Source: Planctomycetota bacterium (GTDB lineage: Bacteria; Planctomycetota; J132). Taken from it: a DNA stretch of 51,717 nt. Of this stretch, positions 1-51,717 are shown one piece after another. A program made the position numbers and the translations under genes. Numbering within the stretch: position 1 is the first letter of the stretch; the number at the start of each line of letters is the position of its first letter. The stretch is taken from assembly GCA_003694635.1 (NCBI GenBank), contig RFKQ01000075.1:1-51717 (forward strand), written 5' to 3'. The notes beneath the pieces are model-generated. The model did not search any database. It was not told where the DNA came from and was given only the letters and a program-made list of their open reading frames with translations.

Positions 1-190
1 CCCCTAACCCCTTTTCCAAAACTTTTCTTCCCGGAACCTTTTTAAAAAAAGGTTCCGGACCTCCAAAAACTTCTGAGCCCTGAAACCCTTTTTAGAAAAA
101 AGTGTTTCAGACTTCCCAAAAACTTTTCCGACGTAAGGGGAACACTTTTTAGAAAAAAAGCTTCCACCACCACCTACCAAAAACCTCTTT
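1..190 (-). repeat. Array of at least 3.5 REP-like units (leader AAGTTTTTGG(R)GG plus 11-13 bp hairpin with GGAAC/GTTCC core), read on the minus strand, immediately 3' of hemC; runs off the left window edge
   Basis: The reverse complement gives GAGGTTTTTGGTAGG...GGAAGCTTTTT/AAAAAGTGTTCC, GAAAAGTTTTTGGGAAGTCTGAAACACTTTTT/AAAAAGGGTTTCAG and GAAGTTTTTGGAGGTCCGGAACCTTTTT/AAAAAGGTTCCGG. The last unit differs at about 3 positions from the unit at 6521-6576. The overlapping ORF 4..231 is only a translation of these repeats. Confidence 0.8.
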
Positions 191-1114
191 TCAAAATTTT
201 TCAAAAATACTCTGGATAATTTTCTCCCCACCCTTCCTCAAAAGTTCCTTAGCAAGCCTCTTCCCCAACTCTTCCGCCCCCCCCGCCTTCCCCGACACCA
301 AAGCATACACCCGCTCCTTTCCCTCCAAATCAAGCAGCACCCCCCGAAGAATAAGCTCCTCCCCCTCTATCTTTCCATACACTCCCAAAGGAAGTTGACA
401 CCCCCCTCCTAAAGCCTGCAAACAAGCCCGCTCCCCCGTAGTGGCCAAAAACGCACCTCTCTCCTCTACACAACCCAGCAACTTACATAATCCTTCCTCA
501 CCCTCCCGGCATACCACCGCTAAACTCCCCTGCCCCGCTGCTGGAAGCATTTCCTCATAAGAAAATGGCTCCACCCCTTTTTGGGAAAAGCCAAGACGCT
601 TTAAGCCGGCCAACGCCAAAATGGTACCATCCCAAAAAGAGCTTTGAACTTTGCGGATCCTTGTCTCAACATTGCCACGAATAGGGACAATTTGCAAATC
701 CGGGCGCAAATACAGCAACTGAGCCCTCCGACGAAGGCTGCCTGTAGCCACCACAGCGCCCCTCGGAAGCTCGGCAAAAGATAGCCCCTTAGGCGAATAA
801 AACGCATCCCTCGCATCCTCACGCTTGGTGATAGCGGCTAACTTTAGGCCAGGAGGAAGGGTAGTCGGCAAATCTTTGAGGCTGTGGACGGCAAAGTCAA
901 TCTCTTTTTGTAAGAGAGCCCAATCTAGCTCTTTGGTAAATGCCCCTGCAGAGAAATGATGAAGGGGTTTATCCCGATTCTTATCGGCACGGGTTTGGAT
1001 ATAACAAACCTTTAGTTGTACCTGGGGATAGTGCTTTTGCAGCTCTCTTTGGACATAATTTGTTTGCCATTGAGCTAAAGGACTTCTACGGCTGCCGACG
1101 CGGAGGATGGTCAT
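191..1114 (-). CDS. hemC: Porphobilinogen deaminase (hydroxymethylbilane synthase)
   Basis: The N-terminus MTILRVGSRRSPLAQWQ and full-length similarity match the HemC pattern (RGNVETR, GSLRRRAQL, ERACLQALGGGCQLPLG). I chose the ATG at 1114; the ORF track starts at a TTG at 1144. The gene overlaps the hemA 3' end by 29 nt. Confidence 0.9.
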   Translation of the reverse strand: MTILRVGSRRSPLAQWQTNYVQRELQKHYPQVQLKVCYIQTRADKNRDKPLHHFSAGAFTKELDWALLQKEIDFAVHSLKDLPTTLPPGLKLAAITKREDARDAFYSPKGLSFAELPRGAVVATGSLRRRAQLLYLRPDLQIVPIRGNVETRIRKVQSSFWDGTILALAGLKRLGFSQKGVEPFSYEEMLPAAGQGSLAVVCREGEEGLCKLLGCVEERGAFLATTGERACLQALGGGCQLPLGVYGKIEGEELILRGVLLDLEGKERVYALVSGKAGGAEELGKRLAKELLRKGGEKIIQSIFEKF

Positions 1115-2375
1115 CTGACTCATACCATTGAGACTGTAGATCAAAGAGTCTTTTGGCTATATTAAGCTTTAATCTACCACAAAGAGTGAATTTTCCCAAT
1201 TGTTTTAGTCTAGTAAATGGATGATGTAAGAGCTTGTTTAGCAAAGCTCGGGTAATGTGGTCTAGGTCTTCCCTCTCTTGAGGAGATAGATGGTGAGAAT
1301 GCTTGTCAAGCTCTTCTTGGCGAATGCTTTCGAGTTTTTCTCGAAGTGCTAGAATTATGGGAGCAGCGCTGCGCCCATTGCTCCAAGTAAGAAAACGTTG
1401 GAGCTCTTTGTAGAGAATATACTCAGCGTAGGGAACTTGCTTTTGACGCTTTTCTAGGTTTTTCTGTACAATATTTTGCACACCATCCAGCGCATACAGC
1501 TGTACAGAAGCTAGCTCGCCAATGGCAGGGTCTAAATTCCGAGGCACCCCAAGGTCAAGAAGTAAAACCGGAGAGGACTTTTGAAAACAGTGGCAAAAGT
1601 CCGATTTGGTAAAAAGAAATTTAGGGGAGTGGGTCGCAGCAATGACGATTTCCATTTGAGGAAGAATGCGCTCTTTCTGAGAGAAAGGAACAAAAATAGC
1701 TCCCCTCTCTCGAGCAAGCCCTTCCCCACGCTTAACAGAACGATTGGTGATCCAAAGTTGCCGAACTCCCTTTTGGCGAAGGTGCCAACTCACCAGCCGC
1801 GCCGTTTCCCCTGCACCGCATAAGAGTACGCACCGACTTTCAAGAGGAGCGCAAACATGTTGGGCAAGCTCCACAGCGGCAGAGGCCACACTCACCGCTC
1901 CCCGGCAAAGTCCAGTGGAGCGGTGCACCTTTTTGGCTGCAGCAAGGGCTTGGGTAAATAGCTTGTCAAGTATCGTTTCGGTGCTGTTGGCTTGAGCCGC
2001 CATCTGCCATGCCTCTTTGACCTGAGCTAGAATTTGCGTCTCGCCTAATATCATCGAATCCAACCCACAGGCTACACGAAAAAGGTGAAAAATCGCTCTC
2101 TGGGCCTCGTAGTAGTAGAAAGTATCTGGAGCTCTCCCCTTTTTCTGCTGGATAAACTCCAAAAGTACTGATAGAATATCAATATCTGGAGAGCTCAAAG
2201 TATAAATTTCTAGGCGGTTGCAAGTGGATAAAATCACCCCCCCTACTATCCCGTTGAGGCTTTGAAGTTCCCGAAGAGCTGGAGGAATCTCTTCTGGTAA
2301 AAAGGCAAGTTTTTCGCGCAAATCCAAAGGGAGAATCTTATGGTTGATGCCAAGTACAGCAATCTTTTGCAACAT
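1086..2375 (-). CDS. hemA: Glutamyl-tRNA reductase
   Basis: MLQKIAVLGINHK, the catalytic-Cys motif STCNRLEIY and the Rossmann motif CGAGETARLV are present. I chose the ATG at 2375 over the upstream in-frame start at 2396. Confidence 0.9.
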   Translation of the reverse strand: MLQKIAVLGINHKILPLDLREKLAFLPEEIPPALRELQSLNGIVGGVILSTCNRLEIYTLSSPDIDILSVLLEFIQQKKGRAPDTFYYYEAQRAIFHLFRVACGLDSMILGETQILAQVKEAWQMAAQANSTETILDKLFTQALAAAKKVHRSTGLCRGAVSVASAAVELAQHVCAPLESRCVLLCGAGETARLVSWHLRQKGVRQLWITNRSVKRGEGLARERGAIFVPFSQKERILPQMEIVIAATHSPKFLFTKSDFCHCFQKSSPVLLLDLGVPRNLDPAIGELASVQLYALDGVQNIVQKNLEKRQKQVPYAEYILYKELQRFLTWSNGRSAAPIILALREKLESIRQEELDKHSHHLSPQEREDLDHITRALLNKLLHHPFTRLKQLGKFTLCGRLKLNIAKRLFDLQSQWYESDDHPPRRQP

Positions 2376-2636
2376 GGATCTCCCAACTTTTCTCAAGATG
2401 GCTATTTAAAATCTAAGAAACAAAAAGAAAATCGGCCCTCTTTCTGGGTTTTCTTAGTATTTTAAAAATATAGCAATCCATGGAAACTCTATTGCGGATA
2501 TACGAACGGAAAAGAGGACTACAAATACACAAATTAGAAACGAAACCAAACTCGTCATGACTCGCAGAAAAGCAAGGCAGTCGCGAACAAAAATTTGATT
2601 TCCAACCTACAAAATCTATCTTAGGAGCAAAAAAAC

Positions 2637-3248
2637 ATGGACGCAATATGGCAATGGGATAAACATCTATTTTACATCCTCAATCAAAACAAAATCCCTT
2701 ACCCCCTAGAGAAATTAGCACTTTGGTTCCATTCCAATCTCAACTACTTAATTCCATTGGCAATAGCAATGGGCATCGCTTTTCTAAAAGGACGCCCCAA
2801 AGAACGCCGTTTTGTAGCGTGGTTATTGATCTTAATCATCGTAGTAGGCCTCGGCAATAAGGGACTGAAATATATCTTCCAGCGCCCACGCCCCCCCTAT
2901 ACCCTAGACAAACATCACCTACAACTAAGGGTCCCCCGTTCCACCATCCCCTCCTCCAGCTACTCCTTTCCCTCCGGACACAGCGCATTTTTCTTCGCCC
3001 TAGCGCTCTACACCAGCTGGCATTACCCTTCTTTGCTCCTCATCCTCCTCTCTTATCTCCTAGCCAGCTTTGTTGCCTTTTCCCGCATCTACCTAGGAGT
3101 TCATTACCCTCTAGATATTTTGGGCGGTTTCGCCTCAGGATCGACATTCGCCGCGCTTATCCTGCTTTTGCAATGCCACTGGACAAAGTCAAAAACCCCT
3201 CCCCAAACCTCCCCAAACCCACAAGATTCCAACCCTAACAAATCCTAG
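2637..3248 (+). CDS. PAP2-family (phosphatidic acid phosphatase type 2 / undecaprenyl-diphosphatase-like) membrane phosphatase
   Basis: The three PAP2 signature motifs are present: KYIFQRPRP, PSGHS and SRIYLGVHYPLD. There are multiple hydrophobic helices, and the SD-like GGAG lies 8 nt upstream of the ATG. Confidence 0.85.
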   Translation: MDAIWQWDKHLFYILNQNKIPYPLEKLALWFHSNLNYLIPLAIAMGIAFLKGRPKERRFVAWLLILIIVVGLGNKGLKYIFQRPRPPYTLDKHHLQLRVPRSTIPSSSYSFPSGHSAFFFALALYTSWHYPSLLLILLSYLLASFVAFSRIYLGVHYPLDILGGFASGSTFAALILLLQCHWTKSKTPPQTSPNPQDSNPNKS

Positions 3249-3425
3249 GAAGCTGATCCCCCTAACATAGATACATAGCCGTGGCACCACACATCGCTAG
3301 GCCATTCACGGTACCATAGACGGCCAATTTTCCAATGTCCCCCCGGGGAAAATCTGAGAGCCAAACCAAACTTCTCTCTAGCGTCGTATTCTCGATATTC
3401 TGGTCGAAGACCTAAGCCGCTTTGC

Positions 3426-4982
3426 TCAATTTCTCTCATCCCCCGCCATGCGCGGAGGACAACGTGAGAAAAAAAGAAACTGGATTAAACTTTCTATATT
3501 TTTTTGTATAGGATGAGCTGTATTCAGAGTGAAATCCGCTGGGACAAAGCAAGCATTCCTTTTCTGCTGCGCAAAAATCGACTCTCGTCCGTCAGAAATG
3601 GAGGGTTCGCTTTCCCTCTTTTTTAAGCGCGCTAGGATGGCGTCCTCTGGCGCGGTTAGAAGAACCTTCACAAGGTGGCAAGAGGGGGAAAAGAAAGCCC
3701 AATAGCGAGGGTCAGAAAAACTACCATCTAAGAGAGTGGCTCGAGCGAGCTGATCTTTCCGCTTTACAAAATTTGCCAAATCTTGGTAGAGCTCCAAAGA
3801 GTGTTGTTTGGAATAGATCCCCTTGCCGTACTCTTCATAAACTTTGGTATCTGGAGCTAGATGGTGGCGCTGTTTTCTAAGCTGGTCGGTATTTTTGTAG
3901 CTGAGAGGAAAGTTTTTAAGAAGGTGCGATGCCAAGGTACTTTTGCCAGTCCCCATAAGACCGTAGAGGACGATATGCTTGGGCTTTTCCAGGTGCAGGC
4001 TATAAAAAGAAGCCAACTGAGCTAAGCGTTCAAATTCTTTTCGCTTCTGGTGGAAATTGGGCCAACTTTTCCCCTTCTCTTCCAGCAAAAAACCGATCAC
4101 CTTCGCCCGAACATGGGCTCGATAACATTTGTAAAAATTCAATAGAGAGCGGCTTGCTTGATCATGATAAATTTTGAAAAATCCCTTCATCAGCGCATCC
4201 GAAAGCTCCACCTTACCTTCCTTGTCGAATTCCATGGCCAAAAAGCCAACCTCAGCAACCACATCGTTAAACCGGAAGCGATGGTTAAATTCAATGCAAT
4301 CGAGCATTTGCCATTTCCCCTGATGCCAGAAGACGTGCTCTAGGCGCAGATCCCCATGCCCGTCTTTGATATGTTTTTCTACGCGGGATTGAAAAAGACT
4401 TTTATGTTGATGCAAAAATCGATTCATGGCCTGTTGCATGGAGGAAAAATAGGGAAAACGGTGCTGGAAACGCTTTGTCTGCTCAAAATTTTCTTGGACG
4501 TTTTTACAGATCACGTCGTGGTTTCCCCACCTCTTTGCATCCTCCAGATTAGAGGGAAGGTTTTTTAATAGGATGGCGATTTCCTCTCCGAGCTGATGCA
4601 ATTGCTGTTGGGTAAGAGAATCGTGTTTGAGTTGGTAGGAAAGAAAACTTGTAGAAGGGATGCGCTTCATTTTTAAAACATATTCGAGCGCCGTAGGTTT
4701 TGCCTCAAGAGGAAGAAGCCGATATCGCTGCTTTTGGCGAACCAGCTTCAGGACCTCCAGGTAAATGCCACTACAGAAACGGCTATTGAGTTCTTTTTCC
4801 AAAAGCGAGTACTTCTTTCGCTGCTCTAGTGTACGGAAATCCAAAAACCCCAACGAGAGTTCTTTTTTTACCTTATACACGTACTCCGAAGTTAGAAAGA
4901 CCACGGAAATATGGGTCTCCACCACCTCCAAAGGTTGAAGGATTTCTCTAAGAATGGAAAGAGTGTCAGAAAAAGCCAACAT
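3426..4982 (-). CDS. Bifunctional aminoglycoside-phosphotransferase-like kinase / P-loop ATP-binding protein
   Basis: The N-terminal half is APH/choline-kinase-like (VETHISVVFL..YKVKK, HGDLRLEHVF). The C-terminal half has the Walker A motif GLMGTGKST. The start is ambiguous: ATG at 4982 or TTG at 5012. Confidence 0.75.
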   Translation of the reverse strand: MLAFSDTLSILREILQPLEVVETHISVVFLTSEYVYKVKKELSLGFLDFRTLEQRKKYSLLEKELNSRFCSGIYLEVLKLVRQKQRYRLLPLEAKPTALEYVLKMKRIPSTSFLSYQLKHDSLTQQQLHQLGEEIAILLKNLPSNLEDAKRWGNHDVICKNVQENFEQTKRFQHRFPYFSSMQQAMNRFLHQHKSLFQSRVEKHIKDGHGDLRLEHVFWHQGKWQMLDCIEFNHRFRFNDVVAEVGFLAMEFDKEGKVELSDALMKGFFKIYHDQASRSLLNFYKCYRAHVRAKVIGFLLEEKGKSWPNFHQKRKEFERLAQLASFYSLHLEKPKHIVLYGLMGTGKSTLASHLLKNFPLSYKNTDQLRKQRHHLAPDTKVYEEYGKGIYSKQHSLELYQDLANFVKRKDQLARATLLDGSFSDPRYWAFFSPSCHLVKVLLTAPEDAILARLKKRESEPSISDGRESIFAQQKRNACFVPADFTLNTAHPIQKNIESLIQFLFFSRCPPRMAGDERN

Positions 4983-5361
4983 AAGATCGCATTTGGTTGA
5001 AAAGCGTTGCAATTTTTTTAGATTTGCTAATATATAATAGCAAACTCTATGCCAGCTCTCCAGCAGCTAGAGAAAGTGTAAACGCAAAAAAGAATCCCGT
5101 TGCGGGTAAAAAAAGTATTTTTCCAACAAATCTTTGCAAGTACTTCGGCCTTATGCCGATGGAAAGGCAATGAAAAAATCACAAATCCCAGCTGGTGGTA
5201 GCGAATTTTCTCCCCTACAGGCAAAGGGAGAGCTCAAAACTTTCACTCAAACCTCCGCAGAAAAGAGCTGGCTTCATTCTCGGACCTGTGCGGGGGCGAG
5301 AGTCTCTTTTTTCGAGACACCATTCTTGAAATTCGAGAGTAACCTCAGTTTGGAGTAAGCC

Positions 5362-6426
5362 ATGGAATCCATTCTTATCACAGGAGGCGCTGGATTTGTT
5401 GGCTCCTATCTAGCCTTGAAATGGAAAGAAAAACAAAGCGCCTGCAAAATTAAAGTTCTGGACAATCTACGACGCCGAGGTTCTGAGCTCAACCTACCTC
5501 GTCTAAAGAAAGCGGGGATTGAATTTTTCCACGGCGATATCCGCCTACCAGAGGATTTGGAACAGGTAGGCGAGGTCCAGCTTCTCGTGGAATGCTCCGC
5601 CGATCCCTCCGTCCAGGCGGGGGTAAACCATTCGCCCGCTTATGTGATTGGCACCAACCTAACAGGGACTGTGAATTGCTTAGAATACGCCAGAAAGCAA
5701 GGCGCGAATTTCCTTTTTCTCTCCACCAGCCGGGTGTATCCCATCCCCTTGCTTCGCCAAATTCAGCTAAGGGAAACCCCAACCCGTTTTGAGCTTATGA
5801 ACGATCAAAATCTTCCGGGCGTGAGTGAGGAGGGCATTTCTGAAGATTTTCCTCTAGAGGGCCATCGCAGCTTCTATGGCGCAACCAAACTCGCCTCTGA
5901 GCATATTATCCAAGAATATGTGGCAAATTATGACCTAAAGGCTGTGATCAACCGCTGCAGCGTTCTCGCCGGGAGCTGGCAGATGGGCAAAGTGGATCAA
6001 GGTGTGGTTAGCCTGTGGATGATACGCCATTTTTTTCGCCAATCGCTGCGCTACATTGGCTTTGGAGGAACAGGCAAACAAGTGCGCGATGTTTTGCACC
6101 TCCAAGATCTTTTCCAGCTCCTCTGGCATCAGCACAAGGAAATACAACAGCACGCTGGCAAGGTGTACAACGTAGGAGGAGGACGAGAAAATAGCGTTTC
6201 TTTGCGCGAGCTTACCTCTCTTTGCGAAAAGTACACTGGCAACTCCGTAGAAATTCTCCCTCAACCCCAGACCAATCCACAGGATATACCGCTCTACATC
6301 AGCGATTGCCGCCGAGTAAGAAATGTTTTCAACTGGCACCCCACGGTCTCGATAGAGGAAATTCTCGAAGAAATCGCTAGGTGGTTGCGTGACTATAGGA
6401 GTCAGCTTGAGTATGTTTTCACCTGA
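5362..6426 (+). CDS. Extended-SDR NAD-dependent sugar-nucleotide epimerase/dehydratase (CDP-paratose 2-epimerase-like)
   Basis: It has the GGAGFVGSYL Rossmann motif, STSRVY and the catalytic YGATK (YxxxK). Confidence 0.8.
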   Translation: MESILITGGAGFVGSYLALKWKEKQSACKIKVLDNLRRRGSELNLPRLKKAGIEFFHGDIRLPEDLEQVGEVQLLVECSADPSVQAGVNHSPAYVIGTNLTGTVNCLEYARKQGANFLFLSTSRVYPIPLLRQIQLRETPTRFELMNDQNLPGVSEEGISEDFPLEGHRSFYGATKLASEHIIQEYVANYDLKAVINRCSVLAGSWQMGKVDQGVVSLWMIRHFFRQSLRYIGFGGTGKQVRDVLHLQDLFQLLWHQHKEIQQHAGKVYNVGGGRENSVSLRELTSLCEKYTGNSVEILPQPQTNPQDIPLYISDCRRVRNVFNWHPTVSIEEILEEIARWLRDYRSQLEYVFT

Positions 6427-6462
6427 GTTTTGGCTAAGAATCGTGAGGTGAGGTGATCAACG

Positions 6463-6690
6463 AAAGTTTTTGGGAGGGAGTGGTAGGGGGAAACCTTAGA
6501 GGGTTCCTCCTACCACAGAGAAGTTTTTGGAGGTACGGAACCTTTTTTCTAAAAAGGTTCCGAGAAGAAAAGTTTTTGGGAGGGGGTCGGTAGGGGGAAC
6601 ACTTTTTCCAAAAAGGGTTCCCCCTATGGCTCGAAAGTTTTTGGAGGTACGGAACCTTTTTTCTAAAAAGGTTCCGAGAAGAAAAGTTTT
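6463..6690 (+). repeat. Four tandem REP-like units of about 57 nt in two alternating subtypes; includes a 56-bp perfect direct repeat (6521-6576 = 6635-6690)
   Basis: Each unit has the leader (G)AAAGTTTTTGG(G)AGG followed by a hairpin. Examples are CGGAACCTTTTT-tct-AAAAAGGTTCCG (12 bp perfect, 6536-6562) and TAGGGGGAACaCTTTTT-cc-AAAAAGgGTTCCCCCTA. ORF 6527..6748 is a translation artefact of the array. Confidence 0.9.
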
Positions 6691-6708
6691 GAAAAAGAAG
6701 AGGAAAAT

Positions 6709-7773
6709 ATGGCTAAAATTGCGGTTATCACTGGTTCTGCTGGTTTGATTGGATCGGAGTCGGTTTATTTTTTAGGGGACAAGATGGATTTGGTTGTGGG
6801 GATTGACAATGATATGAGAAGATATTTTTTTGGCGATAGTGCTTCCACTTTATGGTGTCGTCGGGAGTTGGAGGAGCAGGTGGCAAATTATCGCCATTAT
6901 TCTGTAGACATACGAGATAAGGACTCGATTGAGCGGATATTTCGGGAGTATGGGGAAGATATCGATCTTATCATACACACCGCTGCGCAGCCTTCCCATG
7001 ATTGGGCGGCTAGGGAGCCGTTTACAGATTTTCATATCAACGCCACAGGGACATTGATTTTACTGGAGGCCACAAGGCAGTTTTGCAGCAAGGCCAAATT
7101 TATTTTTACTTCTACCAACAAGGTTTACGGGGACCGCCCCAACACTCTTCCGCTGAGAGAATTGGAGAAGCGCTACGAGTTGGAGGAAACTCATCCTTTT
7201 TATAGGGGAATTGATGAGAGCATGAGCATCGACCAATCTCTGCATAGTTTATTTGGTGCTTCCAAGGTAGCTGCGGATATTTTGGTCCAGGAGTACGCCC
7301 GTTATTTTGGAATGTTCACCGTTTGTTTTCGGGGGGGATGTCTCACCGGTGGGCGCCATAGTGGCGCCGAGCTTCACGGTTTTTTATCGTATTTGATGCG
7401 GTGCGCAATTACGAAAAGCCATTATACCATTTATGGATACAAGGGGAAGCAGGTGAGAGACAACATACACAGTTATGATTTGGTGAATGCGTTTTGGCAT
7501 TATTACCAAAACCCGCGTCCTGGTGGAGAGGTGTACAACATTGGCGGAGGGCGTCATAGCCATTGCTCGGTGTTGGAGGCGATGGATTTATGTCAAGAAA
7601 TTAGTGGAAATAAAATCAATTATACCATTTCCCCTACCAATCGTATTGGGGATCATATCTGGTGGATTAGCGATGTTAACAAATTTCGCTCCCACTATCC
7701 GGAATGGGAATACAAGTATGATCTTAAGGAAATTTTATCTGAAATTTATCGTCTATGGATGAAAAAAATTTAA
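6709..7773 (+). CDS. Extended-SDR NAD-dependent epimerase/dehydratase family protein
   Basis: It has the GSAGLIGSE Rossmann motif, TSTNKVYGD, and the position of YxxxK reads FGASK (see findings). Confidence 0.8.
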
Positions 7774-9563
7774 CAAATCAAAGCCGCCCAGAAATCTCTA
7801 TTGTAGTTCCGGCCCACAATGAGGAGGAGAATCTAATCCCCCTAGTGGAAAAACTGCAAAACACCTTGCAGAAGGATTCTAAAAAAAGGGAATACGAAAT
7901 CGTTCTTGTGGATGACAATAGCACGGATGGTACCCCAGCGCTGGTGGACAAACTTGCCAACGAACACCCGCGCATACGCGCCGTTCATCGATACAAAGAT
8001 GGCGGCTTTGGCAACGCGGTAAAGCGAGGGCTTCGGGAAGCCCAAGGAAAGTTTATTGTACCGGTGATGGCGGATCTTTCTGAAGAGCCTGAAGACATTT
8101 TAAAATTGGTGGACAAACTGGAAGAAGGATATGATATTGCGTATGGCTCCCGTTTTTGCAAAGGCGGGAGCGTAGAGGGATATCCACGCTTAAAGTTGAT
8201 CGTAAACAGGTTTGGCAACCACTTAATTCGATTTCTTTTTGGAATTTCTCATAAAGATATTACCAACGCTTTTAAGGCTTACCGCCGAGAGGTCTTGGAA
8301 GCTGTAGGGATTGAGAATTTGAAATCATCGGACTTTTCGCTTACGATTGAAATCCCCTTAAAAGCGCATATCCTAGGTTTTAAAAGCGCAGAGGTCCCCG
8401 TTCGTTGGTACGGCCGGCAAAAGGGAGAAGCCAAATTAAAACTCTCGGAACACTGCCATAAATACGGTTTCCGTCTCCTTCAGATGTTTTTCCAAGGCAA
8501 TCAACTGGCCCTCCGAGAGCTGTTTGCTTCCATTGTGGGGAAGTCAAAAAAAAGAAGCATTCTCTATTTTCTCCTAGGCCTAGGGTTGGTATTGGCGTTG
8601 ATCCATTTGGCAGGATTGGCAAACATACAAGCTCTTATATTCAAAATATCGCCTTATTTCATTTTGGCTAGTCTTGGGGCGATTTTAAGCAGCTTTATTT
8701 TGCGCACATGGCGCTGGAGTGTGCTTTTGCGAAGCTGCGGTTATCGAGAAGAACGCAGCATTTTGTTCAAAAGTATCCTAAGCGGGTGGTTTTTAAACTA
8801 TCTTCTGCCCTTTCGGCTAGGAGATGCAGCTAGAGCGTTGAGCTTAAAAACCACTCGCCATAAGCCGCTCCTGATTTCTTTTTTTACCATTGTGCTGGAG
8901 CGACTGATGGATCTGGCAATCTTTTCTCTAGTCCTGGCCTATGCATGGGGGAGGCTTTCTTTCTCAAAAGAACAGTACACAAGCCTGCTCTGGATCGGAG
9001 TGGCAGTTGCTCTGGCGATCGGATTCACGATTTTGCTATGGAAATATGAGAAATGGCTGCTGAAATGTTTGCCAAAATTTCTTTTTGACCTCCAAGAAGA
9101 ACTGCGTCTATTTCCCCAAGCCGCTCGATCCATCTTTCAAAATCCTTTTGCGCTAGCCCTTTGCTTCGCGATCACAGTTGGCATTTGGTTTTTCGAAATC
9201 GCTAGCCTCTATTTCATCGGCAAAGGCCTAGGGCTGGATTTGCCCTTCTGGGAAAGCACGCTAGCTGGGATAAGTGCCTTCCTCGCCCAAGCCTTTCCCA
9301 CAATACCCGCAGGACTCGGCATACACGAAGCAGCCATTGCAAGCACCCTATACAGTAAAGGTATCCCTTTTGATCAAGGACTTTCCTTGGCCCTATTGGA
9401 TCATTTCTGCAGAATGCTGGTGATCTTTGGGCTCGGGTTAGTGGCCACTATACACCTTGGATTTGAATCCAGGCACTTTTTCCACCACCGCTCCCGCGCT
9501 TGGGAAAAAGTAAGAAAATCAACCAAAAGCAAACCACAGACTTCTGGGTTTGGAGACGAATAA
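7755..9563 (+). CDS. Family-2 glycosyltransferase (Dpm1/polyprenyl-phosphate sugar synthase-like) fused to a lysyl-PG-synthase-type (UPF0104, flippase-like) transmembrane domain
   Basis: The N-terminus is [14 protein letters not shown]...VDDNSTDGT (GT-A fold, DxD-like). The C-terminal half has about 8 hydrophobic helices with [12 protein letters not shown], typical of the LPG_synthase_TM family. It overlaps the upstream gene by 19 nt. Confidence 0.8.
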
Positions 9564-9785
9564 GCTCCAAAAGTAAGGATGACAGCCCCACAAAAATAAA
9601 CGCAAAACCAAATGCTCAAGCTCCGAAAGGACAGCCACAGACAAAAATCAACGCGTTCCAAGATGCAAATCTCTTTTCTCAAAACATTCAAAAATGTCTA
9701 GAATTCAGAAAAAATTTCCTTAAAATAACACTAGAAAACATTTCTCGATAATGATGATCTATTTTGAATTTGGTGATGATAGCAT

Positions 9786-11510
9786 ATGGAACATCCCCGC
9801 ACAAAACCAGCTCTATTTGGGCAAATCGCCCTAGAATTGGGATTTCTCTCCCAAGAGGAACTAGAGGAAGTACTGAAATATCAACAAAAACTCCAAAGCC
9901 TAGGGTACAGCGAATTCTTCGGCGATATCTGCCTGAAACTAGGCTATTTGACAAAATCCCAAGTGGATCAGATCATCCAATACCAACGCAATACCACTCC
10001 CACCCCTTCCCTAACCTACGGCCAAATTGGACTGCAAAACGGCTTTTTTACCCCCCAACAACTCCAAGAATGCATCGAACTCCAAAAAAAATCACCCACC
10101 TACGCCCCCATTGGACACTACCTACTGAAAAAAAACTACATCACTCCAGAAAACCATCAAGCCATCCTTAAAGCGCTTTCAAGAGCCTCCTCCCCATCCC
10201 TCCCTCCTAAAACCGTACAGCTCACAAAAACCTCCCCCTCAGAACTCAATCAGCTCTACGGACGTGTTGCCCTAGAATACGGCATGGTAACCCCCCAACA
10301 ACTGGACGAATTTTTCTATAAAAAAGCTCCCGATGCCCAAAAATTTAAAAAATTGGAAGACTATCTTCTCGCCAAAAATTATATTACCACTGGAGACCAC
10401 CATTTCATCATCAAAACAATCGAAAAAAGAAAAATCTCCGAAAAATATACCCAACGACAAAATGAACTAAAAAATATCCACTATGGCAAAGGCTGGGGCA
10501 AACAACTAACCGTCCAATGGATCCAAGAACAGCTCTCCCTAGGAGAAACAAAAACCTCTAAATCCAAAACCAATCTCACCGAAGCGGAAATCCACTCCAG
10601 ACTACTCTTCCTAAAAATCAAACAAATGTTCTCCCCCAACGTCTTCCGTATCGTCGCCCCCCTCTCCCAAGGTGGAACAGCGGTGGTCTACCGAGCCATC
10701 TACCGCCAAACCGGCCAAGAAGTAGCCATCAAAATCCTACCCTCCTACGAAGTCTCAAAAGACGTCCTACCAAGGGATATGCTCCAAGACCAAGCCAGAG
10801 AAAAAAGATTTCAACGGGAAAAACTTATCCTCCAAAAAATCCATCACCCCAATATTGTCCAAATTTTAGATGCTGGCGAAGTCCAAGACTTTTCGTATTA
10901 TGTGATGGAACTTCTGGAAGGACTCACGCTAGACAGAATTATCTGGAAAGCCAAATACCTAGAAGAACGCTACGCCCTGGAAATCACCCTCTCCATCGCC
11001 CTAGCCCTTGAACATATTTGGAAACTGTCCGTCTTCCATAGAGATGTCAAACCGGACAATATCCTCATCCTACCAAATGGAAACATCAAACTACTGGACT
11101 TTGGATTGGCCAAACACCACCCACCAACATCTAAAAAACAAATTACGCCAGAAAATCTTATTCTAGGGACCCCTTCCTACATGGCCCCAGAACAATCTGG
11201 ACTGCTAAAAAATTTTGACCCAGATATCCGATCCGATATCTACTCCCTAGGTATCACCCTCTTCTATATGCTCGCCGGACACCCCCCCTACTCCCACCCC
11301 TCTCCCCTCTCTCTCATGATGATGCACCTAGAAGAAGAAATCCCCTCTATTCGACAAAAACGTCCCGAAATCTCACATCAAACCGAATCCATCCTCCAAA
11401 AAATGCTAGCCAAACACCCAGACTACCGCTACCAAACCCCATCTGAGCTGATCAACGACCTAAAAAAAGCCCTAGCTTTCTTTCTAAAAGAAAGAACCCA
11501 ATCTCCCTAG
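9786..11510 (+). CDS. Hanks-type Ser/Thr protein kinase with six N-terminal MshEN/T2SSE_N-like 24-aa repeats
   Basis: Kinase motifs present are GGTAVVYRA...VAIK, HRDVKPDNIL, DFGLA and GTPSYMAPE. An example N-terminal repeat is LFGQIALELGFLSQEELEEVLKYQ. Confidence 0.9.
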   Translation: MEHPRTKPALFGQIALELGFLSQEELEEVLKYQQKLQSLGYSEFFGDICLKLGYLTKSQVDQIIQYQRNTTPTPSLTYGQIGLQNGFFTPQQLQECIELQKKSPTYAPIGHYLLKKNYITPENHQAILKALSRASSPSLPPKTVQLTKTSPSELNQLYGRVALEYGMVTPQQLDEFFYKKAPDAQKFKKLEDYLLAKNYITTGDHHFIIKTIEKRKISEKYTQRQNELKNIHYGKGWGKQLTVQWIQEQLSLGETKTSKSKTNLTEAEIHSRLLFLKIKQMFSPNVFRIVAPLSQGGTAVVYRAIYRQTGQEVAIKILPSYEVSKDVLPRDMLQDQAREKRFQREKLILQKIHHPNIVQILDAGEVQDFSYYVMELLEGLTLDRIIWKAKYLEERYALEITLSIALALEHIWKLSVFHRDVKPDNILILPNGNIKLLDFGLAKHHPPTSKKQITPENLILGTPSYMAPEQSGLLKNFDPDIRSDIYSLGITLFYMLAGHPPYSHPSPLSLMMMHLEEEIPSIRQKRPEISHQTESILQKMLAKHPDYRYQTPSELINDLKKALAFFLKERTQSP

Positions 11511-11571
11511 TCCTCCGCAACGAATAAAATCGCAATCACCACTTTTTTTTTTAAAAAAGCCCGAAAAAACG

Positions 11572-12585
11572 ATGAAATTTTCTCTTACCCCTTTGTCCAA
11601 ATTCAAATCATCTTTGCCTATTTTGCTCTCCATAACTATCCTAATCCCAATCCCCCTACTCCTCTGGCTAGGCTACCTATGGCAAATCGCCCCCGGCATG
11701 CCTTTCCTAGACCTTCTCTCCGTAGAAAAAAAAACCTTCGTCGTCTTGGGCGATCCCCAACAAACCAGCTGGTGGGAAACCACCTTCCTGCAAAGATCCA
11801 ACAATCGTAAAGTCACCACCCGCCTCTTCCAATTTATCGCCGCAGAACAACCAGACTTTGTAGCCCTACTAGGAGACCTGGTTTTCTACGGCGCAAACCA
11901 CTCCAATTGGACAGACTTTGATCTCTTCGCCCAACCCTTGCAAAAAAGAGGAATTCCTACCCTTACCGTCCTAGGAAACCATGACTACTTCGGCCCCGAT
12001 TCGATCGCCTTGGCCAATGTGTATTCCCGATTCCCACAACTGAGCCAACAACATTGGTATCTCCGAATCTACGGCAGCCTTGCCCTGATTTTCTTAGACT
12101 CCAATCAGTCCGCCATGCCCCCCTCCCACTGGCAAAAACAAATCCATTGGCTAAAAAATACCCTAACCTCCCTCGAACAAAACCCCCGCATCCAAGCCAT
12201 CCTATTCCTCGCCCACCATAGCCCCTACACCAATGACCTCTACTCCCCAGATGCCCAACACCTACGCCCGTGGTTAAACCTCTTCTTCTCCAGCCCAAAA
12301 TCCATCCTCTTCCTAAGTGGACACTGCCACGGCTATGAACACTTTGTCAAACAAAAGAAACATTTCGTCGTCTCTGCAGGCGGTGGCGGCCCCCGCAAAA
12401 AACACCTCCAAGGCCCCAACCAACGCCACCCCGATCTCTACACCGGCCCCTACCCTCGCCCCTTCCACTATCTGCGCCTCCAATTGCAAAAGTCCCACCT
12501 CCACATACAAGCGATGGGACTCTTTTCCAACTCCCTCCGCTGCTTCGATGAGTTTTCCATCCCCCTCCCCACCACCCCCCAGTGA
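11572..12585 (+). CDS. Membrane-anchored calcineurin-like metallophosphoesterase
   Basis: It has an N-terminal TM helix, then VVLGDPQ, GDLVFYG, GNHD, AHHSPY and SGHCHGYEH, which is the metallophosphoesterase motif series. Confidence 0.8.
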   Translation: MKFSLTPLSKFKSSLPILLSITILIPIPLLLWLGYLWQIAPGMPFLDLLSVEKKTFVVLGDPQQTSWWETTFLQRSNNRKVTTRLFQFIAAEQPDFVALLGDLVFYGANHSNWTDFDLFAQPLQKRGIPTLTVLGNHDYFGPDSIALANVYSRFPQLSQQHWYLRIYGSLALIFLDSNQSAMPPSHWQKQIHWLKNTLTSLEQNPRIQAILFLAHHSPYTNDLYSPDAQHLRPWLNLFFSSPKSILFLSGHCHGYEHFVKQKKHFVVSAGGGGPRKKHLQGPNQRHPDLYTGPYPRPFHYLRLQLQKSHLHIQAMGLFSNSLRCFDEFSIPLPTTPQ

Positions 12586-12613
12586 TCCTCATCCCCTGAG
12601 CATCCCCTTATCT

Positions 12614-12793
12614 AACCTACTCGTAAATCACCGGGGTTAAATACTCCCTCGCATGGGGACGAAAATGGGTCTCCATTAAATTCTTATAGTAAACCTATTT
12701 TAGACGCCTTCGAACAACCTACTCGTAAATCACCGGGGTTAAATACTCCCTCGCATGGGGACGAAAATGGGTCTCCATTAAATTCTTATAGTA
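12614..12793. repeat. 78-bp perfect direct repeat (12614-12691 = 12716-12793) separated by 24 bp; the second copy is the 3' end plus stop codon of the CDS at 12719..14146
   Basis: The string aacctactcgtaaatcaccggggttaaatactccctcgcatggggacgaaaatgggtctccattaaattcttatagta is read twice in the sequence. Confidence 0.95.
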
Positions 12794-14146
12794 TTTGTAA
12801 AAATACTCGTGCTCGTGGGGAGGGAAATCACTCCACTCAATGGCATATCGAATGATCTCATCAAAATAGCCCCTGTCGTAAAACTCAATAAGCTTGTCCT
12901 CCAAATCGCTGAAATTTTCCTCCACAAATTTGTTAAAATCCTCCTCCCCATAGTATTCCTCGGAAAGCTTTCGATGGTACTCATACTTCTCCAACTGACT
13001 CCTGTTGGGATCATTGAGGACCTTTAAATACCTCTCCTGCTCCATGTCCATCCTCAAATCCTTCTCCGTGACAGCACAGTAAATAATCCACTTCAACAAA
13101 GCGCCAATCACCCAAAGAAAATGCACGTGCAAAGAAGTAAAATTCGTGTCTGGACAAGCGTTGGCAAAATCAATTGGATGAATGATATTGTCCTTGATGA
13201 TCGCCTCGTAAGAGTTGTAATTCCAACGATGGTAAGAGTTGATAAACTTCACATAACTCGCAAGCCGCTCAAACATGTCCTTGTTGACCTTTAACTTCTC
13301 CTCCGAATAATGTTGATGGTGCGGCTTGTCCGGCTGATAACGCATGGGAATGATCTGAGGACCTAATGCCATACAACGAATAAAAACATCATAATCCTCA
13401 ATCGCCTCTTGCAAATGAAACGCCTTACCCCCCGTTTCGTCATATTTGGCGTACAACTCCTCCAATGAGCGCACCTTATACACTTCGCTGCCACCACCGC
13501 CTTGAGCCTTCTTAAGATAAAGGGGGAATTTATTGTCAAAATATTTCTCCACCGCCTCCTTGAGGTAATTTCCTTGATAATAAAAATCTTGGCGCATCTT
13601 TTTGTTGAGCTTTTGAAAATGAAGCGCCCGCTGATAATCGTGCTCCACCTTCTGCCAATCCGTCTGGCGCCGCCGCTCATCCCAGCCATATTTGGTGTAC
13701 TTAATGATCAACTGCTGGCGGTACTTCCACAAATCTTCCTTTTCCAACTCCTCCGTGTAAGGGCTGTATTGGGGCAACAACACCGTGATGGGAAACCTGT
13801 CCTTGGGATGCATCGCCCGAGCCATCAAATCGTACGTGCTATGCTTGTCATGGTTGGCAAAAGAATTGGGGTAATTTAAAATCTGCATCTGAGACTGCAC
13901 CGCCGCCTGGGCCCAATAGCGGTAGAAATCATTCCAGTGTACCGTGCGATCCACCACCAAATCCGCCTTATCCCGCAAACTCACCCCACACTGAATGGGC
14001 TCAGCAATCACCCGATCCAACTCCACTTTGTATTTTTTGCCCTTATAAGTGTAGGTCCTGTCCAAAAAACGATTGATCTCATTGCAAGCCCGACGCATGC
14101 TCCAGTCGTAAGAGGCCATAATGCAAATTCTCTTTTTGATCGCCAT
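12719..14146 (-). CDS. ATP-grasp-like ligase family protein (uncharacterised)
   Basis: The layout resembles ATP-grasp enzymes: an N-terminal pre-ATP-grasp region ([22 protein letters not shown]), a glycine-rich loop [35 protein letters not shown], and [12 protein letters not shown]. No precise family was recognised. Confidence 0.5.
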
Positions 14147-14348
14147 AGCTTCCTTAAAATCCCTTCTAAATTTTTAAAAACTTTCCAAAAATTCAACTTG
14201 ACCAACATTTGCTCGGAAATTGTATCCTCTCCTCCTAGAAAAACAACCCTAAATTCCTTGAAAATTTCCCCCACCTTCCCTATAATATACCCCGCTCCCC
14301 TCTATTCGGTATCCACCCTTCTGAACGCCCGCCAATCCCTAAGCAACC

Positions 14349-15062
14349 ATGCGCTACGCCTTTATCTCTGATATCCACAGCAACTACACCGCCCTAAAAA
14401 CCGCTCTGGAGAAAATCCAACAACTCCAAGTGGATAAAATCCTATGCCTCGGCGATATCGTCGGCTATGGAGCCGAACCCAATGAATGCCTAGCCGCCGT
14501 AAAAAAATACTGCCACTACACCATCTTGGGCAACCATGACCTGGCTCTAATCGAAGAAAACGCCGCCAAAAACTTCAATCCAGAAGCCAAAATCGCCATC
14601 GAATGGAACCGGAAAAAAACCAAACGCAAATATTTCCACTTCCTCCGCTCCCTTCCCTATAAACTTAAATTCAAACACTTCCTCGCCGCCCACGCCAATC
14701 CCTGGCAACCCAAAAAATGGACCTATGTCCACCACCACACCGTACAACCCGCCCAATGGCAAAACCTCCACCCTCCCCTCTGCTTCATCGGACACTCCCA
14801 TATCCCCGTGGTGATCACCCCCAAAAAAGAATACTCCACCCACCACTGTAAAATTCCTCCTAGCCAAAAATGCATCGTCAACGTTGGCTCCATCGGCCAA
14901 CCCCGAGACGGGGATAGACGCCTCAGCTTCGGCGTCTACGATACCAACAACGGCCTCTACCAACTCTTCCGCCTGGACTACGACTACGAACGAGCTGTAA
15001 AAAAAATCCGCAACGCCGGCCTACCCGCCTACCTATCCAACCGCCTGCTCTTTGGAAAATAA
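14349..15062 (+). CDS. Metallophosphoesterase family protein (YfcE/MJ0936 or PrpE-like)
   Basis: Motifs present are FISDIHSN, LGDIVGYG, GNHD and GHSH. Confidence 0.8.
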   Translation: MRYAFISDIHSNYTALKTALEKIQQLQVDKILCLGDIVGYGAEPNECLAAVKKYCHYTILGNHDLALIEENAAKNFNPEAKIAIEWNRKKTKRKYFHFLRSLPYKLKFKHFLAAHANPWQPKKWTYVHHHTVQPAQWQNLHPPLCFIGHSHIPVVITPKKEYSTHHCKIPPSQKCIVNVGSIGQPRDGDRRLSFGVYDTNNGLYQLFRLDYDYERAVKKIRNAGLPAYLSNRLLFGK

Positions 15063-15247
15063 TTTCCCCTTCACCAAACTCCCTTGCCAAGCGCCCATTC
15101 CCTCCTCCACCAGCATTCAAAATCATCCCTCCCCAAAGTGCCTTAGCAAGAAAGGATTGGAAATCTTTATCTATCTCCTCCAAAGTGCCTTGCCAAGAAA
15201 GAGTTGAACAACCATCCCCCAAAATCCCCTTCCTCTTCTAAAAAATT

Positions 15248-16456
15248 TCAACGCCCCAACAAATCCGCCATCTTATCCAACCACTCCAGCTCCCGCTGCT
15301 GGGCCAACCACTGCACAATCGCCGGATAAACCACCCGATACGCCCGCTTCCCACAAGTTAAATCCACATGCCCAAACCCCCGAAAACTATGAAAAGTCTT
15401 GTCCCTACTGGAAACCGCCCGATACCCATAAGCATACACCGTATCATCGCAAACCAACTTATCCCGATCCCCCGCTATAAAATAAATGGGTAAAGTGATC
15501 TTGTGCAAATTCTTCGTGTAATTGTACGGACGCTTAAGATGACGCAATACATTGTACTCCGTCAAATCCCGATAAATACACCAATACGTAAACTGCGCCA
15601 AAACCTTTCCACTAATGTTGTCCACCGTGTGGCGAATCACCGCCTCCATCAAGCGAGGCGTCATATTTGGCGGATACCACGCATAATCCGCAGGAAAACG
15701 CATCCCCAAATACTCAATCACCAACCGCCGCCGCTGGTGAGGATTGGAAATCACAAAGCGCAACAAATCGTAAAAGGGAAATTTGTCCATCATATGAAAG
15801 GAATACATCGTCGTCTTTCGACCGGGGAAACCATCCAAAATCAAGTTGTAATCATAATAATTCTTCCGGGCAACCGTCCGAAGAGAAGCCGGATACTTCC
15901 ACGATAACCTCGGCGGAGAAGCAATCACCACCAACCCCTTTAAGCTCCGATTTCGCTCCCTAGCCAATTGAGCCGAAGAAACCACACGCCCACGGCGATT
16001 GTAATAGACCCCCTGTAAATACATGTACGCCACCATCCCCCCCATGCTAAAACCAATATAAAAAGGCTTTTGCCCCGTTCTCCGCCGTATCGTTTTGATC
16101 AACGCATCCACATCGTAGATGGCAAAATCATCCACACTCCAACGCCGACGAGGCGCCTGGCTGCGATATTTCCCCCTGCCATGGCCGCGAAGATTGGCAA
16201 TCCAAACATCATACCCCTCTGCATAAAAGTATCTCGCCATCGATTGATTGGGATAAGGCAAATCAAAAGTAAATCCATTTTGCCCAAGACCATGCACCAG
16301 CAAAAGCGGCTGAAAGCCTGGACGAGCATAACGGCGTAGGGCCAAACGCACCCCATCGTCCGTGTACGCATACTCCAACTGCGCCCGAGGAGCCTTTGCC
16401 CAAATCCAACAAAAGGGGAAACAACAAAAAAGCCATAACATCATCGCCTTCTTCAT
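15248..16456 (-). CDS. Secreted alpha/beta-hydrolase (lipase/esterase-like)
   Basis: It has the nucleophile elbow GFSMGG and LLLVHGLGQNG. I chose the internal ATG at 16456 (MKKAMMLWLFCCFPFCWIWAKA signal peptide), which is preceded by AAGGAG 8 nt upstream. The longer ORF to 16639 lacks support. Confidence 0.75.
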   Translation of the reverse strand: MKKAMMLWLFCCFPFCWIWAKAPRAQLEYAYTDDGVRLALRRYARPGFQPLLLVHGLGQNGFTFDLPYPNQSMARYFYAEGYDVWIANLRGHGRGKYRSQAPRRRWSVDDFAIYDVDALIKTIRRRTGQKPFYIGFSMGGMVAYMYLQGVYYNRRGRVVSSAQLARERNRSLKGLVVIASPPRLSWKYPASLRTVARKNYYDYNLILDGFPGRKTTMYSFHMMDKFPFYDLLRFVISNPHQRRRLVIEYLGMRFPADYAWYPPNMTPRLMEAVIRHTVDNISGKVLAQFTYWCIYRDLTEYNVLRHLKRPYNYTKNLHKITLPIYFIAGDRDKLVCDDTVYAYGYRAVSSRDKTFHSFRGFGHVDLTCGKRAYRVVYPAIVQWLAQQRELEWLDKMADLLGR

Positions 16457-16474
16457 CGCTTCTTCTCCTTCCAT

Positions 16475-16505
16475 AAAAAAAAGGCAAGGAACCAAACCTT
16501 GCCTT
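16475..16505 (-). terminator. Rho-independent terminator-like hairpin on the minus strand (AGGCAAGG-tttggtt-CCTTGCCT followed by T8)
   Basis: On the + strand this reads aaaaaaaaGGCAAGGaaccaaaCCTTGCC. On the minus strand a 7-9 bp GC-containing stem is followed directly by eight U. It lies about 300 nt downstream of the GT39 gene stop and abuts the hydrolase start region. Confidence 0.6.
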
Positions 16506-16803
16506 CTCTCTCTTTCCAACTTAATCGATATTCTGATTTGTAAAATGCAAACTAGAACAACTTCTCCAAATCCACCAACAAAAAACTCCCCACTCCCCTC
16601 CAGAACAACGCCGAAAATCCGAAGGGAAAACAAAACCAAAACCTATTTTTGTCCCTAACCTCAACTCCATCATACAAGGACCTCTTCTCCAACGCTTTTA
16701 TAGCGCCAAACCTTCTTCGCTTTTTCTCTCTCTTTAGTATAAAGCAGCTAGGGAATATTTTCAAGCAAATTTTTCCCTCAGAACCGAACTTTCTCCCCCG
16801 CCC

Positions 16804-18522
16804 CTATCCCTCTACCCCATCCTTCCCACTCCCATCTCCCCCCCCTTCCAAAGGCTGGTTGGAAAGAAGTAAAAAATTCCCATACCGATAAACAATTACG
16901 TAGGGAAGATGCGAATACAACCGCTGAAATCTTGTTCGGAAATCCTTCCAAAACGCTAGAATATATACCCGCCGGGAACGGTCCCTCAAAAGCGGAGGTA
17001 CATCCTCAAACGAAAGAAAATAATCCCTACTCGGCCGCAAACGAGCGCCATAGGTAATCTCTCCCAATGCCCCAATGTGGGGAATGCGGCGCCGCAGATA
17101 AAATAACGCCGCATAATCCCGATTGTGAAATAAAAATACCCTGTCCCCCGGACGTAAAACTCTCTCCAACTTCTTACATACCCTCTTGGAAGAACGTATC
17201 CCACTAAAAAATTGTAAACTATAAAACCCCACCAATAACATCAAAAAATATCCACCAAAAAATACCCAAAAAAACTCCCAATCCCTACCCCGCCTCAAAA
17301 AATATATCCCACCCACAGCACCAAACGCCAAAACCACCAAACCCACTAACGCATAAATCAATCCCACAAACTCCACAGGAAGCTGATCCAAAGAGGGTAA
17401 AAAGTAAAATTGGGAAAACCACGCCACCCCAGGCAAAAGCAAAAGAAGCGCCAAAAATACATACCATACCCCCCTCTCCCAACGATGAAAAGATAAATTC
17501 TCAAACAAACCCCCAGAAATAATCGCTAAACACGGCAAAAGCGGAAGCACATAGGTCGGCAACTTGGACGCGGAAAGAGTCAAAAATAAAACATCACCCC
17601 CTAGCCATAAATAAAGCAAAAGTTCCTTGTCCTCCCACCGACGAGAGGAACGAAAACGACGCACCAGCGCAAAAATAAATAAAAAACTCCAAGGCATAAA
17701 ACCACTCAATAGATAAAGAAGAATCGCATACCACACATCCCCATGATGAATCGAAGAATCAAAAAAAGCCTTGAAATTCCGCGTATAATAAAAATAATAA
17801 AAATACTCCGGCGTCTGAGTGTAAATCGCTAAATGCCAAGGCAACTGTATTAGCACAAAAATCAAAATTCCACTAAAATACGGAAAACGCCTTAACGCCT
17901 CCCAAGGACGCCTCCAAACCACATACAAAAACAACGGCCAGCCCACCAAAATCAAAGAAATCGGCCCCTTCAACAACATAGATAAAGATAATACGCCCGC
18001 AAATAAACGCCCAAATCGAGCGGAATATCGCTGCCCACCCACACCATCCTCCCCATCAAAAAAATAACGAAATAAACAATAAAAACTCAAAAGCACAAAA
18101 AACGTCAAAGCCATATCTATCGTAATAAACGTACTTAAAATCGCATGCTCCATCGCCGTCAATAACAACAATCCCGCAACAAATGCCGCACGCCTAGAAT
18201 AAAAACGCAAACCAATCAAATACGTCAATACCCCACTCAACACCCCCCAAATGCCCGCACTTACCCGGGCCGCAAACTCATTCACACCAAAAACTAAATA
18301 CGATACCGCTACAAAATAATAATTAAGCACCGGCTTGTCCAAATAAGGCACATAATACAAATGGGGAGTAACCCAATCCCCTAACTCCAACATCTCCCGC
18401 CCAACCTCCGCATACCTGGACTCATCCCGATTCCATAAAGGACGAGAAACACTCGCCGCAACATTGAAGATCACTCCCAATAAAATAATACACAAAATGT
18501 CCTGCTTCCTATCCGAAAACAT
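16804..18522 (-). CDS. GT39/ArnT-PMT-like polyprenyl-phosphate-dependent membrane glycosyltransferase
   Basis: The N-terminus RPLWNRDESRYAEVGREMLELGDWVTPHLYYVPYLDKPVLNYY matches the ArnT/PMT_2 signature (DE..Y, first periplasmic loop). It has at least 11 hydrophobic helices and a soluble C-terminal domain. Confidence 0.8.
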   Translation of the reverse strand: MFSDRKQDILCIILLGVIFNVAASVSRPLWNRDESRYAEVGREMLELGDWVTPHLYYVPYLDKPVLNYYFVAVSYLVFGVNEFAARVSAGIWGVLSGVLTYLIGLRFYSRRAAFVAGLLLLTAMEHAILSTFITIDMALTFFVLLSFYCLFRYFFDGEDGVGGQRYSARFGRLFAGVLSLSMLLKGPISLILVGWPLFLYVVWRRPWEALRRFPYFSGILIFVLIQLPWHLAIYTQTPEYFYYFYYTRNFKAFFDSSIHHGDVWYAILLYLLSGFMPWSFLFIFALVRRFRSSRRWEDKELLLYLWLGGDVLFLTLSASKLPTYVLPLLPCLAIISGGLFENLSFHRWERGVWYVFLALLLLLPGVAWFSQFYFLPSLDQLPVEFVGLIYALVGLVVLAFGAVGGIYFLRRGRDWEFFWVFFGGYFLMLLVGFYSLQFFSGIRSSKRVCKKLERVLRPGDRVFLFHNRDYAALFYLRRRIPHIGALGEITYGARLRPSRDYFLSFEDVPPLLRDRSRRVYILAFWKDFRTRFQRLYSHLPYVIVYRYGNFLLLSNQPLEGGGDGSGKDGVEG

Positions 18523-19160
18523 CGTAGAAATCCTCTCTGCAACTTTCTCTTTTTTTAAAAACTCTTGCGATTTAGAAAAAAAACCCTTTGTAAAACAACA
18601 TCTTTTCTATGAAAACGCCTGATCAGGGGGAAACCTCTTCAGAAAAATGCTCCCTCTCCCACCCTCCTCCCAAAAATTTTCTTACTTTTTCCTAAAAACT
18701 TCCCAAACTCCCCTCCATACTCCCTCCCAAAAATTTAAACAAAAACTTGCATTCTATCCCAATCCATCCTATGATATACCCTATATCCCCACAAACTCAA
18801 CCCCTCTATCCCTAAATCCCACATCGAGAAATTTACTCCACCCTACAATAAAAAATTATGAAAAATCGATACACCACCCTCTTCCTCTCCCACTTCCACC
18901 CGGGAAAAAATCCTATAAAATAGGAAAAATCTTTGAAAACTTCATCAAAGAAAATCTAACCTTCCCAAGATACGAAATCAACCAAAGAGGGTTCGCTATA
19001 CCAGTATGGAACTCGACTTCTCCAAAGAAGCCATGCAAATTCTATGAAAACTTCTCCAAACAAGATCAAAATCTTAGAAAAAAATCCATAAAATCAATTT
19101 ACCTAATTTAAAATTTGAAGTCCACTCTTCCTCTCCCCAAATCCTAACCATATCTCTTCC

Positions 19161-20495
19161 ATGAAACCATCCAACCCTCTCCATAACTCCTATCTAGGCC
19201 CCAAAACCCTCATTGGAACCATCCTAGGCATCGGCCTTTACCGACTGTACCACTTCCTCTTCCTACAACCCCAACACCTCACAGATCCCTACTTTCTCTA
19301 CGATCTCAAAAACTACCTCTGGGCAGCCCAAAATTTGACCCAACCAGAAACCATCTACCACCCACAACGACTCCATCCTTACAAATACCCCCCCTTCTTC
19401 CTCCTACCCCTATCCCTCCTCACCCAATTCCCACTCCCCTGGGCAGCCGCAATATTCTGGGCGACCTCCGTCCTAGCCTTCGCCCTCTCCATCGCCCTCG
19501 CACTCCAACTAGCCAAAAATCAAACCCCAACCATCTACTTCTGGCTCGCCTTCCTTCTCCTCTACGACTACTGGCGCGTCTCCCTCCGCCTAGGACAAGT
19601 GCAATCCTTCTGGTTCCTAGCAATCATGGGAGCCGTGTACCTAGAAAAACAAAAACATTACACCCTCGCCGGTATCTCCCTAGCCCTAGGCGCCCAAATC
19701 AAAATTATTCCCCTACTCTTCCTCGGATACTTCCTCTCCCGTAAATCCTGGAAAGTACTCCTAGGCTTCCTCCTAGGAATAGCTCTCTCTACCCTCACCC
19801 TCGGGATATGCTGGGGATGGCCCCTCACCCTCCAACTTCACATCTCCTTTACAAAATTAATCCTACTCCAATCCACCCAACTCAACACCCTCGAAACCCT
19901 ACACTATAAAAATCATTCCCTCCTCAAAGTACTCATCGCACCCCTGGCCAACCAACCCTACACCTACAACCAATGGCAATGGAATATCGCCTCTCTTCCC
20001 CTAAACTTTCTAAAAATATACGCCTATAGCCTCGCCCTACTCCTACTTGGCTACACCACCTGGCTAAGCCACCACCACCCCCATCTGCGCCTATTCTCTA
20101 TCGCACAATTTACCCTCCTCTGCCTACTCCTCCCCCCCATCGTCTGGCATGACTATTATTACCTCCTCATCCTACCCCTAGCCGTCGCCTTCCAAAAAAA
20201 CAAAACCCTAAACTTCAAATCCATATCCTTCTGGATATTCGCCCTACTCTTCCTCGCCATGCCCCGCCTCTTTCACCACTTCGGCGGAGAAAGATTCTAT
20301 TGGTTCCTCGGCGGCGAAACCTTAGGACTACTCGCTCTCTGGTGGAACCTAACCCAATTTTATAAAATACCATCCCCAAACTCCAACCCGGACGAAAAAA
20401 ATCCTACAAAAGCTCAGAAATCCTCTCCAACTCCGCCTTCAACTCCACCGGACTCTCAAATCGATCCTCCGGCATCTTCTGCATCAACCGCATAA
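19161..20495 (+). CDS. GT87/DUF2029-like polytopic membrane glycosyltransferase
   Basis: It is polytopic, with YKYPPFFLL in the first loop, which is typical of GT87/DUF2029 (GT-C fold). The low-complexity P/S/T tail overlaps the convergent kinase gene by 92 nt, so the true stop-proximal part may be non-functional read-through. Confidence 0.65.
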   Translation: MKPSNPLHNSYLGPKTLIGTILGIGLYRLYHFLFLQPQHLTDPYFLYDLKNYLWAAQNLTQPETIYHPQRLHPYKYPPFFLLPLSLLTQFPLPWAAAIFWATSVLAFALSIALALQLAKNQTPTIYFWLAFLLLYDYWRVSLRLGQVQSFWFLAIMGAVYLEKQKHYTLAGISLALGAQIKIIPLLFLGYFLSRKSWKVLLGFLLGIALSTLTLGICWGWPLTLQLHISFTKLILLQSTQLNTLETLHYKNHSLLKVLIAPLANQPYTYNQWQWNIASLPLNFLKIYAYSLALLLLGYTTWLSHHHPHLRLFSIAQFTLLCLLLPPIVWHDYYYLLILPLAVAFQKNKTLNFKSISFWIFALLFLAMPRLFHHFGGERFYWFLGGETLGLLALWWNLTQFYKIPSPNSNPDEKNPTKAQKSSPTPPSTPPDSQIDPPASSASTA

Positions 20496-22833
20496 TCAAC
20501 TCCGCTAACTCCGGCAATAACTCCGGCTTGCGCTCCCGCGGGTCCGGCACCGGCGAACGAACATGCTTGGCCATCACCGCCGCCGCCGTATACCCCTCAA
20601 AAGGCACTGTCCCCGTCACCATATGAAACAAAGAAGCACCTAACCCATACATGTCCGTGCGACAATCCACCTTCTGTCCCCTCGCCTGCTCCGGAGCAAT
20701 ATAATACGGAGAACCCATCGCCATTCCCGCAGCTGTCAAATTCTTATTGCTATCCAACTGCTTGGCAATCCCCAAATCACACAACTTCGCCACCTTGTCC
20801 TTGGTATACATAATATTCTCCGGCTTAATGTCCCGATGCACCACCCGCTTCTGCCAAGCGTAAATCAACGCCTCCGTAACCTGCAACACTATATCTACCG
20901 CCAACTTTTCCGATAAATACCCACCTTCCGTTTCTTCCATAATATCCTTGACAGATTTTCCCTCCACATACTCCATCGAATAATAGTAATAATCCCCCGA
21001 AATCCCTACATCGTACGCCTTCACAATGTTGGGATGCTCAAACTCAATCGACGCCTGAGCCTCCATAATAAAACGCTTTAAAAACTCCTTGTCCTCCGCC
21101 ACGTGCGGCAACAATACCTTCAACGCCAACAGTTTACTCTCCCCCTCCAAACTCGCCAAATATACCAACCCCATCGCACCCTGCCCCAAAACCCGATAAA
21201 CCCGATACCCCTCAATCGGACTCTCTAACCCCTCCTCCGCCTCCACCTCCACCCCCTCTCCACCTCCAGAAGAAACATCCTCCCCCTTCACTCCACCCTT
21301 TAACTGTGCCTGCCACTGCTCCAAATCCCTCAATAACTCCTCCGGCGTCTGATAACGATCCTCCTTCCTCTTCGCCATCATCTTCGCCAAAATCTCCGAA
21401 AACCGCCGACTTACCCCCTCCCGATACTCACAAGCCATCGGTACCGGCGCCGTGGCATGCTGCAACAAAACCTGCGTCGGCGAATTCCCATCGTAAGGCA
21501 CCCGCCCCGTCACCATGTGAAACAACGTCGTACCCAACGCATAAATATCACTCCTCGTATCCACCTCCGCACCCTTGGCCTGCTCCGGAGAAATATAATA
21601 CGGCGTCCCTACCGCCATCCCCTCCTGAGTCAGCGATAAATCCTTGTCCAAACACTTGGCAATCCCTAAATCACATAACTTAGCATTCCCCGTACTCTTG
21701 TCTATCATAATATTCTCCGGCTTAATGTCCCGATGCACCACCCGCTTCTGCCAAGCATATTCCAACGCCTTAGCAATCTGTATCGCATACTCCAACGTCT
21801 TCTCCTCCGTCAATGCCCCCTCGTCCAAAAGATCCTTCACCGCAAAACCATCCACATACTCCATCGAATAATAACAATTCTCCCCCGATACCCCCACATC
21901 AAATGCCCGCACAATATGCGGATGATCAAACTCAATCGACGCCACCGCCTCCTGCAAAAAACGACGCAAATACGCAGGATCCTCCGAATAATTCCCATGC
22001 AACACCTTCAACGCTACCAACTGATCCGTCCCCTTCTCCCGAGCCTTGTACACCGTCCCCATACCCCCCTCCCCCAATACCTTCTCGCAAATATAACCCT
22101 CCACCGGACTCTTGATCGGCATCACCCGCCTTAACTCCTGCAACGCTTCCCCTCGAATATACTTCTTCTCTATCAAAACCTCATCCAAACCCTTCTCCAA
22201 CCCCATCTCCTTCATCTTAGCACAAATGCGACGACACTCCTCCACCTTCTCCAAACTCACCAAACCCATCTCCAAAGCCTTTCGCGCAAATAACTCCCCA
22301 TAACTCAACTCCCCCTCCTCCTGGGATGCATACAAACTACTCTCCAAAGCATCCGCACTCGACTCCGCCGAAGAAGAAGATGCCCCCCTCTTCGAGGACT
22401 GTGCTCCCCCCTGCTCTCCCCTCTGCTGCTGCAAAATACGCTGCTGGGCCTGCAACAACGCCCGATGATGCTGAGGAAGAATATACCCCCTCTCCACCAA
22501 AATCTCCCCTAACCTCTTGGTATATCCACCCGACTTCTGCAACTGTAAACACTCATTCACCTGAGACTGCGTCACTAACCCATTCTTTACCGCTAAACGA
22601 CCATACAACGTATCATCCCGAATCAGCAAACTAATCCTCTGCGCCCGCAATACCTTCTCCACCTGCTGAGGTGTCAAAATCCCCGCCTGAATGAAAATAT
22701 CTCCGATCGATACACGCCTACCCTCCCGAATATACCGCTCCTGCAAACTTAAACAATGACGTACCTGCTCCTCCGTCGCCAATCGATTGGAAATCACTAT
22801 CCTTCCAAATAATATGTCCACTTCTGAACCCAT
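20404..22833 (-). CDS. Tandem (dual) Hanks-type Ser/Thr protein kinase with N-terminal MshEN/T2SSE_N-like repeats
   Basis: There are two complete kinase domains. The first has GEGGMGTVYKA..VALKVL, HRDIKPENIMI, DLGIAK and GTPYYISPEQ. The second has GQGAMGLVYLA..LALKVL, HRDIKPENIMY, DLGIAK and GSPYYIAPEQ. They are preceded by about six 24-aa repeats. Confidence 0.9.
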   Translation of the reverse strand: MGSEVDILFGRIVISNRLATEEQVRHCLSLQERYIREGRRVSIGDIFIQAGILTPQQVEKVLRAQRISLLIRDDTLYGRLAVKNGLVTQSQVNECLQLQKSGGYTKRLGEILVERGYILPQHHRALLQAQQRILQQQRGEQGGAQSSKRGASSSSAESSADALESSLYASQEEGELSYGELFARKALEMGLVSLEKVEECRRICAKMKEMGLEKGLDEVLIEKKYIRGEALQELRRVMPIKSPVEGYICEKVLGEGGMGTVYKAREKGTDQLVALKVLHGNYSEDPAYLRRFLQEAVASIEFDHPHIVRAFDVGVSGENCYYSMEYVDGFAVKDLLDEGALTEEKTLEYAIQIAKALEYAWQKRVVHRDIKPENIMIDKSTGNAKLCDLGIAKCLDKDLSLTQEGMAVGTPYYISPEQAKGAEVDTRSDIYALGTTLFHMVTGRVPYDGNSPTQVLLQHATAPVPMACEYREGVSRRFSEILAKMMAKRKEDRYQTPEELLRDLEQWQAQLKGGVKGEDVSSGGGEGVEVEAEEGLESPIEGYRVYRVLGQGAMGLVYLASLEGESKLLALKVLLPHVAEDKEFLKRFIMEAQASIEFEHPNIVKAYDVGISGDYYYYSMEYVEGKSVKDIMEETEGGYLSEKLAVDIVLQVTEALIYAWQKRVVHRDIKPENIMYTKDKVAKLCDLGIAKQLDSNKNLTAAGMAMGSPYYIAPEQARGQKVDCRTDMYGLGASLFHMVTGTVPFEGYTAAAVMAKHVRSPVPDPRERKPELLPELAELIMRLMQKMPEDRFESPVELKAELERISELL

Positions 22834-22950
22834 AATACCCTTGCCTTCTGTCTGTTAAATACATAAATCCGCTAACGGCTTACAATCCATAATTCTATCA
22901 TATATCTCCCCTATCTTCAAGCACTAATCCACTACAGGCGAACCAAATCT

Positions 22951-23661
22951 CTAACGCAAACGCAAAATCCTATCCCCCCTCAAATAAAAACTTGACCTAT
23001 GCTCTAACTCTAACCTCTTGCGCGCAAAAACTTCCCGAAAACCCTCCCGTAGCCTCCGGCGAAACTTTAACCCAACCGGAGCAGTGGAAATCGCCTCCTC
23101 CACCACCCTAGAAAAAATCGTATAAAACCTCTCTGCCCTCAACAACAAAAGACAATATACCCTCCCCTCACGCCGATCATAAAAATACCTCAAAGGCAAC
23201 GCCTCCAAAACCAAAGAACGAAGCAAAACATCCCGCGCCTCCCATCGATATAACACCCCATGCACCCGACAACCCCTACTCCCACCCTCCCGCAATCCAC
23301 ATGTGTGCCAACAAACCAACGATACCCAACTGTCCCAACGACTGCGCAAAAAATCCAATAAACTCCTGCGAGCCAAACGCAACGACTCCCCATAAGATAC
23401 CTTCACCGAAAAACGATGAGAACTCCATCCATACGATAAAAAATATCCCTGTACCGCATCCGATGATAAAAACCTCCCATGCACCAAACAAACCCTACCC
23501 ATGTCATACCCCCCTTCCCAACAAATACACCTGTCCCCAACCTCAACCCTCTCCTGAGCACAGGAAAACCAAATCAAACAAAATAAAACAACCCAACCTA
23601 CATCAACCCAACTTCGAAACAATAAGCGTAAAGCTGCCAACAATCTCCAAACCCTCCTCAC
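22951..23661 (-). CDS. Hypothetical lipoprotein
   Basis: It starts with GTG and has a signal peptide with a lipobox-like LIWFSC. No recognisable domain was found. It is Arg/Trp/Cys-rich, and its composition is dominated by the local G+T-rich coding strand. Confidence 0.45.
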   Translation of the reverse strand: MRRVWRLLAALRLLFRSWVDVGWVVLFCLIWFSCAQERVEVGDRCICWEGGYDMGRVCLVHGRFLSSDAVQGYFLSYGWSSHRFSVKVSYGESLRLARRSLLDFLRSRWDSWVSLVCWHTCGLREGGSRGCRVHGVLYRWEARDVLLRSLVLEALPLRYFYDRREGRVYCLLLLRAERFYTIFSRVVEEAISTAPVGLKFRRRLREGFREVFARKRLELEHRSSFYLRGDRILRLR

Positions 23662-23966
23662 TCACGTCTCTTCTCTCAACAACTCTAAGCCAAACTATTC
23701 TAAAATTTGCCCTGAAAATATTCAACCATTTTCCCTAAAATCTCGTATGAGAAAAAACCTCTAACCATAGCAGGTGTCCCAAAACGAGACAGGGTTACTA
23801 TAATTTTTTTTACAAATTTTGAAAAAATTTTCAAAATTTTTATCTTTATCTTTCTAAAAATCTAACTCTCTGAAAAATAAAGAAAATACGAAAAATTCTA
23901 AAAGTAAAAATTTCCAAAAATAAAGCGATTACCTTCGAAAGGTACGATTTTTGCTAAAATATCGCC

Positions 23967-24145
23967 AAACATACTCGGGTTTTCTCCTCTTCTACCTCGC
24001 CCTCGGGAGGCGGGTCGGTATAGGGCGAAATCCGAAAGGAGAAAACCCCCCCTCACTCCGTATAAGCAAAACCTTCAGCGTTTATACGTAAAGGGCAAGG
24101 TGTGTGATTTCTGAATCTCCCCCACCCTGGGTGGGGGTTCTGCAA
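23967..24145 (+). ncRNA. Candidate structured small RNA (unknown family)
   Basis: An extended -10 TGcTAAAAT lies at 23952-23960. There is a 12-bp perfect long-range helix (GGGTTTTCTCCT 23977-23988 with AGGAGAAAACCC 24037-24048) and a 7-bp helix (CGTATAA 24059-24065 with TTATACG 24082-24088). A terminal 8-bp GC hairpin (24119-24137) is followed by TTCTG. G content is locally restored inside an otherwise G-depleted strand. Confidence 0.35.
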
Positions 24146-24422
24146 AAACTATGCCTCTCTAACAAAAACTTCTAAAAACCTCTAAAAACTCCCCCAAAAC
24201 TATAACAGGAGCTACACTATACCCAGAACCAGCCCAATTTCTCCCCCTTTTCAAAGCCTCTAATCTTTGCCCACTAAAATGACCACCTCTCTCCCATAAC
24301 AAATCCCACCACCACCACAAATGAACAAAAAAATAAAAACAAAATCCCCCCACAATTAAGTATCCCGTAGTGAAAACTACCAGATGGAAACTCCAGAAAT
24401 ACGAAAACTCCCCCCCGCCTGC

Positions 24423-27400
24423 CTATTGCCCCAACTTCCTCACCGTGCGCGTGATATTCCCATTGGGATCCTGCGCCACAATCTCTATCACCTTCACCCG
24501 CATAATATCAATTTTGGCACGCCACCTACCCCCCTTATCCACCTTCACCTCCTGCCCATTTACCCACACCCGAGAGCCAGGCTTGTCCACCTTCCCCTGA
24601 ATCTCCACCACAAAACTCACCGATGGGGGGCGAGTGTCAATATTGATCTTCACCTCCCTAGAAGAGGTATTCCCAGCCCTATCCCTAGCCACCACACGTA
24701 TCCAATGCTCCCCGTCTTTCGCAAAACGAACATATGCTAAAAAACCCCCCTTCTTTAAAAGCTTTGCAGAAACACCATTGACCCTTACCTCCGCTAAATT
24801 CTCATCCTGTACCGTCCCTAAAACCGCTATTTTCCTCCGATTTAGCCGAAGACCCGAAGCAGGTGAACGAATGGAGAGCACCGGAGCCTTCGTGTCAATC
24901 ACAACAGTGCGTACCCGCTCAGCTACATTCCCTAAAGTGTCCTCCGCACGAACTCTTAACCTATACCTCCCATCCTTAGGAAAATCTAAAATAGCCGCAA
25001 ACTTCCCCTTCCTATAGCGCGTATACTTGCCATTGACCAACACAGATTTTAAATGCGGATCCTCCACCTTCCCCACAACCCGCACCTTCCTCTTGTTTAA
25101 ATGCGCATCCTGAACAGGAAAAAGAAACTCCAACCGGGGAGCACGAGAATCCAACTCCAACCAACGTCGTACCTCCACCTCACGACCAGCAAAATCCCTC
25201 CCCCACAACTGCAAAAGATTCTTCCCCTCCTTCAAAGCAACACGAACGCGAAAATAACTCCTACCCTCCCGAAACTCAAACGAAACCAAACGCTTGTTCA
25301 ATCGCAACTCAGACAAACGCTTATTGGCTACTCCCTCCACCCAAACCTGAGACTGGCCTACCAATAACCTCTGAGGACGAACCAAGCTCAACTTCAATGG
25401 AACCAAATCCACCTCCACCCAAAACTCCTTCTTCGCCACATTCCCCGCCTTGTCCCTCGCCACCACCTCAATCCGCTTCTTCCCTGAGGTGGAAAACACC
25501 AACAAACTCCCGAAAACTCCCCTGCGTGGAAAATAACGAGCCAACTTCCCATTCACCCAAACCTGCGCCAGATTCTCCTCCTCCACCCTAGCCATCACCT
25601 TCACCTCCCTACGAGAAACACGCACCCCCGGCAACGGCGCGCGCACCTCCACCCTAGGCGCCCGGGTGTCCAAGTGCACCCTTAACCACTCCACAACCCT
25701 ATTCCCCGCCCGATCCCGCGCCTCCAAACGAACCTCCTTTAACCCCTCCCCTACGCCCAAATCCCACCAAAACTCAAAACGCCCCCCCTCCTGCAAAGCA
25801 ACTACCTCACCATTTGCACTCATCGATTGAAAATGCTCATCCTCCACCCTACCTCGCACCAAAACCTTGCGCCGATTATGCCAACTCCCAGACTTCGGCG
25901 AACTCACCTCCAAACGAGGTGGAGTAGCATCCAAAACCAACTCTTCCCTCCAACTCCCCTCGGACTCCACGCCCTTCGCCCGAATCCAAATCGGATTCCT
26001 CCCCTCCCTTAACCGTAAACGCACCTGGAAAAACGTACGAACCCCCTTCGGACGCTTCACATAACGCAACTGCGCCCGCTGACCATTCACCTCCGCCCAT
26101 AATACCTTCTGGTTAAACATCCCATAATACCAAGTCTCCGAAGAACTCACCAATAAGCTCGCCGGTGCCAACCTCTTCATCCTCAAAGGAACCACCCTCC
26201 GACGTAGAGAAAAATAAGACGTCGAACCATTTCCATACCTATCCCAAGCCTCCACCTTGAGACGATTTAAACCCGGCGCCAACTTTACCCTCGCCTTGTA
26301 AAGACCATTTCCCAAAACCTCCGCCTCCTCCCCCTGCACCAATACCCTCCCCACACCAGAATCATCCACCACCCGCAAAATAACCTCCACAAACGAACGC
26401 ACCACCACTCCCTCCAATGGCGGAGATACCCACGAAATCACCGGCCCCACCACATCCGTCCGTAACCGACGAACCAATATCGCCCGATTCCCCGCCTTGT
26501 CCTCCGCCTCCACACGAATAACCCTCTTCTTCCCCAACAAAAGCCTGCAAACAAAATTCCCATTCCCCGTCATTTGCGCCAGAAAACCATTCACCTTCAC
26601 ATACTTCAAATTCTCCTCCACCACCCGACCCGCAACCAACACCTCACCCCCCTTCACCACCGCCCCCTCCCGAGGACGAAAAACCTCCAAACGCGGCGCC
26701 TTTGTGTCTAAAAAAACATAAAAAGAAAAACGACCTACGTTCCCATGCACATCCCGCGCCTTCACCAAAATCGTATTCCTCCCCTCCTTTAACCGAGCCA
26801 AAAACACAAACTTCCCCTTGCTCACCAAAACTCTCTTCCCTTGCACCACTACCCCCGCCAAAGGACTCTTGTCCTTCACCTCCCCCAAAATCGTCAACGT
26901 AGCCTCCCTAAAAAACTGACCCAACGGCGGATATAAAATCCGTATCTTCGGCGCCTCCCCATCCGCAACCACCACCTTTTTACCTACCTCCGCTTCCACC
27001 CGATTGGCTGTGGAACGCACAATCTTCAACGATGGATTCCCGCAACGCAACAAAACCCGCTCTAACCCCACGCGCCTGCCCCGAAACGTAATCTCATATA
27101 TCGCCGTCTGCTTCAAATACGAACGACGTACCGCAGCCTTAACGCGCTTCACCCCCTTCAAAAACGCCTCAAATAACACTACCTGAGGATAAGAAATCTT
27201 GGAAATCACCACCTCAAACTCCCCCTCCAAACGACTAGCCTTCTTCCAAAAAATCCCAATGCGCTTGGCCGCCTCCCGCGCCCCCTTCTTCGCCATCCGC
27301 ATCAAAAATCGCATCGAAGAAACCGACGGCTTACGGTACGCCTTAGACCATATCACCTGTGCTGTGTCCACCACAATCGCTTTAAATGAACAGCGAATGT

Positions 27401-27737
27401 TATAAAACCGATAAGAACGACCGTAAATCTCCCGCACCCCTTGCAACTCCAGCCGAACCTTCCCCGCAAAAATCACCTCCACCCCATAGCGATGCTTCAA
27501 CGCCAATAACTTCTTCCTATCCTTGCTATAAATGGCCGCATCCACCTTCTTGATATTTTTAAGCTGATCCCTGTCCACAATCCTATAGCCAGCACCAAGA
27601 AAAACCTCCTCCACCACACCCGCCACCAAATCCGCCCTCTGACCCTGAATGTAAACCAAAACCCTCGGCTTCGCAATATCCGCCCAAAGAACATCAGAAA
27701 AACAAACCAAAGCCAACAAAACGAAAATACGTCTCAT
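24423..27737 (-). CDS. Secreted 1104-aa protein: N-terminal LpoB/CsgG/FlgT-like alpha/beta domains plus 10 tandem ~85-aa Ig-like (D-T-x-A-P type) modules
   Basis: The signal peptide is MRRIFVLLALVCFSDVLWA. The recurring module is DT(K/R)AP.LEV..P..G..V....V.V.G.V.DE.L..V.VNG.......G.F......L.EG.N.I.V.A.D.AGN. The SD-like GGGAGAG lies 7 nt upstream of the ATG. Confidence 0.8.
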   Translation of the reverse strand: MRRIFVLLALVCFSDVLWADIAKPRVLVYIQGQRADLVAGVVEEVFLGAGYRIVDRDQLKNIKKVDAAIYSKDRKKLLALKHRYGVEVIFAGKVRLELQGVREIYGRSYRFYNIRCSFKAIVVDTAQVIWSKAYRKPSVSSMRFLMRMAKKGAREAAKRIGIFWKKASRLEGEFEVVISKISYPQVVLFEAFLKGVKRVKAAVRRSYLKQTAIYEITFRGRRVGLERVLLRCGNPSLKIVRSTANRVEAEVGKKVVVADGEAPKIRILYPPLGQFFREATLTILGEVKDKSPLAGVVVQGKRVLVSKGKFVFLARLKEGRNTILVKARDVHGNVGRFSFYVFLDTKAPRLEVFRPREGAVVKGGEVLVAGRVVEENLKYVKVNGFLAQMTGNGNFVCRLLLGKKRVIRVEAEDKAGNRAILVRRLRTDVVGPVISWVSPPLEGVVVRSFVEVILRVVDDSGVGRVLVQGEEAEVLGNGLYKARVKLAPGLNRLKVEAWDRYGNGSTSYFSLRRRVVPLRMKRLAPASLLVSSSETWYYGMFNQKVLWAEVNGQRAQLRYVKRPKGVRTFFQVRLRLREGRNPIWIRAKGVESEGSWREELVLDATPPRLEVSSPKSGSWHNRRKVLVRGRVEDEHFQSMSANGEVVALQEGGRFEFWWDLGVGEGLKEVRLEARDRAGNRVVEWLRVHLDTRAPRVEVRAPLPGVRVSRREVKVMARVEEENLAQVWVNGKLARYFPRRGVFGSLLVFSTSGKKRIEVVARDKAGNVAKKEFWVEVDLVPLKLSLVRPQRLLVGQSQVWVEGVANKRLSELRLNKRLVSFEFREGRSYFRVRVALKEGKNLLQLWGRDFAGREVEVRRWLELDSRAPRLEFLFPVQDAHLNKRKVRVVGKVEDPHLKSVLVNGKYTRYRKGKFAAILDFPKDGRYRLRVRAEDTLGNVAERVRTVVIDTKAPVLSIRSPASGLRLNRRKIAVLGTVQDENLAEVRVNGVSAKLLKKGGFLAYVRFAKDGEHWIRVVARDRAGNTSSREVKINIDTRPPSVSFVVEIQGKVDKPGSRVWVNGQEVKVDKGGRWRAKIDIMRVKVIEIVAQDPNGNITRTVRKLGQ

Positions 27738-27799
27738 CTCTTAACTCTCCCTTACAACAAAAGCCAAACTCCATAAACTCAATCCAATCCCCAACATCC

Positions 27800-28984
27800 T
27801 CATTCCTCCCCCTCCTCCACACCCTCCAATTCCTTGAGAGTTTCCTCCTCCTCCGCCGGAGTTATCTTCCTCTGACGACGCAACGGATCCTCCGACGCCT
27901 TCTTGGGAAACGTAAAAGTGCGAGAAATATTCTCCAACATCCGACGCGCACGACGCTTGGCCACCATGTTCGCCAACATCTGCGACGGATCTATGTCCTC
28001 CGGCGCCTGAAGCACCTTCTCCAACGACTCCCGATACAAAGCTAACTCCAAACCTGTCCCCTTGCATCGCTTGCAGTAAAAATACCCATACCCACCACAA
28101 GATCCACACTCCTTCCCCCCCACCATACCACTCCCCTTGCACGCCGAACATTCCCTAGAACGCGGCCCCTGCCACTCCTTCCAACCACTCTTGCAATAAG
28201 CACACCCCTCCACCCTCGCCCGATTGTGATTATGACATGCCCAACAATCCGCATTGGCCGCATAATATTTGGCCAACAAAACGTAGTGCATCAAAAACTT
28301 CCCCCTAGCAATCTTTATCGCCTCCTGAAATTGCTTATACGACTCCCGCAAATTCCCCCCAAATCGACGCCCCTTTAAACTCCCCAATACCACATGAGGT
28401 CCCCCATGGTAAAAATCCCCACGCTTCCACCTCTCAATAATCGTCCGCAAAATCACCTCCACACACGCCAACTTCGCCACCGTGCTCGTGTCCTCCTTGC
28501 TCTTAGAAATAATACCAGCTAAACAATCCGCTAGCCAAAAAAAATGAGGCGTATAATCGCTGTCGTACTCCTCCACCAATAAACGCTCTAACTTCTTGGA
28601 ATTCCCCGTATCCAAAATTTTGTTCAACTCCTCATAATCCAGCGAATTCCTCGCATACCGATAACCCTTCTTAAAAAGTATCTTGGCCCACAACGGATTC
28701 TCCTCATCCATAAACAAAACCGCAAAACCTGCGTGCATCTTCGCCCCCATCAAAAGAAGATTCTCATTGTACGGATCCGCTAAAATAATCCCCTCCAAAA
28801 ATTTTAATAACGTCGGCGCCGCCTCCCTAGCATGATCCACACTAGGCTCCTGCTCAAAACTCTTGGACATATCCTTCAGAGTCCCCTCCATCGTCCGCGC
28901 AATCAACGTCTTCATACTACATCCACAAAGCCCTACCACCAAAAGAAACAGCAAAAAAATAATAGAAAAGTCTCTTCTACTCAT
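27800..28984 (-). CDS. TatT-like (TPR-like helical) lipoprotein with a C-terminal DnaJ-type CXXCXGXG zinc-finger region
   Basis: I chose the ATG at 28984, with AAGGAG 8 nt upstream. It has the lipobox LVVGLCGCS, a helical N-terminal part resembling the TRAP-T TatT component family, and the Cys cluster CWAC..CAYC..CSACKGSG..CGSCGGYG..CKRCKGTG. Confidence 0.65.
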   Translation of the reverse strand: MSRRDFSIIFLLFLLVVGLCGCSMKTLIARTMEGTLKDMSKSFEQEPSVDHAREAAPTLLKFLEGIILADPYNENLLLMGAKMHAGFAVLFMDEENPLWAKILFKKGYRYARNSLDYEELNKILDTGNSKKLERLLVEEYDSDYTPHFFWLADCLAGIISKSKEDTSTVAKLACVEVILRTIIERWKRGDFYHGGPHVVLGSLKGRRFGGNLRESYKQFQEAIKIARGKFLMHYVLLAKYYAANADCWACHNHNRARVEGCAYCKSGWKEWQGPRSRECSACKGSGMVGGKECGSCGGYGYFYCKRCKGTGLELALYRESLEKVLQAPEDIDPSQMLANMVAKRRARRMLENISRTFTFPKKASEDPLRRQRKITPAEEEETLKELEGVEEGEE

Positions 28985-29076
28985 CACACCCTCTCCTTCA
29001 TAAACCACTCTTCAACTAAATTTCTAAGCTCCTAAAAACTCTAAACCAAAATACAAAACTCACCCCTCTCCACCAT

Positions 29077-29805
29077 CTACCCATCCCCTCGCACCAGCTC
29101 CACCTCCAAAACCTGACGCAACTTCACCAAACTCCCCGGCGGATAATATCCCTTCCTCAACGAAACATTGGGATACACCACCCCACCCCTGCCCATCAAA
29201 ACCCCCGGATGAAGCACACTGTTGCAACCCGTCTTCACCCCATCCCCCAAAATCGACCCAAACTTCCTTAACCCCGTCGCAAACTCCCTCCCCTCAATCC
29301 GTAAAATCACCTCAGACGAAGATAAATTCTTCAAATTGGAAAGCACACACCCTGCCCCTAAATTCACCCCACGACCTAAAACCGAATCCCCTACATAATT
29401 GAAATGAGGCGCCTGCGCCCCCGGCAACAACACCGAACCCTTCACCTCCGTCGCATGACCTACCAATGACCCCTCCATCAATAAACTACAACCGCGTACG
29501 TACGCATGAGAACGTAAGACCACCCCACGACCTACCCACGCCGGCGCCTGAATCACCACCCCCGGCTCCAATACCACCTCCTCACCAATGTAAATCCTAT
29601 CCCCCAATAAATGCACCCCCTCCGGAACCAAAGAATGTATCCGGCACCCCTCCACCAACGTCCCTAAAAACCCCTCCAACCTACCCCCCAAAACCTCCCA
29701 GACGTACCTCACCTCAAAAAACTCCCGAAAAAGCCTCGAAACCTCCCCGCAAGAATCCAAACCCTCTAAATCAAAAAAACTCTCCGGACCTAAATCCAAT
29801 CCCAT
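29077..29805 (-). CDS. Left-handed beta-helix (hexapeptide-repeat) acyl/nucleotidyl-transferase-like protein (GlmU C-terminal-domain-like)
   Basis: Hexapeptide periodicity runs through IGEEVVLEPGVVIQAPAWVGRGVVLRSHAYVRGCSLLMEGSLVGHATEVKGSVLLPGAQAPHFNYVGDSVLGRGVNLGAGCVLSNLK. The ATG at 29805 sits 10 nt after the serS stop and is preceded by GGGGAGAGAG. Confidence 0.6.
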   Translation of the reverse strand: MGLDLGPESFFDLEGLDSCGEVSRLFREFFEVRYVWEVLGGRLEGFLGTLVEGCRIHSLVPEGVHLLGDRIYIGEEVVLEPGVVIQAPAWVGRGVVLRSHAYVRGCSLLMEGSLVGHATEVKGSVLLPGAQAPHFNYVGDSVLGRGVNLGAGCVLSNLKNLSSSEVILRIEGREFATGLRKFGSILGDGVKTGCNSVLHPGVLMGRGGVVYPNVSLRKGYYPPGSLVKLRQVLEVELVRGDG

Positions 29806-29815
29806 CTCTCTCCCC

Positions 29816-31087
29816 CTAAAACCTATCCTTGCCAAAATACGGCCGCAACGCCTCCGGCACTCGAATGCTCCCATCCTCCTGCTGGTGATTCTCCCACAAC
29901 GCTATCAACGTCCGACTCACCGCCACCGCCGTACCATTGAGCATATGCACGTACTCCGTCGACCTCCCCCCCCCACGACGAAAGCGTATCTTTAACCGCC
30001 GCGCCTGATAATCCGTGCAGTTCGATGTACTCGTCACCTCCCCGTATTCCCCACCCTCCCCACGACCAGGCATCCAAGCCTCTATGTCAAACTTGCGATA
30101 CGCCGGCGCACCCAATTCCCCCGTGCAAACATCCACCACCCGATACGGTATCTCCAACTTCTGATAAATCTCCTCCTCTATCTCTAAAAAATTCCGATGA
30201 ATCCTCTCCGAATCCTCCGGAGCACAAAACGCAAACATCTCCACCTTCGTAAACTGATGCACCCGATACAAACCCTTCGATACCTTCCCCCCAGCCCCCG
30301 CCTCCGTGCGAAAACAATGGGATACACCACCCAATAAAAGCGGAAGACGATCCCCCTCCAAAATCGTATCCTGGTACATCCCTCCCAACGTAATCTCCGC
30401 CGTACCAATCAAACACAAAGGACTGTTCGCAATCGAATACACCTGTGTCTCCTCCCCACGAGGATTGAACCCAATCCCCTCAAGTATACTCCCATACGCT
30501 AAATCCGGAGTAGCGTAAATCTCAAACCCCCGCTGGCGCAATATCTCCAACGCAAACCGCACCAACGCCAACTCCATCCAAACCCCATCCCCCTTAAGAT
30601 AATAAAACTTCGCACCACTCACCTTCGCCGCACTCCGAAAATCCACCAACCCCTTCTCCTCCCCAAGCTGAACATGATCCTTGGGAGGAAACGAAAATTT
30701 CCTAGGCTCCCCCCACGTCCGAAGCACCCGATTGGCCCCCTCATCCTCCCCCACAGGTACCTCCGGATGCGTCAAATTGGGCAAACGCTGCCACTGCTCC
30801 TCAAACCGCTCCTGCCACCTCGCCAACTCCTCCTTGCAACCGGCCTCCTCCTCCTTCAAACGCCTCCCCTCCTCCACCAAAGGCAAACGCTCCTCCTTCG
30901 ACAGCGATCCCTTCATCCGCTTGGCCACCTGATTGCGCCGCTGCTGAATCTCCTGCAAACGCCGCTGCAACGAAAGCTTCCTCTCATATAGCTCCAAAAG
31001 CTCCGATACGTCCACCTCCACCTTCCTACGGCGACAATTCTCCTGCACCAACTCCCTGTTCTTCTTGACAAACTTAATATCTAACAT
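29816..31087 (-). CDS. serS: Seryl-tRNA synthetase
   Basis: It has the N-terminal coiled-coil arm MLDIKFVKKNRELV and class II motifs (FRTEAGAGGKVSKGLYRVHQFTKVEMF, GTAVAVSRTLIALWENHQ). I chose the ATG at 31087. Confidence 0.92.
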   Translation of the reverse strand: MLDIKFVKKNRELVQENCRRRKVEVDVSELLELYERKLSLQRRLQEIQQRRNQVAKRMKGSLSKEERLPLVEEGRRLKEEEAGCKEELARWQERFEEQWQRLPNLTHPEVPVGEDEGANRVLRTWGEPRKFSFPPKDHVQLGEEKGLVDFRSAAKVSGAKFYYLKGDGVWMELALVRFALEILRQRGFEIYATPDLAYGSILEGIGFNPRGEETQVYSIANSPLCLIGTAEITLGGMYQDTILEGDRLPLLLGGVSHCFRTEAGAGGKVSKGLYRVHQFTKVEMFAFCAPEDSERIHRNFLEIEEEIYQKLEIPYRVVDVCTGELGAPAYRKFDIEAWMPGRGEGGEYGEVTSTSNCTDYQARRLKIRFRRGGGRSTEYVHMLNGTAVAVSRTLIALWENHQQEDGSIRVPEALRPYFGKDRF

Positions 31088-31257
31088 CGCTACCTTTCCA
31101 ATCAAATCCTCCTATACACCAACCAAACCTTAATAAAAAACAAACAAATCGCTCCCTTCTCCAAATCCTCTAAAACCCTAAACCTAAATATTCTACCAAG
31201 CAAAAAAGAAAATTGCAAGTCAACCTCACCCCCAAACCACCTCCAAAATCATAAAAC

Positions 31258-33060
31258 CTAATAATTCCCAAACCAATGCTCCACCTCCAAAGAAATCATA
31301 TAATGCCAATGAAGATCTTTTCTTGCGTTAAATAAATTCTGTCTAGCTAAAGACTCCTCATACGAATTCTTAAACGCCGCGTGAACATTGCTATACTGCA
31401 CCCCAAAAAGCAAACGAATAGAAGGACGATTGTAAATCCCCTTCCCAAATGGATTGAAAACCAAACCCGTCTTAAACTGCAACGTGTACTTTATATCCGT
31501 ATCTCCCCACTCCAAACCCTCCGGATCAAATACTCCATCCGTGTTGGTGGTGAGGGAATCAAAATGCTCCCGATAACGATTGCCTATCAGAGACCTCTCC
31601 ACCGCAAAACTCACCTCATTCAAAAGATGAAAATAATCCGTTAAATAAATCTGAGGGCGAAATAAAATCGAAAAAGCAAGACGATTCTGATCATCCGGCC
31701 GATAGCGATTGTCCCCATCCCAAGCATAACTAAAAAAAATCCCCATCACCATATCCACGCGTGAGGAAAGCTCCCAATAGCTCTCATCCAACACCAAAAG
31801 CTCATACCTCTCATCCGTAAAACGCGAAATGTACACATCCTTCGTCACCCCATTGGCGCTAAAACGCAACGCCTGATCCGCCGGCTTCTTCTCCAACGAT
31901 ACACTGAAATCATTCCAACGAAGCCGTATCCCCCCCAACCGCACCCCCCCAAACCCCAACCAAAAAGTCCAACGCCACGAAAAATCATCCACCGCCCGAG
32001 AAGCTGGAAAAAAATCCCCATTGGGATCCGAAGGATTGGCGTCCAAATACCTCTCCAACACATCCCCACGCAACACATCCCGATAATCCACCGAATCCGT
32101 CTGACGAGGCGCATTCTTACTCGCACTATCCCCAAACTCATACCGAAGCATCACACTACTACCCAACCAAACCTCGCCTAACTTCACCTTAAATAAACCT
32201 CCAACTGTAGGAACAGAATCGTACCCCGCATCCTCAAACGTCTGCTTGCGCCGCTGATATACATCATAACCGGAATCCCCCAACGCCACAAACCACTCCA
32301 TATCCCGATAACGCATCCCCGCACGTACCCCCACCGTCTCCCAAAAAGACTGCGCCACATACCAATCGTAAATCCCAATATAACCCATATTGTACCAAAG
32401 CGTCCCCAACTGCACCACAAAATGCCTGTAAGGAATATTGACCACCTCCAAATAAATCTGCGTCAAACTAAACGAACTTAAACTCCCCTGCTTCTCATCC
32501 CCAACACGAAACGAATCTCCCTCAATCCGCCCATACACCCGCACCCCCGGATCCGTCTCACTCCTCTGGCGAAGAAACTTCTGGCTAATCCCAAAAGTAA
32601 ACCAAGGACGCTCATTCATCAACCGGCCATAAAGATTCCACCAACCCAACGTCTTCGCACCCTTGCCAAAATCCGTCCGAGCATACACCCGAAAATAACC
32701 CTCGTACTCCAACAAATCCAACAAACCAAACCGACCCGACGAAGATCCCTCCCCCTCTCCCACCCGATCACCCCTCTCTCTCTTCCCCCGGCTATCCCTC
32801 TCCGCCTCCACACCGGAAGAATCCTGAAACCGTACCCCACAAAAAGGACACCTCTTCGCCGATGCCGGTATCACCCGATTGCAATTGGTGCACTCCACCT
32901 CATCACCAAACTCAATCCCACAAAAAGGACACCTCTTCGCCGATGCTGGTACCCAACGCTTGCAATTCTCACACAAAAACCTCTCCTGACCCCATACCAA
33001 AGAAAAACTCAATCCACAAAAACAAAAAAATAAATAAAAATAACTTCGCCTTGTAAACAT
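31258..33060 (-). CDS. Outer-membrane beta-barrel (carbohydrate-porin-like) protein with two N-terminal zinc-ribbon motifs
   Basis: The signal peptide is MFTRRSYFYLFFCFCGLSFSLVWG. It is followed by CENC..x12..CPFCG and CTNC..x12..CPFCG, then a long beta-strand-like region with alternating aromatic/Gly residues ending in the C-terminal aromatic ...HWFGNY. Confidence 0.6.
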   Translation of the reverse strand: MFTRRSYFYLFFCFCGLSFSLVWGQERFLCENCKRWVPASAKRCPFCGIEFGDEVECTNCNRVIPASAKRCPFCGVRFQDSSGVEAERDSRGKRERGDRVGEGEGSSSGRFGLLDLLEYEGYFRVYARTDFGKGAKTLGWWNLYGRLMNERPWFTFGISQKFLRQRSETDPGVRVYGRIEGDSFRVGDEKQGSLSSFSLTQIYLEVVNIPYRHFVVQLGTLWYNMGYIGIYDWYVAQSFWETVGVRAGMRYRDMEWFVALGDSGYDVYQRRKQTFEDAGYDSVPTVGGLFKVKLGEVWLGSSVMLRYEFGDSASKNAPRQTDSVDYRDVLRGDVLERYLDANPSDPNGDFFPASRAVDDFSWRWTFWLGFGGVRLGGIRLRWNDFSVSLEKKPADQALRFSANGVTKDVYISRFTDERYELLVLDESYWELSSRVDMVMGIFFSYAWDGDNRYRPDDQNRLAFSILFRPQIYLTDYFHLLNEVSFAVERSLIGNRYREHFDSLTTNTDGVFDPEGLEWGDTDIKYTLQFKTGLVFNPFGKGIYNRPSIRLLFGVQYSNVHAAFKNSYEESLARQNLFNARKDLHWHYMISLEVEHWFGNY

Positions 33061-33087
33061 CGCCTCGCTCCGGCCTCCACCAAAAAA

Positions 33088-35556
33088 CTACTCCTCTTCA
33101 AAAACCACGATCGTCCGAGCCTTCAACGTATACTTCCCTCCCCCCGCAACCACCGCCCCACCCACCGGTTTGCCCGGCTCCCCAAAATTACTAGTGACGC
33201 GAGTGGTGCTGGCATCTTTGTCAAAAAATAATTGAGTATCAATGCGAACCTCCCAATTCCCCGTGCCCGGCAACGTAAACTCCGTGTCCACCTCCTCCAT
33301 ATTGATAGCAATATACACCCGCTTGTTCGGCGCCGTATTGGGATAGTAAATCCCAATGCTCTCCCCCGACCACGTGGATGCATCCGCATCCGTACCATCG
33401 GGCTTTTTCCACACAAGAAACCAACTCCTCCCCGTCGAATCAAAATCCGTCGGCGCAAACACATCCTTCCGACGCTTGCGAAACTGAATAAGCTTCTTGT
33501 AAAAATCAAACATACGCCAGCGAGAATTGGCATCCATCTGACCACTCACAGATACATTCTTCCACTCGTACCAACGAAACCAATTGTACGGATTGTCCGC
33601 CCCGCGGGTGTAAGAGTTGTTGTTGCCGTACTTGGTCCGCATCCACTCATCCCCCCCCAACATCATCGGAGTACCATGGCTCAAAAATAAAAGCACCGCT
33701 AAATTCCTATGCATCTGCCTTTTCTCCTCCAAATTTGGCCAGTTGCGACTGTGGTTGTTGTCATCCCCACTCAACGGATCCTCCCCCTCCGGGTTCAACG
33801 GCCCCTTGCCATTGCGCTTGTCCGCATAACTAAGCAAATCATGCATGGTAAAACCATCATGGGCCGTAATAAAATTGATAGAGTGATACGGAGCCCTCCC
33901 ATCTACCCCCCAAACATCCGTGTTGTAAAATAAAATCGCCGAACCCGTAAGCAAACCACCAAGGTCCGGCTCGTTGGGATCCGAAGCATTAAACTTGGAA
34001 TTGAGCTTCCAATCATCTGTGTTGATAAACGTACGCATGGCATTGCGGAACTTATCATTCCACTCATACCAAGCCATCCGACTGGTGGCGTAATTGTCCG
34101 CCTTGGGAAACTCTCCTAAATGATAAGTTGAACCCCCCTGCGCATCCCACGGCTCCGCGATAATCCGCGTATTGTGCGCCTGCAAAACAGGATCGTTAAC
34201 AATCTCCTTTAAAAGAGTAAAAGGCGACCAATTCGCATGATTGCTATCGTCCCTACCCAATGTATTGGCCAAATCGAAACGAAAACCATCCACGTGCATC
34301 TCCTCCACCCAATAACGCAAACTGTCCAAAATCAACCTCTTGCCCGGCAAATTGTTACACCGCATCATATTGCCTACCCCCGTGGATTCCCAATACTCCT
34401 GGCGATTGCCACCACCCTTCCCATCCCCTAAACCATAATAATTGACATTGTCCAACGCACGGAAATTGTAAAGAGTCGCCAACTCCACCGGATCATATAC
34501 CCAACTCTTCGCCGGATCGAAAATATCATCCGGATCTGTGTAATTGCCATCCGGAATGCGCTGGCGCCACAATCCCCCCTCCCCCGTGTGATTGAACACC
34601 ACATCCAAAATCACCTCAATCCCATTCTTGTGAAGCTGCTCCACCATCCACTTAAAATCCGCAATCTGACTCGCCAACTTCGGATTGTAAGCATACTTCA
34701 CCTCCGGGGCAAAAAACCCTATCGTCATATACCCCCAATAGGTCTCCTCGTTGGCCTCGTGAATGGGCAAAAGCTCCACCGCCGTCACCCCCAACTCCTT
34801 CAAATACGGCGCCATCTCCCCAAACCCACGATAAGTGCCCGGATACTTAACCTCCCCCTGTAAATTGGCCGTAAATCCCTTTAAATGAACCTCGTAAATG
34901 ATCAAATCCTCCCAACCATGCCCCGACAACGTCCCCGCCTTCTTCGCCTCCCAATACGCCTGCTCCCCCTGCGACCATACATACTCCCCCTCCCGCACCA
35001 CAATCGCCTTCGCACAAGCCGCCAACGAAGACTCCGCCCGATATGGACCACTCCCCGCAGAACCCAATGACCAATCATGATCCCGATGAAACGCCCTCCC
35101 ATACGGATCCATCAAACCCTTGTTGGGATTGAAACGATGCCCCTCACTGTCCACATCCGCAATAAATCCCAATAAACTCCCAGGACGCCAAGCAGAATCA
35201 TAAACCCAATTGGGCCCCCAAGCCCGATAGCAGTAAAACTGCCCCCTCCCTATCCCCTCCACAAAGACCGACCAAACATCCCCCAGCCGCGACATACTGT
35301 ACACCTGCGAAGGAGAAGAAGCATCCGGATCATCAAATAACAATAACTCCACCCGTGTCGCATTCGCAGAAAATACGTTGAACATCACCCCCCCGTCCAT
35401 TATCTTCGAACCAAGATAATCCAACGACTTTATACCATCCACCGACGCCGAAGACGCCCTCACCTTGGCCCGATATAAACGGGGAGAGGAACTATTCGGA
35501 CAACCCTGCCAACAAACAACACCACCTAAAATCAACAAAACAAAAACCCATCGCAT
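33088..35556 (-). CDS. glgX: Secreted GH13 glycogen-debranching enzyme / isoamylase (GlgX-like) lipoprotein
   Basis: It has the lipobox GGVVCWQGC. GH13 conserved regions present are DVVFNHTGEG, GFRFDLANTL, IAEPWD and FITAHDGFT. An N-terminal CBM48-like region (MFNVFSANATRVELLLF) is also present. Confidence 0.8.
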   Translation of the reverse strand: MRWVFVLLILGGVVCWQGCPNSSSPRLYRAKVRASSASVDGIKSLDYLGSKIMDGGVMFNVFSANATRVELLLFDDPDASSPSQVYSMSRLGDVWSVFVEGIGRGQFYCYRAWGPNWVYDSAWRPGSLLGFIADVDSEGHRFNPNKGLMDPYGRAFHRDHDWSLGSAGSGPYRAESSLAACAKAIVVREGEYVWSQGEQAYWEAKKAGTLSGHGWEDLIIYEVHLKGFTANLQGEVKYPGTYRGFGEMAPYLKELGVTAVELLPIHEANEETYWGYMTIGFFAPEVKYAYNPKLASQIADFKWMVEQLHKNGIEVILDVVFNHTGEGGLWRQRIPDGNYTDPDDIFDPAKSWVYDPVELATLYNFRALDNVNYYGLGDGKGGGNRQEYWESTGVGNMMRCNNLPGKRLILDSLRYWVEEMHVDGFRFDLANTLGRDDSNHANWSPFTLLKEIVNDPVLQAHNTRIIAEPWDAQGGSTYHLGEFPKADNYATSRMAWYEWNDKFRNAMRTFINTDDWKLNSKFNASDPNEPDLGGLLTGSAILFYNTDVWGVDGRAPYHSINFITAHDGFTMHDLLSYADKRNGKGPLNPEGEDPLSGDDNNHSRNWPNLEEKRQMHRNLAVLLFLSHGTPMMLGGDEWMRTKYGNNNSYTRGADNPYNWFRWYEWKNVSVSGQMDANSRWRMFDFYKKLIQFRKRRKDVFAPTDFDSTGRSWFLVWKKPDGTDADASTWSGESIGIYYPNTAPNKRVYIAINMEEVDTEFTLPGTGNWEVRIDTQLFFDKDASTTRVTSNFGEPGKPVGGAVVAGGGKYTLKARTIVVFEEE

Positions 35557-35726
35557 TTCTTTACCTCACCTTCTTCTTTTTCGGGAAACTCCCTTTGAAT
35601 CAATAACTCACGCTTTCGAAAAACTCTTTTTGACTAGTAAAAAGCCCTCTTGAAAAAATTCCCCCGAAAAACCCCTCCCAAAAAAGTCCCCAAAACCCCT
35701 CCCCCCACAAGCCTCTCCCACCACAC

Positions 35727-37895
35727 CTACTGACGCTTTAACACCACCGCACTATAACCATCCAATACCCACGTGGTACTACTAGGGGCCCAATTGTCAA
35801 AATCATTGCCAGAAGGCACATTCCTCCCATCCCCTAAAAATACCAACTGCGTGTTGTTATAAGGATCCGAATTGCCCAAAACCGCACATTGCGCCTTCCA
35901 ACTACCCGGGGGCAACGTAAACGTAACACCGTAATTGTGCATGTTCAACAATACCACAAAACTGGAACCATAACTCTGATTCTCATCGATCACATAACCC
36001 ACCGCAAGATTCCCCCCCGTATGAACAATATCCGTTCGATAACCACCCCCAGGATCCAACCCCACCCGAAAACCCGGATTGTTCTTGCGCAAATGAACCA
36101 TAAACTGAAAATATTCGTAAAACTCCTGCCGAGTGCTCGCCAAACTCCAATCTATCGCCTGCACATCCTCCTGCTGGCTCTGCTGCTGCGACTTACTCAA
36201 ATCGCGCACAAACTCCTGCCCCTCATAAACCATCGGTATCCCCAACGAAGTCATCAAAAGCGTGATCCCGATCCCCGCCTTGGCCCATGAACCATTGACA
36301 AAATTCCCCACCGTCTGCTCGTCATGACTCTCCAAATAATTCGTCACATCCACCGGGTTCTTGGCCCGGAGAAATCCTACCCCATCATCCACATCCTTGG
36401 AAAAATAAATAGACTGCCGAATCCTAGTCCCCGTGGTGGCATCGTTGAGCTCCCCTAAAAAACGTGTTTTGGCACTCTCCCGATAAAAATCGTTCCACTG
36501 TGAATAACCATTCCCCACCAACCACTTGTGGCGATAGCTGCCCAACCAATTCTCAGATGTCAAGAAAATATTGGGATTAAGTGCGGTAAGCTCCGAACGC
36601 GCAAGCTCTAATGTAGACCTGGAAGTACCTACGATTAAATCAAAACGAAAACCATCTACATTGAATTCCTCCACCCAATAGCGCAAATTGTCCAATACCA
36701 ACTTCTTCGCAAAAACCTTCTCCGCCCCCCCAATCACCCCATCATAACGCTCCCCCTCCGCAATCCAATTCCCCGTCCCCAAAGAAGCCCAATCGTTGCC
36801 ATTTAAGTGAAAATAATACCTCTTCTTGGGATCAATCCAATAGAGAATATTCTGAAGATTGGAAGTGTGCGTAAGCACCACATCCAAAATCACAGCTATG
36901 CCATTTTTGTGAAACTCATCGATCAGCTTTCGCAATTGATAATAACTACTCCCATCCGTCTCATCCGTGGCATAGCCACTCTCCGGAGCAAAAAACAATA
37001 CGGGCAAATAACCCCACGAGTATCCATGAGGATCGCTAGGATTGTCGGTGGTAAACTCATGCACAGGCATAAGCTCCACCGCATTGATCCCAAGATTCTT
37101 TAAATACGGAATCGCATACTCCAATCCAAGATATTTCCCCCTGTACGCAACGGGAAAATTGCTCACCCCCGGGATAGAATTGGAAGAGGCCTTTTTGGTA
37201 AAATCCCCAACGTGAAGCTCATAAATGATCAGATCTTCCGCCTTGGGAGTGAGAAAAGAAGTAGGCACCCAAGGGGACTTCTCTTGCAAAGAAGTGCGCC
37301 GAGGATCAATGATAATCGAATGCCCATCGCTGCGAACATTGGCCCGAGCATAAGGATCCTGCACCACCGTCTGCGCTCCCGTTAAACGAACACCCCGATA
37401 ATCCACCAACCCCTGCCCCGTGTGATCCTCAATGCGAAAACGATAGTACTTCAAACTATAGACGGGAGAAGCCGCCTTGGTCCCCACGTACCATATGCCA
37501 CTCTTCGAAGAGTGCATCGGAAGAATCCGATCCGGCTGATCGTAAGGATCCTGAGCCGAATCGTAAAGGCATAAAATCACCTTGGCCGCATCGGGACAAA
37601 AAAATCGAAACGCCGTCCCATTGAGAGAAGGATCAAACTGAGCACCTAGTTTAACATCCCTAAATTCAGAGTAAGTGGGGGTGGAATCATTGAGAAGATC
37701 AAGCTCCTGTTGGGTAAAAAACAAATCGGTATCATCTGTGGCAAAAGCTACACCAGACGCAAAAGGAACATAACCCGCCGGCGTAGGATCGTAAAGGGGA
37801 ACGTAGCCAGAGGATCCCTTTTGCTCACAGGAAAAGCAAACGAAAACGGTAGACAACAAAAGCAAAAACGAAAGTAAATTTCTAACGGGTCCCAT
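35727..37895 (-). CDS. Secreted GH13 pullulanase/alpha-amylase-family lipoprotein
   Basis: It has the lipobox FVCFSCEQ. GH13 regions present are DVVLTHTS, GFRFDLIVG, LTSENW and YLESHDE. Confidence 0.75.
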   Translation of the reverse strand: MGPVRNLLSFLLLLSTVFVCFSCEQKGSSGYVPLYDPTPAGYVPFASGVAFATDDTDLFFTQQELDLLNDSTPTYSEFRDVKLGAQFDPSLNGTAFRFFCPDAAKVILCLYDSAQDPYDQPDRILPMHSSKSGIWYVGTKAASPVYSLKYYRFRIEDHTGQGLVDYRGVRLTGAQTVVQDPYARANVRSDGHSIIIDPRRTSLQEKSPWVPTSFLTPKAEDLIIYELHVGDFTKKASSNSIPGVSNFPVAYRGKYLGLEYAIPYLKNLGINAVELMPVHEFTTDNPSDPHGYSWGYLPVLFFAPESGYATDETDGSSYYQLRKLIDEFHKNGIAVILDVVLTHTSNLQNILYWIDPKKRYYFHLNGNDWASLGTGNWIAEGERYDGVIGGAEKVFAKKLVLDNLRYWVEEFNVDGFRFDLIVGTSRSTLELARSELTALNPNIFLTSENWLGSYRHKWLVGNGYSQWNDFYRESAKTRFLGELNDATTGTRIRQSIYFSKDVDDGVGFLRAKNPVDVTNYLESHDEQTVGNFVNGSWAKAGIGITLLMTSLGIPMVYEGQEFVRDLSKSQQQSQQEDVQAIDWSLASTRQEFYEYFQFMVHLRKNNPGFRVGLDPGGGYRTDIVHTGGNLAVGYVIDENQSYGSSFVVLLNMHNYGVTFTLPPGSWKAQCAVLGNSDPYNNTQLVFLGDGRNVPSGNDFDNWAPSSTTWVLDGYSAVVLKRQ

Positions 37896-37922
37896 TTCTA
37901 GCCTCCTAGAAAATTTTATCGT

Positions 37923-37952
37923 AGTGTAGCACCAAAAAAACTACCTTGTCAA
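37923..37952 (-). promoter_or_regulatory. Sigma70-like promoter for the pullulanase gene: TTGACA-18 nt-TACACT, followed by AGGAGG 6 nt before the ATG at 37895
   Basis: The minus strand reads cTTGACAaggtagtttttttggtgcTACACTacgataaaattttctAGGAGGctagaaATG. Confidence 0.5.
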
Positions 37953-37977
37953 GAGAAGAAAAAATTTTTTTCCCCAT

Positions 37978-38007
37978 TTGACACAGCGAGCGAAATTGTG
38001 GTATCAT
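37978..38007 (+). promoter_or_regulatory. Sigma70-like promoter TTGACA-18 nt-TATCAT, divergent from the previous one, about 170 nt upstream of the CDS at 38177
   Basis: The + strand reads ccccaTTTGACAcagcgagcgaaattgtggTATCATtgg. Confidence 0.45.
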
Positions 38008-38176
38008 TGGACCGAAAGCAAATTTTTAAAAATTCTGAATTGTAGTGTTGCATCCGACAAAAAACGCTGTAAGATAACCCAAAATTTCTAGTCCTCCTTG
38101 CCCTCCTCCCCGCAGCTAAGCCGCCCAGGGCTAGAATCAATCCTTAAAAATTTTTTTTAAACCCTGGAGCAGTACA

Positions 38177-38779
38177 ATGAAATGGTTGATGGAATACGGC
38201 GATTGGATTGAGGTCGCCTTTAGCCTTGTCTCCCTCCTGACAATGTTTGTGGTCATTTGGCTAAACTATGAGGCCAATAAGCTCGCAGAAAAAGGTGTGG
38301 AAGAGGGAAAACTCATATGGGAACTGGAAAATCGCCCCTACGTCTACTTCCAAATAGATATGGATCTAGGGGCCAATACCATCTCTTTCTGCCTCTACAA
38401 CCGAGGGAAAGGTATTGCCAAAAATATTCGCCTAGAACTCAAAGAAAATCTAACCTGTATCCCCGGACGAGAAGAAATCCCTGTCCAAAAAATCGCAATG
38501 CTCCAAGAAGGCCTCGCTTTCCTAGCCCCAGAGGGAAAATTCCTAGAACTTGTAGGCGATACCCCAACTTTCTTTCGAATCAATAAAGATATCCCCGAAC
38601 TCCATGGAACCATTTTCTACGAAGATGCCGCAGGGAAAAAATACCAAACCCCCGTAAGAGTTAACCTAAAAGCCTTAGGCAAAAGAAGAGAAGTCGTCCC
38701 CGCTGGAATCGACCAAGTGGTTCAAGTCCTAGAAGATATAGAAAGAACCCTGCGAATGCGGCAAATGCGCCGACGCTAA
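38177..38779 (+). CDS. Hypothetical single-pass membrane protein, paralog A
   Basis: It has an N-terminal TM helix and then a beta-rich domain. Blocks NRPYVYFQIDMD..LYNRGKGIAKNIRLEL, LHGTIFYEDAAGKKYQ and VVQVLEDIERTL are shared with the next ORF. Confidence 0.6.
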   Translation: MKWLMEYGDWIEVAFSLVSLLTMFVVIWLNYEANKLAEKGVEEGKLIWELENRPYVYFQIDMDLGANTISFCLYNRGKGIAKNIRLELKENLTCIPGREEIPVQKIAMLQEGLAFLAPEGKFLELVGDTPTFFRINKDIPELHGTIFYEDAAGKKYQTPVRVNLKALGKRREVVPAGIDQVVQVLEDIERTLRMRQMRRR

Positions 38780-38830
38780 AATACTCTAAAAACAGATACC
38801 CTAATCGCCAAGGGAAAAAAGGAAAAAATT

Positions 38831-39403
38831 ATGTGGATTATCTTGGTAAAACTGATCATCACCGCCCTCGTCACCATCGCCACCGTCATCCTGCTGGTCT
38901 TCAACCTCAAAGCAAATCGCCTCACCCGACTCTCCATCCAACAAATGGAAAATGCCCGTAAAGAAGAATTCCGCCCCTACGTCCTCTTCGATATGGAATT
39001 CGATGCCACCCACGTCTTTATGACCCTGCGCAACGTGGGAAAATCCCCCGCCTTCCAAGTCCAACTCCAACTCGATCAAGATCTAAAAGTCTGGAACTCC
39101 CTCGTGGGCGAGGAAATCTATACCCCCAAAGATATGGCCATCACCGATGAAATCGAAATGATCACCCCCGGAAATGAATTTCGAGAATGGGTGGACTTTA
39201 GCGATTTCTTCTTCCGCAACAACGAAAATATCTCCAACCTCTCCGGTAAAGTCACCTACCAAGACGCAGCGGGCAATCCATACCAATTTCTAATCCACCT
39301 AGATATCGAACCCTTCCGACACCGCTATATCTACATTCGAAAGGATATGAAAAGCCTAGTGCAAACCCTCGAACGCATCCGAGACCACATAAAAAAACTC
39401 TAA
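38831..39403 (+). CDS. Hypothetical single-pass membrane protein, paralog B
   Basis: It has an N-terminal TM helix. Blocks FRPYVLFDMEFD..LRNVGKSPAFQVQLQL, LSGKVTYQDAAGNPYQ and LVQTLERIRDHI align with paralog A. Confidence 0.6.
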   Translation: MWIILVKLIITALVTIATVILLVFNLKANRLTRLSIQQMENARKEEFRPYVLFDMEFDATHVFMTLRNVGKSPAFQVQLQLDQDLKVWNSLVGEEIYTPKDMAITDEIEMITPGNEFREWVDFSDFFFRNNENISNLSGKVTYQDAAGNPYQFLIHLDIEPFRHRYIYIRKDMKSLVQTLERIRDHIKKL

Positions 39404-39421
39404 AGCAAACCCTCCTTAAAC

Positions 39422-39880
39422 ATGCTCTGGTACGTAGACCCACCAAAAATCATGGGAAGCTCCCACCCCGACGAATCACAAATCCTAGAGTGCGCCCGGC
39501 AAGGAATACAGACCGTGATCTGCTTGCTCTCCCCCCACCAACCCCTCCGATACTCTCCAGAAAATCTCAAAAAACATGGCATCGCCTGGTACCATATCCA
39601 AATCGAAGACTTCTGCGCACCTACCCTAGAACAATTTCAAAGCTTCTTCCAAATCCTAGACGAACGCCTACCCCACGGAGGCGTACTCTTCCACTGCCAA
39701 GCAGGCTGCGGACGTACGGGTACCATGGCCGCCGCATACTGGATCCGCCAGGGACTCTCCGCTCCACAAGCCATAAACAAAGTGCGCCAAAGCAACCCCC
39801 ACGCTGTGGAAACCCAAGAGCAAATGCAAAGCCTAAAAGACCTCGAAAAACAACTCCAAAATCCACAAAAAGAGAAATAA
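39422..39880 (+). CDS. Dual-specificity (Cys-based, PTP-superfamily) protein phosphatase
   Basis: It has the active-site P-loop HCQAGCGRTG (HCxxGxxR[ST]) and an upstream acidic residue in IQIEDFCAP. Confidence 0.8.
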   Translation: MLWYVDPPKIMGSSHPDESQILECARQGIQTVICLLSPHQPLRYSPENLKKHGIAWYHIQIEDFCAPTLEQFQSFFQILDERLPHGGVLFHCQAGCGRTGTMAAAYWIRQGLSAPQAINKVRQSNPHAVETQEQMQSLKDLEKQLQNPQKEK

Positions 39881-40027
39881 CCCCCCTCATCTCCATTCCC
39901 CAACATCTCACCAACTCCAACCCTCTAAACCCGGAACCTCAACCTAACCTAAATCTTTGAAAGTGCCAAAAAAACCTTTCAAAAACAACCGATTCCCCCC
40001 CCTTCACAACGCAAGGATCACCCCACC

Positions 40028-43000
40028 ATGAAAACAAAAAAATTCTCCAAACTCGCCCTGCTCAACCGGGGAGAACCCGCAGTGCGCTTTCTCCAAGCAA
40101 TCCAAGAAGTCAACCGCCTGGAAAACGCCAATATCCAAACCTATTTCCTCTACACCGATCCAGATAAAAACTCCCTTGCCATCCATCGATGCGATGTACC
40201 CGTCTATCTAGGACCTCCCTTCTTCCAAAACGGAACCGAAAGAAAAAGCAGCTACCTCAACTACTCAAAAATCCGCCAAATTCTCCTTGACTATAAAATC
40301 GACGGCGTCTGGGTCGGCTGGGGATTTGCCGCCGAAGACCCCAACTTCGCCGCCCTCTGCGAAGAACTAGGCGTAACGTTCATCGGACCATCCTCCCAAA
40401 CCATGCGCATGCTAGGGGATAAAATCCTCTCGAAAAAATTGGCCGAACAAGCTAAAATCCCCGTTATCCCCTGGAGCGGAGGCGTTGTCCAAACACTCGA
40501 AGAAGCCATGGCCACAGCCAAAAAACTCGGCTACCCCCTCGCCCTCAAAGCCTCCGCCGGGGGAGGAGGACGAGGTATCCGAAAAGTACAAAAAGAAAAA
40601 GAACTCAAAGAACTCTTCCACTCCGCTCAACAAGAAGCCCTAAAAGCCTTCGGATGCGGAGATCTGTTTCTAGAAGCCCTCATCCCTAGCCCACGCCACA
40701 TCGAAGTGCAAATCGCCGCCGACCTCTACGGCAACTGCCAAGCCCTCGGAGTGCGAGACTGCTCCGTGCAAAGACGACACCAAAAAATTATCGAAGAAAC
40801 CCCCTCCCCCGTCCTGTCTCCAAAACTAGAAAAACAAGTCTGCCAATACGCCGTAAAACTAGCCAAAACCGCCAAATACCACAACCTCGGCACCGTGGAA
40901 TTCCTCTTCAAAGACGGAAAATTCTACTTCATGGAAATGAATACCCGCCTGCAAGTCGAACACCCCATCACAGAACTTACCTACGGACTGGACCTAGTTA
41001 AACTCCAAATCTCCATCGCAAGAGGAAAAAAACTACCTGCCCCCTTCCCCTCTCCCAAAGGACACGCCATCGAAGTCCGGCTCAACGCCGAAGACCCTGA
41101 ACAAGGCTTCGCACCCGCCCCCGGCAAAGTCCTCCACTACTCCCCCCCCACAGGTATCGGTATTCGAGTGGATACCGGACTCCGTATCGGAGATAGTATC
41201 CCCCAAGAATTTGACTCCATGATCGCCAAAATCATCGCCTACGGAGCAAACCGAAACGAAGCTATCGCACGCCTAGATAGAGCACTCCGAGAAATGAACA
41301 TGATCATCGAAGGAGGAACCACCAACAAAGGCTTCCTGTTAGAACTTATCCGCAACCGAGCCTTTGTCCAAGCTAAAATCACCACCGATTGGCTGGATAA
41401 ACGCCAAAAAAGAAGCCCCATCTTCCCCAAAAAAAACACCCAGCTCGCCCTCCTCTGCACCGGCATCGAAATCTATGAACGACGCTTCGATAAAATCAAA
41501 GAACGCTTCTTCCAAACAGCCTTCCGAGGACGCCCCAATCTCGACTTCCCCCAACACCCCCAAGAAATCACCCTCCAACACGAAAAAAAAACCTATAAGT
41601 TTTCCATCGCTAAAATCGATCTCTATACCTACCGCATCTACTCTACAACCAAACAATGGACGGATGTAATCTACCGAAAAGTCAATCCCTTCCAAGCCGA
41701 ACTTCTCTATCTCAACAAGAGGTATACAATCTTCCACTCCTGGCAAAAACACCTTGACTACGTGGAGGTGGACGGCATCCACTACCTCATCCGTGAAGAT
41801 ACCGGCGGCGCCATCACCTCCCCCATGCCCGCACTCGTCCTCAACATAGCCGTCCAAGAAGGACAACGTATCAAAGCAGGCGACAAAGTAGCCGTGCTCG
41901 AAGCCATGAAAATGGAAATGCCTATTTTCGCCTCAGAGGACGGCGTGGTTAAAAAAGTTATGATTCAGCCAGGCTCCCAAATCGCCGCCGGCGAAGCTAT
42001 CCTACTCCTAGAAACCACAGGAAAAGAAAACTCCCCAAACACAACCCTGGAACTAAAACCTCTCCACTCCCTAAACGACCTTAGCCATGTCTCCACCATC
42101 CTAGAAGAACTCAAACACCTCTTCCTAGGATACGATTTCCCCGAATCCTACGTAAACACCGCCCTAAAAAAACTCATAAACTCGAATTTACCACCCCAAC
42201 CACAAACGGAAATCCTTGCCAAATTTAAAGAAATCCTCAAAATCTATACAAGCCTAGAAGACCTCTTCCAAACCTCCCCCCAAAACGCACAAAGAAGGCA
42301 CTTTTCCAGCAAAGAATACCTCTACCTCTACCTCCACTGGTTCTCCGGAGAAGGTGAAGGACTGCCCGAGGAATTCTTAACCAAACTTAAAAACGCCCTG
42401 AGCTGCTACAAAATCGAAAGCCTAAAACCCCAAGATAGACTAAAAAACGCAATTTTACGAATATTTTTGTCTAACACTCGCTTAAAACTCAAAAACCAAG
42501 TCCTAAAATCCTTGCTAAAACTCCTCCTCGAACACCCCCACTGGCTCCAACCAGCGGATCGAAGGGAGTTTCGCCTCCTGATCACAAATGTGGCAGAAAT
42601 CGCTCAAAAAAGCTTCCCCGAACTCTATAACATCTGCCGACGAGTCCTCTACGCCCTATTCGACGGCCGCTATATGGAAAGAAGAAGGCAGAAAATCCTC
42701 TACAAAGTGGACCTGATGCTGGATAAATTGGCAAACTCCCCATCAGACTCCGAACGCGCCTCCCAAATGGCCTGGCTGCTCAACGTGCCCATTTCCCTAA
42801 AAAAATACCTCTCTCAAAAAATAATCAACTCCCCACAACTGGCCCCCCATATTCTCGAAATCTTTGTTCGAAGGCTCTATCAAAAACACTATCTCAAAGA
42901 GCTCTACACCATAACCTCCAAGAAACTCTCCCAGTGTGTGGCCCAGATCAAAGAGGATTCCCAGCCAATTCACCTCACCTTTCTACACAAAAACTACCGG

Positions 43001-45544
43001 CAATTCTCCGAAGCTTGCCGCGATTTGAGCGATCTGCTCACCCGCCTAAACGCAAAACAGGCCATCGGAGATATTCTCCTAACCTCTCGCACCAAAATCT
43101 CCCGCAATCAAGAACTGGAGTTCCTCAACACCTCCCTCCAATCCTTCTCGCCTCCCCCTTCCCTGCAACGCCTCTCTGTCCTGATCTATTCCCCCAAAAA
43201 CCAAGATATCCACATCTACACCTTCCGGCACAACAGCTCGAAAAAAAGCTGGCAAGAAGTGGAATACCTGCGCGATATCCATCCCACCCTCAATCAGAAG
43301 TTAGAGCTCTGGCGATTTGGGCATTTTCAATTGGAGCGTCTTCCTTCTAAAGATGAGATTTACTTGTTTAAAGGAATCTCCAAAATCCACGCTCACGACC
43401 AGCGCCTCTTCGCCATCGCCCAAATTAGAGACTTTGCCCCCGTGCGAAATGAGCGGGGCGAAATCGTCCAACTTCCCCACCTAGAATACATAATCTTAGA
43501 AGCCCTGGACGCCATTCGAGAAGAATTAGCCCACCGCAAGGACCCCAAAACCCTGAACTGGAATCGTCTGATCTTCTATCTCTTGCCCCCCATCCTCATC
43601 TCTAAAAAAAATATCGAAGCCCTCGCCAGACGCCTCTGGCCCCTCGCCAAAGGACTGGATCTGGAAAAAGTGGTCTTCCGTATCAAACTCCGAGAAAAAC
43701 CCGAAGAAATTCCCCAAGATACCATCGTCCAAATCAAACCCTCCGGACAGGATATGGTCGTGGTGTACAAAATCCCCGATAATTCCCTGATCAAGCCGAT
43801 GAACGACTACTCTATGAAAGTTCTATGGGCCAAACAACGGGGATTGGTTTACGCCTATGAACTGGTAAAAATGCTCACCCCCCAAGCATCTACGGGAGAA
43901 TTGCCCCCCGGCCAGTTCCAAGAATACGACCTAGTGGATGGAGTTTTCCAACCAGTCCAGCGGGAGTACGGCCAAAATCACGCCAATGTGGTGGTAGGAA
44001 CCATCTGCAACTTCACCTCCAAATATCCAGAGGGAATGACACGGGTACTCATTGTAGGGGATTGTACCCGCTCTATGGGGAGTTTGGCCGAGCCGGAATG
44101 TTCGAGAATTCTAGCTGCTCTTGATCTGGCAGAAGAAAAGAGACTGCCGGTGGAGTGGTACGCGGTCTCCTCCGGAGCGAAAATTTCTATGGATAGCGGG
44201 ACGGAAAACCTAGACTGGACAGCTAAAGTCCTAAAACGCATCATTGAATTCACCCAAAAAGGCGGCATCATCAACATTATTGTGGACGCCATCAATGTAG
44301 GCGCCCAGTCGTATTGGAACGCGGAAGCCACCATGCTGATGCACACAAAAGGCTGCCTGATTATGACTCCAAATGGAGCAATGGTGCTGACGGGAAAAAA
44401 CGCCCTCGATTACTCCGGAGGAGTGTCCGCCGAAGATAACCTCGGAATCGGCGGCTACGAACGAATTATGGGCCCCAATGCCCAAGCCCACTATTACGCC
44501 CAAAATTTGATGGAGGCGTACAAAATCCTCTTTGAATTCTACGACTACACCTACATTTTGCCCGGGGAAAAACTCCCCCGCCTACGAAAAACCACCGATC
44601 CATGGGATAGAGATATCTGCCGCTCCCCCTACCGGGATCGAGAAGGAGGCGACTTTCAAACAGTAGGAGATATTTTCTCCCAGAAAAAAAATGCCGAGCG
44701 CAAAAAGCCCTTCTCCATCCGCGAAGTAATGCGAGCCCTACAAGATACAGATGCTAGCGCCTTAGAACGCTGGGCCGCGATGAAAGACGGAGAACTCGCT
44801 GTGGTACTGGATACCCACATTGGCGGCGTACCCGCCTGTATGATCGGGATTGAGAGCAAACCACTCGAACGATTCGGCTATGTCCCAAGCTACGGGCCTG
44901 AAGTGTGGACGGGAGGAACCCTCTTTCCCAAGTCCTCCAAAAAAGTAGCCCGGGCCATCAACAGCGCCAGCGGCAATCGAGCGGTGGTGGTGCTCGCCAA
45001 CCTTTCCGGATTCGACGGCTCACCGGAATCCCTGCGCAAGCTCCAACTGGAATACGGCGCAGAAATCGGCCGCGCCGTGGTCAACTACCAAGGCCCAGCC
45101 TTGATCTTCTGCGTCATCTCCCGCTACCACGGAGGTGCTTACGTGGTGTTTTCCCGCTTTCTCAACCCCTACTTTACCTCCCTTGCGCTGGAGGGCTCGT
45201 TCGCTTCCGTTATCGGCGGAGCGCCGGCGGCCTACGTGGTATTCCCACGCAAAGTAAAGGCGCTTGTGATGCAAAACAAACGCCTAAATCAACTCAAAGA
45301 ACGCTGGAAAAAAGCGTCTAATAAACAACGAGCCATACTGCGACAAAAGTACGATGAGCTGTACCAACAACTCTACCAAAAAGCACTCCGCCAAGTGGCC
45401 GAAGAATTCGATCAGATCCATACCGTGGAACGGGCAAAAAAAGTAGGCTCCCTAGACCGAATTTTTGCCCCAAAAAATCTAAGAAAATGCATCATTGAAA
45501 TTCTACATCAGAAAATCTCCAACTACCAAAAAAACACAAAATAA
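40028..45544 (+). CDS. Single-polypeptide multidomain acyl-CoA (acetyl-CoA-type) carboxylase: biotin carboxylase - BCCP - central domain - carboxyltransferase
   Basis: The BC ATP-grasp domain has GYPLALKASAGGGGRGIRKV and MEMNTRLQVEHPITE. The biotinyl motif is EAMKMEM. The CT domain has VGDCTRSMGSLAEPE, SSGAKI and LANLSGFDGS. Confidence 0.85.
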   Translation: MKTKKFSKLALLNRGEPAVRFLQAIQEVNRLENANIQTYFLYTDPDKNSLAIHRCDVPVYLGPPFFQNGTERKSSYLNYSKIRQILLDYKIDGVWVGWGFAAEDPNFAALCEELGVTFIGPSSQTMRMLGDKILSKKLAEQAKIPVIPWSGGVVQTLEEAMATAKKLGYPLALKASAGGGGRGIRKVQKEKELKELFHSAQQEALKAFGCGDLFLEALIPSPRHIEVQIAADLYGNCQALGVRDCSVQRRHQKIIEETPSPVLSPKLEKQVCQYAVKLAKTAKYHNLGTVEFLFKDGKFYFMEMNTRLQVEHPITELTYGLDLVKLQISIARGKKLPAPFPSPKGHAIEVRLNAEDPEQGFAPAPGKVLHYSPPTGIGIRVDTGLRIGDSIPQEFDSMIAKIIAYGANRNEAIARLDRALREMNMIIEGGTTNKGFLLELIRNRAFVQAKITTDWLDKRQKRSPIFPKKNTQLALLCTGIEIYERRFDKIKERFFQTAFRGRPNLDFPQHPQEITLQHEKKTYKFSIAKIDLYTYRIYSTTKQWTDVIYRKVNPFQAELLYLNKRYTIFHSWQKHLDYVEVDGIHYLIREDTGGAITSPMPALVLNIAVQEGQRIKAGDKVAVLEAMKMEMPIFASEDGVVKKVMIQPGSQIAAGEAILLLETTGKENSPNTTLELKPLHSLNDLSHVSTILEELKHLFLGYDFPESYVNTALKKLINSNLPPQPQTEILAKFKEILKIYTSLEDLFQTSPQNAQRRHFSSKEYLYLYLHWFSGEGEGLPEEFLTKLKNALSCYKIESLKPQDRLKNAILRIFLSNTRLKLKNQVLKSLLKLLLEHPHWLQPADRREFRLLITNVAEIAQKSFPELYNICRRVLYALFDGRYMERRRQKILYKVDLMLDKLANSPSDSERASQMAWLLNVPISLKKYLSQKIINSPQLAPHILEIFVRRLYQKHYLKELYTITSKKLSQCVAQIKEDSQPIHLTFLHKNYRQFSEACRDLSDLLTRLNAKQAIGDILLTSRTKISRNQELEFLNTSLQSFSPPPSLQRLSVLIYSPKNQDIHIYTFRHNSSKKSWQEVEYLRDIHPTLNQKLELWRFGHFQLERLPSKDEIYLFKGISKIHAHDQRLFAIAQIRDFAPVRNERGEIVQLPHLEYIILEALDAIREELAHRKDPKTLNWNRLIFYLLPPILISKKNIEALARRLWPLAKGLDLEKVVFRIKLREKPEEIPQDTIVQIKPSGQDMVVVYKIPDNSLIKPMNDYSMKVLWAKQRGLVYAYELVKMLTPQASTGELPPGQFQEYDLVDGVFQPVQREYGQNHANVVVGTICNFTSKYPEGMTRVLIVGDCTRSMGSLAEPECSRILAALDLAEEKRLPVEWYAVSSGAKISMDSGTENLDWTAKVLKRIIEFTQKGGIINIIVDAINVGAQSYWNAEATMLMHTKGCLIMTPNGAMVLTGKNALDYSGGVSAEDNLGIGGYERIMGPNAQAHYYAQNLMEAYKILFEFYDYTYILPGEKLPRLRKTTDPWDRDICRSPYRDREGGDFQTVGDIFSQKKNAERKKPFSIREVMRALQDTDASALERWAAMKDGELAVVLDTHIGGVPACMIGIESKPLERFGYVPSYGPEVWTGGTLFPKSSKKVARAINSASGNRAVVVLANLSGFDGSPESLRKLQLEYGAEIGRAVVNYQGPALIFCVISRYHGGAYVVFSRFLNPYFTSLALEGSFASVIGGAPAAYVVFPRKVKALVMQNKRLNQLKERWKKASNKQRAILRQKYDELYQQLYQKALRQVAEEFDQIHTVERAKKVGSLDRIFAPKNLRKCIIEILHQKISNYQKNTK

Positions 45545-45600
45545 AAACTTCTCCCCTCCCCTCGTAAATGATGTAAATTTTACTCACTAACCATTGGGCT

Positions 45601-46407
45601 TTGAAAAAGGGAAAAAACTTGAGAATAGAAAAAGCCAAAAAAACGAAAATCAAACAAATATTTAACCTCCTCGCCTCCAAATACGGACACTACGCCCAGC
45701 CGGAAGGGCAGAGTATCTTAGAGCATTTGATTTATTATATCCTTTCCTACGATTCCTCCATCACATGCGCCAAAAAGGCTTTTAAAGCCTTTGTCCAAGG
45801 CGAAGAATTCGTGGACTGGAATGAGGTCCGAGTTGCCTCGAACAGAAATTTAAAAGAATTTCTTCAAGAATTTAGATGTCAACCTTCCTCGGGGGAGAAA
45901 ATAAAAAAACTTCTTTCCAACGTCTTTGAAAAATTTCATAAACTGGACCTAGAATTCCTTCGCCAAAAGCCTATAGAAGAAGCAAAAAAAATTCTCAGCT
46001 CTCTTCCCGCCTTAGAAAAACATATCATCCCCTGGATTTTAGCAATCACCCACCAAGGAAACCAATTCCCCATCGATCAAAAAACTCACCTCATCCTAGC
46101 ACGCCTTGGAGTGATACCCCCAAAAACCGAAGACACTGAATTGGATCAAATCCTACAAGCTAGCCTGGATAAAGACCACATTCTCCCGTTTCACCGAAGC
46201 ATCGTAGAACACAGCAAAAAAACTTGCCTAGAACAAGGGGAGATGAAATGCAAACGCTGCCTCTTGCGCAAACACTGCCTCTACTTCCACCTAACAGAGG
46301 GAGAACACCCTCCACAACAAACAAGCCTAGAGGTCATAGAACAGCGCTCCAAATCCCCCTCGCATTCGAAAAATAAAATAAAAAAACGAAAAGTTAGCCA
46401 AAAATAG
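45601..46407 (+). CDS. HhH/endonuclease III-related protein with C-terminal Cys cluster
   Basis: It shows EndoIII-like helical organisation and the cluster C-x7-C-x2-C-x5-C (CLEQGEMKCKRCLLRKHC), which resembles the EndoIII [4Fe-4S] loop. The start codon is TTG, so the start is uncertain. Confidence 0.5.
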   Translation: MKKGKNLRIEKAKKTKIKQIFNLLASKYGHYAQPEGQSILEHLIYYILSYDSSITCAKKAFKAFVQGEEFVDWNEVRVASNRNLKEFLQEFRCQPSSGEKIKKLLSNVFEKFHKLDLEFLRQKPIEEAKKILSSLPALEKHIIPWILAITHQGNQFPIDQKTHLILARLGVIPPKTEDTELDQILQASLDKDHILPFHRSIVEHSKKTCLEQGEMKCKRCLLRKHCLYFHLTEGEHPPQQTSLEVIEQRSKSPSHSKNKIKKRKVSQK

Positions 46408-46417
46408 GAGCAAAAGA

Positions 46418-47869
46418 ATGGCGAGATTCACACTACCAATTTGGCTAATCTTGCCAACTTTTTTGTTGGGATGCCGCAATCCAATTTTACTTTTTTCCTC
46501 CAATCCCGCCCCATCAACAAAAGTAAGCATCCCTGCCTATGCCGCTCTTACCTGCGCCATTCGACACAGCGAAGAGGGCAAACTCCAAGAAGCAGCCAAA
46601 TGGTTGGAAATCGCTCGAAAAGCAGACCCTAGCTCAGTGGAAATCCTGAAGTGGAGCGGAGATATTCTTATCCAATTGGGGCATACCCAAGAAGGTCTAG
46701 ACTGGCTGCATCAAGCCTCAGAACTGGCCAAAAAAAACTACAACCAACACCTGGATATCGCCCAAATCTACCAAAAGCATGGCTATCTATTCCAAGCCCT
46801 ACAAGAATACTACCGTACCCTTACCATTCGTCCCAATCTAACCTATCCAACGAAGGAAATCCTAAAACTACTCCACCTTCTCCACCAACCCCAAATCGCC
46901 ATCCCCCTACTAGAACGCCTGATTCCGCTGACCCATGAAAAACGAAGGCTGCAAGTGTACCTAGCGCTCTCCCAAAACTTTCGCGAAGCCCAAAAACCTG
47001 AGGTAGCCCTGCAAGTTCTGCGCAACCTGGATCTGCAATACCCAAAATCTGCCGAGTTAAAACTCGAATTTATCCGCAACCTCTACGCCCTCCAACGCTA
47101 TACCTACGCCTTGAAATACGTCCAAAATGCCCTCATCTTCCACCCCCATTATCCCTATTTTTACTACTATATGGGCTTGATCTTGAAAAAATTGAAAAAA
47201 AATAAAAGCGCCCAGCTGGTCTTCCAACGCCTGATCGAAATCTTAAAATCCCCTCCACCCTCTCAGAAAAAATTTAAATCTTTTAAACTCTCCCAACGAT
47301 TTAACCTTCTAGGAAAAGTCTATTTTCAATTGGGTAGAGAGCAAGAAGCGGTTAAATGCCTCTTTCAATCCCTCTCCATCGATAAATCCAACCGGAACGC
47401 CATTTTGATCCTTACCCAACATCTCCTGAAAAAAGGTCAGTACAAATTGGTGGTAGCTTTGCTAGAAAATTACCTCTCAGCGGTGCCCCAAGATAAGGAA
47501 ATCAAAGGCGAATTGGCCTACATTTACAGCAAAATTCAACTCTCTCTCGATAAAGCCATTCAGTACTCCCTGGAAGCCTTAGAAGTCTACCCTACCAATT
47601 CCCGATATCTTTATGCGCTAGGGTGGGCGTACTTCCAAAAATCCCGTTTTGAAATGGCGCGCAGCTTTTTAAATCAAGCGGTGGAGATCGGAGAAAATCT
47701 AGAAGCAAAGTTGGCATTGGGCTACCTAAATTTCTGCCTAGGGGATTTAGCCCGCTCCAAAAAATGGTACCAGAGCGCCCAAAAACAACTGCCCCAAAAC
47801 CCCTACATTCAAAATATGCTCCAACAAATCCAAGCCCTAGAATATGAGTTTCGAAAACGAGTGAAATAA
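46418..47869 (+). CDS. TPR-repeat lipoprotein
   Basis: The SD GGAG lies 8 nt upstream. It has the lipobox PTFLLGCRN and many 34-aa TPR-like repeats (A..Y/W......G....A...Y..AL...P). Confidence 0.7.
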   Translation: MARFTLPIWLILPTFLLGCRNPILLFSSNPAPSTKVSIPAYAALTCAIRHSEEGKLQEAAKWLEIARKADPSSVEILKWSGDILIQLGHTQEGLDWLHQASELAKKNYNQHLDIAQIYQKHGYLFQALQEYYRTLTIRPNLTYPTKEILKLLHLLHQPQIAIPLLERLIPLTHEKRRLQVYLALSQNFREAQKPEVALQVLRNLDLQYPKSAELKLEFIRNLYALQRYTYALKYVQNALIFHPHYPYFYYYMGLILKKLKKNKSAQLVFQRLIEILKSPPPSQKKFKSFKLSQRFNLLGKVYFQLGREQEAVKCLFQSLSIDKSNRNAILILTQHLLKKGQYKLVVALLENYLSAVPQDKEIKGELAYIYSKIQLSLDKAIQYSLEALEVYPTNSRYLYALGWAYFQKSRFEMARSFLNQAVEIGENLEAKLALGYLNFCLGDLARSKKWYQSAQKQLPQNPYIQNMLQQIQALEYEFRKRVK

Positions 47870-47941
47870 CTCTATTTAAACCTCTTCCTAAAACTCTCTG
47901 TCATTTTCCTAAAAGATTTTCCCACTTCAGATCTTAACAAA

Positions 47942-48616
47942 ATGCCCAAACTTTCCCCCTCAAAAAGGAAAGGTAAAGTGAAAACCACAAAAACCATCCT
48001 CTATATCACAGAGATTTTTTACAGCATCCAAGGTGAATCCAACGATGCGGGATATCCTTGCGTGTTTGTGCGTCTGAGTGGATGCGATCTGCGCTGCCAT
48101 TGGTGCGATACAGAATACTCTTTCCGCCGCGGCAAAAAAATGGAGTTGGAAGAGATTCTAAGCGAAATTCAACGATACCCCGTACGCCGTGTGGAGATCA
48201 CAGGCGGAGAACCTCTCCTGCAAAAGGGCGTGTATCCGCTTCTCAAAGCGCTCATCAAAAAAGGGTACCGCACCTTATTGGAAACTGGAGGTCATCGGGA
48301 TATCGCAGACGTTCCCAGAGGCGTGATCAAGGTGTTGGACATAAAGTGCCCCGATAGCGGTATGGCTGAGAGAATGCATTGGCAAAACCTCGCCTATCTC
48401 TCCGAAAAAGACGTTATCAAATTTGTCATCGCTAGCAGAAAAGATTACGAGTACGCAAAAAAAATTATCCAAGAATACTCTCTAAACACAGAGCAGGTCC
48501 ATCTCTCCCCTGTGGTCGCCTCTCTCTCCCCCCATCGTTTGGCAAAGTGGATGTTGGAGGATGCGCTGGAGGTACGCCTGCAGCCGCAATTGCATAAATG
48601 GCTAGAAGTGCCTTAA
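47942..48616 (+). CDS. queE: 7-carboxy-7-deazaguanine synthase (radical SAM)
   Basis: It has EIFYSIQGES, the radical-SAM cluster GCDLRCHWCDT and ITGGEPLLQ. Confidence 0.85.
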   Translation: MPKLSPSKRKGKVKTTKTILYITEIFYSIQGESNDAGYPCVFVRLSGCDLRCHWCDTEYSFRRGKKMELEEILSEIQRYPVRRVEITGGEPLLQKGVYPLLKALIKKGYRTLLETGGHRDIADVPRGVIKVLDIKCPDSGMAERMHWQNLAYLSEKDVIKFVIASRKDYEYAKKIIQEYSLNTEQVHLSPVVASLSPHRLAKWMLEDALEVRLQPQLHKWLEVP

Positions 48617-48672
48617 AGTTTTTGAGAAGTCTGAAAAACTTTTTCCCCTACCAACCCCTCCCAAAAACTTTA
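48615..48672. repeat. Head-to-head pair of REP-like leader motifs filling the whole 53-bp spacer between convergent queE and res; 11-nt terminal inverted repeat TAAAGTTTTTG / CAAAAACTTTA includes both stop codons
   Basis: The sequence reads TAAagtttttgagaagtctgaaaaactttttcccctaccaacccctcccaaaaacTTTA. The left half resembles the unit at 1-190, and the right half is the reverse complement of AAAGTTTTTGGGAGGGGTTGGTAGGGG (compare 6568-6597). Confidence 0.75.
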
Positions 48673-51663
48673 GCCATCCTCCTTCAAACTTTTGATAGGC
48701 ACATCGCTCCACTCTTTGGCAAGCACATACTGGACCGAACCGGCGCCTGAGCCAGCAATCGCCTTAAAATGCTTTTTCCCGCAAACAATCTTGGCCTCCT
48801 CCTTGTGCCGAAGATCTTTGACATGAACGGCCCCTTTGTTCTCGATGACAAAATACAGCCTCTCGCCCTCATTGGTATCCACCAGAACAGCCCAATCTGG
48901 AGTGTAGTTGCCGAGGGGAGTTGGTATCTTAAACCAAGTAGGCAACTTGGCGTAAAGCCTCACTTCCTCCTGCTTTTCCATCTGTTCGGCAAACTCCCTC
49001 TCGACCTTCGAATCGTACATCACCTGCTCATACACCGATTTGTTTGTCTTCTCCAGCAGGTTTTTTAAGTAGCCGGAAAGCTCCTCCTGCTCAAACAGCT
49101 CCTGGGCGTAATATTCGCCTATTCGCCGGTACTGAACGCCATCCACCAACGCTAGTTGTTTGGCTTTGTTGATGACCTCAGCGGCTAGATCGAGAAAGGC
49201 TTGCGGATTTTGCTTGAAATCGCCCAACCGGCCGCTTTCCTGAACAATCCTTAGCAGCGTGCGGCGGGTAAGTTGGGTGCGATCTTGGAGTTCGGTGAGC
49301 AAATCCGGAAGCTCGATATCCATTTCGTGGAGCGTAATGGTAGCCGCCCCCCCTTTTTCCTCCGCTTCCACGCCGGCTTTACCAATGGCGATATCGGCCT
49401 TTCGCCATTGCAAGCGGGTTCTGGTGATCTGAGGCGCGTCCTGAATGGCCCGGACGCAATCGGCGATCAACTTTTCATTGTCAAACTCAACGCGATAGGT
49501 GGTCTTGTGCTTGATACGGTCCCAAAGTGCCTTGAAATCTTCGCTCAAAAAGATTTCCTTGCGTACTCTAATCTGGCGGCGCTCATCGGCATTTTTAACC
49601 TCTAGCCGTCCAGCAGCTTTTTTCAATATGGCAATGATGGCCTCTCTTTGGGGTTCAAATTCCGGCGGCAGTTCCAAGCTACCTTCCTTGAGCGCAGTGC
49701 GGAGCAAATCTTGCACCCGTTCCTTGCTATCCAAATACCCTTTCTCTTGGAGGAAAATCCACAGCTTCTCGGATCGCTCTGCGCCCAAGGGTTGCTCTAC
49801 GCCATTGTTTACGGCTACGGGGATAGCTGCAAACTGGTGCTTTTCCACCACGCCAAAGCGAACACCGGTATCCTCCTCTAGCTCCCTTTGCAGGTTTCTA
49901 GCAAAGTCCTCGTAGCGCTCATTGGCAATCACCGTTAGCGTATTGATCTCATGGCCGTGTACCCGGTGGCCTGACTGATCCACGCATAGGCGTAGACCGC
50001 GCCCGATGGACTGTCGCCGCTCGCGTTCGGTACGGATATCCCGAAGGGTACAAATCTGGAAGACGTTGGGATTGTCCCAACCTTCACGCAGCGCTGAGTG
50101 GGAAAAAATGAACTTCAAAGGCTCCTTCAAATCCAGCAGCCTCTCCTTATCCCGCATGATCAGCTGGTAGGTGTCCTCATCCGCTTTGGTGTTGCCCCGG
50201 GTATCCTTGAACATTTCCACCGTTTTGCCCCTCACCTTTTTGCGGTCGATGGAGAAATAGCCGTTGTGGACCTGTTCGGCAAGCTGTTCCACGTCTTCAT
50301 GTGCAAACATTTCCTTGTATTTTTCTAACCTAGCCACGCGGACAAATTCCTCTTCAAAAATCCTTGCATACTCGCCCTGGATGGGATTGCCTTCCTGATC
50401 GTACTGGCGATATTTGGCCACCTCATCGATGAAAAACAACGACAGCACCTTGATCCCCCGAGGGTGCAGGCGGCGCTCTTTGTCCAGATGCTCCTTGATG
50501 GTGCGGCGAATCAACTGGCGGGCTAGCGCGTTCTTATCCACATCGCCATAGGCCTGCCCGGGCTGTAGGAAGACCTCGCCGCCAGGATAGCGAAGCTCCA
50601 TATACGGATGATCCTTCGCTACGGATATTTCGCCAATTCTGTGGTTGGCATAAAGACCGCGGCCAGTGGTTTGCTCCAGATCATCGCCATCGTAGACCCT
50701 CACTTCCTTGCGCTTGACGCCCGAGCGCGTTTGGACGTCCAATTCCACCACCGCCGAGATGGTGTTTCTCCGAATTTGCACCTTAATCAGCCGAACGTAG
50801 GGCTTGTTATGGCCCGATTCCACGGTCGCAGAGGCTACCTCAATTTGCTTGACCAGTTTGCGCTCGTAAGCGTCCACAGCATCCAAGCGGTAAACCATGT
50901 GGTACTTGTGCACGTGGGTGGCGGAATAGCGAAGGGTACAGAGCGGATGCATCGCATCCAGCGCAGCTTTGCCCTTGCCCTTGAGGCCTCCGTCCACGCT
51001 TTGTGGCTCGTCCACAATCAAGATCGGCCGAGTGGCCCGAATGAGCTCGATGGGTTTCTCGCCGCCGGTTTTCTCGCTATCCTTGTAGAGGTTGTTCACA
51101 TCCTTCTTGTTGATAGCCCCCACGGTCACCACCATGATTTGAACGGTGGAGCTGATGGCGAAATTGCGCACCTGCCCAAGCTTGGCCGAGTCGTAGATAA
51201 AGTATTCAAAGGGCACGCCGGCGTAGAGGCTTTTGAAGTGATCTTCCGTGATTTGCAGGGTTTTGTACACCCCTTCCTTAATGGCAATGGAGGGTACCAC
51301 AATCACAAACTTGGTGAAGCCGTAGCGCTTGTTGAGCTCGAAAATGGTGCGCAAATAAACGTAGGTTTTGCCCGTTCCGGTCTCCATCTCCACCGTGAAG
51401 TCGCCGGAGCGCAACGCGGAGTCTATGGGTAGTCCGTTGCGGAGCTGAACCGCTTGCAGATTTTTCAAAATCTCATCGTCCAGCAGGGTAAGTCGATTGC
51501 CGATGCCCACCGCCTCTCCAAAGCCTAGTTCCATTTGGTCATCCAGGCCACTTTGCAGAACGGTAAACTCGGTTCGACAGATTTCTTGGCCCTGAAATAG
51601 GTCGCAGACAGCTTCAATGGCCTGCAATTGAAAGTCAAGATTTGGCTCAAAATGGAGTTTCAT
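48670..51663 (-). CDS. res: Type III restriction-modification Res subunit (SF2 helicase plus C-terminal PD-(D/E)xK nuclease)
   Basis: The N-terminus is MKLHFEPNLDFQLQAIEAVCDLFQGQ. Helicase motif I is ETGTGKTY, motif II is IVDEPQS, and motif VI-like is QSIGRGLR. The C-terminal nuclease-like region is YTPDWAVLV...YFVIENKG. I chose the ATG at 51663, with AAGGAGG 5 nt upstream. Confidence 0.8.
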   Translation of the reverse strand: MKLHFEPNLDFQLQAIEAVCDLFQGQEICRTEFTVLQSGLDDQMELGFGEAVGIGNRLTLLDDEILKNLQAVQLRNGLPIDSALRSGDFTVEMETGTGKTYVYLRTIFELNKRYGFTKFVIVVPSIAIKEGVYKTLQITEDHFKSLYAGVPFEYFIYDSAKLGQVRNFAISSTVQIMVVTVGAINKKDVNNLYKDSEKTGGEKPIELIRATRPILIVDEPQSVDGGLKGKGKAALDAMHPLCTLRYSATHVHKYHMVYRLDAVDAYERKLVKQIEVASATVESGHNKPYVRLIKVQIRRNTISAVVELDVQTRSGVKRKEVRVYDGDDLEQTTGRGLYANHRIGEISVAKDHPYMELRYPGGEVFLQPGQAYGDVDKNALARQLIRRTIKEHLDKERRLHPRGIKVLSLFFIDEVAKYRQYDQEGNPIQGEYARIFEEEFVRVARLEKYKEMFAHEDVEQLAEQVHNGYFSIDRKKVRGKTVEMFKDTRGNTKADEDTYQLIMRDKERLLDLKEPLKFIFSHSALREGWDNPNVFQICTLRDIRTERERRQSIGRGLRLCVDQSGHRVHGHEINTLTVIANERYEDFARNLQRELEEDTGVRFGVVEKHQFAAIPVAVNNGVEQPLGAERSEKLWIFLQEKGYLDSKERVQDLLRTALKEGSLELPPEFEPQREAIIAILKKAAGRLEVKNADERRQIRVRKEIFLSEDFKALWDRIKHKTTYRVEFDNEKLIADCVRAIQDAPQITRTRLQWRKADIAIGKAGVEAEEKGGAATITLHEMDIELPDLLTELQDRTQLTRRTLLRIVQESGRLGDFKQNPQAFLDLAAEVINKAKQLALVDGVQYRRIGEYYAQELFEQEELSGYLKNLLEKTNKSVYEQVMYDSKVEREFAEQMEKQEEVRLYAKLPTWFKIPTPLGNYTPDWAVLVDTNEGERLYFVIENKGAVHVKDLRHKEEAKIVCGKKHFKAIAGSGAGSVQYVLAKEWSDVPIKSLKEDG

Positions 51664-51673
51664 GGCCGCCTCC

Positions 51674-51717
51674 TTAAATGCTACGCACGTTCGCAATGCC
51701 CGCCTGTTTCAAAATCG
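51674..51717 (-). CDS. 3' end of an upstream minus-strand gene (possibly the Mod methyltransferase partner), truncated by the window edge
   Basis: An open frame ...ILKQAGIANVRSI* has its TAA stop embedded in the res Shine-Dalgarno region. Only 13 codons are visible, so the product call is pure context inference. Confidence 0.3.
   Translation of the reverse strand, partial: ILKQAGIANVRSI

Follow-up and report, generated by a model that had tools for sequence, protein, structure and literature searches.

The window analysed here, a whole contig of 51,717 nucleotides, comes from the Jinata hot spring (~63 °C) and belongs to a MAG labelled Planctomycetota. Its left end holds hemC and hemA. The start codon of hemC is an ATG at 1123, the open reading frame running on to a TTG at 1144, and the hemA stop overlaps this start region; the Logan gene call for hemA has 429 aa. 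Two compositional states, designated S and N and described below, alternate along the window. The features are collected in Table 1.

Table 1. Genes, compositional tracts and other features of the window
Feature	Position	Strand	Remarks
Intergenic DNA 3' of hemC	1..190	.	S-type; C56/G21, GC skew -0.45
Terminator-like repeat units	within 1..190	.	AAAGTTTTTGGGAGG spacer and A5/T5-extended hairpin
hemC (hydroxymethylbilane synthase)	191..1123	-	Intact 310-aa CDS, RME03864.1; PF01379 and PF03900
S-type tract, 3' 40% of hemC	191..583	-	Silent sites almost without coding-strand C
Compositional junction interval in hemC	539..584	.	HMM boundary, LRT split, last regular coding-strand C3, conservation map
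hemC 5' part and hemA 3' end	584..1481	-	Unbiased to weakly opposite polarity
hemA (glutamyl-tRNA reductase)	1086..2375	-	Pfam GlutR_N, Shikimate_DH, GlutR_dimer; N-type
PAP2 phosphatase gene	2637-3248	+	Pfam PAP2; mostly within S-type island 2699..3137
S-type island in N block	2699..3137	+	Four-fold A23 C39 G3 T12
Main N-type block	3140..9848	.	Four-fold A198 C227 G199 T179
Genes of main N-type block: AAA/kinase-like, two epimerases, GT2-LPG-synthase	3140..9848		Pfam matches
Main S-type block	9851..36354	.	Genes on both strands; GC4 skew -0.67 to -0.77 per segment
N-like patches in main S-type block	12737-13952, 16154-17092, 18868-19015, 33949-34135
N-like patch inside intact 1838-aa acetyl-CoA carboxylase (ACC) gene	43759..44395	+	Second intragenic boundary pair
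Type III restriction enzyme Res-like gene	48670..51663	-	RE_endonuc Pfam match on Logan gene call

An earlier note on this DNA had reported that strand polarity changes inside an intact hemC gene, and this proved correct. The base counts it gave are exact (C31/G6 at 241-300, G18/C5/T21 at 1201-1260), and in the 310-aa reading frame a maximum-likelihood split falls at position 584 (LRT 37.1, permutation p ≤ 0.003), the strongest within-gene change in the window (largest LRT, 32 genes). Read on the plus strand, the four-fold sites of hemC are A18 C32 G1 T10 to the left of 584 and A32 C18 G31 T11 to its right; Fisher's test on four-fold G:C (30:1 vs 17:31) gave p = 1.4e-8. The four-fold GC skew (GC4) is -0.9 (to -0.94) in 191..583 and its sign flips at ~580, from -0.94 to about +0.3. 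Over 584..1481 the four-fold G:C on the plus strand is ~47:22 and the skew climbs from +0.1 to +0.64. All-site GC skew is -0.63 over 191-540, -0.15 over 540-840 and +0.14 over 840-1144. On the coding strand, C stands at the third codon position (C3) 46 times in codons 1-187 vs 3 times in the 130 codons 188-317, the last regular occurrence being at position 584, while a 2-state HMM on 6911 four-fold sites placed the boundary at 539/542. The earlier note also held that conserved motifs run unbroken across the change. All 8 of the most conserved HemC blocks were indeed found, DFAVHSLKDLP, LGGGCQLPLGV and TGSLRRRAQLL among them, and they lie on either side of the switch. The junction lies between or within two of them, LALAGLKRLGF (587-619) and PAAGQGSLAVV (512-544); this proximity is not significant, such blocks making up ~28% of hemC. 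As expected of a mosaic gene, hemC consists of sharply bounded blocks with the reading frame and the conserved motifs intact. A further claim, that the plus strand becomes G+T-rich through hemA, holds over ~840-1480 (G+T 0.568, GC skew +0.16) and fails for hemA as a whole (G+T 0.467 over 1480-2396), the GC3 skew of hemA being -0.06.

The compositional switch in hemC is confirmed as real. It is not an amino-acid effect, because the skew changes along the gene at third positions and at four-fold sites. Third-position G:C on the coding strand, which the earlier note had proposed to follow along hemC, is not constant (62:3 over 191-540, 33:18 over 541-840, 19:28 over 841-1144), and the four-fold G:C is 30:1 on the 3' side vs 4:18 on the 5' side. 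Compared with 119 homologs, the 3' part of HemC is enriched in Gly (z +3.5) and Glu (z +2.7), and the 5' part is enriched in Gln (z +3.0) and poor in Gly (z -2.2). Since the Gly/Glu enrichment is relative to homologs, the bias is the cause and the enrichment its consequence. At codon positions 1+2 the polarity score is +1.8 in hemC 191..583, -0.4 in the 5' part of hemC and -1.1 to -1.7 in the 3' part of hemA. The two halves of hemC have had opposite long-term histories, as seen in their amino-acid shifts and in their polarity at positions 1+2.

The nearest full-length HemC among 5.8 billion proteins is 52% identical; none with an identity between 52% and 100% was found there, Logan proteins of the same run included, and no homolog exceeds 58% identity to either part. 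The separate phylogenies of the two hemC halves suggested by the earlier note were realized as identity rankings only. One homolog, P0002, stands near the top for both: it comes second in the ranking of the 5' part, at 57%, and fourth in that of the 3' part, at 43%. Spearman's rho between the two parts is -0.11, with the reservation that identities of ~50% have little resolving power. Both halves appear to share a similar closest relative. Different closest relatives or a donor for the two blocks were not found, power being low at such divergence, and block-wise phylogenetic incongruence of the halves, classically the proof that a gene is mosaic, did not emerge from these rankings. The S part of HemC is over-diverged from the homologs (0.37 vs 0.44), the 5' part being about as diverged from them as they are mutually (0.52 vs 0.55). 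For the N-type proteins tested, clusters hold the sequence of this organism only, save a 43-aa fragment in one.

The junction in hemC is one of ~19 boundaries in a contig-wide mosaic. The extreme bias of this mosaic, of which hemC is one edge, had been missed in the earlier note. The S state occupies ~62% of the contig, in intergenic DNA and in genes on both strands. Its four-fold sites on the plus strand are A.27, C.56, G.08 and T.09 in genes of both orientations (GC skew ~ -0.75); on the minus strand they read G.56, T.27, C.08 and A.09, G and T being enriched together on the same strand. The N state, with roughly balanced composition, covers the other ~38%. The BIC was 17318 with one state, 16873 with two and 16854 with three. 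Genes of the S block have a plus-strand GC3 skew of -0.5 to -0.85 and an AT3 skew of +0.4 to +0.7 whether they lie on the plus or the minus strand, and intergenic GC skew reaches -0.5 to -0.9. Read in coding sense, plus-strand genes have a four-fold C of.50-.67 and minus-strand genes a four-fold G of.43-.62, and a transcription-linked asymmetry was rejected on account of this opposition. The bias decreases from codon position 3 to position 1 to position 2. It is mutational and strand-specific. N-type genes on both strands show an ordinary coding-sense preference for C/T-ending codons, and N-block genes score from 0 to -1.7 at codon positions 1+2; the N state is mostly neutral and is no mirror image of S. 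Sharp intragenic boundaries occur in hemC, ACC and amy2, and several patches inside genes measure merely 0.2-0.6 kb. The S state extends over the whole of the SerRS gene and of the ACC biotin-carboxylase domain, and we rejected the idea that protein constraint or codon selection shields the N tracts. Polarity switches locally along this contig without the behaviour of an origin or terminus.

The Markov-normalised tetranucleotide signature of the pooled N tracts (Res gene excluded) correlates with that of S at r = 0.62; the N1-N2 comparison gave 0.59, and loci of the nearest relatives 0.1-0.3. The pooled N tracts do not carry a signature unlike the host's, as a foreign island would. Any donor of the N tracts would have been kin and not a distant genome, because N and S share this signature and P0002 is among the closest relatives of both HemC halves. 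Distant horizontal transfer is disfavoured for the bulk of the N tracts on the same grounds of signature.

Recent arrivals of DNA do occur on the contig. The Type III Res-like gene has a four-fold GC content of 0.75, takes its own state in the 3-state HMM and was probably acquired horizontally; the orphan N-type gene at 12719-14146 has an atypical composition and is flanked by a perfect 78-nt duplication. In the ACC patch the four-fold sites are A27 C35 G32 T12, and the flanks have a GC4 skew of -0.69. The epimerase at 6709-7773 is opposite in composition to its neighbours and overlaps the start of the next gene, in the same orientation, by 19 nt. A search with the orphan protein 38177-38779 matched itself alone, and relatives of the kinase are distant (41% identity), their loci being without skew. 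Substitutions could not be polarised with the tandem epimerases (31% identity) or with the amylase-like paralogs (35% over 230 aa), which have diverged too far. No Rfam families were found in the window. The orientation of the repeat element follows the upstream gene at every copy. A reversed copy had suggested an inversion of 6427-7773; it is not evidence for one, because element orientation tracks the upstream gene, and the idea was abandoned. The hairpin motif itself occurs at 115 or more loci in unrelated genomes.

The NCBI contig is a four-sample MEGAHIT co-assembly, and we compared it with independent Logan assemblies (k=31) of the single run SRR7905022. These reproduce ~27.6 kb of the contig, including the hemC junction, with 5 SNPs between assemblies. 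Logan contigs cover 285-6546, 6661-12565, 35890-39136 and 39138-51346, crossing at least 10 boundaries unbroken; the one spanning the hemC junction (L002, 285-6546) shows 1 mismatch. An identical full-length copy of the ACC protein is also present in Logan. The contig carries two compositional regimes that are independent of gene orientation, meet at sharp boundaries inside genes and are reproduced in a second assembly.

Our preferred reading, held tentatively and at somewhat less than even confidence, combines an extreme strand mutation bias of the replication type with tracts acquired, through homologous recombination, from kin of different strand history. The bacterium would be a thermophile under unusually strong strand-specific mutation pressure, which pushes the minus strand towards G and T and the plus strand towards C and A. 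Deamination-type damage would be expected to act in this direction on whichever strand stays single-stranded longer in replication, and we infer a replication-linked cause. The S tracts would have been in their present orientation long enough to come near equilibrium, at silent sites and in intergenic DNA and, more weakly, in amino-acid composition. The N tracts, unbiased or weakly opposite, would be more recent arrivals in their present context. A few would be inserted foreign genes, and most would have come through homologous (homeologous) recombination with related lineages that carried the same locus with another replication-strand history; recombination as their source is likewise inferred. 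In such a scheme hemC may be a mosaic gene: its 3' 40% would be old resident DNA, and its 5' 60% would form with hemA a tract that was imported or is of a different age. Boundaries could fall inside genes with the frame undisturbed, since the end of a recombination tract is set by the place where the crossover resolves.

In favour of this preferred reading, the hemC halves are opposite both in amino-acid shifts and in positions 1+2 polarity. Import by recombination, one of three candidates in the earlier note, fits best among them, given the sharp boundary, the opposite amino-acid shifts, the opposite score of the hemA 3' part and the contig's own tetranucleotide signature. Its further element, a lineage of opposite polarity, stands less well: the right side is mostly unbiased or weakly opposite without being a mirror image, and an opposite-polarity donor is supported for ~584-1480 and the epimerase 6709-7773 only. 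Against the preferred reading counts that the donor or kin lineage was not found, the nearest HemC being as distant as stated above. It implies that ~38% of the contig arrived recently, which is a lot. The bias analysis covers this one 51.7-kb contig of the genome.

Among the alternatives, a strand-specific mutation process regionally confined to some kilobase-scale tracts, heedless of gene boundaries, is the best placed, and we consider it unlikely though worth weighing; the earlier note had named a patch-wise single-strand mutational process among its candidates. The N tracts would then keep the ancestral codon usage. The process could be due to R-loops or ssDNA of long lifetime, to a deaminase acting on ssDNA or, in the Fe-rich water at 63 °C, to oxidative damage to G. 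A single tetranucleotide signature for N and S tracts, a similar nearest relative for both HemC halves, the absence of a donor lineage from databases, the ordinary C/T-ending preference of N-type genes on both strands, and the over-divergence of the S part of HemC alone all agree with it. However, we know of no bacterial process that is limited to arbitrary tracts of 0.4-25 kb, maintains one strand polarity across both gene orientations and lasts for the time that a shift in amino-acid composition requires. Protein constraint gives no shelter, as the fully S SerRS gene and ACC domain show, and the stretch 584-1480 leans opposite at all codon positions instead of being neutral. In a wider formulation, which we hold doubtful but a little easier to entertain, a free-living thermophilic bacterium would possess a mitochondrion-grade strand-specific mutation process rewriting silent sites in kilobase-scale tracts without respect for gene boundaries, either regionally confined or operating in a repair-deficient hypermutator continually patched by homeologous recombination from non-mutator kin. 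If either version were true, the contig would be a record of mutation pressure and recombination at sub-gene resolution.

Intragenomic rearrangement alone seems rather improbable. At various times, inversion or translocation would have changed the position of blocks with respect to replication direction, and the blocks would now stand at differing stages of re-equilibration. The earlier note was right that the switch calls for more than a simple inversion; its stronger statement, that an inversion-type switch cannot fall inside an intact gene, admits two exceptions, a replication terminus and recombination between inverted homologous copies. In the latter case two inverted hemC-like copies would have recombined, inverting the intervening DNA and leaving both genes chimeric but intact. 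A tract half-way from opposite polarity to S would resemble N and keep the genome signature, the N-block scores at the slower positions 1+2 are those predicted by a former opposite orientation, and the epimerase 6709-7773 is opposite to its neighbours. Yet a second hemC copy would be needed, as would duplicates for the ACC and amy2 patches, and none was seen in the window. Moreover, the overlap of this epimerase with the next gene start is unlike an inverted block, and several patches are just 0.2-0.6 kb long and intragenic.

A chimera of assembly or binning, joining two organisms or strains at shared k-mers, has a small residual probability. The co-assembly of four samples, the position of the hemC S part at the contig end and the nearness of the junction to conserved motifs, where k-mers could be shared, would allow it. 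Such a chimera is nevertheless unlikely, because Logan contigs span the hemC junction and no HemC of intermediate identity exists among the 5.8 billion proteins. Single-run k=31 contigs pass at least 10 boundaries without a break and with 5 SNPs, synteny and reading frames are preserved across every switch, and HemC proteins of 53-99% identity, hence the complementary parental halves, are absent from this protein set, Logan assemblies included. The chimeric consensus assembly proposed in the earlier note is accordingly disfavoured.

A replication terminus or origin inside hemC, with fork direction changing at ~580 and no rearrangement, is scarcely credible and was rejected. A fork-direction switch can fall in an intact gene and would suit the change of four-fold sign from -0.94 to about +0.3, but a mirror-image state would be expected over the whole flank, whereas opposite polarity extends over ~0.9 kb only, is followed by neutral DNA, and gives way to full S polarity on the same strand at 2.7-3.1 kb and again at 9.9-36 kb. 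Finally, that selection on amino-acid composition or codon usage in a Gly/Glu-rich C-terminal domain made the coding strand G-rich has virtually no chance of being right: the hemC 3' part is indeed Gly- and Glu-rich, but four-fold counts alone change along the gene, the enrichment is measured relative to homologs, and the same bias occurs in intergenic DNA and, with opposite coding sense, in plus-strand genes.

The strand asymmetry of this contig equals that of animal mitochondria in strength, and it toggles within genes that are intact. Should the bias be linked to replication, the composition of a tract would serve as a clock for the time spent in its present orientation, and one genome of an uncultured thermophile would suffice to read the history of recombination and rearrangement. 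If it is regionally confined in place, it would point to an undescribed bacterial strand-specific mutagenic process. On genomes of this kind, binning by composition, gene finding and the analysis of codon usage will give odd results, because the synonymous codons used on one strand hardly overlap with those used on the other.

In bacterial chromosomes, compositional asymmetry between the strands is normally weak, GC skew typically not exceeding a few tenths, and its changes are confined to the origin and the terminus. As in that asymmetry, a G+T-rich strand here faces a C+A-rich one whatever the gene orientation, and the bias peaks at four-fold sites and extends to intergenic DNA. Here, however, the bias has a much greater amplitude (GC skew of -0.7 to -0.94 at four-fold sites, ~ -0.5 over all sites) and is broken on a sub-gene scale, not switched once each at origin and terminus. 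Mosaic genes arise by interspecies homologous recombination, those for penicillin-binding proteins being an example. hemC resembles them in its blocks of differing character joined in frame and in its tract lengths, between a few hundred bases and a few kilobases; here, however, blocks are told apart by strand composition and not by similarity to different species, and donor sequence was not found. The Res gene and the orphan 12719-14146, with their atypical composition and, for the orphan, a flanking duplication, resemble the horizontally acquired, ameliorating islands cited in PMC3269016. Most N tracts differ from ordinary foreign islands: their tetranucleotide signature is the host's, and parts of core genes lie within them.

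In vertebrate mitochondrial DNA the asymmetry between heavy and light strands is attributed to asymmetric mutation during replication (PMC4182315). The contig matches the direction and magnitude described there, one strand being A+C-rich with very little four-fold G, but it is a bacterial chromosomal fragment with housekeeping genes, and its bias is patchy and forms no gradient. A precedent is found in the Microgenomates bacterium Ch65 and UBA1400 relatives from a thermal aquifer, which show a G/C disparity along the whole chromosome (PMC7143001). Like Ch65, the organism studied here lives in a thermal environment and has about twice as much C as G on one strand, independently of gene strand. 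In Ch65 there is no A/T disparity and the trend is continuous over the chromosome (PMC7143001), whereas the present contig is also A/T-biased and its bias is interrupted by unbiased tracts, even inside genes.

The polarity switch that the earlier note had described lies within a hemC gene that is intact in its reading frame, domains and conserved blocks (table), and the base counts on which it was based were reproduced exactly. The description of the + strand to the right as G+T-rich held up to about 1480, but not for the remainder of hemA. Third-position skew, which had been named as the decisive check, varies along the gene: the coding-strand G:C ratio is 62:3 over 191-540, 33:18 over 541-840 and 19:28 over 841-1144. 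An explanation by amino-acid composition is therefore very unlikely, and the coding-strand four-fold sites themselves shift, with G:C of 30:1 versus 4:18. Coding-strand C occupies 46 third positions in codons 1-187 and 3 in the last 130 codons, the last regular one being at 584. When the four-fold sites were tested by likelihood for a change point, the gene split at this same position (LRT 37.1, the highest of the window's 32 genes; permutation p ≤ 0.003), with + strand counts of A18 C32 G1 T10 to the left and A32 C18 G31 T11 to the right.

The window is a complete contig of 51,717 nt, which NCBI holds in a MAG under the label Planctomycetota bacterium, with proteins from RME03864.1 on and locus tags D6805_*. 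Its reads (run SRR7905022) come from Jinata Onsen, an iron-rich hot spring in Japan with a temperature of about 63 °C at emergence. The hemA-hemC order is also found at the locus of the nearest relative available (L001), whose HemC is 52% identical.

Over the whole window, the + strand contains 16,078 C and 8,829 G. Between about 9.8 and 37.9 kb, the + strand skews in genes of both strands are -0.5 to -0.85 for GC3 and +0.4 to +0.7 for AT3. A hidden Markov model was fitted to the 6,911 four-fold sites of the window, and two or three states were strongly preferred over one (BIC 16,873 and 16,854 versus 17,318). On the + strand, the S state is C- and A-rich (A.27, C.56, G.08, T.09) and the N state roughly balanced (A.26, C.31, G.27, T.16), while the third state is limited to one gene at the right contig end. 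S tracts make up about 62% of the contig. Of the roughly 19 boundaries, several lie inside intact genes (table), the first at 539/542 within hemC, where a replication terminus is unlikely to lie.

Features of the window discussed in the text
Feature	Position	Strand	Remark
hemC	191-1123 (ORF to 1144)	-	intact; both Pfam domains; 8/8 most conserved HemC blocks
hemA	1086-2375	-	overlaps hemC at its 3' end
S island	2699-3137		inside intact PAP2 gene
S/N boundary	36363		inside intact amylase-like gene
N patch	43759-44395		inside intact 1838-aa acetyl-CoA carboxylase gene
Terminator-like intergenic repeat	1-190, 6427-6708, 18623-18744, 48634-48671		3' of genes

In the coding sense, four-fold codons of S-type genes end in C (50-67%) when the gene is on the + strand and in G (43-62%) when it is on the - strand, and the intergenic DNA of the S block is as biased as the genes (GC skew -0.5 to -0.9). 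In N-type genes, whichever way they are oriented, C/T endings are mildly preferred, as is ordinary. What carries the bias is thus the DNA strand, and not the direction of transcription or the composition of the proteins. A G+T-rich - strand, independent of gene orientation, is a hallmark of replication-associated asymmetry, which is defined by a reversal at ori and ter; on this one contig, the S state showed orientation independence, a maximum at silent sites and joint enrichment in G and T.

Several genes have features of their own. In the + strand epimerase gene at 6709-7773, it is the coding strand that is G+T-rich (four-fold A.14, C.22, G.31, T.33), opposite to the neighbouring + strand genes, yet the gene shares a 19-nt operon-like overlap with the start of the next one. 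The acetyl-CoA carboxylase (40028-45544) is a single chain of eukaryotic style, with biotin carboxylase, biotin carrier, ACC_central and carboxyltransferase domains. A Ser/Thr kinase gene (20404-22833) encodes two kinase domains and contains an internal duplication (period ~890-897 nt, 71-75% nucleotide identity). Two adjacent small genes (38177-38779 and 38831-39403) have short nucleotide repeats in common, and the product of the former has no homolog except itself among 5.8 billion proteins.

The NCBI contig stems from a MEGAHIT co-assembly of four samples (2x100 Illumina reads). The Logan assemblies, made from a single run with k=31, are independent of it. Logan contigs match the window over 285-6546, 6661-12565, 35890-39136 and 39138-51346, differ from it at five single bases overall, and cross the hemC junction and at least 10 further boundaries unbroken. 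The first of them (L002) begins directly after a run of eight C at 277-284, in the S part of hemC. A chimera of two organisms would need the sample to contain the complementary halves as well; among 5.8 billion clustered proteins, Logan gene calls included, none was a HemC of more than 52% and less than 100% identity. Both results count against a chimeric assembly, which the earlier note had considered, and make it unlikely. The clusters of the N-type proteins tested contain this organism's sequence only, save for one 43-aa fragment. The intact ORFs of 1104 and 1838 aa in S DNA and the grading of the bias by codon position exclude an artefact of sequencing chemistry.

We compared strand-symmetrised, Markov-normalised tetranucleotide usage. 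The correlation is 0.62 between S and N, 0.85 within S and 0.59 within N, versus 0.1-0.3 with loci of the nearest relatives. This signature indicates that the N tracts are native or come from close kin rather than from an unrelated genome, with two likely exceptions. One is a Type III restriction Res-like gene (48670-51663; 9533-12208 on Logan contig L124) of foreign-looking composition, with a four-fold GC content of 0.75 and its own HMM state. Gene calling on the single-run Logan contig divides it into two genes (393 and 475 aa), and SNPs occur in it at 49840 (C/T) and 49920 (C/A); an interrupted copy may be polymorphic in the population. The other is an N-type orphan gene (12719-14146), whose 3' end is duplicated just downstream as a perfect direct repeat of 78 nt (12614-12691 and 12716-12793, 102-nt spacing). 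The duplication falls exactly at an S/N boundary, and Logan contig L003 ends just short of it, at 12565. This repeat may be the scar of a recent insertion or duplication, or an assembly loop.

The terminator-like repeat consists of a spacer (AAAGTTTTTGGGAGG...) and a perfect hairpin (CGGAACCTTTTT-TCT-AAAAAGGTTCCG), and matches no Rfam family. Outside the window, it was seen at loci L011, L015, L021, L037, L058, L080 and L094 and on many CAYMGG01 contigs. Among the matches listed, about 44-48 nt of it, including flanks beyond the search pattern (…GGACCTCCAAAAACTT…), are ~92% identical in MAGs of unrelated phyla, namely Aminicenantes, Acidobacteriota, Omnitrophota, Eubacteriales and Desulfomonilaceae, and one Planctomycetaceae MAG contains multiple copies. 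Such conservation of a small repeat element across phyla is unexpected.

The two parts of HemC were compared separately with 119 homologs. In the 3' (S) part, Gly (z +3.5) and Glu (z +2.7) are in excess, and Thr, His and Pro are scarce. The 5' part has an excess of Gln (z +3.0) and of CNN-codon amino acids (z +2.2), and a shortage of Gly (z -2.2). Measured against the divergence among the homologs, that of the S part is excessive (0.37 to homologs vs 0.44 among homologs) and that of the 5' part about equal (0.52 vs 0.55). The protein P0002 is among the closest relatives of both parts, at rank 2 (57%) for the 5' part and rank 4 (43%) for the 3' part. A polarity score on codon positions 1+2, with the S-type gene mean scaled to +1, gave +1.8 for the hemC 3' part, -0.4 for its 5' part, -1.1 to -1.7 for the hemA 3' end and ~0 to -0.8 for other N-block genes. 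Together with a + strand four-fold G:C of ~47:22 over 584-1479, this shows that at every codon position the tract directly right of the junction leans the opposite way, most of the N block being near neutral.

The interpretation in the earlier note is supported in part: among the causes it put forward, import by recombination is the best candidate. We tentatively favour a recombination mosaic for hemC and the N tracts, because homologous recombination would yield tracts that, like these, are smaller than a gene, keep the frame and have kin-like signatures. High temperature would plausibly amplify damage to single-stranded DNA. Under a uniform pressure, S tracts would be old residents, and N tracts would have spent a time in their present context much shorter than the relaxation time. 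The 3' 40% of hemC would thus be resident, and its 5' 60%, with hemA, would derive from a tract of different strand history. Against this, no donor was found, and about 38% of the contig would have to be recent. hemC has the structure of a mosaic gene but not its donor or phylogenetic signature, in a test of little power at ~50% identity. The main rival, which we consider doubtful, is a strand-specific mutation process restricted to some tracts in place. It accounts for the common S/N tetranucleotide signature and for the absent donor, but is without known mechanism and leaves the opposite-leaning tract unexplained. Neutral or opposite states could also have arisen if blocks had been inverted at different times and hemC had been rebuilt via inverted duplicates; this reading needs duplicates, none of which was seen, and appears less probable still.

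No description of the composition of this MAG was found in literature searches on extreme skew, which turned up other systems, or in the methods and results text available for its source paper. In Microgenomates of a thermal aquifer, a whole-strand G/C disparity was described, with 29.8% C and 15.0% G (PMC7143001). The phenomenon seen here is real, strong and unusual: the bias is similar in amplitude to that of mitochondrial DNA, and the contig represents an extreme form of strand asymmetry, broken up at sub-gene scale.

Follow-up and report, generated by a model that had tools for sequence, protein, structure and literature searches.

What makes one strand of a bacterial chromosome strongly A+C-rich over tens of kilobases, whatever the direction of the genes on it? 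The question is raised by the 51,717-nucleotide contig RFKQ01000075.1 (the window), for which a preliminary description had reported a + strand rich in A+C and poor in G+T at positions 9480-43900. The host is an uncultured hot-spring planctomycete, with MAG J132 (GTDB class UBA8742, Jinata Onsen) as the putative source. The sampled spring was at 55-63 °C, and growth of J132 is predicted to be optimal at 41 °C. The MAG comprises 2.52 Mb at 68.6% completeness, values that suggest a chromosome of about 2.5-3.7 Mb. Genome context was covered by the contig itself and by one further contig attributed to the same MAG (L007).

Extent and Shape of the Skewed Domain

Base counts on the + strand of 9480-43900 (C 11657, A 10534, T 7225, G 5005) gave a GC skew of -0.399 and an AT skew of +0.186, with an excess of C over G at z = 51.5 and of A over T at z = 24.8. 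The hand counts on which the preliminary description had relied were exact (13021-13080, C23/G6; 17701-17760, A26 C16 T10 G8; 38881-38940, C26/G7; 40141-40200, C21/G7). Sliding windows placed the skew, -0.40 over the region, far above the magnitude of 0.15 that had been set as the limit of the normal range; in one-kb windows between 10 and 37 kb it varied from -0.16 to -0.58. The interval first proposed is indeed strongly skewed, but the best-scoring skewed segment of the raw sequence was 9482-48010 (38.5 kb, GC skew -0.376), and the skew was graded rather than uniform. The description of a block of about 34 kb had also missed the collapse of the skew to about zero on both sides within the same contig. 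The domain is dome-shaped and bounded; it starts near 9.3 kb, ends at 48-49 kb and has its core at 17.3-32.9 kb, and its flanks are unskewed. Its borders were taken from a penalized-likelihood segmentation of third-codon positions, backed by the maximum-scoring segment and the one-kb profile. The segments are given in order along the 51.7 kb, with the A/C share of third positions:

1-818, skewed patch with the polarity of the domain,.76 A/C; REP-like array (1-190) and the 3' two-thirds of hemC (191-818)
821-6387, first part of the left flank, unskewed, 56% A/C; 5' part of hemC, hemA, AAA ATPase and epimerase
about 2600-3500, small skewed island over the PAP2 gene (2637-3248, + strand), in the same contig but apart from the main domain
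6390-7749, weak reversed skew, 34% A/C; REP-like array and epimerase (6709-7773)
7752-9278, second part of the left flank, unskewed, 50% A/C; 5' part of the GT2/LPG-synthase gene
9281-49105, whole skew domain from the segmentation, + strand A+C-rich and - strand G+T-rich
9281-17263, left shoulder, 75% A/C
17266-32860, core, 85% A/C
32863-42706, right shoulder, 79% A/C, ending midway through the acetyl-CoA carboxylase gene
42709-49105, right tail, 66% A/C, beginning within the carboxylase ORF, near codon 890 of 1838
49108-51694, - strand, right flank, unskewed,.50 A/C; within a type III restriction-enzyme-like helicase/endonuclease gene (48670-51696)

Third positions in the core were G.06, C.52, A.33 and T.09 on the + strand, and the window contained 15 runs of at least 40 consecutive third positions made up only of A and C, against 0 in shuffles. 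All 14 canonical G-quadruplex motifs lay on the - strand, and the GGG runs of that strand peaked in the core. The left edge of the domain lay inside the GT2/LPG-synthase ORF (7755-9563), and the right edge near radical-SAM and restriction-enzyme genes. Transitions in skew fell inside three intact ORFs, those of hemC, the GT2/LPG synthase and the carboxylase, and every ORF across a transition was intact and retained full Pfam domains. In hemC, the 5' third (819-1144) had a GC3 skew of +0.22 on the + strand, and the two halves of the carboxylase had GC3 skews on that strand of -0.71 (N-half) and -0.36 (C-half). In the PAP2 island, GC skew at codon positions 1, 2, and 3 was -0.26, -0.29, and -0.55.

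Polarity and Distribution Among Sites

Four-fold sites read on the coding strand were G.51, T.30, A.11 and C.08 in - genes and C.57, A.25, T.10 and G.08 in + genes, each composition being the complement of the other, and intergenic DNA inside the region had a GC skew of -0.50. It is thus the DNA strand, and not transcription, that sets the bias, as had been claimed. The sign of the third-position GC skew on the coding strand was set by strand, with values of -0.53 to -0.79 in + genes and +0.52 to +0.85 in most - genes; two - genes had weaker skew (12719-14146, +0.24; 35727-37895, +0.39). Over all genes the skew did not track the coding strand, which was G+T-rich in - genes and A+C-rich in + genes, a pattern other than that of a transcription-type asymmetry. 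At equal position, + and - genes showed no systematic difference in skew.

Skew was greatest at neutral (silent and intergenic) sites, as a replication-type asymmetry requires. At codon positions 1 and 2 it was about 0.32 of that at position 3 (GC3 about 0.8, against deviations of about 0.25). Between gene orientations, T/(C+T) was.84 vs.31 in NNY codons and G/(A+G) was.85 vs.09 in NNR codons. G and T were jointly enriched on the - strand, as in the signature of C>T deamination. No clear 5'-neighbor specificity of C loss was found when C depletion was normalized to unskewed genes; depletion was similar after T, C, and G, and the TC context of an APOBEC-like enzyme was rejected on that basis.

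The strand bias is mutational in origin. Selection in place of mutation, acting on the structure of mRNA, on codon usage or on protein composition, might be read from the retention of GTG in + genes and the preference for CTT in - genes, both off the general trend. That reading is already contradicted by the intergenic skew and the mirror-image genes, and we consider it hardly credible: opposite codon preferences in + and - genes are incompatible with a single tRNA pool, and the skew of intergenic DNA equals that of silent sites, where it is stronger than at replacement sites.

Effects on Protein Composition

The genes in which the consequences for proteins were followed are:

9786-11510, + strand, Ser/Thr kinase paralogous to that at 20404-22833, GC3 skew -0.62
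16804-18522, - strand, PMT/GT39 glycosyltransferase, G+T-rich coding strand, product rich in Phe, Arg, Gly and Val
19161-20495, + strand, GT87 glycosyltransferase, A+C-rich coding strand, product rich in Leu, Pro, Thr, Gln and His
20404-22833, - strand, Ser/Thr kinase containing two kinase domains, coding-strand GC3 skew +0.85
29816-31105, - strand, seryl-tRNA synthetase (SerRS), housekeeping gene of the core, coding-strand GC3 skew +0.79
40028-45544, + strand, fused acetyl-CoA carboxylase of 1838 aa, ORF intact, degree of skew changing inside it

Part of the last of these had been included in a single + gene at 38831-43000 in the preliminary description; the ORFs there are in fact 38831-39403, 39422-39880, and 40028-45544. 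The broader claim that the bias reshapes proteins held. Products of - genes contained more Gly (9.6 vs 4.9%), Val (8.9 vs 3.6%) and Arg (9.4 vs 4.1%) than those of + genes, and less Pro (3.3 vs 6.5%), Gln (2.9 vs 6.0%) and His (1.4 vs 3.4%). Leucine was encoded by CTC or CTA at 80 of 91 codons in the GT87 gene and by TTG, TTA or CTT at 87 of 93 in the GT39 gene. For the kinase at 9786-11510 the amino-acid index was -22, lower than in any of 119 homologues (minimum -16). The most likely explanation is that the proteins stay functional yet shifted in composition, with selection filtering the outcome.

In a relative-rate test, SerRS showed no protein acceleration against the unskewed relative at 66% identity (p-distance 0.412 vs 0.426 for that relative; 18 vs 22 unique changes), and local hypermutation was rejected.

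Origin of the Block

Such a domain could in principle be mimicked by chimerism of the MAG contig or by chemical damage to one strand in the library, the contig having been co-assembled from short reads of a complex community. Three Logan contigs from independent assembly span 21.7 kb, four of the transitions among them, and match the contig at 99.97-99.98% identity. The junction of the hemC patch was reproduced in one Logan contig (L009) and the carboxylase was intact in another (L010). Independent assembly thus revealed no irreproducible junction, no ORF was broken at a junction, and chemical damage cannot respect codon positions. An artefact is, in our judgment, the least probable of all the explanations weighed here.

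The closest homologues were all found in one related organism, at 66% identity for SerRS, 61% for the kinase and 54% for the hexapeptide transferase, and the pairing of the SerRS and hexapeptide transferase genes was kept within about 5 kb in that relative. A 444-aa gene beside the kinase in the relative was tried as a counterpart of GT87 by synteny and rejected, as it is not homologous. Skew was absent from the orthologous genes of the closest relatives sampled (66 and 61% identity; J112, a member of the same class). In L007, skew followed the DNA strand in 10 of 10 genes of both orientations, which fits a genome-wide strand process, and was weaker than in the domain (GC3 +0.04 to +0.56).

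Strand-symmetrized tetranucleotide signatures of the left flank (821-9278) and L007 were correlated at r = 0.94, so the flank is not obviously recent foreign DNA. Against this native-like flank the shoulders were correlated at 0.86-0.87 and the core at 0.67. The restriction-enzyme-like gene of the right flank had a signature unlike the rest of the contig. Genes of the flanks are of accessory type (polysaccharide synthesis, restriction enzyme). Recent horizontal transfer was considered as a reason for the lack of skew in hemA; no close donor was found, the best match being at 43% (Calditrichota) and that to relative J112 at 38%. A G-rich, REP-like intergenic motif always had its G-rich strand on the locally G+T-rich strand; this genome-specific motif, AAAGTTTTTGGGAGGG..GGTAGGGG, had 0 matches among GTDB representatives, so the MAG is not in that set.

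The composition of the 39-kb block is sharply unlike that of its flanks, as would be expected had it been acquired horizontally from a donor whose whole genome was extremely skewed. The block nevertheless carries usually single-copy housekeeping genes (SerRS, carboxylase) with closest homologues in the same planctomycete clade, the placement that vertical descent predicts, its shoulders keep the signature correlation given above, its edges are graded and lie within genes, and no such donor is known. Within the contig, no integrase, transposase or other mobility gene, tRNA, direct repeat or other repeat boundary was found at the edges, and the homologues of SerRS and the kinase gave no sign of a discordant phylogeny. 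Acquisition from such a donor therefore appears very improbable. The most likely explanation, as judged from these sequence comparisons, is that the block is native to this chromosome and not foreign.

Comparison With Known Strand Asymmetries

We know of no bacterial chromosome with a replication skew this large. Across 1111 surveyed genomes, a composite strand-bias score had phylum means of about 0.01-0.10, with 0.023 for Planctomycetes (PMC4613354). A value of -0.40 over 34 kb is outside the range of sequenced bacteria when set against composite scores of at most 0.10, a comparison that is indirect because the scales differ; on that footing the preliminary description's view that the bias is far beyond normal bacterial skew held. 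Like the GC skew between bacterial leading and lagging strands, which has been ascribed to deamination of the transiently single-stranded strand (PMC3269012), the bias follows the DNA strand, makes one strand G+T-rich and is strongest at silent and intergenic sites. It differs in size (-0.40 across 34 kb, growing to about -0.8 at silent sites) and in extent, since leading/lagging skew is constant over a replichore, whereas here it spans only about 39 kb and has graded edges inside genes.

The light strand of vertebrate mtDNA is A+C-rich at silent sites, where G amounts to a few percent. The silent-site composition of the domain is close to that of the light strand, as are the transitions implied, C>T and A>G together on one exposed strand with an A+C-rich partner and very low silent-site G (.06 in the core). 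The silent sites of the domain (G below 10%, A+C above 80%) match the pattern that in mtDNA has been explained by deamination of C and A on the single-stranded strand, with a gradient tied to single-stranded time and an effect on protein composition (PMC3269012). Vertebrate mtDNA is, however, a 16-kb organelle replicon with defined origins, while the present case is a chromosomal block with unskewed flanks and no origin identified. The gradient of skew in the domain has the form of a dome. A second mitochondrial parallel is the mitogenome of the thermoacidophile Galdieria sulphuraria, in which GC skew is 0.74, keeps its sign in antisense genes and is strongest at four-fold sites, and in which amino-acid composition is distorted; its authors tied the skew to heat-accelerated ssDNA damage and unidirectional replication (PMC4316638). 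The domain shares the extreme size, independence of gene orientation, maximum at four-fold sites and distorted amino acids. The Galdieria mitogenome is skewed throughout, and its G-rich strand is also rich in A (purine loading); in the domain, richness in G goes with richness in T. The skew of the domain matches animal mitochondria rather than normal bacterial replication skew.

Two local asymmetries were also considered. In Alphaproteobacteria, GC-skew peaks within chromosomes are reported to coincide with core, low-plasticity regions and with GTA genes (PMC9836097). The likeness is that skew strength is heterogeneous within a chromosome and strongest in long-conserved regions; the peaks differ in being reported for leading-strand genes and put down in part to codon choice, whereas here both orientations share the DNA-strand bias, and the skew of the domain appears to be of another order of size. 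GC skew at R-loops is local, lies at CpG-island promoters and switch regions with a G-rich displaced strand, and can reinforce itself through deamination of that strand (PMC3787257). It is eukaryotic and spans one to a few kb, with transcription setting its orientation, while in the domain polarity is independent of genes over 39 kb.

Explanations for the Domain

The bias to be explained follows the DNA strand, is greatest at neutral sites, shifts proteins, is local and is absent from the sampled relatives. Tentatively, and at somewhat less than an even chance, we favor a native block near mutational equilibrium under strong strand-specific, replication-linked deamination pressure; the deamination, its link to replication and the reason for its locality are what we infer from the patterns. 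C>T and A>G changes would accumulate on the - strand, making it G+T-rich and the + strand A+C-rich whatever the gene direction. Under a transitions-only equilibrium, four-fold sites suggest two strand-asymmetry factors with a product of about 17, or about four-fold each. The most likely source would be asymmetric single-strand exposure in replication, with the - strand as lagging-strand template for leftward forks, and a warm habitat and/or weak uracil/hypoxanthine repair may amplify the asymmetry. Selection would act as a filter, leaving third positions and intergenic DNA most skewed and positions 1 and 2 at about one third. The graded, bounded shape could reflect the time for which each block kept its orientation, a position-dependent mix of fork directions, or both.

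Mirror-image sites, the mtDNA-like composition, the strand-following skew of L007 and the temperature of the spring speak for replication-linked deamination, as do the alphaproteobacterial precedent and the accessory-type genes of the flanks; the predicted growth optimum of only 41 °C counts against it. The locality of the skew also counts against a replication model, because it drops to about zero on both sides in one contig and inside three intact ORFs, edges that inversion or insertion of whole blocks does not predict. The native-like signature of the left flank and the lack of a close donor for hemA weigh on the same side. Within the 51.7 kb, sign and size were not constant as along a replichore that switches only at origin or terminus; the profile was a dome and not the step expected there. 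No DnaA-box cluster, tRNA or Rfam match marking an origin, terminus or edge was found within the contig. When slow sites were compared with fast sites, genes of intermediate skew fell on the equilibrium line, so a stable gradient of intensity fits better than blocks in transit.

The local, graded skew that ignores gene boundaries, with intermediate genes that look equilibrated, would also fit a domain-restricted process that, apart from normal fork passage, repeatedly left the - strand single-stranded over tens of kb. We regard such a process as rather unlikely. A candidate is persistent R-loops from G-rich leftward transcripts, including read-through antisense to + genes, in which deamination of the displaced strand would raise its G content and thereby strengthen the R-loops. 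A secondary start of unidirectional or strand-displacement replication is a further candidate, as is recurrent long-range resection or break-induced replication. Leftward reading of 59% of the domain's coding DNA, including an 18-kb run at 20.4-37.9 kb, would yield G-rich RNA, and flank and L007 are without extreme skew. The G-quadruplex motifs and GGG runs of the - strand and the constant orientation of the REP-like motif point the same way, but these asymmetries may be consequence and not cause. About 10 kb of + genes (38.2-47.9 kb, including the essential carboxylase) have the same polarity, so antisense transcription would have to dominate there, and the absence of a systematic difference between + and - genes at the same position tells against the process as well. 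Models with one source (origin, break or oriT) do not, by our reasoning, predict a mid-peaked dome, and no replication-initiator, relaxase or nuclease gene was found in the domain. It is doubtful that bacterial chromosomes hold self-contained 'skew islands', tens of kb in which one strand is chronically single-stranded or unrepaired; in these, self-reinforcing R-loops or secondary strand-displacement replication would produce a mitochondria-like composition while neighboring DNA stays normal.

History may have left traces in the slow sites. In the left flank, 7 of 7 segments had slow sites leaning opposite to the polarity that third positions predict, weak evidence that hints at a different orientation history. 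In the TPR gene (46418-47869), slow sites were more skewed than third positions predict (residual -0.14), as would be expected of a relic in which an ancestral genome-wide extreme asymmetry has since relaxed and is kept only in blocks that escaped replacement, recombination and rearrangement. A similar idea has been put forward for the alphaproteobacterial GC-skew peaks (PMC9836097). We think a relic improbable: the nearest sampled relatives are unskewed at orthologous genes, decaying silent sites would fade evenly and not as a dome, and the core is as extreme as any known equilibrium.

Implications

The asymmetry is of a known kind, strand-following and deamination-like; what would be new, if they hold up, are its size and locality in a bacterial chromosome. 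Should both hold in the full genome, it would be the strongest strand asymmetry known to us in a bacterial chromosome. The distorted k-mer signature of the core could cause contigs to be lost from bins, and the MAG is 68.6% complete. Strand bias also favors spurious ORFs and can mislead composition-based predictors, such as the growth-temperature estimate for J132. If size and locality hold, the genome would also offer a natural experiment, with near-zero, moderate and extreme asymmetry side by side and paralogous kinases on opposite strands. Heat-accelerated deamination of ssDNA as a driver of GC skew would become testable, as would the factor that sets its local intensity (fork direction, residence time or R-loops) and the extent to which mutation bias alone remodels proteins, which here double either in Gly, Val and Arg or in Pro, Gln and His.

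Strand Bias in the Window

The window, a single complete contig of 51,717 bp from an NCBI MAG labelled Planctomycetota bacterium, was strongly asymmetric over much of its length. Between 9480 and 43900 the + strand contained 11657 C, 10534 A, 7225 T and 5005 G, giving a GC skew of −0.399, an AT skew of +0.186 and an excess of C over G with z = 51.5, and at one-kb resolution the GC skew ran from −0.16 to −0.58 between 10 and 37 kb. The preliminary description had claimed a strong + strand skew here, and the computed values agree; its four hand counts of 60-nt lines were all exact on recount.

At four-fold degenerate sites, read on the coding strand, − genes of the core had G.51, T.30, A.11 and C.08, and + genes had C.57, A.25, T.10 and G.08. 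These compositions are complementary and give an identical picture once read on the + strand. T was the final base of 84% of NNY codons in − genes vs. 31% in + genes, and G that of 85% vs. 9% of NNR codons. Intergenic DNA within the region had a GC skew of −0.50, and the shift at codon positions 1 and 2 was about one-third of that at position 3 (slope 0.32). Because the bias is maximal at neutral sites, extends to non-coding DNA and has the opposite sense in opposite-strand genes, it stems from mutation and is tied to the DNA strand. That it follows the strand and not transcription had been proposed from the sequence. Neither transcription-coupled effects nor selection on codons or mRNA can be its main cause.

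Canonical G-quadruplex motifs (four runs of at least three G) numbered 14 on the − strand and 0 on the + strand of the whole window. R-loop feedback, a candidate reason for the local character of the bias, would fit this strong asymmetry of G-runs and quadruplexes as well as the long run of leftward genes, but it would require dominant antisense transcription across 10 kb of + genes. Two of the 14 motifs sit in the small PAP2 island (2885–2904 and 3196–3220).

Extent and Edges of the Skewed Domain

Segmentation of third codon positions, based on the fraction of A or C on the + strand, resolved the profile as follows.

Segments of the window, with the fraction of A or C at third codon positions on the + strand
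191–818:.76
821–6387:.56
6390–7749:.34, weakly reversed
7752–9278:.50
9281–17263:.75
17266–32860 (core):.85 (G.06, C.52, A.33, T.09)
32863–42706:.79
42709–49105:.66
49108–51694:.50

The skew of the block first described (9480–43900) is real, but its extent and form required revision to a bounded, graded domain, with the top-scoring skewed segment on the raw sequence at 9482–48010. The bias is confined to this ∼39-kb block of a hot-spring planctomycete chromosome. Three transitions fell inside intact ORFs, namely hemC (+ strand GC3 skew, i.e., GC skew at third codon positions, of −0.68 at 191–818 and +0.22 at 819–1144), the GT2/LPG-synthase gene (about 160 codons upstream of the stop) and the carboxylase (GC3 skew weakening from −0.71 in the N-half to −0.36 in the C-half). 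No tRNA, Rfam match, integrase, transposase or DnaA-box cluster was found at any edge in the window.

Three contigs from an independent Logan assembly of run SRR7905022 matched the window at 285–6546, 28816–32087 and 39138–51346 with 99.97–99.98% identity. They bridged the junction in hemC, the PAP2 island, the shift within the carboxylase and the right edge, which contradicts an artefact as the cause. The run is from sediment of the Jinata hot spring source pool, Japan, at 55–63°C (PMC12501874). Window proteins have accessions RME03865, RME03881 and RME03898, and the contig probably belongs to MAG J132 (RFKQ00000000), a member of GTDB class UBA8742 with 2.52 Mb in 158 contigs (N50 22.5 kb), 68.6% completeness, a GC content of 47.1%, 1877 CDS and a predicted optimal growth temperature of 41°C (PMC6759342 Table S6). 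No other planctomycete MAG in that study matches the window in GC content, and the accession range RME02294–RME04099, 1805 numbers wide, is compatible with a genome of 1877 CDS.

The local character of the bias could reflect a strong, uniform asymmetry acting on blocks of different history. In its favour, the flanks are accessory in nature (genes for polysaccharides, and a type III restriction-like gene whose tetranucleotide signature is foreign), and an alphaproteobacterial precedent places skew peaks in low-plasticity regions (PMC9836097); in seven of seven left-flank segments positions 1 and 2 leaned opposite to the third-position prediction, a point weak either way. Transitions that fall within genes, and a left flank whose signature looks native, argue against such a history. 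A stable gradient of intensity, e.g., where forks run in both directions or where some local process exposes single strands, would instead be consistent with the dome-shaped profile and with edges that ignore gene boundaries; genes of intermediate skew also fall on the equilibrium line for slow vs. fast sites, again weak either way. Horizontal acquisition and selection are each contradicted by the present evidence.

The restriction-like helicase/endonuclease gene (48670–51696, −) was the sole part of the contig with a foreign-looking signature. It is one ORF of 1008 aa in the NCBI contig and was called as two genes of 393 and 475 aa in a Logan contig over the right part of the window (L010, 9533–12208), the sequences differing at only 3 bases, which may represent strain variation or a pseudogene.

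A REP-like intergenic repeat family occurred at 1–190, 6430–6700, 18620–18745 and 48634–48671, with weaker copies at 31222–31261 and 35656–35695. In each unit the G-rich motif AAAGTTTTTGGGAGGG..GGTAGGGG precedes a perfect palindrome, CGGAACCTTTTTTCTAAAAAGGTTCCG; tandem arrays are common, and orientation matches that of the neighbouring genes. The strict motif had 0 matches in GTDB representative genomes. A perfect 78-nt tandem direct repeat (12614–12691 and 12716–12793, 100% identical, 24-nt spacer) sits at the convergent 3′ ends of 11572–12585 and 12719–14146, its second copy overlapping the end of the latter ORF, which matches no Pfam family and is less skewed in GC3 than the genes around it.

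Effects on Proteins

The ORFs are genuine genes that match Pfam families strongly, among them seryl-tRNA synthetase (SerRS), a fused 1838-aa acetyl-CoA carboxylase, two Ser/Thr kinases, PMT/GT39 and GT87 glycosyltransferases, two isoamylase-like enzymes and one porin. As the preliminary description held, the bias reshapes these proteins. Relative to + genes, core − genes were enriched in Gly (9.6 vs. 4.9%), Val (8.9 vs. 3.6%) and Arg (9.4 vs. 4.1%), and depleted in Pro (3.3 vs. 6.5%), Gln (2.9 vs. 6.0%), His (1.4 vs. 3.4%), Thr (2.9 vs. 5.2%) and Ile (4.1 vs. 7.0%). Leucine was encoded by CTC or CTA at 80 of 91 codons in GT87 (+) and by TTG, TTA or CTT at 87 of 93 in GT39 (−). On an amino-acid index of (G+V+W+F+C) minus (T+P+H+Q+N+K), the + strand kinase scored −22.0, below all 119 homologues (mean −6.1, minimum −16.0), and its − strand paralogue −2.2 vs. 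−8.1 in the unskewed ortholog. The highly conserved SerRS shifted by only +1.8 SD (Trp +5 SD). A relative-rate test found no acceleration of the SerRS protein. The spectrum is thus distorted, with no evidence of a raised rate of protein change.

In the − strand kinase (20404–22833) an internal duplication of ∼890 nt (71–75% DNA identity) has produced two complete kinase domains; the duplication is retained in the nearest relative's 61% ortholog. The N-terminal repeats of the kinase are common to a planctomycete kinase family. The carboxylase (40028–45544, +) is a eukaryote-style single polypeptide of 1838 aa in a planctomycete, with biotin carboxylase, BCCP, ACC_central and carboxyltransferase domains. 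A LamB-like porin (31258–33060, −) carries N-terminal zinc ribbons, and a 1104-aa protein (24423–27737, −) has eight glucodextranase-B-type Ig-like repeats; the architecture of each is unusual. ORFs 22951–23661 (−) and 18647–19111 (+), of extreme composition (e.g., Arg/Leu/Val/Trp/Gly-rich) and without Pfam match, may be spurious and favoured by the skewed base composition. The 761 bp at 23662–24422 contained no ORF >64 aa.

Related Lineages and Other Parts of the Genome

The nearest homologues (SerRS 66%, kinase 61%, hexapeptide transferase 54%) were on two contigs of run ERR14790946, which were unskewed (43–54% A or C at third positions), as were the examined contigs of J112, the spring's other low-GC MAG (GC 40.5%) of class UBA8742. 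The extreme skew therefore postdates the split from these lineages. A further 14.7-kb contig of SRR7905022 (L007) is taken to be from the same MAG as the window, because it encodes kinase RME04099 and resembles the unskewed left flank in strand-symmetrised tetranucleotide signature (correlation 0.94). In 10 of its 10 genes, whichever their orientation, one and the same DNA strand had more G than C at third positions, with moderate GC3 skews of +0.04 to +0.56. If L007 is so placed, a strand-following asymmetry is present elsewhere in the genome, below the level of the core. The hemA gene (1086–2396, −) was nearest to sequences of Calditrichota (43%), an abundant phylum of the Jinata spring, and only 38% identical to hemA of J112, which hints at an old xenologous replacement.

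Proposed Mechanism and Comparison with Known Systems

On the − strand C and A are scarce and T and G abundant, as would result if deaminations of C to U (T) and A to hypoxanthine (G) struck that strand far more than the + strand. The composition of the leading strand in bacteria and of the heavy strand in vertebrate mitochondria has been explained in this way, C deamination being >100-fold faster in single-stranded DNA (PMC3269012). Assuming a transitions-only equilibrium, − strand ratios at four-fold sites of T/C = 3.75 and G/A = 4.6 suggest two strand-asymmetry factors with a product of ∼17, or about four-fold each. C loss, normalised to unskewed genes, had no clear 5′-neighbour preference, so that spontaneous hydrolysis would fit better than a TC-specific deaminase. 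The simplest origin of one-sided single-strandedness would be replication, with the − strand as lagging-strand template of leftward forks, and a warm habitat or repair defect could increase the amplitude. Replication-type asymmetric deamination is tentatively considered the best explanation, at slightly under an even chance; a process restricted to the domain is a serious rival, though a rather unlikely one.

The region shares three defining features of bacterial replication skew but lacks two, constancy along the chromosome and normal magnitude. A survey of 1111 bacterial genomes reported phylum means of 0.01–0.10 (Planctomycetes 0.023) for a composite bias score that is not GC skew (PMC4613354); the window is far stronger, as had been anticipated, although the different scale makes this comparison indirect. 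Literature searches on extreme or local bacterial skew turned up no comparable chromosomal case. In kind the phenomenon is strand compositional asymmetry; in size it stands alongside organelle genomes, such as vertebrate mtDNA and the Galdieria sulphuraria mitogenome, which has a GC skew of 0.74 that, as in the window, is not inverted in antisense genes and for which heat has been proposed as a cause (PMC4316638). The bias is thus real, mutation-driven, strand-specific and organelle-like in strength, and the interpretation first placed on it is supported.

Follow-up and report, generated by a model that had tools for sequence, protein, structure and literature searches.

Three MshEN_N-like modules, one of them a candidate c-di-GMP site, precede a Hanks-type Ser/Thr kinase in a Planctomycetota bacterium

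A stretch of 51,717 nucleotides from a Planctomycetota bacterium (GCA_003694635.1 RFKQ01000075.1:1-51717), analysed here over its whole length and referred to as the window, encodes a 574-aa protein in which helical repeats precede a Ser/Thr kinase. The question raised by this arrangement is whether the repeats bind c-di-GMP, a second messenger, and in this way gate the kinase. The first-pass annotation had described six tandem 24-residue repeats of the MshEN type, and all six could be located in the ORF 9786..11510, between aa 10 and 212 (Table 1). The length of 24 residues needs a correction in the sixth repeat, which had been quoted with 23 residues and has 24 when the preceding Lys is included. 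Spacers of 10, 9, 7, 25, and 8 residues lie between the motifs, which are thus non-contiguous, and the true repeating unit is a module of two motifs, about 57 aa long and present three times. Modules A and B share 33% identity (BLASTP E 1e-7) and modules B and C 41% (E 1e-13), the latter value making module C look like a duplicate of B. The start codon of the ORF agrees with the N-termini of orthologues in the alignment. No transmembrane segment was found in the protein; its top 19-residue Kyte-Doolittle window is 1.21, and with no hydrophobic stretch it is considered to be soluble.

Table 1. Coordinates of the kinase gene, its modules and motifs, and a second fusion ORF in the window
Feature	Position (nt)	Strand	Residues (aa)	Description	Evidence
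Kinase gene	9786..11510	+		574 aa, soluble, (MshEN_N-like)x3 - Ser/Thr kinase	ORF call
Module A	9813..9986	+	10-67	motifs 1 and 2; near-canonical MshEN_N signature, 10-residue spacer	
Motif 1	9813-9884	+	10-33		
Motif 2	9915-9986	+	44-67		
Module B	10014..10178	+	77-131	motif 3 intact, motif 4 variant	
Motif 3	10014-10085	+	77-100		
Motif 4	10107-10178	+	108-131		
Module C	10254..10421	+	157-212	degenerate duplicate of module B	BLASTP, NF053729, conservation
Motif 5	10254-10325	+	157-180		
Motif 6	10350-10421	+	189-212		
Linker	10422..10658	+	213-291	partly helical, low confidence	full-length AF2
Kinase domain	10659..11438	+	292-551	Hanks-type Ser/Thr protein kinase	Pfam PF00069
Second MshEN_N-kinase ORF	20404..22833	-		809 aa, two kinase domains	

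The fusion of the repeats upstream of a Ser/Thr kinase, as had been proposed, is confirmed by an intact Hanks kinase core. The corresponding segment is matched by PF00069 with 170.2 bits and E 7.3e-50 (Pfam), over the cut-off. Its catalytic residues (K316 in VAIK, E345, HRDVKPDN at 418-425 including N425, DFG at 438-440, and APE at 467-469) are invariant in the alignment of the five orthologues and paralogues. The Gly-rich loop reads SQGGTA, with Ala in place of the third Gly. In the full-length AF2 model, helices are predicted around the linker at residues 202-229, 239-253, and 266-281, and two stretches, aa 217-232 and 254-266, have pLDDT values under 50. Docking of the sensor part on the kinase was set aside, as this model has a pLDDT of 73.8 and a pTM of 0.64 and is based on an alignment of 5 sequences.

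Homology of the N-terminal repeats to the MshE-type c-di-GMP-binding module MshEN_N is well supported. The NCBIfam model NF053729 (“c-di-GMP_motif, MshE-related”; 53 positions, curated cut-off 38 bits) matches the whole 574-aa kinase in four stretches, with 58.7 bits and E 3.5e-16. Single modules score 35.2 (A, aa 1-71), 28 (B), and 20.1 bits (C), each below that cut-off. An exhaustive HMMER search with aa 1-235 as a query disclosed 929 relatives at E <= 1e-3 among 1.84 billion representative proteins, and 54 of them were used to build a family alignment and a profile. Compared with PDB sequences, the 54-member profile matches Thermus thermophilus PilF (E 5e-19), Geobacter PilB (E 1.8e-9), Vibrio cholerae MshE (5htl, E 4.7e-7), and PilF GSPII-B (about E 4e-5). 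Matches to PilF, PilB, and MshE align in register, motif to motif. The best match in a single-sequence search of PDB was also T. thermophilus PilF (E 8e-5).

Several weaker signals accompany these searches. Designed PPR and TALE helical repeats are also matched by the 54-member profile, with weaker scores, and the NfrB model NF008411 weakly matches the 574-aa kinase (E 0.027). A word-indexed homologue search with aa 1-235 returned the query itself as the sole hit. In species-representative genomes, one weak related locus was found in Nitrospiraceae, with 27% identity over 95 aa, and was uninformative.

The predicted fold of the repeat region is consistent with its sequence relationships. In the AF2 model of aa 1-221, built on the 54-member alignment (pLDDT 89.8), there are three units with four helices each, and the fold is that of a compact four-helix bundle. 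Helices of module A span residues 10-17, 23-38, 45-51, and 57-70, with pLDDT of 95-98, and those of module B 74-84, 90-102, 109-115, and 121-135. A structural comparison with MshEN-c-di-GMP complexes had been suggested in the first-pass annotation, and the best PDB matches of the model in Foldseek are indeed c-di-GMP-bound structures, PilF GSPII-B (8pdk, 8pfa, 9gl5, and 8pe0) and MshE (5htl). They extend over 61 columns with rmsd of 1.4-1.6 A and a probability of 1.00, at E-values of 0.45-1 that are not significant because the match is so short.

The profile named in the first-pass annotation for testing this homology, PF05157 (T2SSE_N), gave no match on the 574-aa kinase at E <= 10 (Pfam), yet this does not speak against the homology. 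The current PF05157 model has 90 positions. In a six-frame search of the genome it detected 10 other places over the cut-off, none of them in kinase ORFs. In PilB-type ATPases of the same genome, a PF05157 match directly follows the NF053729 match, as illustrated by contig C118 (NF053729 at 6358-6513, PF05157 at 6517-6777). PF05157 thus models the C-terminal alpha/beta subdomain, which comes after the motif and which is missing from the 574-aa kinase; its absence therefore leaves the motif homology unaffected, and we dropped it as a ground for refutation. Other Pfam matches on the N-terminal region are spurious and partial (FumaraseC_C and DUF4388). By its predicted domain content, the kinase belongs to the class that Wang et al. 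2016 call “MshEN_N only, no T2SSE_N1”.

Whether the modules retain the capacity for binding can be judged from the reported ligand contacts. In each motif, O6 and N7 of guanine are contacted by the backbone amides of Gly3 and residue 4, and a phosphate by that of residue 2; positions 2, 17, and 21 provide hydrophobic platforms, Gln24 contacts the ribose-phosphate ring, and residue 1 caps the base (PMC5013675, PMC11731258). The relaxed motif given by Wang et al. 2016 is matched at all positions but the first by motifs 1 and 5; motifs 2 and 3 deviate from it at one core position in addition to position 1, and motifs 4 and 6 deviate at three positions each. Position 1 is occupied by Leu, Phe, Thr, or Pro in the motifs of the 574-aa kinase, and position 2 by Phe or Tyr.

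The loss of the leading Arg is no obstacle, because PilF GSPII-B, with Lys167 and Leu196 at position 1, binds c-di-GMP with a KD of 6 nM (PMC11731258). Arg introduced at this position weakens its binding, and the consensus has been extended to (R/K/L) in the same work (PMC11731258). PilF GSPII-C also binds c-di-GMP (PMC12002112); in the profile alignment, position 1 of its motif II reads as Pro, and its spacer is 7 residues long. The N subdomain of MshE is enough for binding by itself, at 350 nM (PMC11731258). Changes at Gln24 are severe in PilF, where a single Gln24-to-Glu replacement lowers affinity about 80-fold and the double one (GSPII-B Q190E/Q218E) abolishes binding (PMC11731258).

The motifs were compared to the extended consensus (R/K/L)hGxxhhxxGhhxxxxhxxxhxxQ, considered as two consecutive 24-residue copies divided by a short spacer. 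The 574-aa kinase contains such consecutive copies, with deviations that differ from module to module. In module A, motif 1 fits throughout, Leu at position 1 being allowed, and motif 2 departs at positions 1 (Phe) and 6 (Cys). Residues G12, Q33, G46, and Q67 represent Gly3 and Gln24 of both motifs, and all contact positions of the module are satisfied except for Phe instead of Leu at position 2. Module B has G79, Q100, and G110, with L131 in place of Gln24; changes in its motif 4 are Gly10 to Asn, Leu17 to His, and Gln24 to Leu. Module C carries K180 for Gln24 in motif 5, and E191 for Gly3 and I212 for Gln24 in motif 6, which deviates from the consensus at positions 3, 10, 17, and 24. Gly3 of motif 5 is unconserved among orthologues.

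Conservation is distributed along the region in a similarly uneven manner. Among the 54 family members, conservation peaks (90-98%) at Gly3 and Gln24 in motifs 1-3 and at Gly3 in motif 4, a pattern expected from selection for ligand binding. In the five kinases with six motifs, Gly3 and Gln24 of motifs 1-3 are invariant, and losses in modules B and C are common to all. His invariably occupies position 17 in motifs 4 and 6 of the same five (H124 and H205), replacing the guanine-stacking Leu; family-wide, His is found at position 17 of motif 4 in 35% of sequences.

The earlier suggestion that three such pairs bind c-di-GMP is unlikely in view of these residues. Pair 1 (aa 10-67) alone keeps Gly3 and Gln24 in both motifs, while Gly10 and Gln24 are missing from pair 2 (motif 4), and Gly3, Gly10, and Gln24 from pair 3 (motif 6). 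From contact losses in modules B and C and the effects of Gln24 replacement in PilF, one good site would be expected in module A, a possibly weak one in B, and none in C. One c-di-GMP site, perhaps two, is therefore a plausible estimate for the 574-aa kinase.

The reading we favour, with a probability of roughly 0.55, is that of a cytoplasmic Hanks kinase with three MshEN_N modules, of which module A would bind c-di-GMP and gate the kinase. MshEN_N is the 53-residue c-di-GMP-binding subdomain of MshE/PilB/PilF-type ATPases, and the N-terminal 215 residues are taken as three tandem four-helix modules of this kind, devoid of the C-terminal alpha/beta subdomain. What the data show is homology to this module, its predicted fold, an intact catalytic core, and the presence of genes for diguanylate cyclases in the genome (8 GGDEF proteins); ligand binding and gating are inferred. 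Module A (aa 10-67) is predicted to accommodate one monomeric c-di-GMP in the manner of MshE and PilF. The Hoogsteen edges of the guanines would be bonded by Gly12 and Gly46 through their backbone amides and the ribose-phosphate ring by Gln33 and Gln67, and stacking platforms would be formed by the hydrophobic residues in positions 2, 17, and 21 of the motifs. Capping of the bases, done by Arg in MshE, would fall to Leu10 and Phe44. Module B could provide a second, possibly weaker site, and module C could be a non-binding repeat with a structural or transmission role. Binding of the ligand may alter the packing of the modules and of the helical linker, and in turn kinase autophosphorylation or dimerisation. 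The level of c-di-GMP would thereby be coupled to protein phosphorylation, and the sequence gives no direction, activation or inhibition, for this effect.

The main rival, which we regard as possible although clearly less probable, holds that the modules are MshEN_N homologues without nucleotide binding and that they serve the kinase in helical interaction, dimerisation, or localisation, as likened to the N-domains of GspE/XpsE and to PilF GSPII-A. Family members PilF GSPII-A and XpsE do not bind c-di-GMP. GSPII-A fails to do so in spite of a near-consensus sequence, and still does not bind when the consensus is restored (PMC12002112); motif conservation is therefore not sufficient for binding. 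The clear loss of contact residues in modules B and C, and scores below the NF053729 cut-off for every pair taken alone, are in line with this rival. In addition, none of the validated binders found in the literature has Phe or Tyr in position 2, a Phe in the first position of motif 2, or a spacer of 10 residues. However, a purely structural bundle hardly explains why Gly3 and Gln24 of motifs 1-3 are retained so strongly over 54 diverged members and without exception in the five six-motif kinases, nor the fit of module A at its contact positions apart from the Phe at position 2.

It is improbable, in our estimate, that the modules bind another ligand, such as 3',3'-cGAMP or some other cyclic or linear dinucleotide, with the invariant His17 of motifs 4 and 6 marking an altered specificity. 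MshEN is described as binding cGAMP more weakly (PMC5013675), and replacement of the stacking Leu by H124 and H205 throughout the subfamily, together with the presence of His in motif 4 of about a third of the family, would suit such a change. On the other hand, guanine is read through backbone amides of Gly3 and position 4 (PMC5013675), and Gly3 is kept in motifs 1-4; moreover, no MshEN_N module with a different preferred ligand was found in the literature searched. A chance likeness among amphipathic helix-loop-helix repeats, to which the spurious Pfam matches, these being all that Pfam yields there, and the weaker PPR and TALE hits of the profile might point, is effectively refuted by the passed curated cut-off of NF053729 and by the in-register profile matches, and the top structural matches are specifically c-di-GMP-bound modules.

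Among characterized systems, the favoured c-di-GMP-gated kinase can be compared to V. cholerae MshE, PilF, and NfrB. MshEN_N of MshE (PDB 5HTL, PMC5013675) likewise has two 24-residue helix-loop-helix motifs in a four-helix bundle, with Gly at position 3, Gln at position 24, and hydrophobic residues at positions 2, 17, and 21, and its structure is matched with rmsd of 1.4 A over 61 columns. Unlike MshE, the 574-aa kinase has neither the C-terminal alpha/beta subdomain nor the T2SSE ATPase, its leading Arg is replaced and position 2 is aromatic, its spacers are 7-10 residues long instead of 5, and it combines three tandem modules with a Hanks kinase output. T. thermophilus PilF (GSPII A-C; 6F8L, 8PDK, 9G1W; PMC11731258, PMC12002112) also has three tandem MshEN-like units of unequal quality, only some of which bind the ligand, and its binding-competent units carry residues other than Arg (Lys, Leu, and Pro) at position 1. 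Each PilF unit is a complete GSPII domain that includes the C subdomain and is attached to a pilus ATPase, in contrast to bare four-helix modules on a kinase. Escherichia coli NfrB, a GT2-MshEN protein described as a c-di-GMP-activated glycosyltransferase (PMC8669469), resembles our protein in having an MshEN-type sensor on a non-ATPase enzyme, and is a functional precedent for gating of a fused catalytic domain. It differs in the output enzyme and in its sensor, a single full MshEN in the C-terminal position.

Association of MshEN with Ser/Thr protein kinases was reported by Wang et al. 2016 (PMC5013675). Supplementary Table 4 of that work lists (MshEN_N)2 as a stand-alone protein (Cyanothece cce_1044) and in the combinations (MshEN_N)2-CheX and (MshEN_N)2-REC-ACyc, as well as Pkinase-MshEN-UNK-REC in Stigmatella PKN11 (PMC5013675). 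The cyanobacterial CdgR was also considered as a stand-alone relative and rejected, having an unrelated ComFB-like fold and binding mode. The 574-aa kinase is similar to the MshEN_N-only set of this table in its tandem modules, fused to a signalling output without T2SSE_N1. It differs from PKN11, in which a full MshEN is C-terminal to the kinase, by three MshEN_N-only modules at the N-terminal side. The module-before-kinase order is absent from that table, although 24 among the 149 best representatives in the database show it. MshEN-kinase fusion is therefore not a new idea, having been put forward in 2016, and databases contain many similar fusions; what the locus contributes is a candidate and an uncommon variant with three modules rather than a novel concept. 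In the literature searched, direct control of a Hanks-type Ser/Thr kinase by c-di-GMP was nowhere reported, and no experimental test of MshEN-kinase fusions was found.

The same 149 best relatives include 25 proteins with a kinase (those with the module at its N-terminal side being the 24 mentioned) and 32 stand-alone proteins shorter than 200 aa. FHA, zinc ribbons, and an amidase are among the other fusion partners. Proteins with three modules are rare, with five representatives at E <= 1e-30 among the 1.84 billion proteins. Three of the five are paralogues that lie on contigs C141, C137, and C107 of the studied genome; another is found in two NCBI MAGs, and the last in a Logan assembly.

Neighbours of the kinase gene in the window encode sugar epimerases, a GT2-LPG_synthase_TM protein, metallophosphoesterases, and a PMT-type glycosyltransferase. 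The orthologue P0003 adjoins release factor 1, and the gene neighbourhood is unconserved between orthologues, so that it offers no hint of a pathway. For the same reason we rejected an operon-based function, including that of the downstream Metallophos protein as a partner phosphatase.

To place the locus in a broader context, its genome (2.52 Mb in 158 contigs, ~ 67% complete) was surveyed with profiles. This search gave 8 GGDEF and 3 PilZ domains and, in an assembly of this completeness, no EAL domain; there are 77 matches of Pkinase and 54 of NF053729. HMMs built from the family detect 74 kinase ORFs and 45 ORFs with MshEN_N-like modules. Both are present in 27 ORFs, almost always with the module directly N-terminal to the kinase, and one such ORF is also found in the window (Table 1). 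The 40 nearest relatives of this genome in the collection are all related at no closer than the “same phylum” level. Across 40 genomes of the phylum, NF053729 has 3 to 52 matches in each, and the studied genome is the densest per megabase. The lineage shows an unusually large expansion of MshEN_N-kinase fusions.

Binding of c-di-GMP by module A, if it occurs and changes the activity of the kinase, would connect two large bacterial signalling systems biochemically for the first time. A genome with 27 fusions is a rich source of test cases, and the protein described here is small, soluble, and convenient for work in vitro. A more speculative extension, which we consider rather doubtful, is that MshEN_N could be the dominant c-di-GMP receptor in this deep-branching lineage (45 ORFs vs 3 PilZ), with c-di-GMP directly gating 27 of the 74 kinase ORFs, about a third, among them the kinase described here and the dual-kinase protein 10 kb from it, and that in the six-motif subfamily module A may act as the sensor and the His-bearing modules B and C as a transmission or second-ligand element. 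If true, the lineage would possess a network leading from the second messenger to the phosphoproteome that has no characterised counterpart.

Modules resembling MshEN_N, the four-helix, two-motif subdomain of MshE-type c-di-GMP receptors, were found in the genome to which the window belongs, where 27 of 74 Ser/Thr-kinase ORFs carry them. With few exceptions, the module is placed immediately N-terminal to the kinase in these fusions. In the whole-genome count, 45 ORFs contain an MshEN_N-like module, versus 3 with PilZ and 8 with GGDEF, and a search of the same scope returned no EAL. Matches to NF053729, the NCBIfam model of the motif, number 46 in 2.5 Mb, which is the highest density among 41 genomes of the phylum.

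The window itself includes a second fusion, of 809 aa, characterized by a four-motif module (aa 6-133) and a further module (aa 181-234). The C-terminal remainder of this protein holds two Pkinase domains, both complete, one at aa 247-505 and the other at aa 543-802. In proteins encoded on two other contigs, C81 and C116, CxxC...CxxC zinc-ribbon-like segments are interleaved with MshEN_N-like modules, and in the C116 protein modules flank the kinase domain at both its N- and C-terminal sides.

Features and their coordinates; residues are numbered as in the 574-aa kinase of the window, which together with its closest relatives makes up the six-motif kinases
Feature	Location	Strand	Remark
Cys96 (C96), motif 3 position 20	window 10071-10073		invariant in 11 paralogues of the genome
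H124, motif 4 position 17	window 10155-10157		invariant in 5/5 six-motif kinases
H205, motif 6 position 17	window 10398-10400		invariant in 5/5 six-motif kinases
475-aa ORF	window 12719-14146	-	metallophosphoesterase genes on both sides
Second MshEN_N-kinase fusion	window 20404-22833	-	
MshEN_N-like modules, zinc-ribbon-like segments	C81 16750-17796	-	
MshEN_N-like modules, zinc-ribbon-like segments, kinase	C116 18664-20766	+	
Stretch of a PilB-type ATPase gene	C118 6358-6777		NF053729, then PF05157

A Pfam search with the 475-aa ORF gave no family at E <= 0.001. A very strong strand bias, independent of gene orientation, was observed at about 10000-44000 of the window (GC skew -0.2 to -0.54 in 2-kb windows).

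In PilB-type ATPase genes of this genome, the match to PF05157.20, the Pfam model named MshEN, starts directly C-terminal of the NF053729 c-di-GMP motif. This order indicates that what PF05157.20 picks up is not the motif that binds c-di-GMP but the alpha/beta subdomain C-terminal to it, and proteins having MshEN_N only thus escape this model.

Follow-up and report, generated by a model that had tools for sequence, protein, structure and literature searches.

Small RNA genes under sigma-54 control and short dispersed intergenic repeats are the closest described systems to the locus considered here. The Qrr1-5 RNAs of Vibrio are paralogous, trans-acting small RNAs that have their own sigma-54 promoters and activator sites, respond to one activator (LuxO), and act with additive dosage. 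CrcZ/CrcY of Pseudomonas, which depend on CbrB and sigma-54, and GlmY/GlmZ of Enterobacteriaceae, which depend on GlrR/QseF, sigma-54, and IHF, sequester a protein partner. Qrr, GlmY/GlmZ, and CrcZ are textbook cases of signal integration. Promoters of the sigma-54 type follow the consensus TGGCACG-N4-TTGCW, with GG at -24, GC at -12, and exactly 10 nt between the two dinucleotides; RNA synthesis begins ~12 nt past the -12 element and needs sigma-54 together with ATP hydrolysis by an AAA+ enhancer-binding protein. Dispersed repeats that carry IHF sites and promoters also exist and include the Correia elements of Neisseria and the RIP/BIME of E. coli.

The window analyzed here is a stretch of 51,717 nt from an uncultured hot-spring planctomycete. 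One of its intergenic gaps appears to hold a predicted gene for a structured non-coding RNA of ~175 nt that belongs to a lineage-specific family with at least 40 dispersed members, each having its own enhancer-dependent sigma-54 promoter; this reading is assigned a probability of roughly 0.6. The data directly show how many copies there are, how the unit is built, that the promoter is conserved, that compensatory changes and a strand asymmetry exist, and that rpoN and activators are encoded; the predicted promoter architecture rests on sequence conservation, and the proposed fold rests on compensatory change. Beyond these, we infer transcription, both RNA ends, the acting activator, and a partner-binding role exerted through dosage or titration.

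Genomic setting and copy number

The source is a metagenome-assembled genome of 2.52 Mb in 158 contigs that is 67% complete, and all family comparisons are made between paralogues within this one incomplete assembly. Its best RecA matches belong to Planctomycetota, the nearest being 80% identical and coming from two fragmented MAGs. Related MAGs are GCA_964512585.1 and GCA_003694765.1. The window copy lies in a 761-bp intergenic gap flanked by two minus-strand genes, a 236-aa ORF (22951-23661) and a gene for a 1104-aa protein with Ig/Glucodextran_B repeats (24423-27737). The 236-aa ORF is an orphan that offers no help from synteny; it is also detected in run SRR7905022, which derives from source-pool sediment of the Jinata hot spring (PMC12501874). 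As the initial annotation had stated, no plus-strand gene lies 3′ of the candidate, because the next gene is encoded on the minus strand.

The segment had been treated as a single copy, but at least 40 dispersed copies are found in its own genome. A search of the assembly with the 194-nt segment returns 41 matches, and iterated nhmmer with a profile of ~200 nt returns 45 at E<1e-20, with 34 of full length and 11 cut by contig ends. A covariance model (R1) recovers the nhmmer set together with two degenerate copies. The pieces cut by contig ends share exact overlaps of 99 nt with other contig ends; the assembly therefore breaks at near-identical copies, and the pieces represent 6-11 further loci. 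The total is 40-45 copies in two thirds of the genome, plus the two degenerate ones, and family units account for many of the contig breaks in this assembly.

Identity between copies ranges from 73 to 97%, with most pairs at 73-80% and small young subfamilies at 87-97%. All family copies are intergenic with an upstream spacer of at least 220 bp, none adjoins an activator gene, and their scattered orientations show no bias relative to local GC skew. The unit is ~400 bp long and consists of a palindrome, an IHF-like site, a sigma-54 promoter, and the predicted RNA. Between the closest paralogue pairs, homology runs through the whole unit, starting 10-25 nt upstream of the palindrome and stopping 10-25 nt past the final hairpin (P4). 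Because this homology covers the untranscribed enhancer and promoter, the unit spreads as DNA and not via an RNA copy, and the young, near-identical subfamilies show that copying is still ongoing. At the one comparable locus, upstream of recA, the unit is present in this genome and absent from the nearest RecA relative. Covariation among the paralogues therefore stands in for the comparison with related genomes that the initial annotation had proposed.

The initial annotation had recognized no known family and had proposed an Rfam search as a check. That search agrees with it: the whole window has no match at the gathering score, and at E values up to 10 only chance-level matches appear. Twenty other copies give no Rfam 15 match at E up to 0.1, and a scan for tRNA and tmRNA finds none. 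Membership in the Qrr, GlmY/GlmZ, CrcZ, 6S, SRP, RNase P, and tmRNA families was considered and rejected, with no Rfam 15 score at the gathering threshold. Outside this genome, a DNA search of 40 relatives, all from the same phylum, yields no match, and R1 applied to 400 genomes of the phylum returns only noise of 22-26 bits. A pattern built on the invariant loop gives six single chance matches in unrelated GC-rich genomes when run over GTDB species genomes; two patterns run on JGI metagenome contigs give none, and neither does the search of viral contigs.

Predicted promoter, enhancer, and IHF-like site

A sigma-54 promoter, AGGTACGATTTTTGCT, is predicted on the plus strand at 23940-23955, with the -24 GG at 23941-23942 and the -12 GC at 23953-23954. 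The arrangement GG-N10-GC is present in 39/39 copies, and the family consensus reads wGG(a/t/c)A(c/t)r-N2-TTTTGCT. An extended -10 had originally been assigned to this place. Its sequence, TGCTAAAAT, is indeed found at 23952-23960, but it is better read as the sigma-54 -12 element TTGCT followed by non-conserved bases: TTGCT alone is kept among copies, TAAAAT is not, and a sigma-70 promoter pattern scan of the window leaves the extended -10 unsupported. The 12-16 nt that follow the -12 element (-11 to +1) are not conserved among copies either, as one would expect of bases outside both the contacted elements and the transcript.

The genome encodes the corresponding machinery. The rpoN gene (C105:13467-14951) is full length and specifies the activator-interacting (AID), core-binding (CBD), and DNA-binding (DBD) domains. 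Six enhancer-binding proteins are present, all with a Sigma54_activat domain and a C-terminal Fis-type HTH (HTH_8); three of them are of the NtrC type with a receiver domain, and GAF/GGDEF domains are found in two. The strict sigma-54 consensus occurs 54 times in the assembled genome, with 22 of these matches in the family and the remainder elsewhere. Divergent sigma-54-like promoters adjoin only 5-6 copies, and the genes behind them (serC-like, porin-like, pilT-like, xdhC-like, and HU-like) are unrelated and therefore give no clue to the inducing signal.

With the copies aligned together with their flanks, the conserved layout begins ~190 bp upstream of the coordinates originally annotated. 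An upstream module of ~40 bp contains the family palindrome TGTCCC-N5-GRGACA, a 6-5-6 layout that we take to resemble NtrC-type sites. In the window copy, the palindrome TGTCCC-AAAAC-GAGACA (23775-23791, no strand) is a candidate enhancer (UAS) centered ~183 bp upstream of the predicted start. The module continues into a conserved extension, GGGTTACTATAATTTTTTTTAC (23792-23813, no strand), for which the aligned upstream regions give the family consensus GGGTTACTTTAAAAATTTTGAC. A GTCYC-N5-GRGAC palindrome is found in 34 of the 39 copies with an intact 5′ end. It precedes the promoter by 139-368 nt, most often by about 160 nt, and it occurs in either orientation; some copies have two or three tandem sites at a spacing of 31 bp. 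Changes in one half-site (GGGAC vs GAGAC) are not compensated on the opposite arm, and the pattern is therefore that of a dimeric protein site and not of an RNA hairpin. The genome contains 45 true palindromes, which are distributed as 40 upstream of family copies, four at contig ends (within 180 nt of the end and facing outward), and one beside a degenerate copy.

Between palindrome and promoter lies an A+T-rich spacer with an IHF-like motif whose position is fixed near -100. The window copy has TAACTCTCTGAAA (23863-23875, no strand), ~103 bp upstream of the predicted start, which is one mismatch from YAANNNNTTGAWW, a C replacing the first T of TTG. Exact YAANNNNTTGAWW is present in 16/39 copies, always between -116 and -89, vs 6% of A+T-rich control windows. 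Motifs of the YAANNNNTTGAWW type are putatively assigned to IHF, and three HU/IHF-family genes are present in the genome. A candidate upstream activator site combined with an intervening IHF-like site, an arrangement often seen at sigma-54 promoters, is found at the sequence level, the palindrome in 34/39 copies and the IHF-like site in 16/39.

Proposed fold of the predicted RNA

The non-coding RNA of ~175 nt is predicted on the plus strand at 23966-24140, with a probable start 12 nt after the -12 C and a probable end just past the terminal hairpin; R1 matches the window copy at 23963-24140 with 147 bits. The plus-strand structured RNA of ~180 nt proposed in the initial annotation agrees with this, at ~175-180 nt, and finds support in compensatory changes among the paralogues. 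Its overall reading as a structured, novel non-coding RNA is retained. The promoter type, the single copy, and a UCC-GAAA-GGA tetraloop are not; in the covariation-supported fold, the residues of the last instead form the 3′ side of the helix in the middle segment of P2.

Four helices make up the modelled fold. P1 tentatively pairs ACATACT (23969-23975, plus strand) with GGTGTGT (24099-24105) and is modelled as 5′ ACAUAC with GGUAUGU. Support for it is weak: 62-81% of cells pair, there are some two-sided changes, and 12/34 copies include it in their minimum-energy fold. P2 is a long hairpin of three helical segments (23977-24048, plus strand) with a 5′ strand that is nearly all pyrimidine. It contains the 12-bp perfect helix described at the outset, in which GGGTTTTCTCCT (23977-23988) pairs without mismatch with AGGAGAAAACCC (24037-24048). 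In P2, 93-99% of cells are paired and 15/21 pairs of the variable segments have changed on both sides; one pair is GC in 19 copies vs UA in 16.

The P2 tip (24003-24022, plus strand) is the most constrained part of the molecule. Its 16-nt stretch TCGGGAGGCGGGTCGG (24003-24018), which includes the SD-like GGGAGG, is identical in all 34 full copies and in every fragment that covers it. Such an invariant stretch amid ~25% overall divergence argues for selection on each copy, and gene conversion could also be a cause of the invariance. A two-layer G-quadruplex may conceivably form in GGGAGGCGGGUCGG.

P3, the second hairpin (CGTATAAGC / GTTTATACG, 24059-24088, plus strand), differs among copies in the length and sequence of its loop. 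The 7-bp helix previously noted between CGTATAA (24059-24065) and TTATACG (24082-24088) is present and grows to 9 bp through G24066-T24081 and C24067-G24080. All eight modelled pairs have changed on both sides (8/8), 93.5% of cells are paired, and the closing pair is GC in 18 copies, AU in 10, and CG in 5. Downstream, a purine-rich block, AAAGGGCAAG, followed by GGTGTGT (24090-24105, plus strand), pairs back in most copies to the C/U tract after P2; by a rough count, pairing of this tract with the purine block (AAAGGGAGGAGG, before the P1 3′ strand) appears in the minimum-energy folds of 26/34 copies.

P4 is the terminal G+C hairpin CCCCCACC-CTG-GGTGGGGG, located at 24119-24137 on the plus strand as first described. 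P4 departs from a canonical intrinsic terminator in lacking a U-tract: just 2-4 U come after it before an A-run begins. A pattern scan for intrinsic terminators does not call it. Its motif occurs 41 times in the genome, in 39 family copies and the two degenerate ones, and nowhere outside the family. The covariation signal is carried by P2 and P3, and P4 hardly varies.

Folding energy alone is weak evidence for this structure, because the gain of single sequences over shuffles is modest and equal on both strands (z = -2.9 and -3.0). The paralogues, through the 45 significant nhmmer matches and the compensatory changes in the helices, provide the strong evidence against chance. Aligned with plain MAFFT, the 34 full-length copies have 89% of cells paired and 22 pairs with changes on both sides, vs 13.0 ± 2.2 in column shuffles (0/500 reach 22) and 8-12 when the partners are slid. 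Fitting the alignment to R1, a realignment that leans towards the modelled structure, raises these figures to 93% of cells paired and 32/46 pairs changed on both sides, vs 7-15 when slid. All such pair counts tally inherited changes repeatedly among paralogues. Modelled pairs contain 161 G-U cells vs 42 A-C cells, and this excess indicates that pairing occurs on the strand downstream of the promoter.

Rival readings, possible function, and known systems

The family could also be a non-autonomous dispersed repeat, selfish and similar to MITE, REP, or Correia elements, which carries promoter-like and IHF-like sequence and for which any RNA is incidental, so that the hairpins serve DNA-level spread or nothing. 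This reading is unlikely, even though the high intergenic copy number (40-45), the fairly sharp ends of the whole-unit homology, and a young subfamily (87-97% identical) whose copies interrupt the assembly, leaving contig ends with exact overlaps of 99 nt, all speak for it. Like MITEs and REPINs, the family has many dispersed copies, including near-identical ones. The other marks of such elements are missing: neither terminal inverted repeats nor target-site duplications border the units in the closest paralogue pairs, no RAYT flanks the copies, and the sole Y1_Tnp gene (contig C99) is flanked by unrelated local repeats with no adjoining family copy. Conservation is patchy in a way that points to function, with invariant promoter hexamers and loop but unconstrained spacers; the palindrome's orientation and its distance from the promoter differ among copies; and the great excess of G-U over A-C indicates pairing on one strand. 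Spread as a repeat is nonetheless compatible with the main reading, as a gene family must spread somehow.

Another reading, which is quite improbable, takes the units for portable sigma-54 promoter and leader cassettes, in which the RNA is a cis attenuator and the final hairpin a conditional terminator for the downstream gene. A same-strand gene does follow 21/40 copies, in some cases only 52-120 nt away, and by inspection one arm of the final hairpin is similar to the purine block, which could compete for pairing. The remaining 19/40 copies, the window copy included, face a convergent gene, however, and the same-strand neighbors have unrelated housekeeping functions (thiG, recA, pgk, nuoF, a P-type ATPase, and others); the next gene can be as far as 1.2 kb away. 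These strand counts (21 same, 19 opposite) and unrelated functions also bear out the initial judgment that a cis riboswitch is unlikely. It is scarcely credible that the unit encodes a small protein or peptide, either from an ATG/GTG preceded by a GGAGG-like sequence or in a frame that spans the long hairpin: most copies have such a block followed by ATG/GTG, and two ORFs (46 and 52 codons) overlap the window copy, but no frame is distinctly open across copies (all six are alike), ATG frames end after 3-12 codons at differing places, single-base indels lie inside the hairpin, and the substitutions are compensatory for pairing.

For the preferred reading, a family of sigma-54-driven structured RNA genes, the following mechanism may be proposed. 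An activator with a Fis-type DNA-binding domain would bind TGTCCC-N5-GRGACA ~140-370 bp upstream, and the A+T-rich spacer with its IHF-like site near -100 would bend the DNA such that the activator could open sigma-54 RNA polymerase at GG-N10-GC. The RNA would start ~12 nt past the -12 C and end at the G+C hairpin. One signal might turn on all copies together and produce a large RNA dose, since every true palindrome found belongs to the family; for the same reason, and because the sole invariant exposed element is common to all copies, the copies would act additively. The invariant G-rich P2 tip is the likeliest working part and may bind one partner, either a protein or a C-rich RNA, with the remainder of the RNA acting as a scaffold whose bases can co-vary freely.

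That the G-rich, SD-like loop binds a common partner, with an effect driven by dosage, is put forward with low confidence. The RNA has several GGA motifs, and no CsrA or Hfq gene is found in the 67%-complete genome. Complements of the invariant loop in the genome number 29 11-mer matches vs ~12 expected by size, which is not a clear enrichment and follows no pattern. A bolder and improbable extension holds that one activator is kept solely for the family and that the flood of RNA titrates a core component, such as the 16S anti-SD in the 30S subunit or an RNA-binding protein. The assembly itself lacks the 3′ end of the 16S rRNA, where the anti-SD would lie. If true, this would amount to a global RNA-dosage-based switch of an undescribed kind, residing in a self-copying unit that has no recognizable transposon features, and a large share of the sigma-54 promoters (at least 40 sites) would be devoted to one non-coding RNA.

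More generally, the family would give a deep, uncultured hot-spring planctomycete lineage its first defined structured RNA family and would be an instance of an entire regulatory gene unit that spreads within a genome though it lacks the hallmarks of a transposon. Its diverged paralogues would provide a ready covariation data set for the fold as well as for the grammar of sigma-54 promoters and enhancers in Planctomycetota. Should one apparent activator drive at least 40 units, this would constitute extreme gene-dosage regulation. A literature search found no description of such a sigma-54-driven, multi-copy RNA family.

Among described elements, Correia, RIP/BIME, and REPIN/MITE repeats resemble the present family in being short, structured, and intergenic, in numbering tens to hundreds, and in some cases in having IHF sites and outward promoters. 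They differ from it in their terminal inverted repeats, target duplications, or cognate RAYT, whereas the present family has no linked RAYT. We know of no Correia, RIP/BIME, or REPIN/MITE repeat with a sigma-54 enhancer-promoter; unlike Correia, BIME, and REPIN elements, the present family keeps a full gene layout of enhancer, promoter, RNA, and hairpin.

The likeness to Qrr lies in the possession of several paralogous RNA genes, each with a sigma-54 promoter and upstream sites. However, Qrr RNAs occur in 1-5 copies, are ~100 nt long, depend on Hfq, and have known mRNA targets, whereas the present family has at least 40 copies of ~175 nt, no sequence or structure match to Qrr (Rfam), and no Hfq found in its 67%-complete genome. 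The promoter regions of the family are laid out like those of glmY/glmZ, in which activator sites and an IHF site accompany the -24/-12 element. CrcZ and GlmY/GlmZ, in contrast, are present as one or two genes per genome, usually beside the activator gene, whereas the present copies are scattered with none adjacent to one. To our knowledge, no sigma-54-controlled small RNA approaches 40 copies, the known ones having one to five. Two things set the present family apart from Qrr, GlmY/GlmZ, and CrcZ: a copy number larger by an order of magnitude and the dispersal of its copies to sites away from activator genes.

Sequence architecture upstream of the family units

In the window copy of the dispersed intergenic family, the candidate enhancer palindrome (23775-23791) is followed, ahead of the IHF-like site (23863-23875), by an A+T-rich near-palindrome at 23814-23839 with TTGAAAAAATTTTCAA as its core. 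Several other family copies have A/T palindromes resembling this element at approximately -40 to -70, with no common motif defined among them. Some copies in the window's own genome (G000) carry the upstream TGTCCC-N5-GRGACA palindrome module in two or three tandem copies (contig positions C74:29693, C100:120, C103:20510, and C125:2434). The modules are spaced by 31 bp (approximately three helical turns) at three loci and by 42-49 bp in C125.

The + strand of the window has a GC skew of approximately -0.35 to -0.58 between 9500 and 36000, a very strong strand bias that is independent of gene orientation. Across the G000 copies, no preference was found in copy orientation relative to the local GC skew.

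Family copies at contig ends

Several G000 contigs end within family copies and overlap one another by exactly 99 identical bases: the end of C132 with the starts of C16 and C56, C64 with C77, and the ends of C100, C103, and C105 with those of C110, C74, and C87. Because contigs terminate inside copies with these identical overlaps, the family repeat is a major cause of the fragmentation of the G000 assembly. G000 also encodes a single Y1_Tnp (IS200/RAYT-like) transposase (C99:8207-8896, - strand), whose gene is flanked by its own local repeats of 38-83 nt, confined to contig C99.

The predicted RNA of the window copy is adjoined by an ORF of 236 amino acids (22951-23661, - strand) without any Pfam domain. 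This ORF is an orphan, its sole match among 5.8 billion proteins searched being itself. A 2.3-kb Logan contig from SRR7905022 encodes the same protein, and an end of that contig falls inside the family repeat.

Genes neighboring individual units

On contig C36, an HU/IHF-family gene (35393-35653, - strand) with a signal-peptide-like N-terminus is located near a family copy (36228-36419). The gene carries a separate strict sigma-54 consensus, TGGCACAGTTATTGCT, oriented divergently to the family copy, which lies 374 nt away. This sequence arrangement could allow one enhancer to serve both; alternatively, their closeness could be coincidental.

The nearest RecA relative, with 80% identity, is encoded by the Planctomycetota MAG GCA_964512585.1. 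There, the 360-bp A+T-rich gap upstream of recA (contig CAZEJE010000537.1, 1231-1589) has no trace of a unit, whereas in G000 a family unit is positioned 277 nt upstream of recA.

Follow-up and report, generated by a model that had tools for sequence, protein, structure and literature searches.

The stretch of DNA analyzed here (the window, 51,717 nucleotides of a single contig) comes from a poorly sampled bacterium of the 60+ °C source pool of the Jinata hot spring, and carries at 40028–45544 of the + strand an intact open reading frame of 1838 aa. Pfam domains follow one another along it in the order BC, BCCP, ACC_central and carboxyltransferase, and the protein can be aligned end to end with its full-length homologs, more than 100 proteins of 1850–1930 aa. 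Based on the ORF list, Pfam and these homologs, the gene was annotated as a fused acyl/acetyl-CoA carboxylase, and its predicted product would be a multi-domain biotin-dependent acyl-CoA carboxylase with all four parts in one polypeptide. The initial annotation had described the protein as uninterrupted across a change of base composition inside the gene, and both the domain order and the homolog alignment bear this out. Downstream lie two + strand genes, one of 268 aa that matches no family and the other a TPR gene, followed by a radical-SAM gene (47942–48616, +) and a restriction-type helicase-endonuclease (res) gene (48670–51696, −).

Strand asymmetry of the contig

The four-fold sites of the + strand consist of A 0.25, C 0.57, G 0.08 and T 0.10 in genes of the + strand, and of A 0.29, C 0.51, G 0.11 and T 0.09 in genes of the − strand. 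Intergenic DNA is skewed as well (GC skew −0.46), and GC3 skew is about −0.8, as opposed to about 0 at first and second codon positions. The asymmetry has the same sign for genes of either orientation and is strongest at synonymous and intergenic sites. Since the A+C enrichment of the + strand at four-fold sites does not depend on gene orientation, the bias is a mutational asymmetry of the DNA strand and not a codon preference; the latter, in terms of which the effect had initially been described, was rejected. A bisulfite-like or damage artefact was also rejected, given that the proteins are intact and that both C and A are enriched.

Over 5 kb, the GC skew reaches −0.52 and G+T departs from 0.5 by 0.18, while the maxima in 79 reference loci were 0.46 and 0.09, respectively. 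This extreme skew of the contig is more remarkable than the step within the carboxylase gene, which is itself of moderate interest.

Compositional tracts and the step within the carboxylase gene

A multinomial change-point analysis of all third positions (permutation 99th percentile of the maximum gain: 10.6) placed cuts at about 575 (in hemC), 9482, 42841 (in the carboxylase gene, log-likelihood gain 60) and 48046. The 3′ part of hemC (191–575) is extremely skewed, with G at 0.02 and C at 0.52, making this a second intragenic step; it is followed by an unskewed domain with part of hemC, hemA and polysaccharide genes (578–9479), in which the skew is even reversed at 6.4–7.7 kb, and by a domain with serS, kinases and glycogen enzymes (9482–42838) that is strongly skewed, with the four-fold base fractions of the + strand given above for genes of either orientation. 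Next come a tract of half-strength skew (42866–48043, G+T 0.31), holding the 3′ half of the carboxylase gene together with the 268-aa and TPR genes, and an unskewed tract (48046–51694, G+T 0.48) with most of the radical-SAM gene and the restriction-type gene. Third-position G+T thereby forms a staircase of 0.17 (38.3–42.8 kb), 0.31 (42.8–48.0 kb) and 0.48 (48.0–51.7 kb), each tract being internally homogeneous (variance/binomial about 1.0 for 42866–48043). The mosaic of compositionally distinct tracts is real, contig-wide and highly significant; as for the earlier suggestion of tracts with different histories, the tracts themselves were recovered, the hemC step included, while separate origins are not supported by the sequences available.

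Part-way through the intact 5.5-kb carboxylase gene, the strand bias drops by half, and third-position composition computed across the gene is not uniform, in agreement with the initial annotation. The 5′ part (40028–42432, +) is in the extreme state and internally homogeneous, with a third-position G+T of 0.16, CAA/CAG counts of 38/2, AAA/AAG of 66/2 and GAA/GAG of 56/3 (pooled R-ending A:G of 160:7 for Gln, Lys and Glu), and a Y-ending C:T of 116:39. The nearly exclusive A/C endings that had been noted before about 42.9 kb thus hold best for R-ending codons and fail for GAT/GAC, which stand at 16/15 even here. Third-position G amounts to 3–10% before about 42.3 kb, where the GC3 skew is −0.66 to −0.88 except for a brief −0.52 near 41.7 kb, to 14–19% over most of 42.4–43.6 kb and to 24–29% at 43.8–44.2 kb, where the skew is −0.16 to +0.07; at 44.3–45.0 kb the GC3 skew is back to about −0.4 to −0.5. 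Codon endings were counted as A:G 55:18 and C:T 38:30 at 42866–43900, A:G 15:8 at 43901–44320 and A:G 32:8 at 44321–45240. The rise of G/T endings previously placed between about 42.9 and 43.9 kb is therefore present, and the step itself is best placed earlier: for the gene alone the best point is 42556 (0.16 to 0.31, gain 29.4), with a support interval of 42433–42865 that also contains the whole-contig cut. The interval corresponds to about aa 800–950, in the non-catalytic central region, and a sharp step and a ramp of up to 2 kb fit the gene indistinguishably.

Two smaller features lie further downstream. At 44026–44215 the skew is locally absent (G+T 0.55 vs. 0.30, scan-corrected p about 0.01), and this peak lies in the most conserved stretch of the protein, on the N-terminal border of the carboxyltransferase region. 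The peak includes 44101–44160, for which the reported G19/C10 on the + strand was reproduced exactly. Near the place (about 45.25 kb) from which a drift back towards A/C-rich sequence had been noted, there is a minor cut at 45241 (gain 15.5), where A goes up from 0.24 to 0.36, C goes down from 0.43 to 0.34 and G+T remains at 0.31–0.32. The moderate state outlasts the carboxylase gene, up to 48043, and the extreme state is not regained after 45241.

The position of the peak bears on two alternatives. A second carboxylase or carboxyltransferase gene, a paralog located elsewhere in the same genome and oriented oppositely to replication, could have overwritten part of the 3′ half by gene conversion, which is most feasible, being homology-dependent, precisely in such a conserved part (44.0–44.2 kb). 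However, the moderate tract extends 2.5 kb past the gene into unrelated genes and the peak is only marginally significant, and we consider conversion very unlikely. Synonymous-site selection in the 3′ half (preferred codons at conserved residues, an antisense gene or RNA structure) could call on a 122-aa antisense ORF (43978–44346, −) that coincides with the peak, but the biotin carboxylase domain is equally conserved and yet fully skewed, no Rfam match was obtained, and the tract covers 5 kb and three genes. The overlapping ORFs were rejected as genes, since none matches a family and such ORFs are to be expected as by-products of a lower share of A-ending codons. This type of selection is largely refuted, and we give it hardly any credence.

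The contig is a metagenome assembly and its steps lie in or beside conserved genes (hemC, carboxylase), as would be the case for a chimera in which two co-occurring related populations, one skewed and one unskewed, had been joined at conserved stretches. Against this, an independent Logan contig from the same run covers 39138–51346 with 3 mismatches and no gap, and another covers about 6661–12565, so that the steps at 42.4–42.9 kb, 48.05 kb and 9.48 kb are spanned; their reproduction in independent contigs argues against mis-assembly. Moreover, no second carboxylase of the same clade was found in the protein collection, and orthologs so different at synonymous sites would rarely have long exact k-mers in common, which makes a chimera highly improbable in our judgement.

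Relatives of the gene segments and candidate donors

The nearest relatives of both gene halves are the same proteins, at only 56–62% identity. The homolog P0002 was closest in 500/500 bootstraps for aa 1–800, aa 951–1838 and aa 1151–1450, and per-segment identities ranked the homologs alike. No phylogenetic discordance between carboxylase segments was found, with low power at 56–62% identity; as the nearest relatives are so distant, the placement test is weak, and the identical placement of both segments, which had been named beforehand as evidence against a mosaic gene, should be read with this in mind. A separate search with the C-terminal 900 aa (aa 939–1838) retrieved a best match of 58% identity from the same clade; no closer relative or donor of the 3′ part turned up, and none of the relatives is similar enough for an analysis of synonymous sites. 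For hemC, the best match had 52% identity, with nothing closer for the unskewed half, and the epimerase encoded in the reversed-skew stretch matched the representative library at 62% identity at best, with no sign of recent transfer. In cluster look-ups, five proteins from the unskewed and moderate tracts had effectively no companions at 90% identity (another five queries were absent from the collection as translated). A scan of the species-representative genome collection with the full-length protein as query gave hits to biotin carboxylase domains only, at 42–46% identity, and look-ups for strain variants in other samples led to no run but this one.

Genes in unskewed tracts branch as deeply as genes in skewed ones. 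There is no clear shortening of the carboxylase branch over the 3′ part, as only aa 1291–1430 has a shorter one, not significantly so, and per-segment relative-rate, three-taxon branch and direction-of-replacement tests were negative or had low power. Composition is atypical at 48.0–51.7 kb and 0.6–9.5 kb, but the mobility marks of genomic islands were not seen, as the tract edges have no tRNA gene and no meaningful repeat, and no integrase occurs among the Pfam hits. Scans for Rfam families, tRNA genes, repeats, promoters and terminators gave either nothing or chance-level results.

Origin of the tracts and comparison with known systems

The available sequences do not decide whether the drop is due to imported DNA or to mutation pressure that changes locally. 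Our best guess, which we hold tentatively and at slightly less than an even chance, is that the 3′ half of the carboxylase gene belongs to a younger recombined tract beside a restriction island, partly re-equilibrating to the skew of its surroundings. The chromosome, as read from this one 51.7-kb contig, would be under a replication-type mutation pressure that is strand-specific and exceptionally strong: whenever the complementary strand is single-stranded, its C and A would be deaminated, the + strand would lose G and T, and in long-resident DNA the synonymous sites of the + strand would have come close to being fixed for A/C. The carboxylase step would then be the left boundary of a tract of roughly 5.5 kb, reaching to 48.0 kb, with a shorter exposure to this pressure. 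Its likely route would be homologous recombination with a related genome that was less skewed or differently oriented, with one crossover within the carboxylase gene, the tract hitchhiking with the adjoining unskewed restriction-enzyme island and having re-equilibrated about half-way since. With a starting G+T of 0.48 and an equilibrium of 0.16, we infer an age of about 0.75 relaxation times for the intermediate tract.

Several observations argue for recombined tracts: the homogeneous 0.17/0.31/0.48 staircase has the look expected of discrete tracts with different residence times, the unskewed tracts carry typically exchanged gene classes (restriction-type res, polysaccharide), the reversed skew at 6.4–7.7 kb goes beyond what a merely weaker local bias can produce, and hemC contains a second intragenic step. 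In E. coli, recombination is reportedly raised in the DNA flanking the rfb and hsd loci; here, likewise, the changed tract has a restriction-enzyme locus as its neighbor, and polysaccharide genes lie beside a second such tract. Against recombined tracts stand the lack of segment discordance, of a closer relative or donor and of a shorter branch, as well as the equal fit of step and ramp and the absence of mobility genes, tRNA genes or repeats at the edges. A conspecific donor under the same bias would match the skew at this place, and the donor must therefore be assumed to be less skewed or differently oriented. The sequence comparisons do not decide on recombination, being compatible both with a donor in the same unsampled lineage and with a purely regional difference in mutation pressure.

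The main rival, which we regard as somewhat unlikely, is such a regional difference without DNA exchange, i.e., a strand-asymmetric mutation pressure of unequal strength in neighboring chromosome regions. It is possible that the 3′ half of the operon, head-on to the inferred direction of replication, has its + strand exposed by transcription and R-loops that counteract the bias, or that fork polarity or repair differ locally. The same placement and roughly proportional divergence of both gene segments agree with this explanation, as do the equally deep branching of genes from unskewed and skewed tracts, the homogeneity of a moderate tract with + strand genes only, and the ramp that fits as well as a step. 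However, the + strand genes upstream and the 5′ half of the carboxylase gene itself are extreme, 48.0–51.7 kb is mostly a − strand gene in which transcription should strengthen and not cancel the bias, promoter-like sites are no commoner than chance, and a reversed skew is impossible from a weaker bias. We know of no mechanism for a stepwise change this large within one transcription unit, nor of any description in bacteria of kilobase-scale regional control of mutational strand bias. That the pressure itself changes stepwise within one gene or operon without DNA exchange, with replication-transcription encounters or local repair as a possible cause, appears unlikely to us.

If the steps are recombination junctions, the near-saturated and fast strand bias would act as a built-in clock, so that one genome of an uncultured thermophile would tell how long each tract has been resident and how far recombination extends around defence and polysaccharide loci. 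If they are not, mutational strand bias would shift at the kilobase scale, which would affect skew-based inference of replication and gene history. Either way, the contig has an unusually strong strand asymmetry for a bacterial chromosome.

Mosaic genes formed by homologous recombination, e.g., the penicillin-binding protein genes of Streptococcus and Neisseria, similarly are intact genes that change in sequence character at an internal point. In these known cases, the blocks differ in divergence and phylogeny and donors have been identified, whereas the carboxylase blocks differ in composition only, with the same placement and no donor found. In the amelioration model of Lawrence and Ochman, acquired DNA drifts towards the mutational equilibrium of its host, and the atypical tracts would likewise be read as younger residents drifting to equilibrium. 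Here, in contrast, the drifting quantity is strand skew and not G+C content, and the ‘foreign’ genes have no closer relatives among the sampled lineages than the ‘native’ ones have.

Among organelles, the light strand of vertebrate mtDNA shows an asymmetry attributed to single-strand deamination; we know of no organelle counterpart to the mosaic interruptions. Like vertebrate mtDNA, the mitogenome of Galdieria sulphuraria has one strand in which G at free sites is depleted almost to saturation, as does the contig (third-position G of about 5%). The GC skew of the Galdieria mitogenome is 0.74, with heat-accelerated deamination of single-stranded DNA as the proposed cause (PMC4316638). The asymmetry of the contig agrees with the view that the genomes of thermophiles are shaped by heat-driven deamination of single-stranded DNA. 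The G-rich strand of Galdieria is also A-rich (purine skew), whereas on the contig G goes with T, and unlike the organelles the contig is a fragment of a bacterial chromosome with housekeeping genes on both strands.

The chromosome of Borrelia burgdorferi also has one G+T-rich and one A+C-rich strand whatever the gene orientation, most strongly so at synonymous sites, with genes on opposite strands using opposite codon endings. The skew of the contig is broken by unskewed tracts, unlike that of B. burgdorferi, and the switch of sign at origin and terminus lies outside the reach of one contig. With gene-level skews of 0.41/0.18/0.38/0.20, compared with 0.258/0.022/0.015/0.211 in B. burgdorferi, itself an outlier among 7738 genomes (PMC6042203), the contig is skewed about twice as strongly, and in either gene class both its GC and its TA component are strong.

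Third-position composition along the carboxylase gene

The fused acyl/acetyl-CoA carboxylase gene (40028-45544, + strand, 1838 aa) encodes, according to Pfam, a biotin carboxylase (aa 6-457), a biotinyl domain (aa 596-660), the ACC central region (aa 1046-1201) and a carboxyltransferase (aa 1335-1799), and its product aligned end to end with more than 100 full-length homologs of 1850-1930 aa each. Given this alignment and the ordered domains, the gene is intact across the compositional transition, and the continuity of the protein proposed in the initial annotation was borne out. The transition falls at aa ~800-950, the non-catalytic central region.

Third-position composition, profiled in windows of 100 codons, was not uniform across the gene. 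G occupied 3-10% of third positions 5' of ~42.3 kb, where the GC3 skew was mostly -0.66 to -0.88 (briefly -0.52 near 41.7 kb, within this otherwise extreme part), 14-19% in most of 42.4-43.6 kb, and 24-29% at 43.8-44.2 kb (GC3 skew -0.16 to +0.07), followed by a return of the skew to about -0.4 to -0.5 at 44.3-45.0 kb. Gln/Lys/Glu codons ended in A or G at a ratio of 160:7 in 40028-42432 and 55:18 in 42866-43900, while two-fold pyrimidine-ending codons had C:T counts of 116:39 and 38:30, respectively. Both codon counts and windows thus confirmed the described passage from A/C endings to more G/T endings, and a recount of 44101-44160 returned exactly the reported 19 G and 10 C.

All third positions of the contig (+ strand bases, Met/Trp codons left out) were entered into a multinomial change-point analysis, which cut the contig at 42841 (log-likelihood gain 60 vs. 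a permutation 99th percentile of 10.6). For the carboxylase gene alone, the third-position G+T fraction stepped from 0.16 to 0.31 (best position 42556, support interval 42433-42865), a sharp step and a ramp of ≤ 2 kb fitting equally well. The unskewed peak at 44026-44215 (G+T 0.55 vs. 0.30) was only marginally significant (p ~0.01 after scanning). Of the drift back to A/C richness claimed at 45.25 kb, a weak cut at 45241 exists, with A going up and C down, but G+T is unchanged there and the extreme state is not regained.

Neither the antisense ORF 43978-44346 nor other overlapping ORFs matched a family, and all were set aside as compositional by-products; read from the sequence, such ORFs share third positions with the sense frame and therefore lengthen where A-ending sense codons are fewer. 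Scans found no RNA family, tRNA gene or meaningful repeat, and promoter-like sites were at chance level. Synonymous selection is a minor alternative for the step, and codon selection at conserved residues was excluded, as the biotin carboxylase domain matches the carboxyltransferase in conservation yet is fully skewed.

Strand bias and compositional tracts of the contig

Four-fold degenerate sites between 9.8 and 42.4 kb, read on the + strand, had nearly the same composition in + strand genes (A 0.25, C 0.57, G 0.08, T 0.10) and in - strand genes (A 0.29, C 0.51, G 0.11, T 0.09), the latter including genuine genes for a protein kinase (E = 1e-103), seryl-tRNA synthetase and glycogen-type enzymes, and intergenic DNA was skewed in the same direction. 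Throughout 9482-42838 (core 19199-31288) the + strand third-position GC skew was ~ -0.8 whatever the gene orientation. Since the + strand skew is the same in both orientations, genes on opposite strands favour opposite codon endings, the hallmark of strand-specific mutation pressure and not of codon preference; the bias, initially framed as codon usage, is a property of the DNA strand. The leading strand is usually the G+T-rich one, and by this convention the + strand would be the lagging strand, no origin or terminus being present on the contig. Two Ser/Thr protein kinase genes on opposite strands (9786-11510 and 20404-22833, the larger carrying two kinase domains) and the metallophosphoesterase genes near them (11572-12585 and 14349-15062) are fully skewed.

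Stringent segmentation divided the contig into an unskewed domain (191-9479), a strongly skewed domain (9482-42838, G+T 0.19), a moderately skewed domain (42841-48043, G+T 0.32) and a second unskewed domain (48046-51694, G+T 0.48); finer segmentation added an extreme tract inside hemC (191-575) and split the strong domain into sub-tracts. The carboxylase 5' part, the moderate tract and the right unskewed tract are each internally homogeneous (variance/binomial ~1), so that the right third of the contig rises like a staircase from 0.17 through 0.31 to 0.48 and is no patchwork of small pieces. In the moderate tract lie the carboxylase gene's 3' half and two genes downstream of it, in the right unskewed tract a gene for a radical-SAM protein and one for a restriction-type helicase-endonuclease, and in the left unskewed domain part of hemC, hemA and polysaccharide genes. 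Within the latter, the skew is reversed at 6.4-7.7 kb (6390-7670, + strand third-position G+T 0.62-0.74), a stretch inside the second gene of a tandem pair encoding 354-aa NAD-dependent epimerases/dehydratases that are mutually only 31% identical. The pairing of the carboxylase with hemC (191-1144, - strand) also held, as finer segmentation located a second intragenic step at ~575/578, from an unskewed 5' part to an extremely skewed 3' part.

At 12474-14138 and 36435-38329 in the strong domain, + strand G is relaxed to 0.19-0.24 while T is still depleted (0.09-0.10), so the bias has two components that need not go together. The window carries an intact helicase-endonuclease gene (48670-51696, - strand, ResIII/DEAD and RE_endonuc); in the Logan assembly of run SRR7905022, position 49920 is C>A on the + strand and the gene is called as separate products of 393 and 475 aa with the break at that position, which reads as a putative premature stop, and the population may hold both intact and truncated alleles.

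Origin of the segments and explanations of the step

A protein identical to the carboxylase is encoded on a Logan contig of run SRR7905022, obtained from sediment of the source pool of Jinata hot spring, Shikinejima, Japan (PMC12501874, PMC10762115). One Logan contig (L001) matches 39138-51346 with three mismatches and no gap and another (L085) spans ~6661-12565; two independent assemblies of the run thus cross the steps at 9.48, 42.4-42.9 and 48.05 kb, which speaks against an assembly chimera, a minor alternative. Within the carboxylase gene, the window and the Logan assembly differ at 43813 alone, by a synonymous T/C exchange in a third position. With serS, hemA, hemC and the carboxylase gene on it, the contig is chromosomal or at least essential DNA. 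The nearest carboxylase homologs, P0002 (56% identical) and P0121 (from a MAG labelled Planctomycetota), are followed by others at ~46%, and the best hemC match is 52% identical; such distant matches indicate a poorly sampled lineage.

Per-segment identities to 59 homologs gave the same ranking throughout, and P0002 was closest in 500/500 bootstraps for each of aa 1-800, 951-1838 and 1151-1450, so both segments have an identical placement. When aa 939-1838 were searched separately, no match exceeded 58% identity; the top match of this 3' part, P0121 (58% over the C-terminal part), belongs to the P0002 clade (61% identical to P0002). In three-taxon comparisons with these two homologs, the branch of the window protein was the longer one (1.4-2.2x the others) in all segments but the least skewed, aa 1291-1430; the ratio of 0.9 obtained there rests on ~35 differences and is not significant. 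The A+C-ward shift in codon positions 1+2 at residues differing from relatives was indistinguishable between the 5' (-0.108 ± 0.050) and 3' (-0.059 ± 0.047) parts. At identical residues, third-position G+T was 0.16 in the window vs. 0.39 and 0.46 in the two relatives for the 5' part, and 0.41 vs. 0.36 and 0.50 for aa 1291-1430. The relatives are themselves unskewed. Five proteins from the unskewed and moderate tracts had no meaningful relative at 90% identity, the best database representative of the reversed-skew epimerase was 62% identical, and the unskewed hemC half was no closer to other lineages than expected or than the skewed half. These segment and tract comparisons yield no positive evidence for foreign origin. 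Any donor would have to belong to the same deep lineage and be unsampled.

The initial interpretation is partly supported: the mosaic of compositional tracts is real, and different origins of the tracts may be its cause. Tentatively, and somewhat short of an even chance, the best-supported account combines a very strong strand-specific mutation pressure, probably temperature-enhanced deamination on the complementary strand, with superimposed tracts of differing residence time. The carboxylase step would then be a homologous-recombination junction and bound a younger tract of ~5.5 kb next to the restriction-enzyme island, with re-equilibration by now about half complete. Recombination is favoured by tracts that are homogeneous and change in steps, by the kinds of genes that the unskewed ones contain, by the stretch of reversed skew and by the hemC step, while the lack of a phylogenetic or divergence signal and the need for a less skewed donor argue against it. 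The main rival, a regional difference in mutation pressure with no exchange of DNA, fits the uniform phylogeny but is without known mechanism and leaves both the unskewed - strand gene and the reversed-skew tract unexplained; we consider it rather unlikely. Paralog conversion is a minor alternative.

Comparison with other genomes

In 5-kb windows the contig reached a GC skew of -0.52 and a G+T departure of 0.18 from 0.5, whereas per-locus maxima in 79 reference loci of ~20 kb each from diverse bacteria were 0.12 at the median, 0.25 at the 95th percentile and at most 0.46 (GC skew) and 0.09 (G+T departure). An asymmetry this strong is exceptional among bacterial chromosomes and is a more interesting feature of the window than the step. 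The phenomenon falls within known kinds, namely compositional tracts inside a genome and strand compositional asymmetry. Expressed as by Joesch-Cohen et al. (PMC6042203), who called the Borreliaceae clear outliers among 7738 genomes, the gene-level skews are 0.41 (leadGC), 0.18 (leadTA), 0.38 (lagGC) and 0.20 (lagTA), about twice as large as in Borrelia burgdorferi (0.258, 0.022, 0.015 and 0.211, respectively). Only ~5% of third positions carry G, a pattern reminiscent of organelle genomes such as the Galdieria sulphuraria mitogenome, whose GC skew of 0.74 was tentatively linked by its authors to heat-promoted deamination of single-stranded DNA (PMC4316638).
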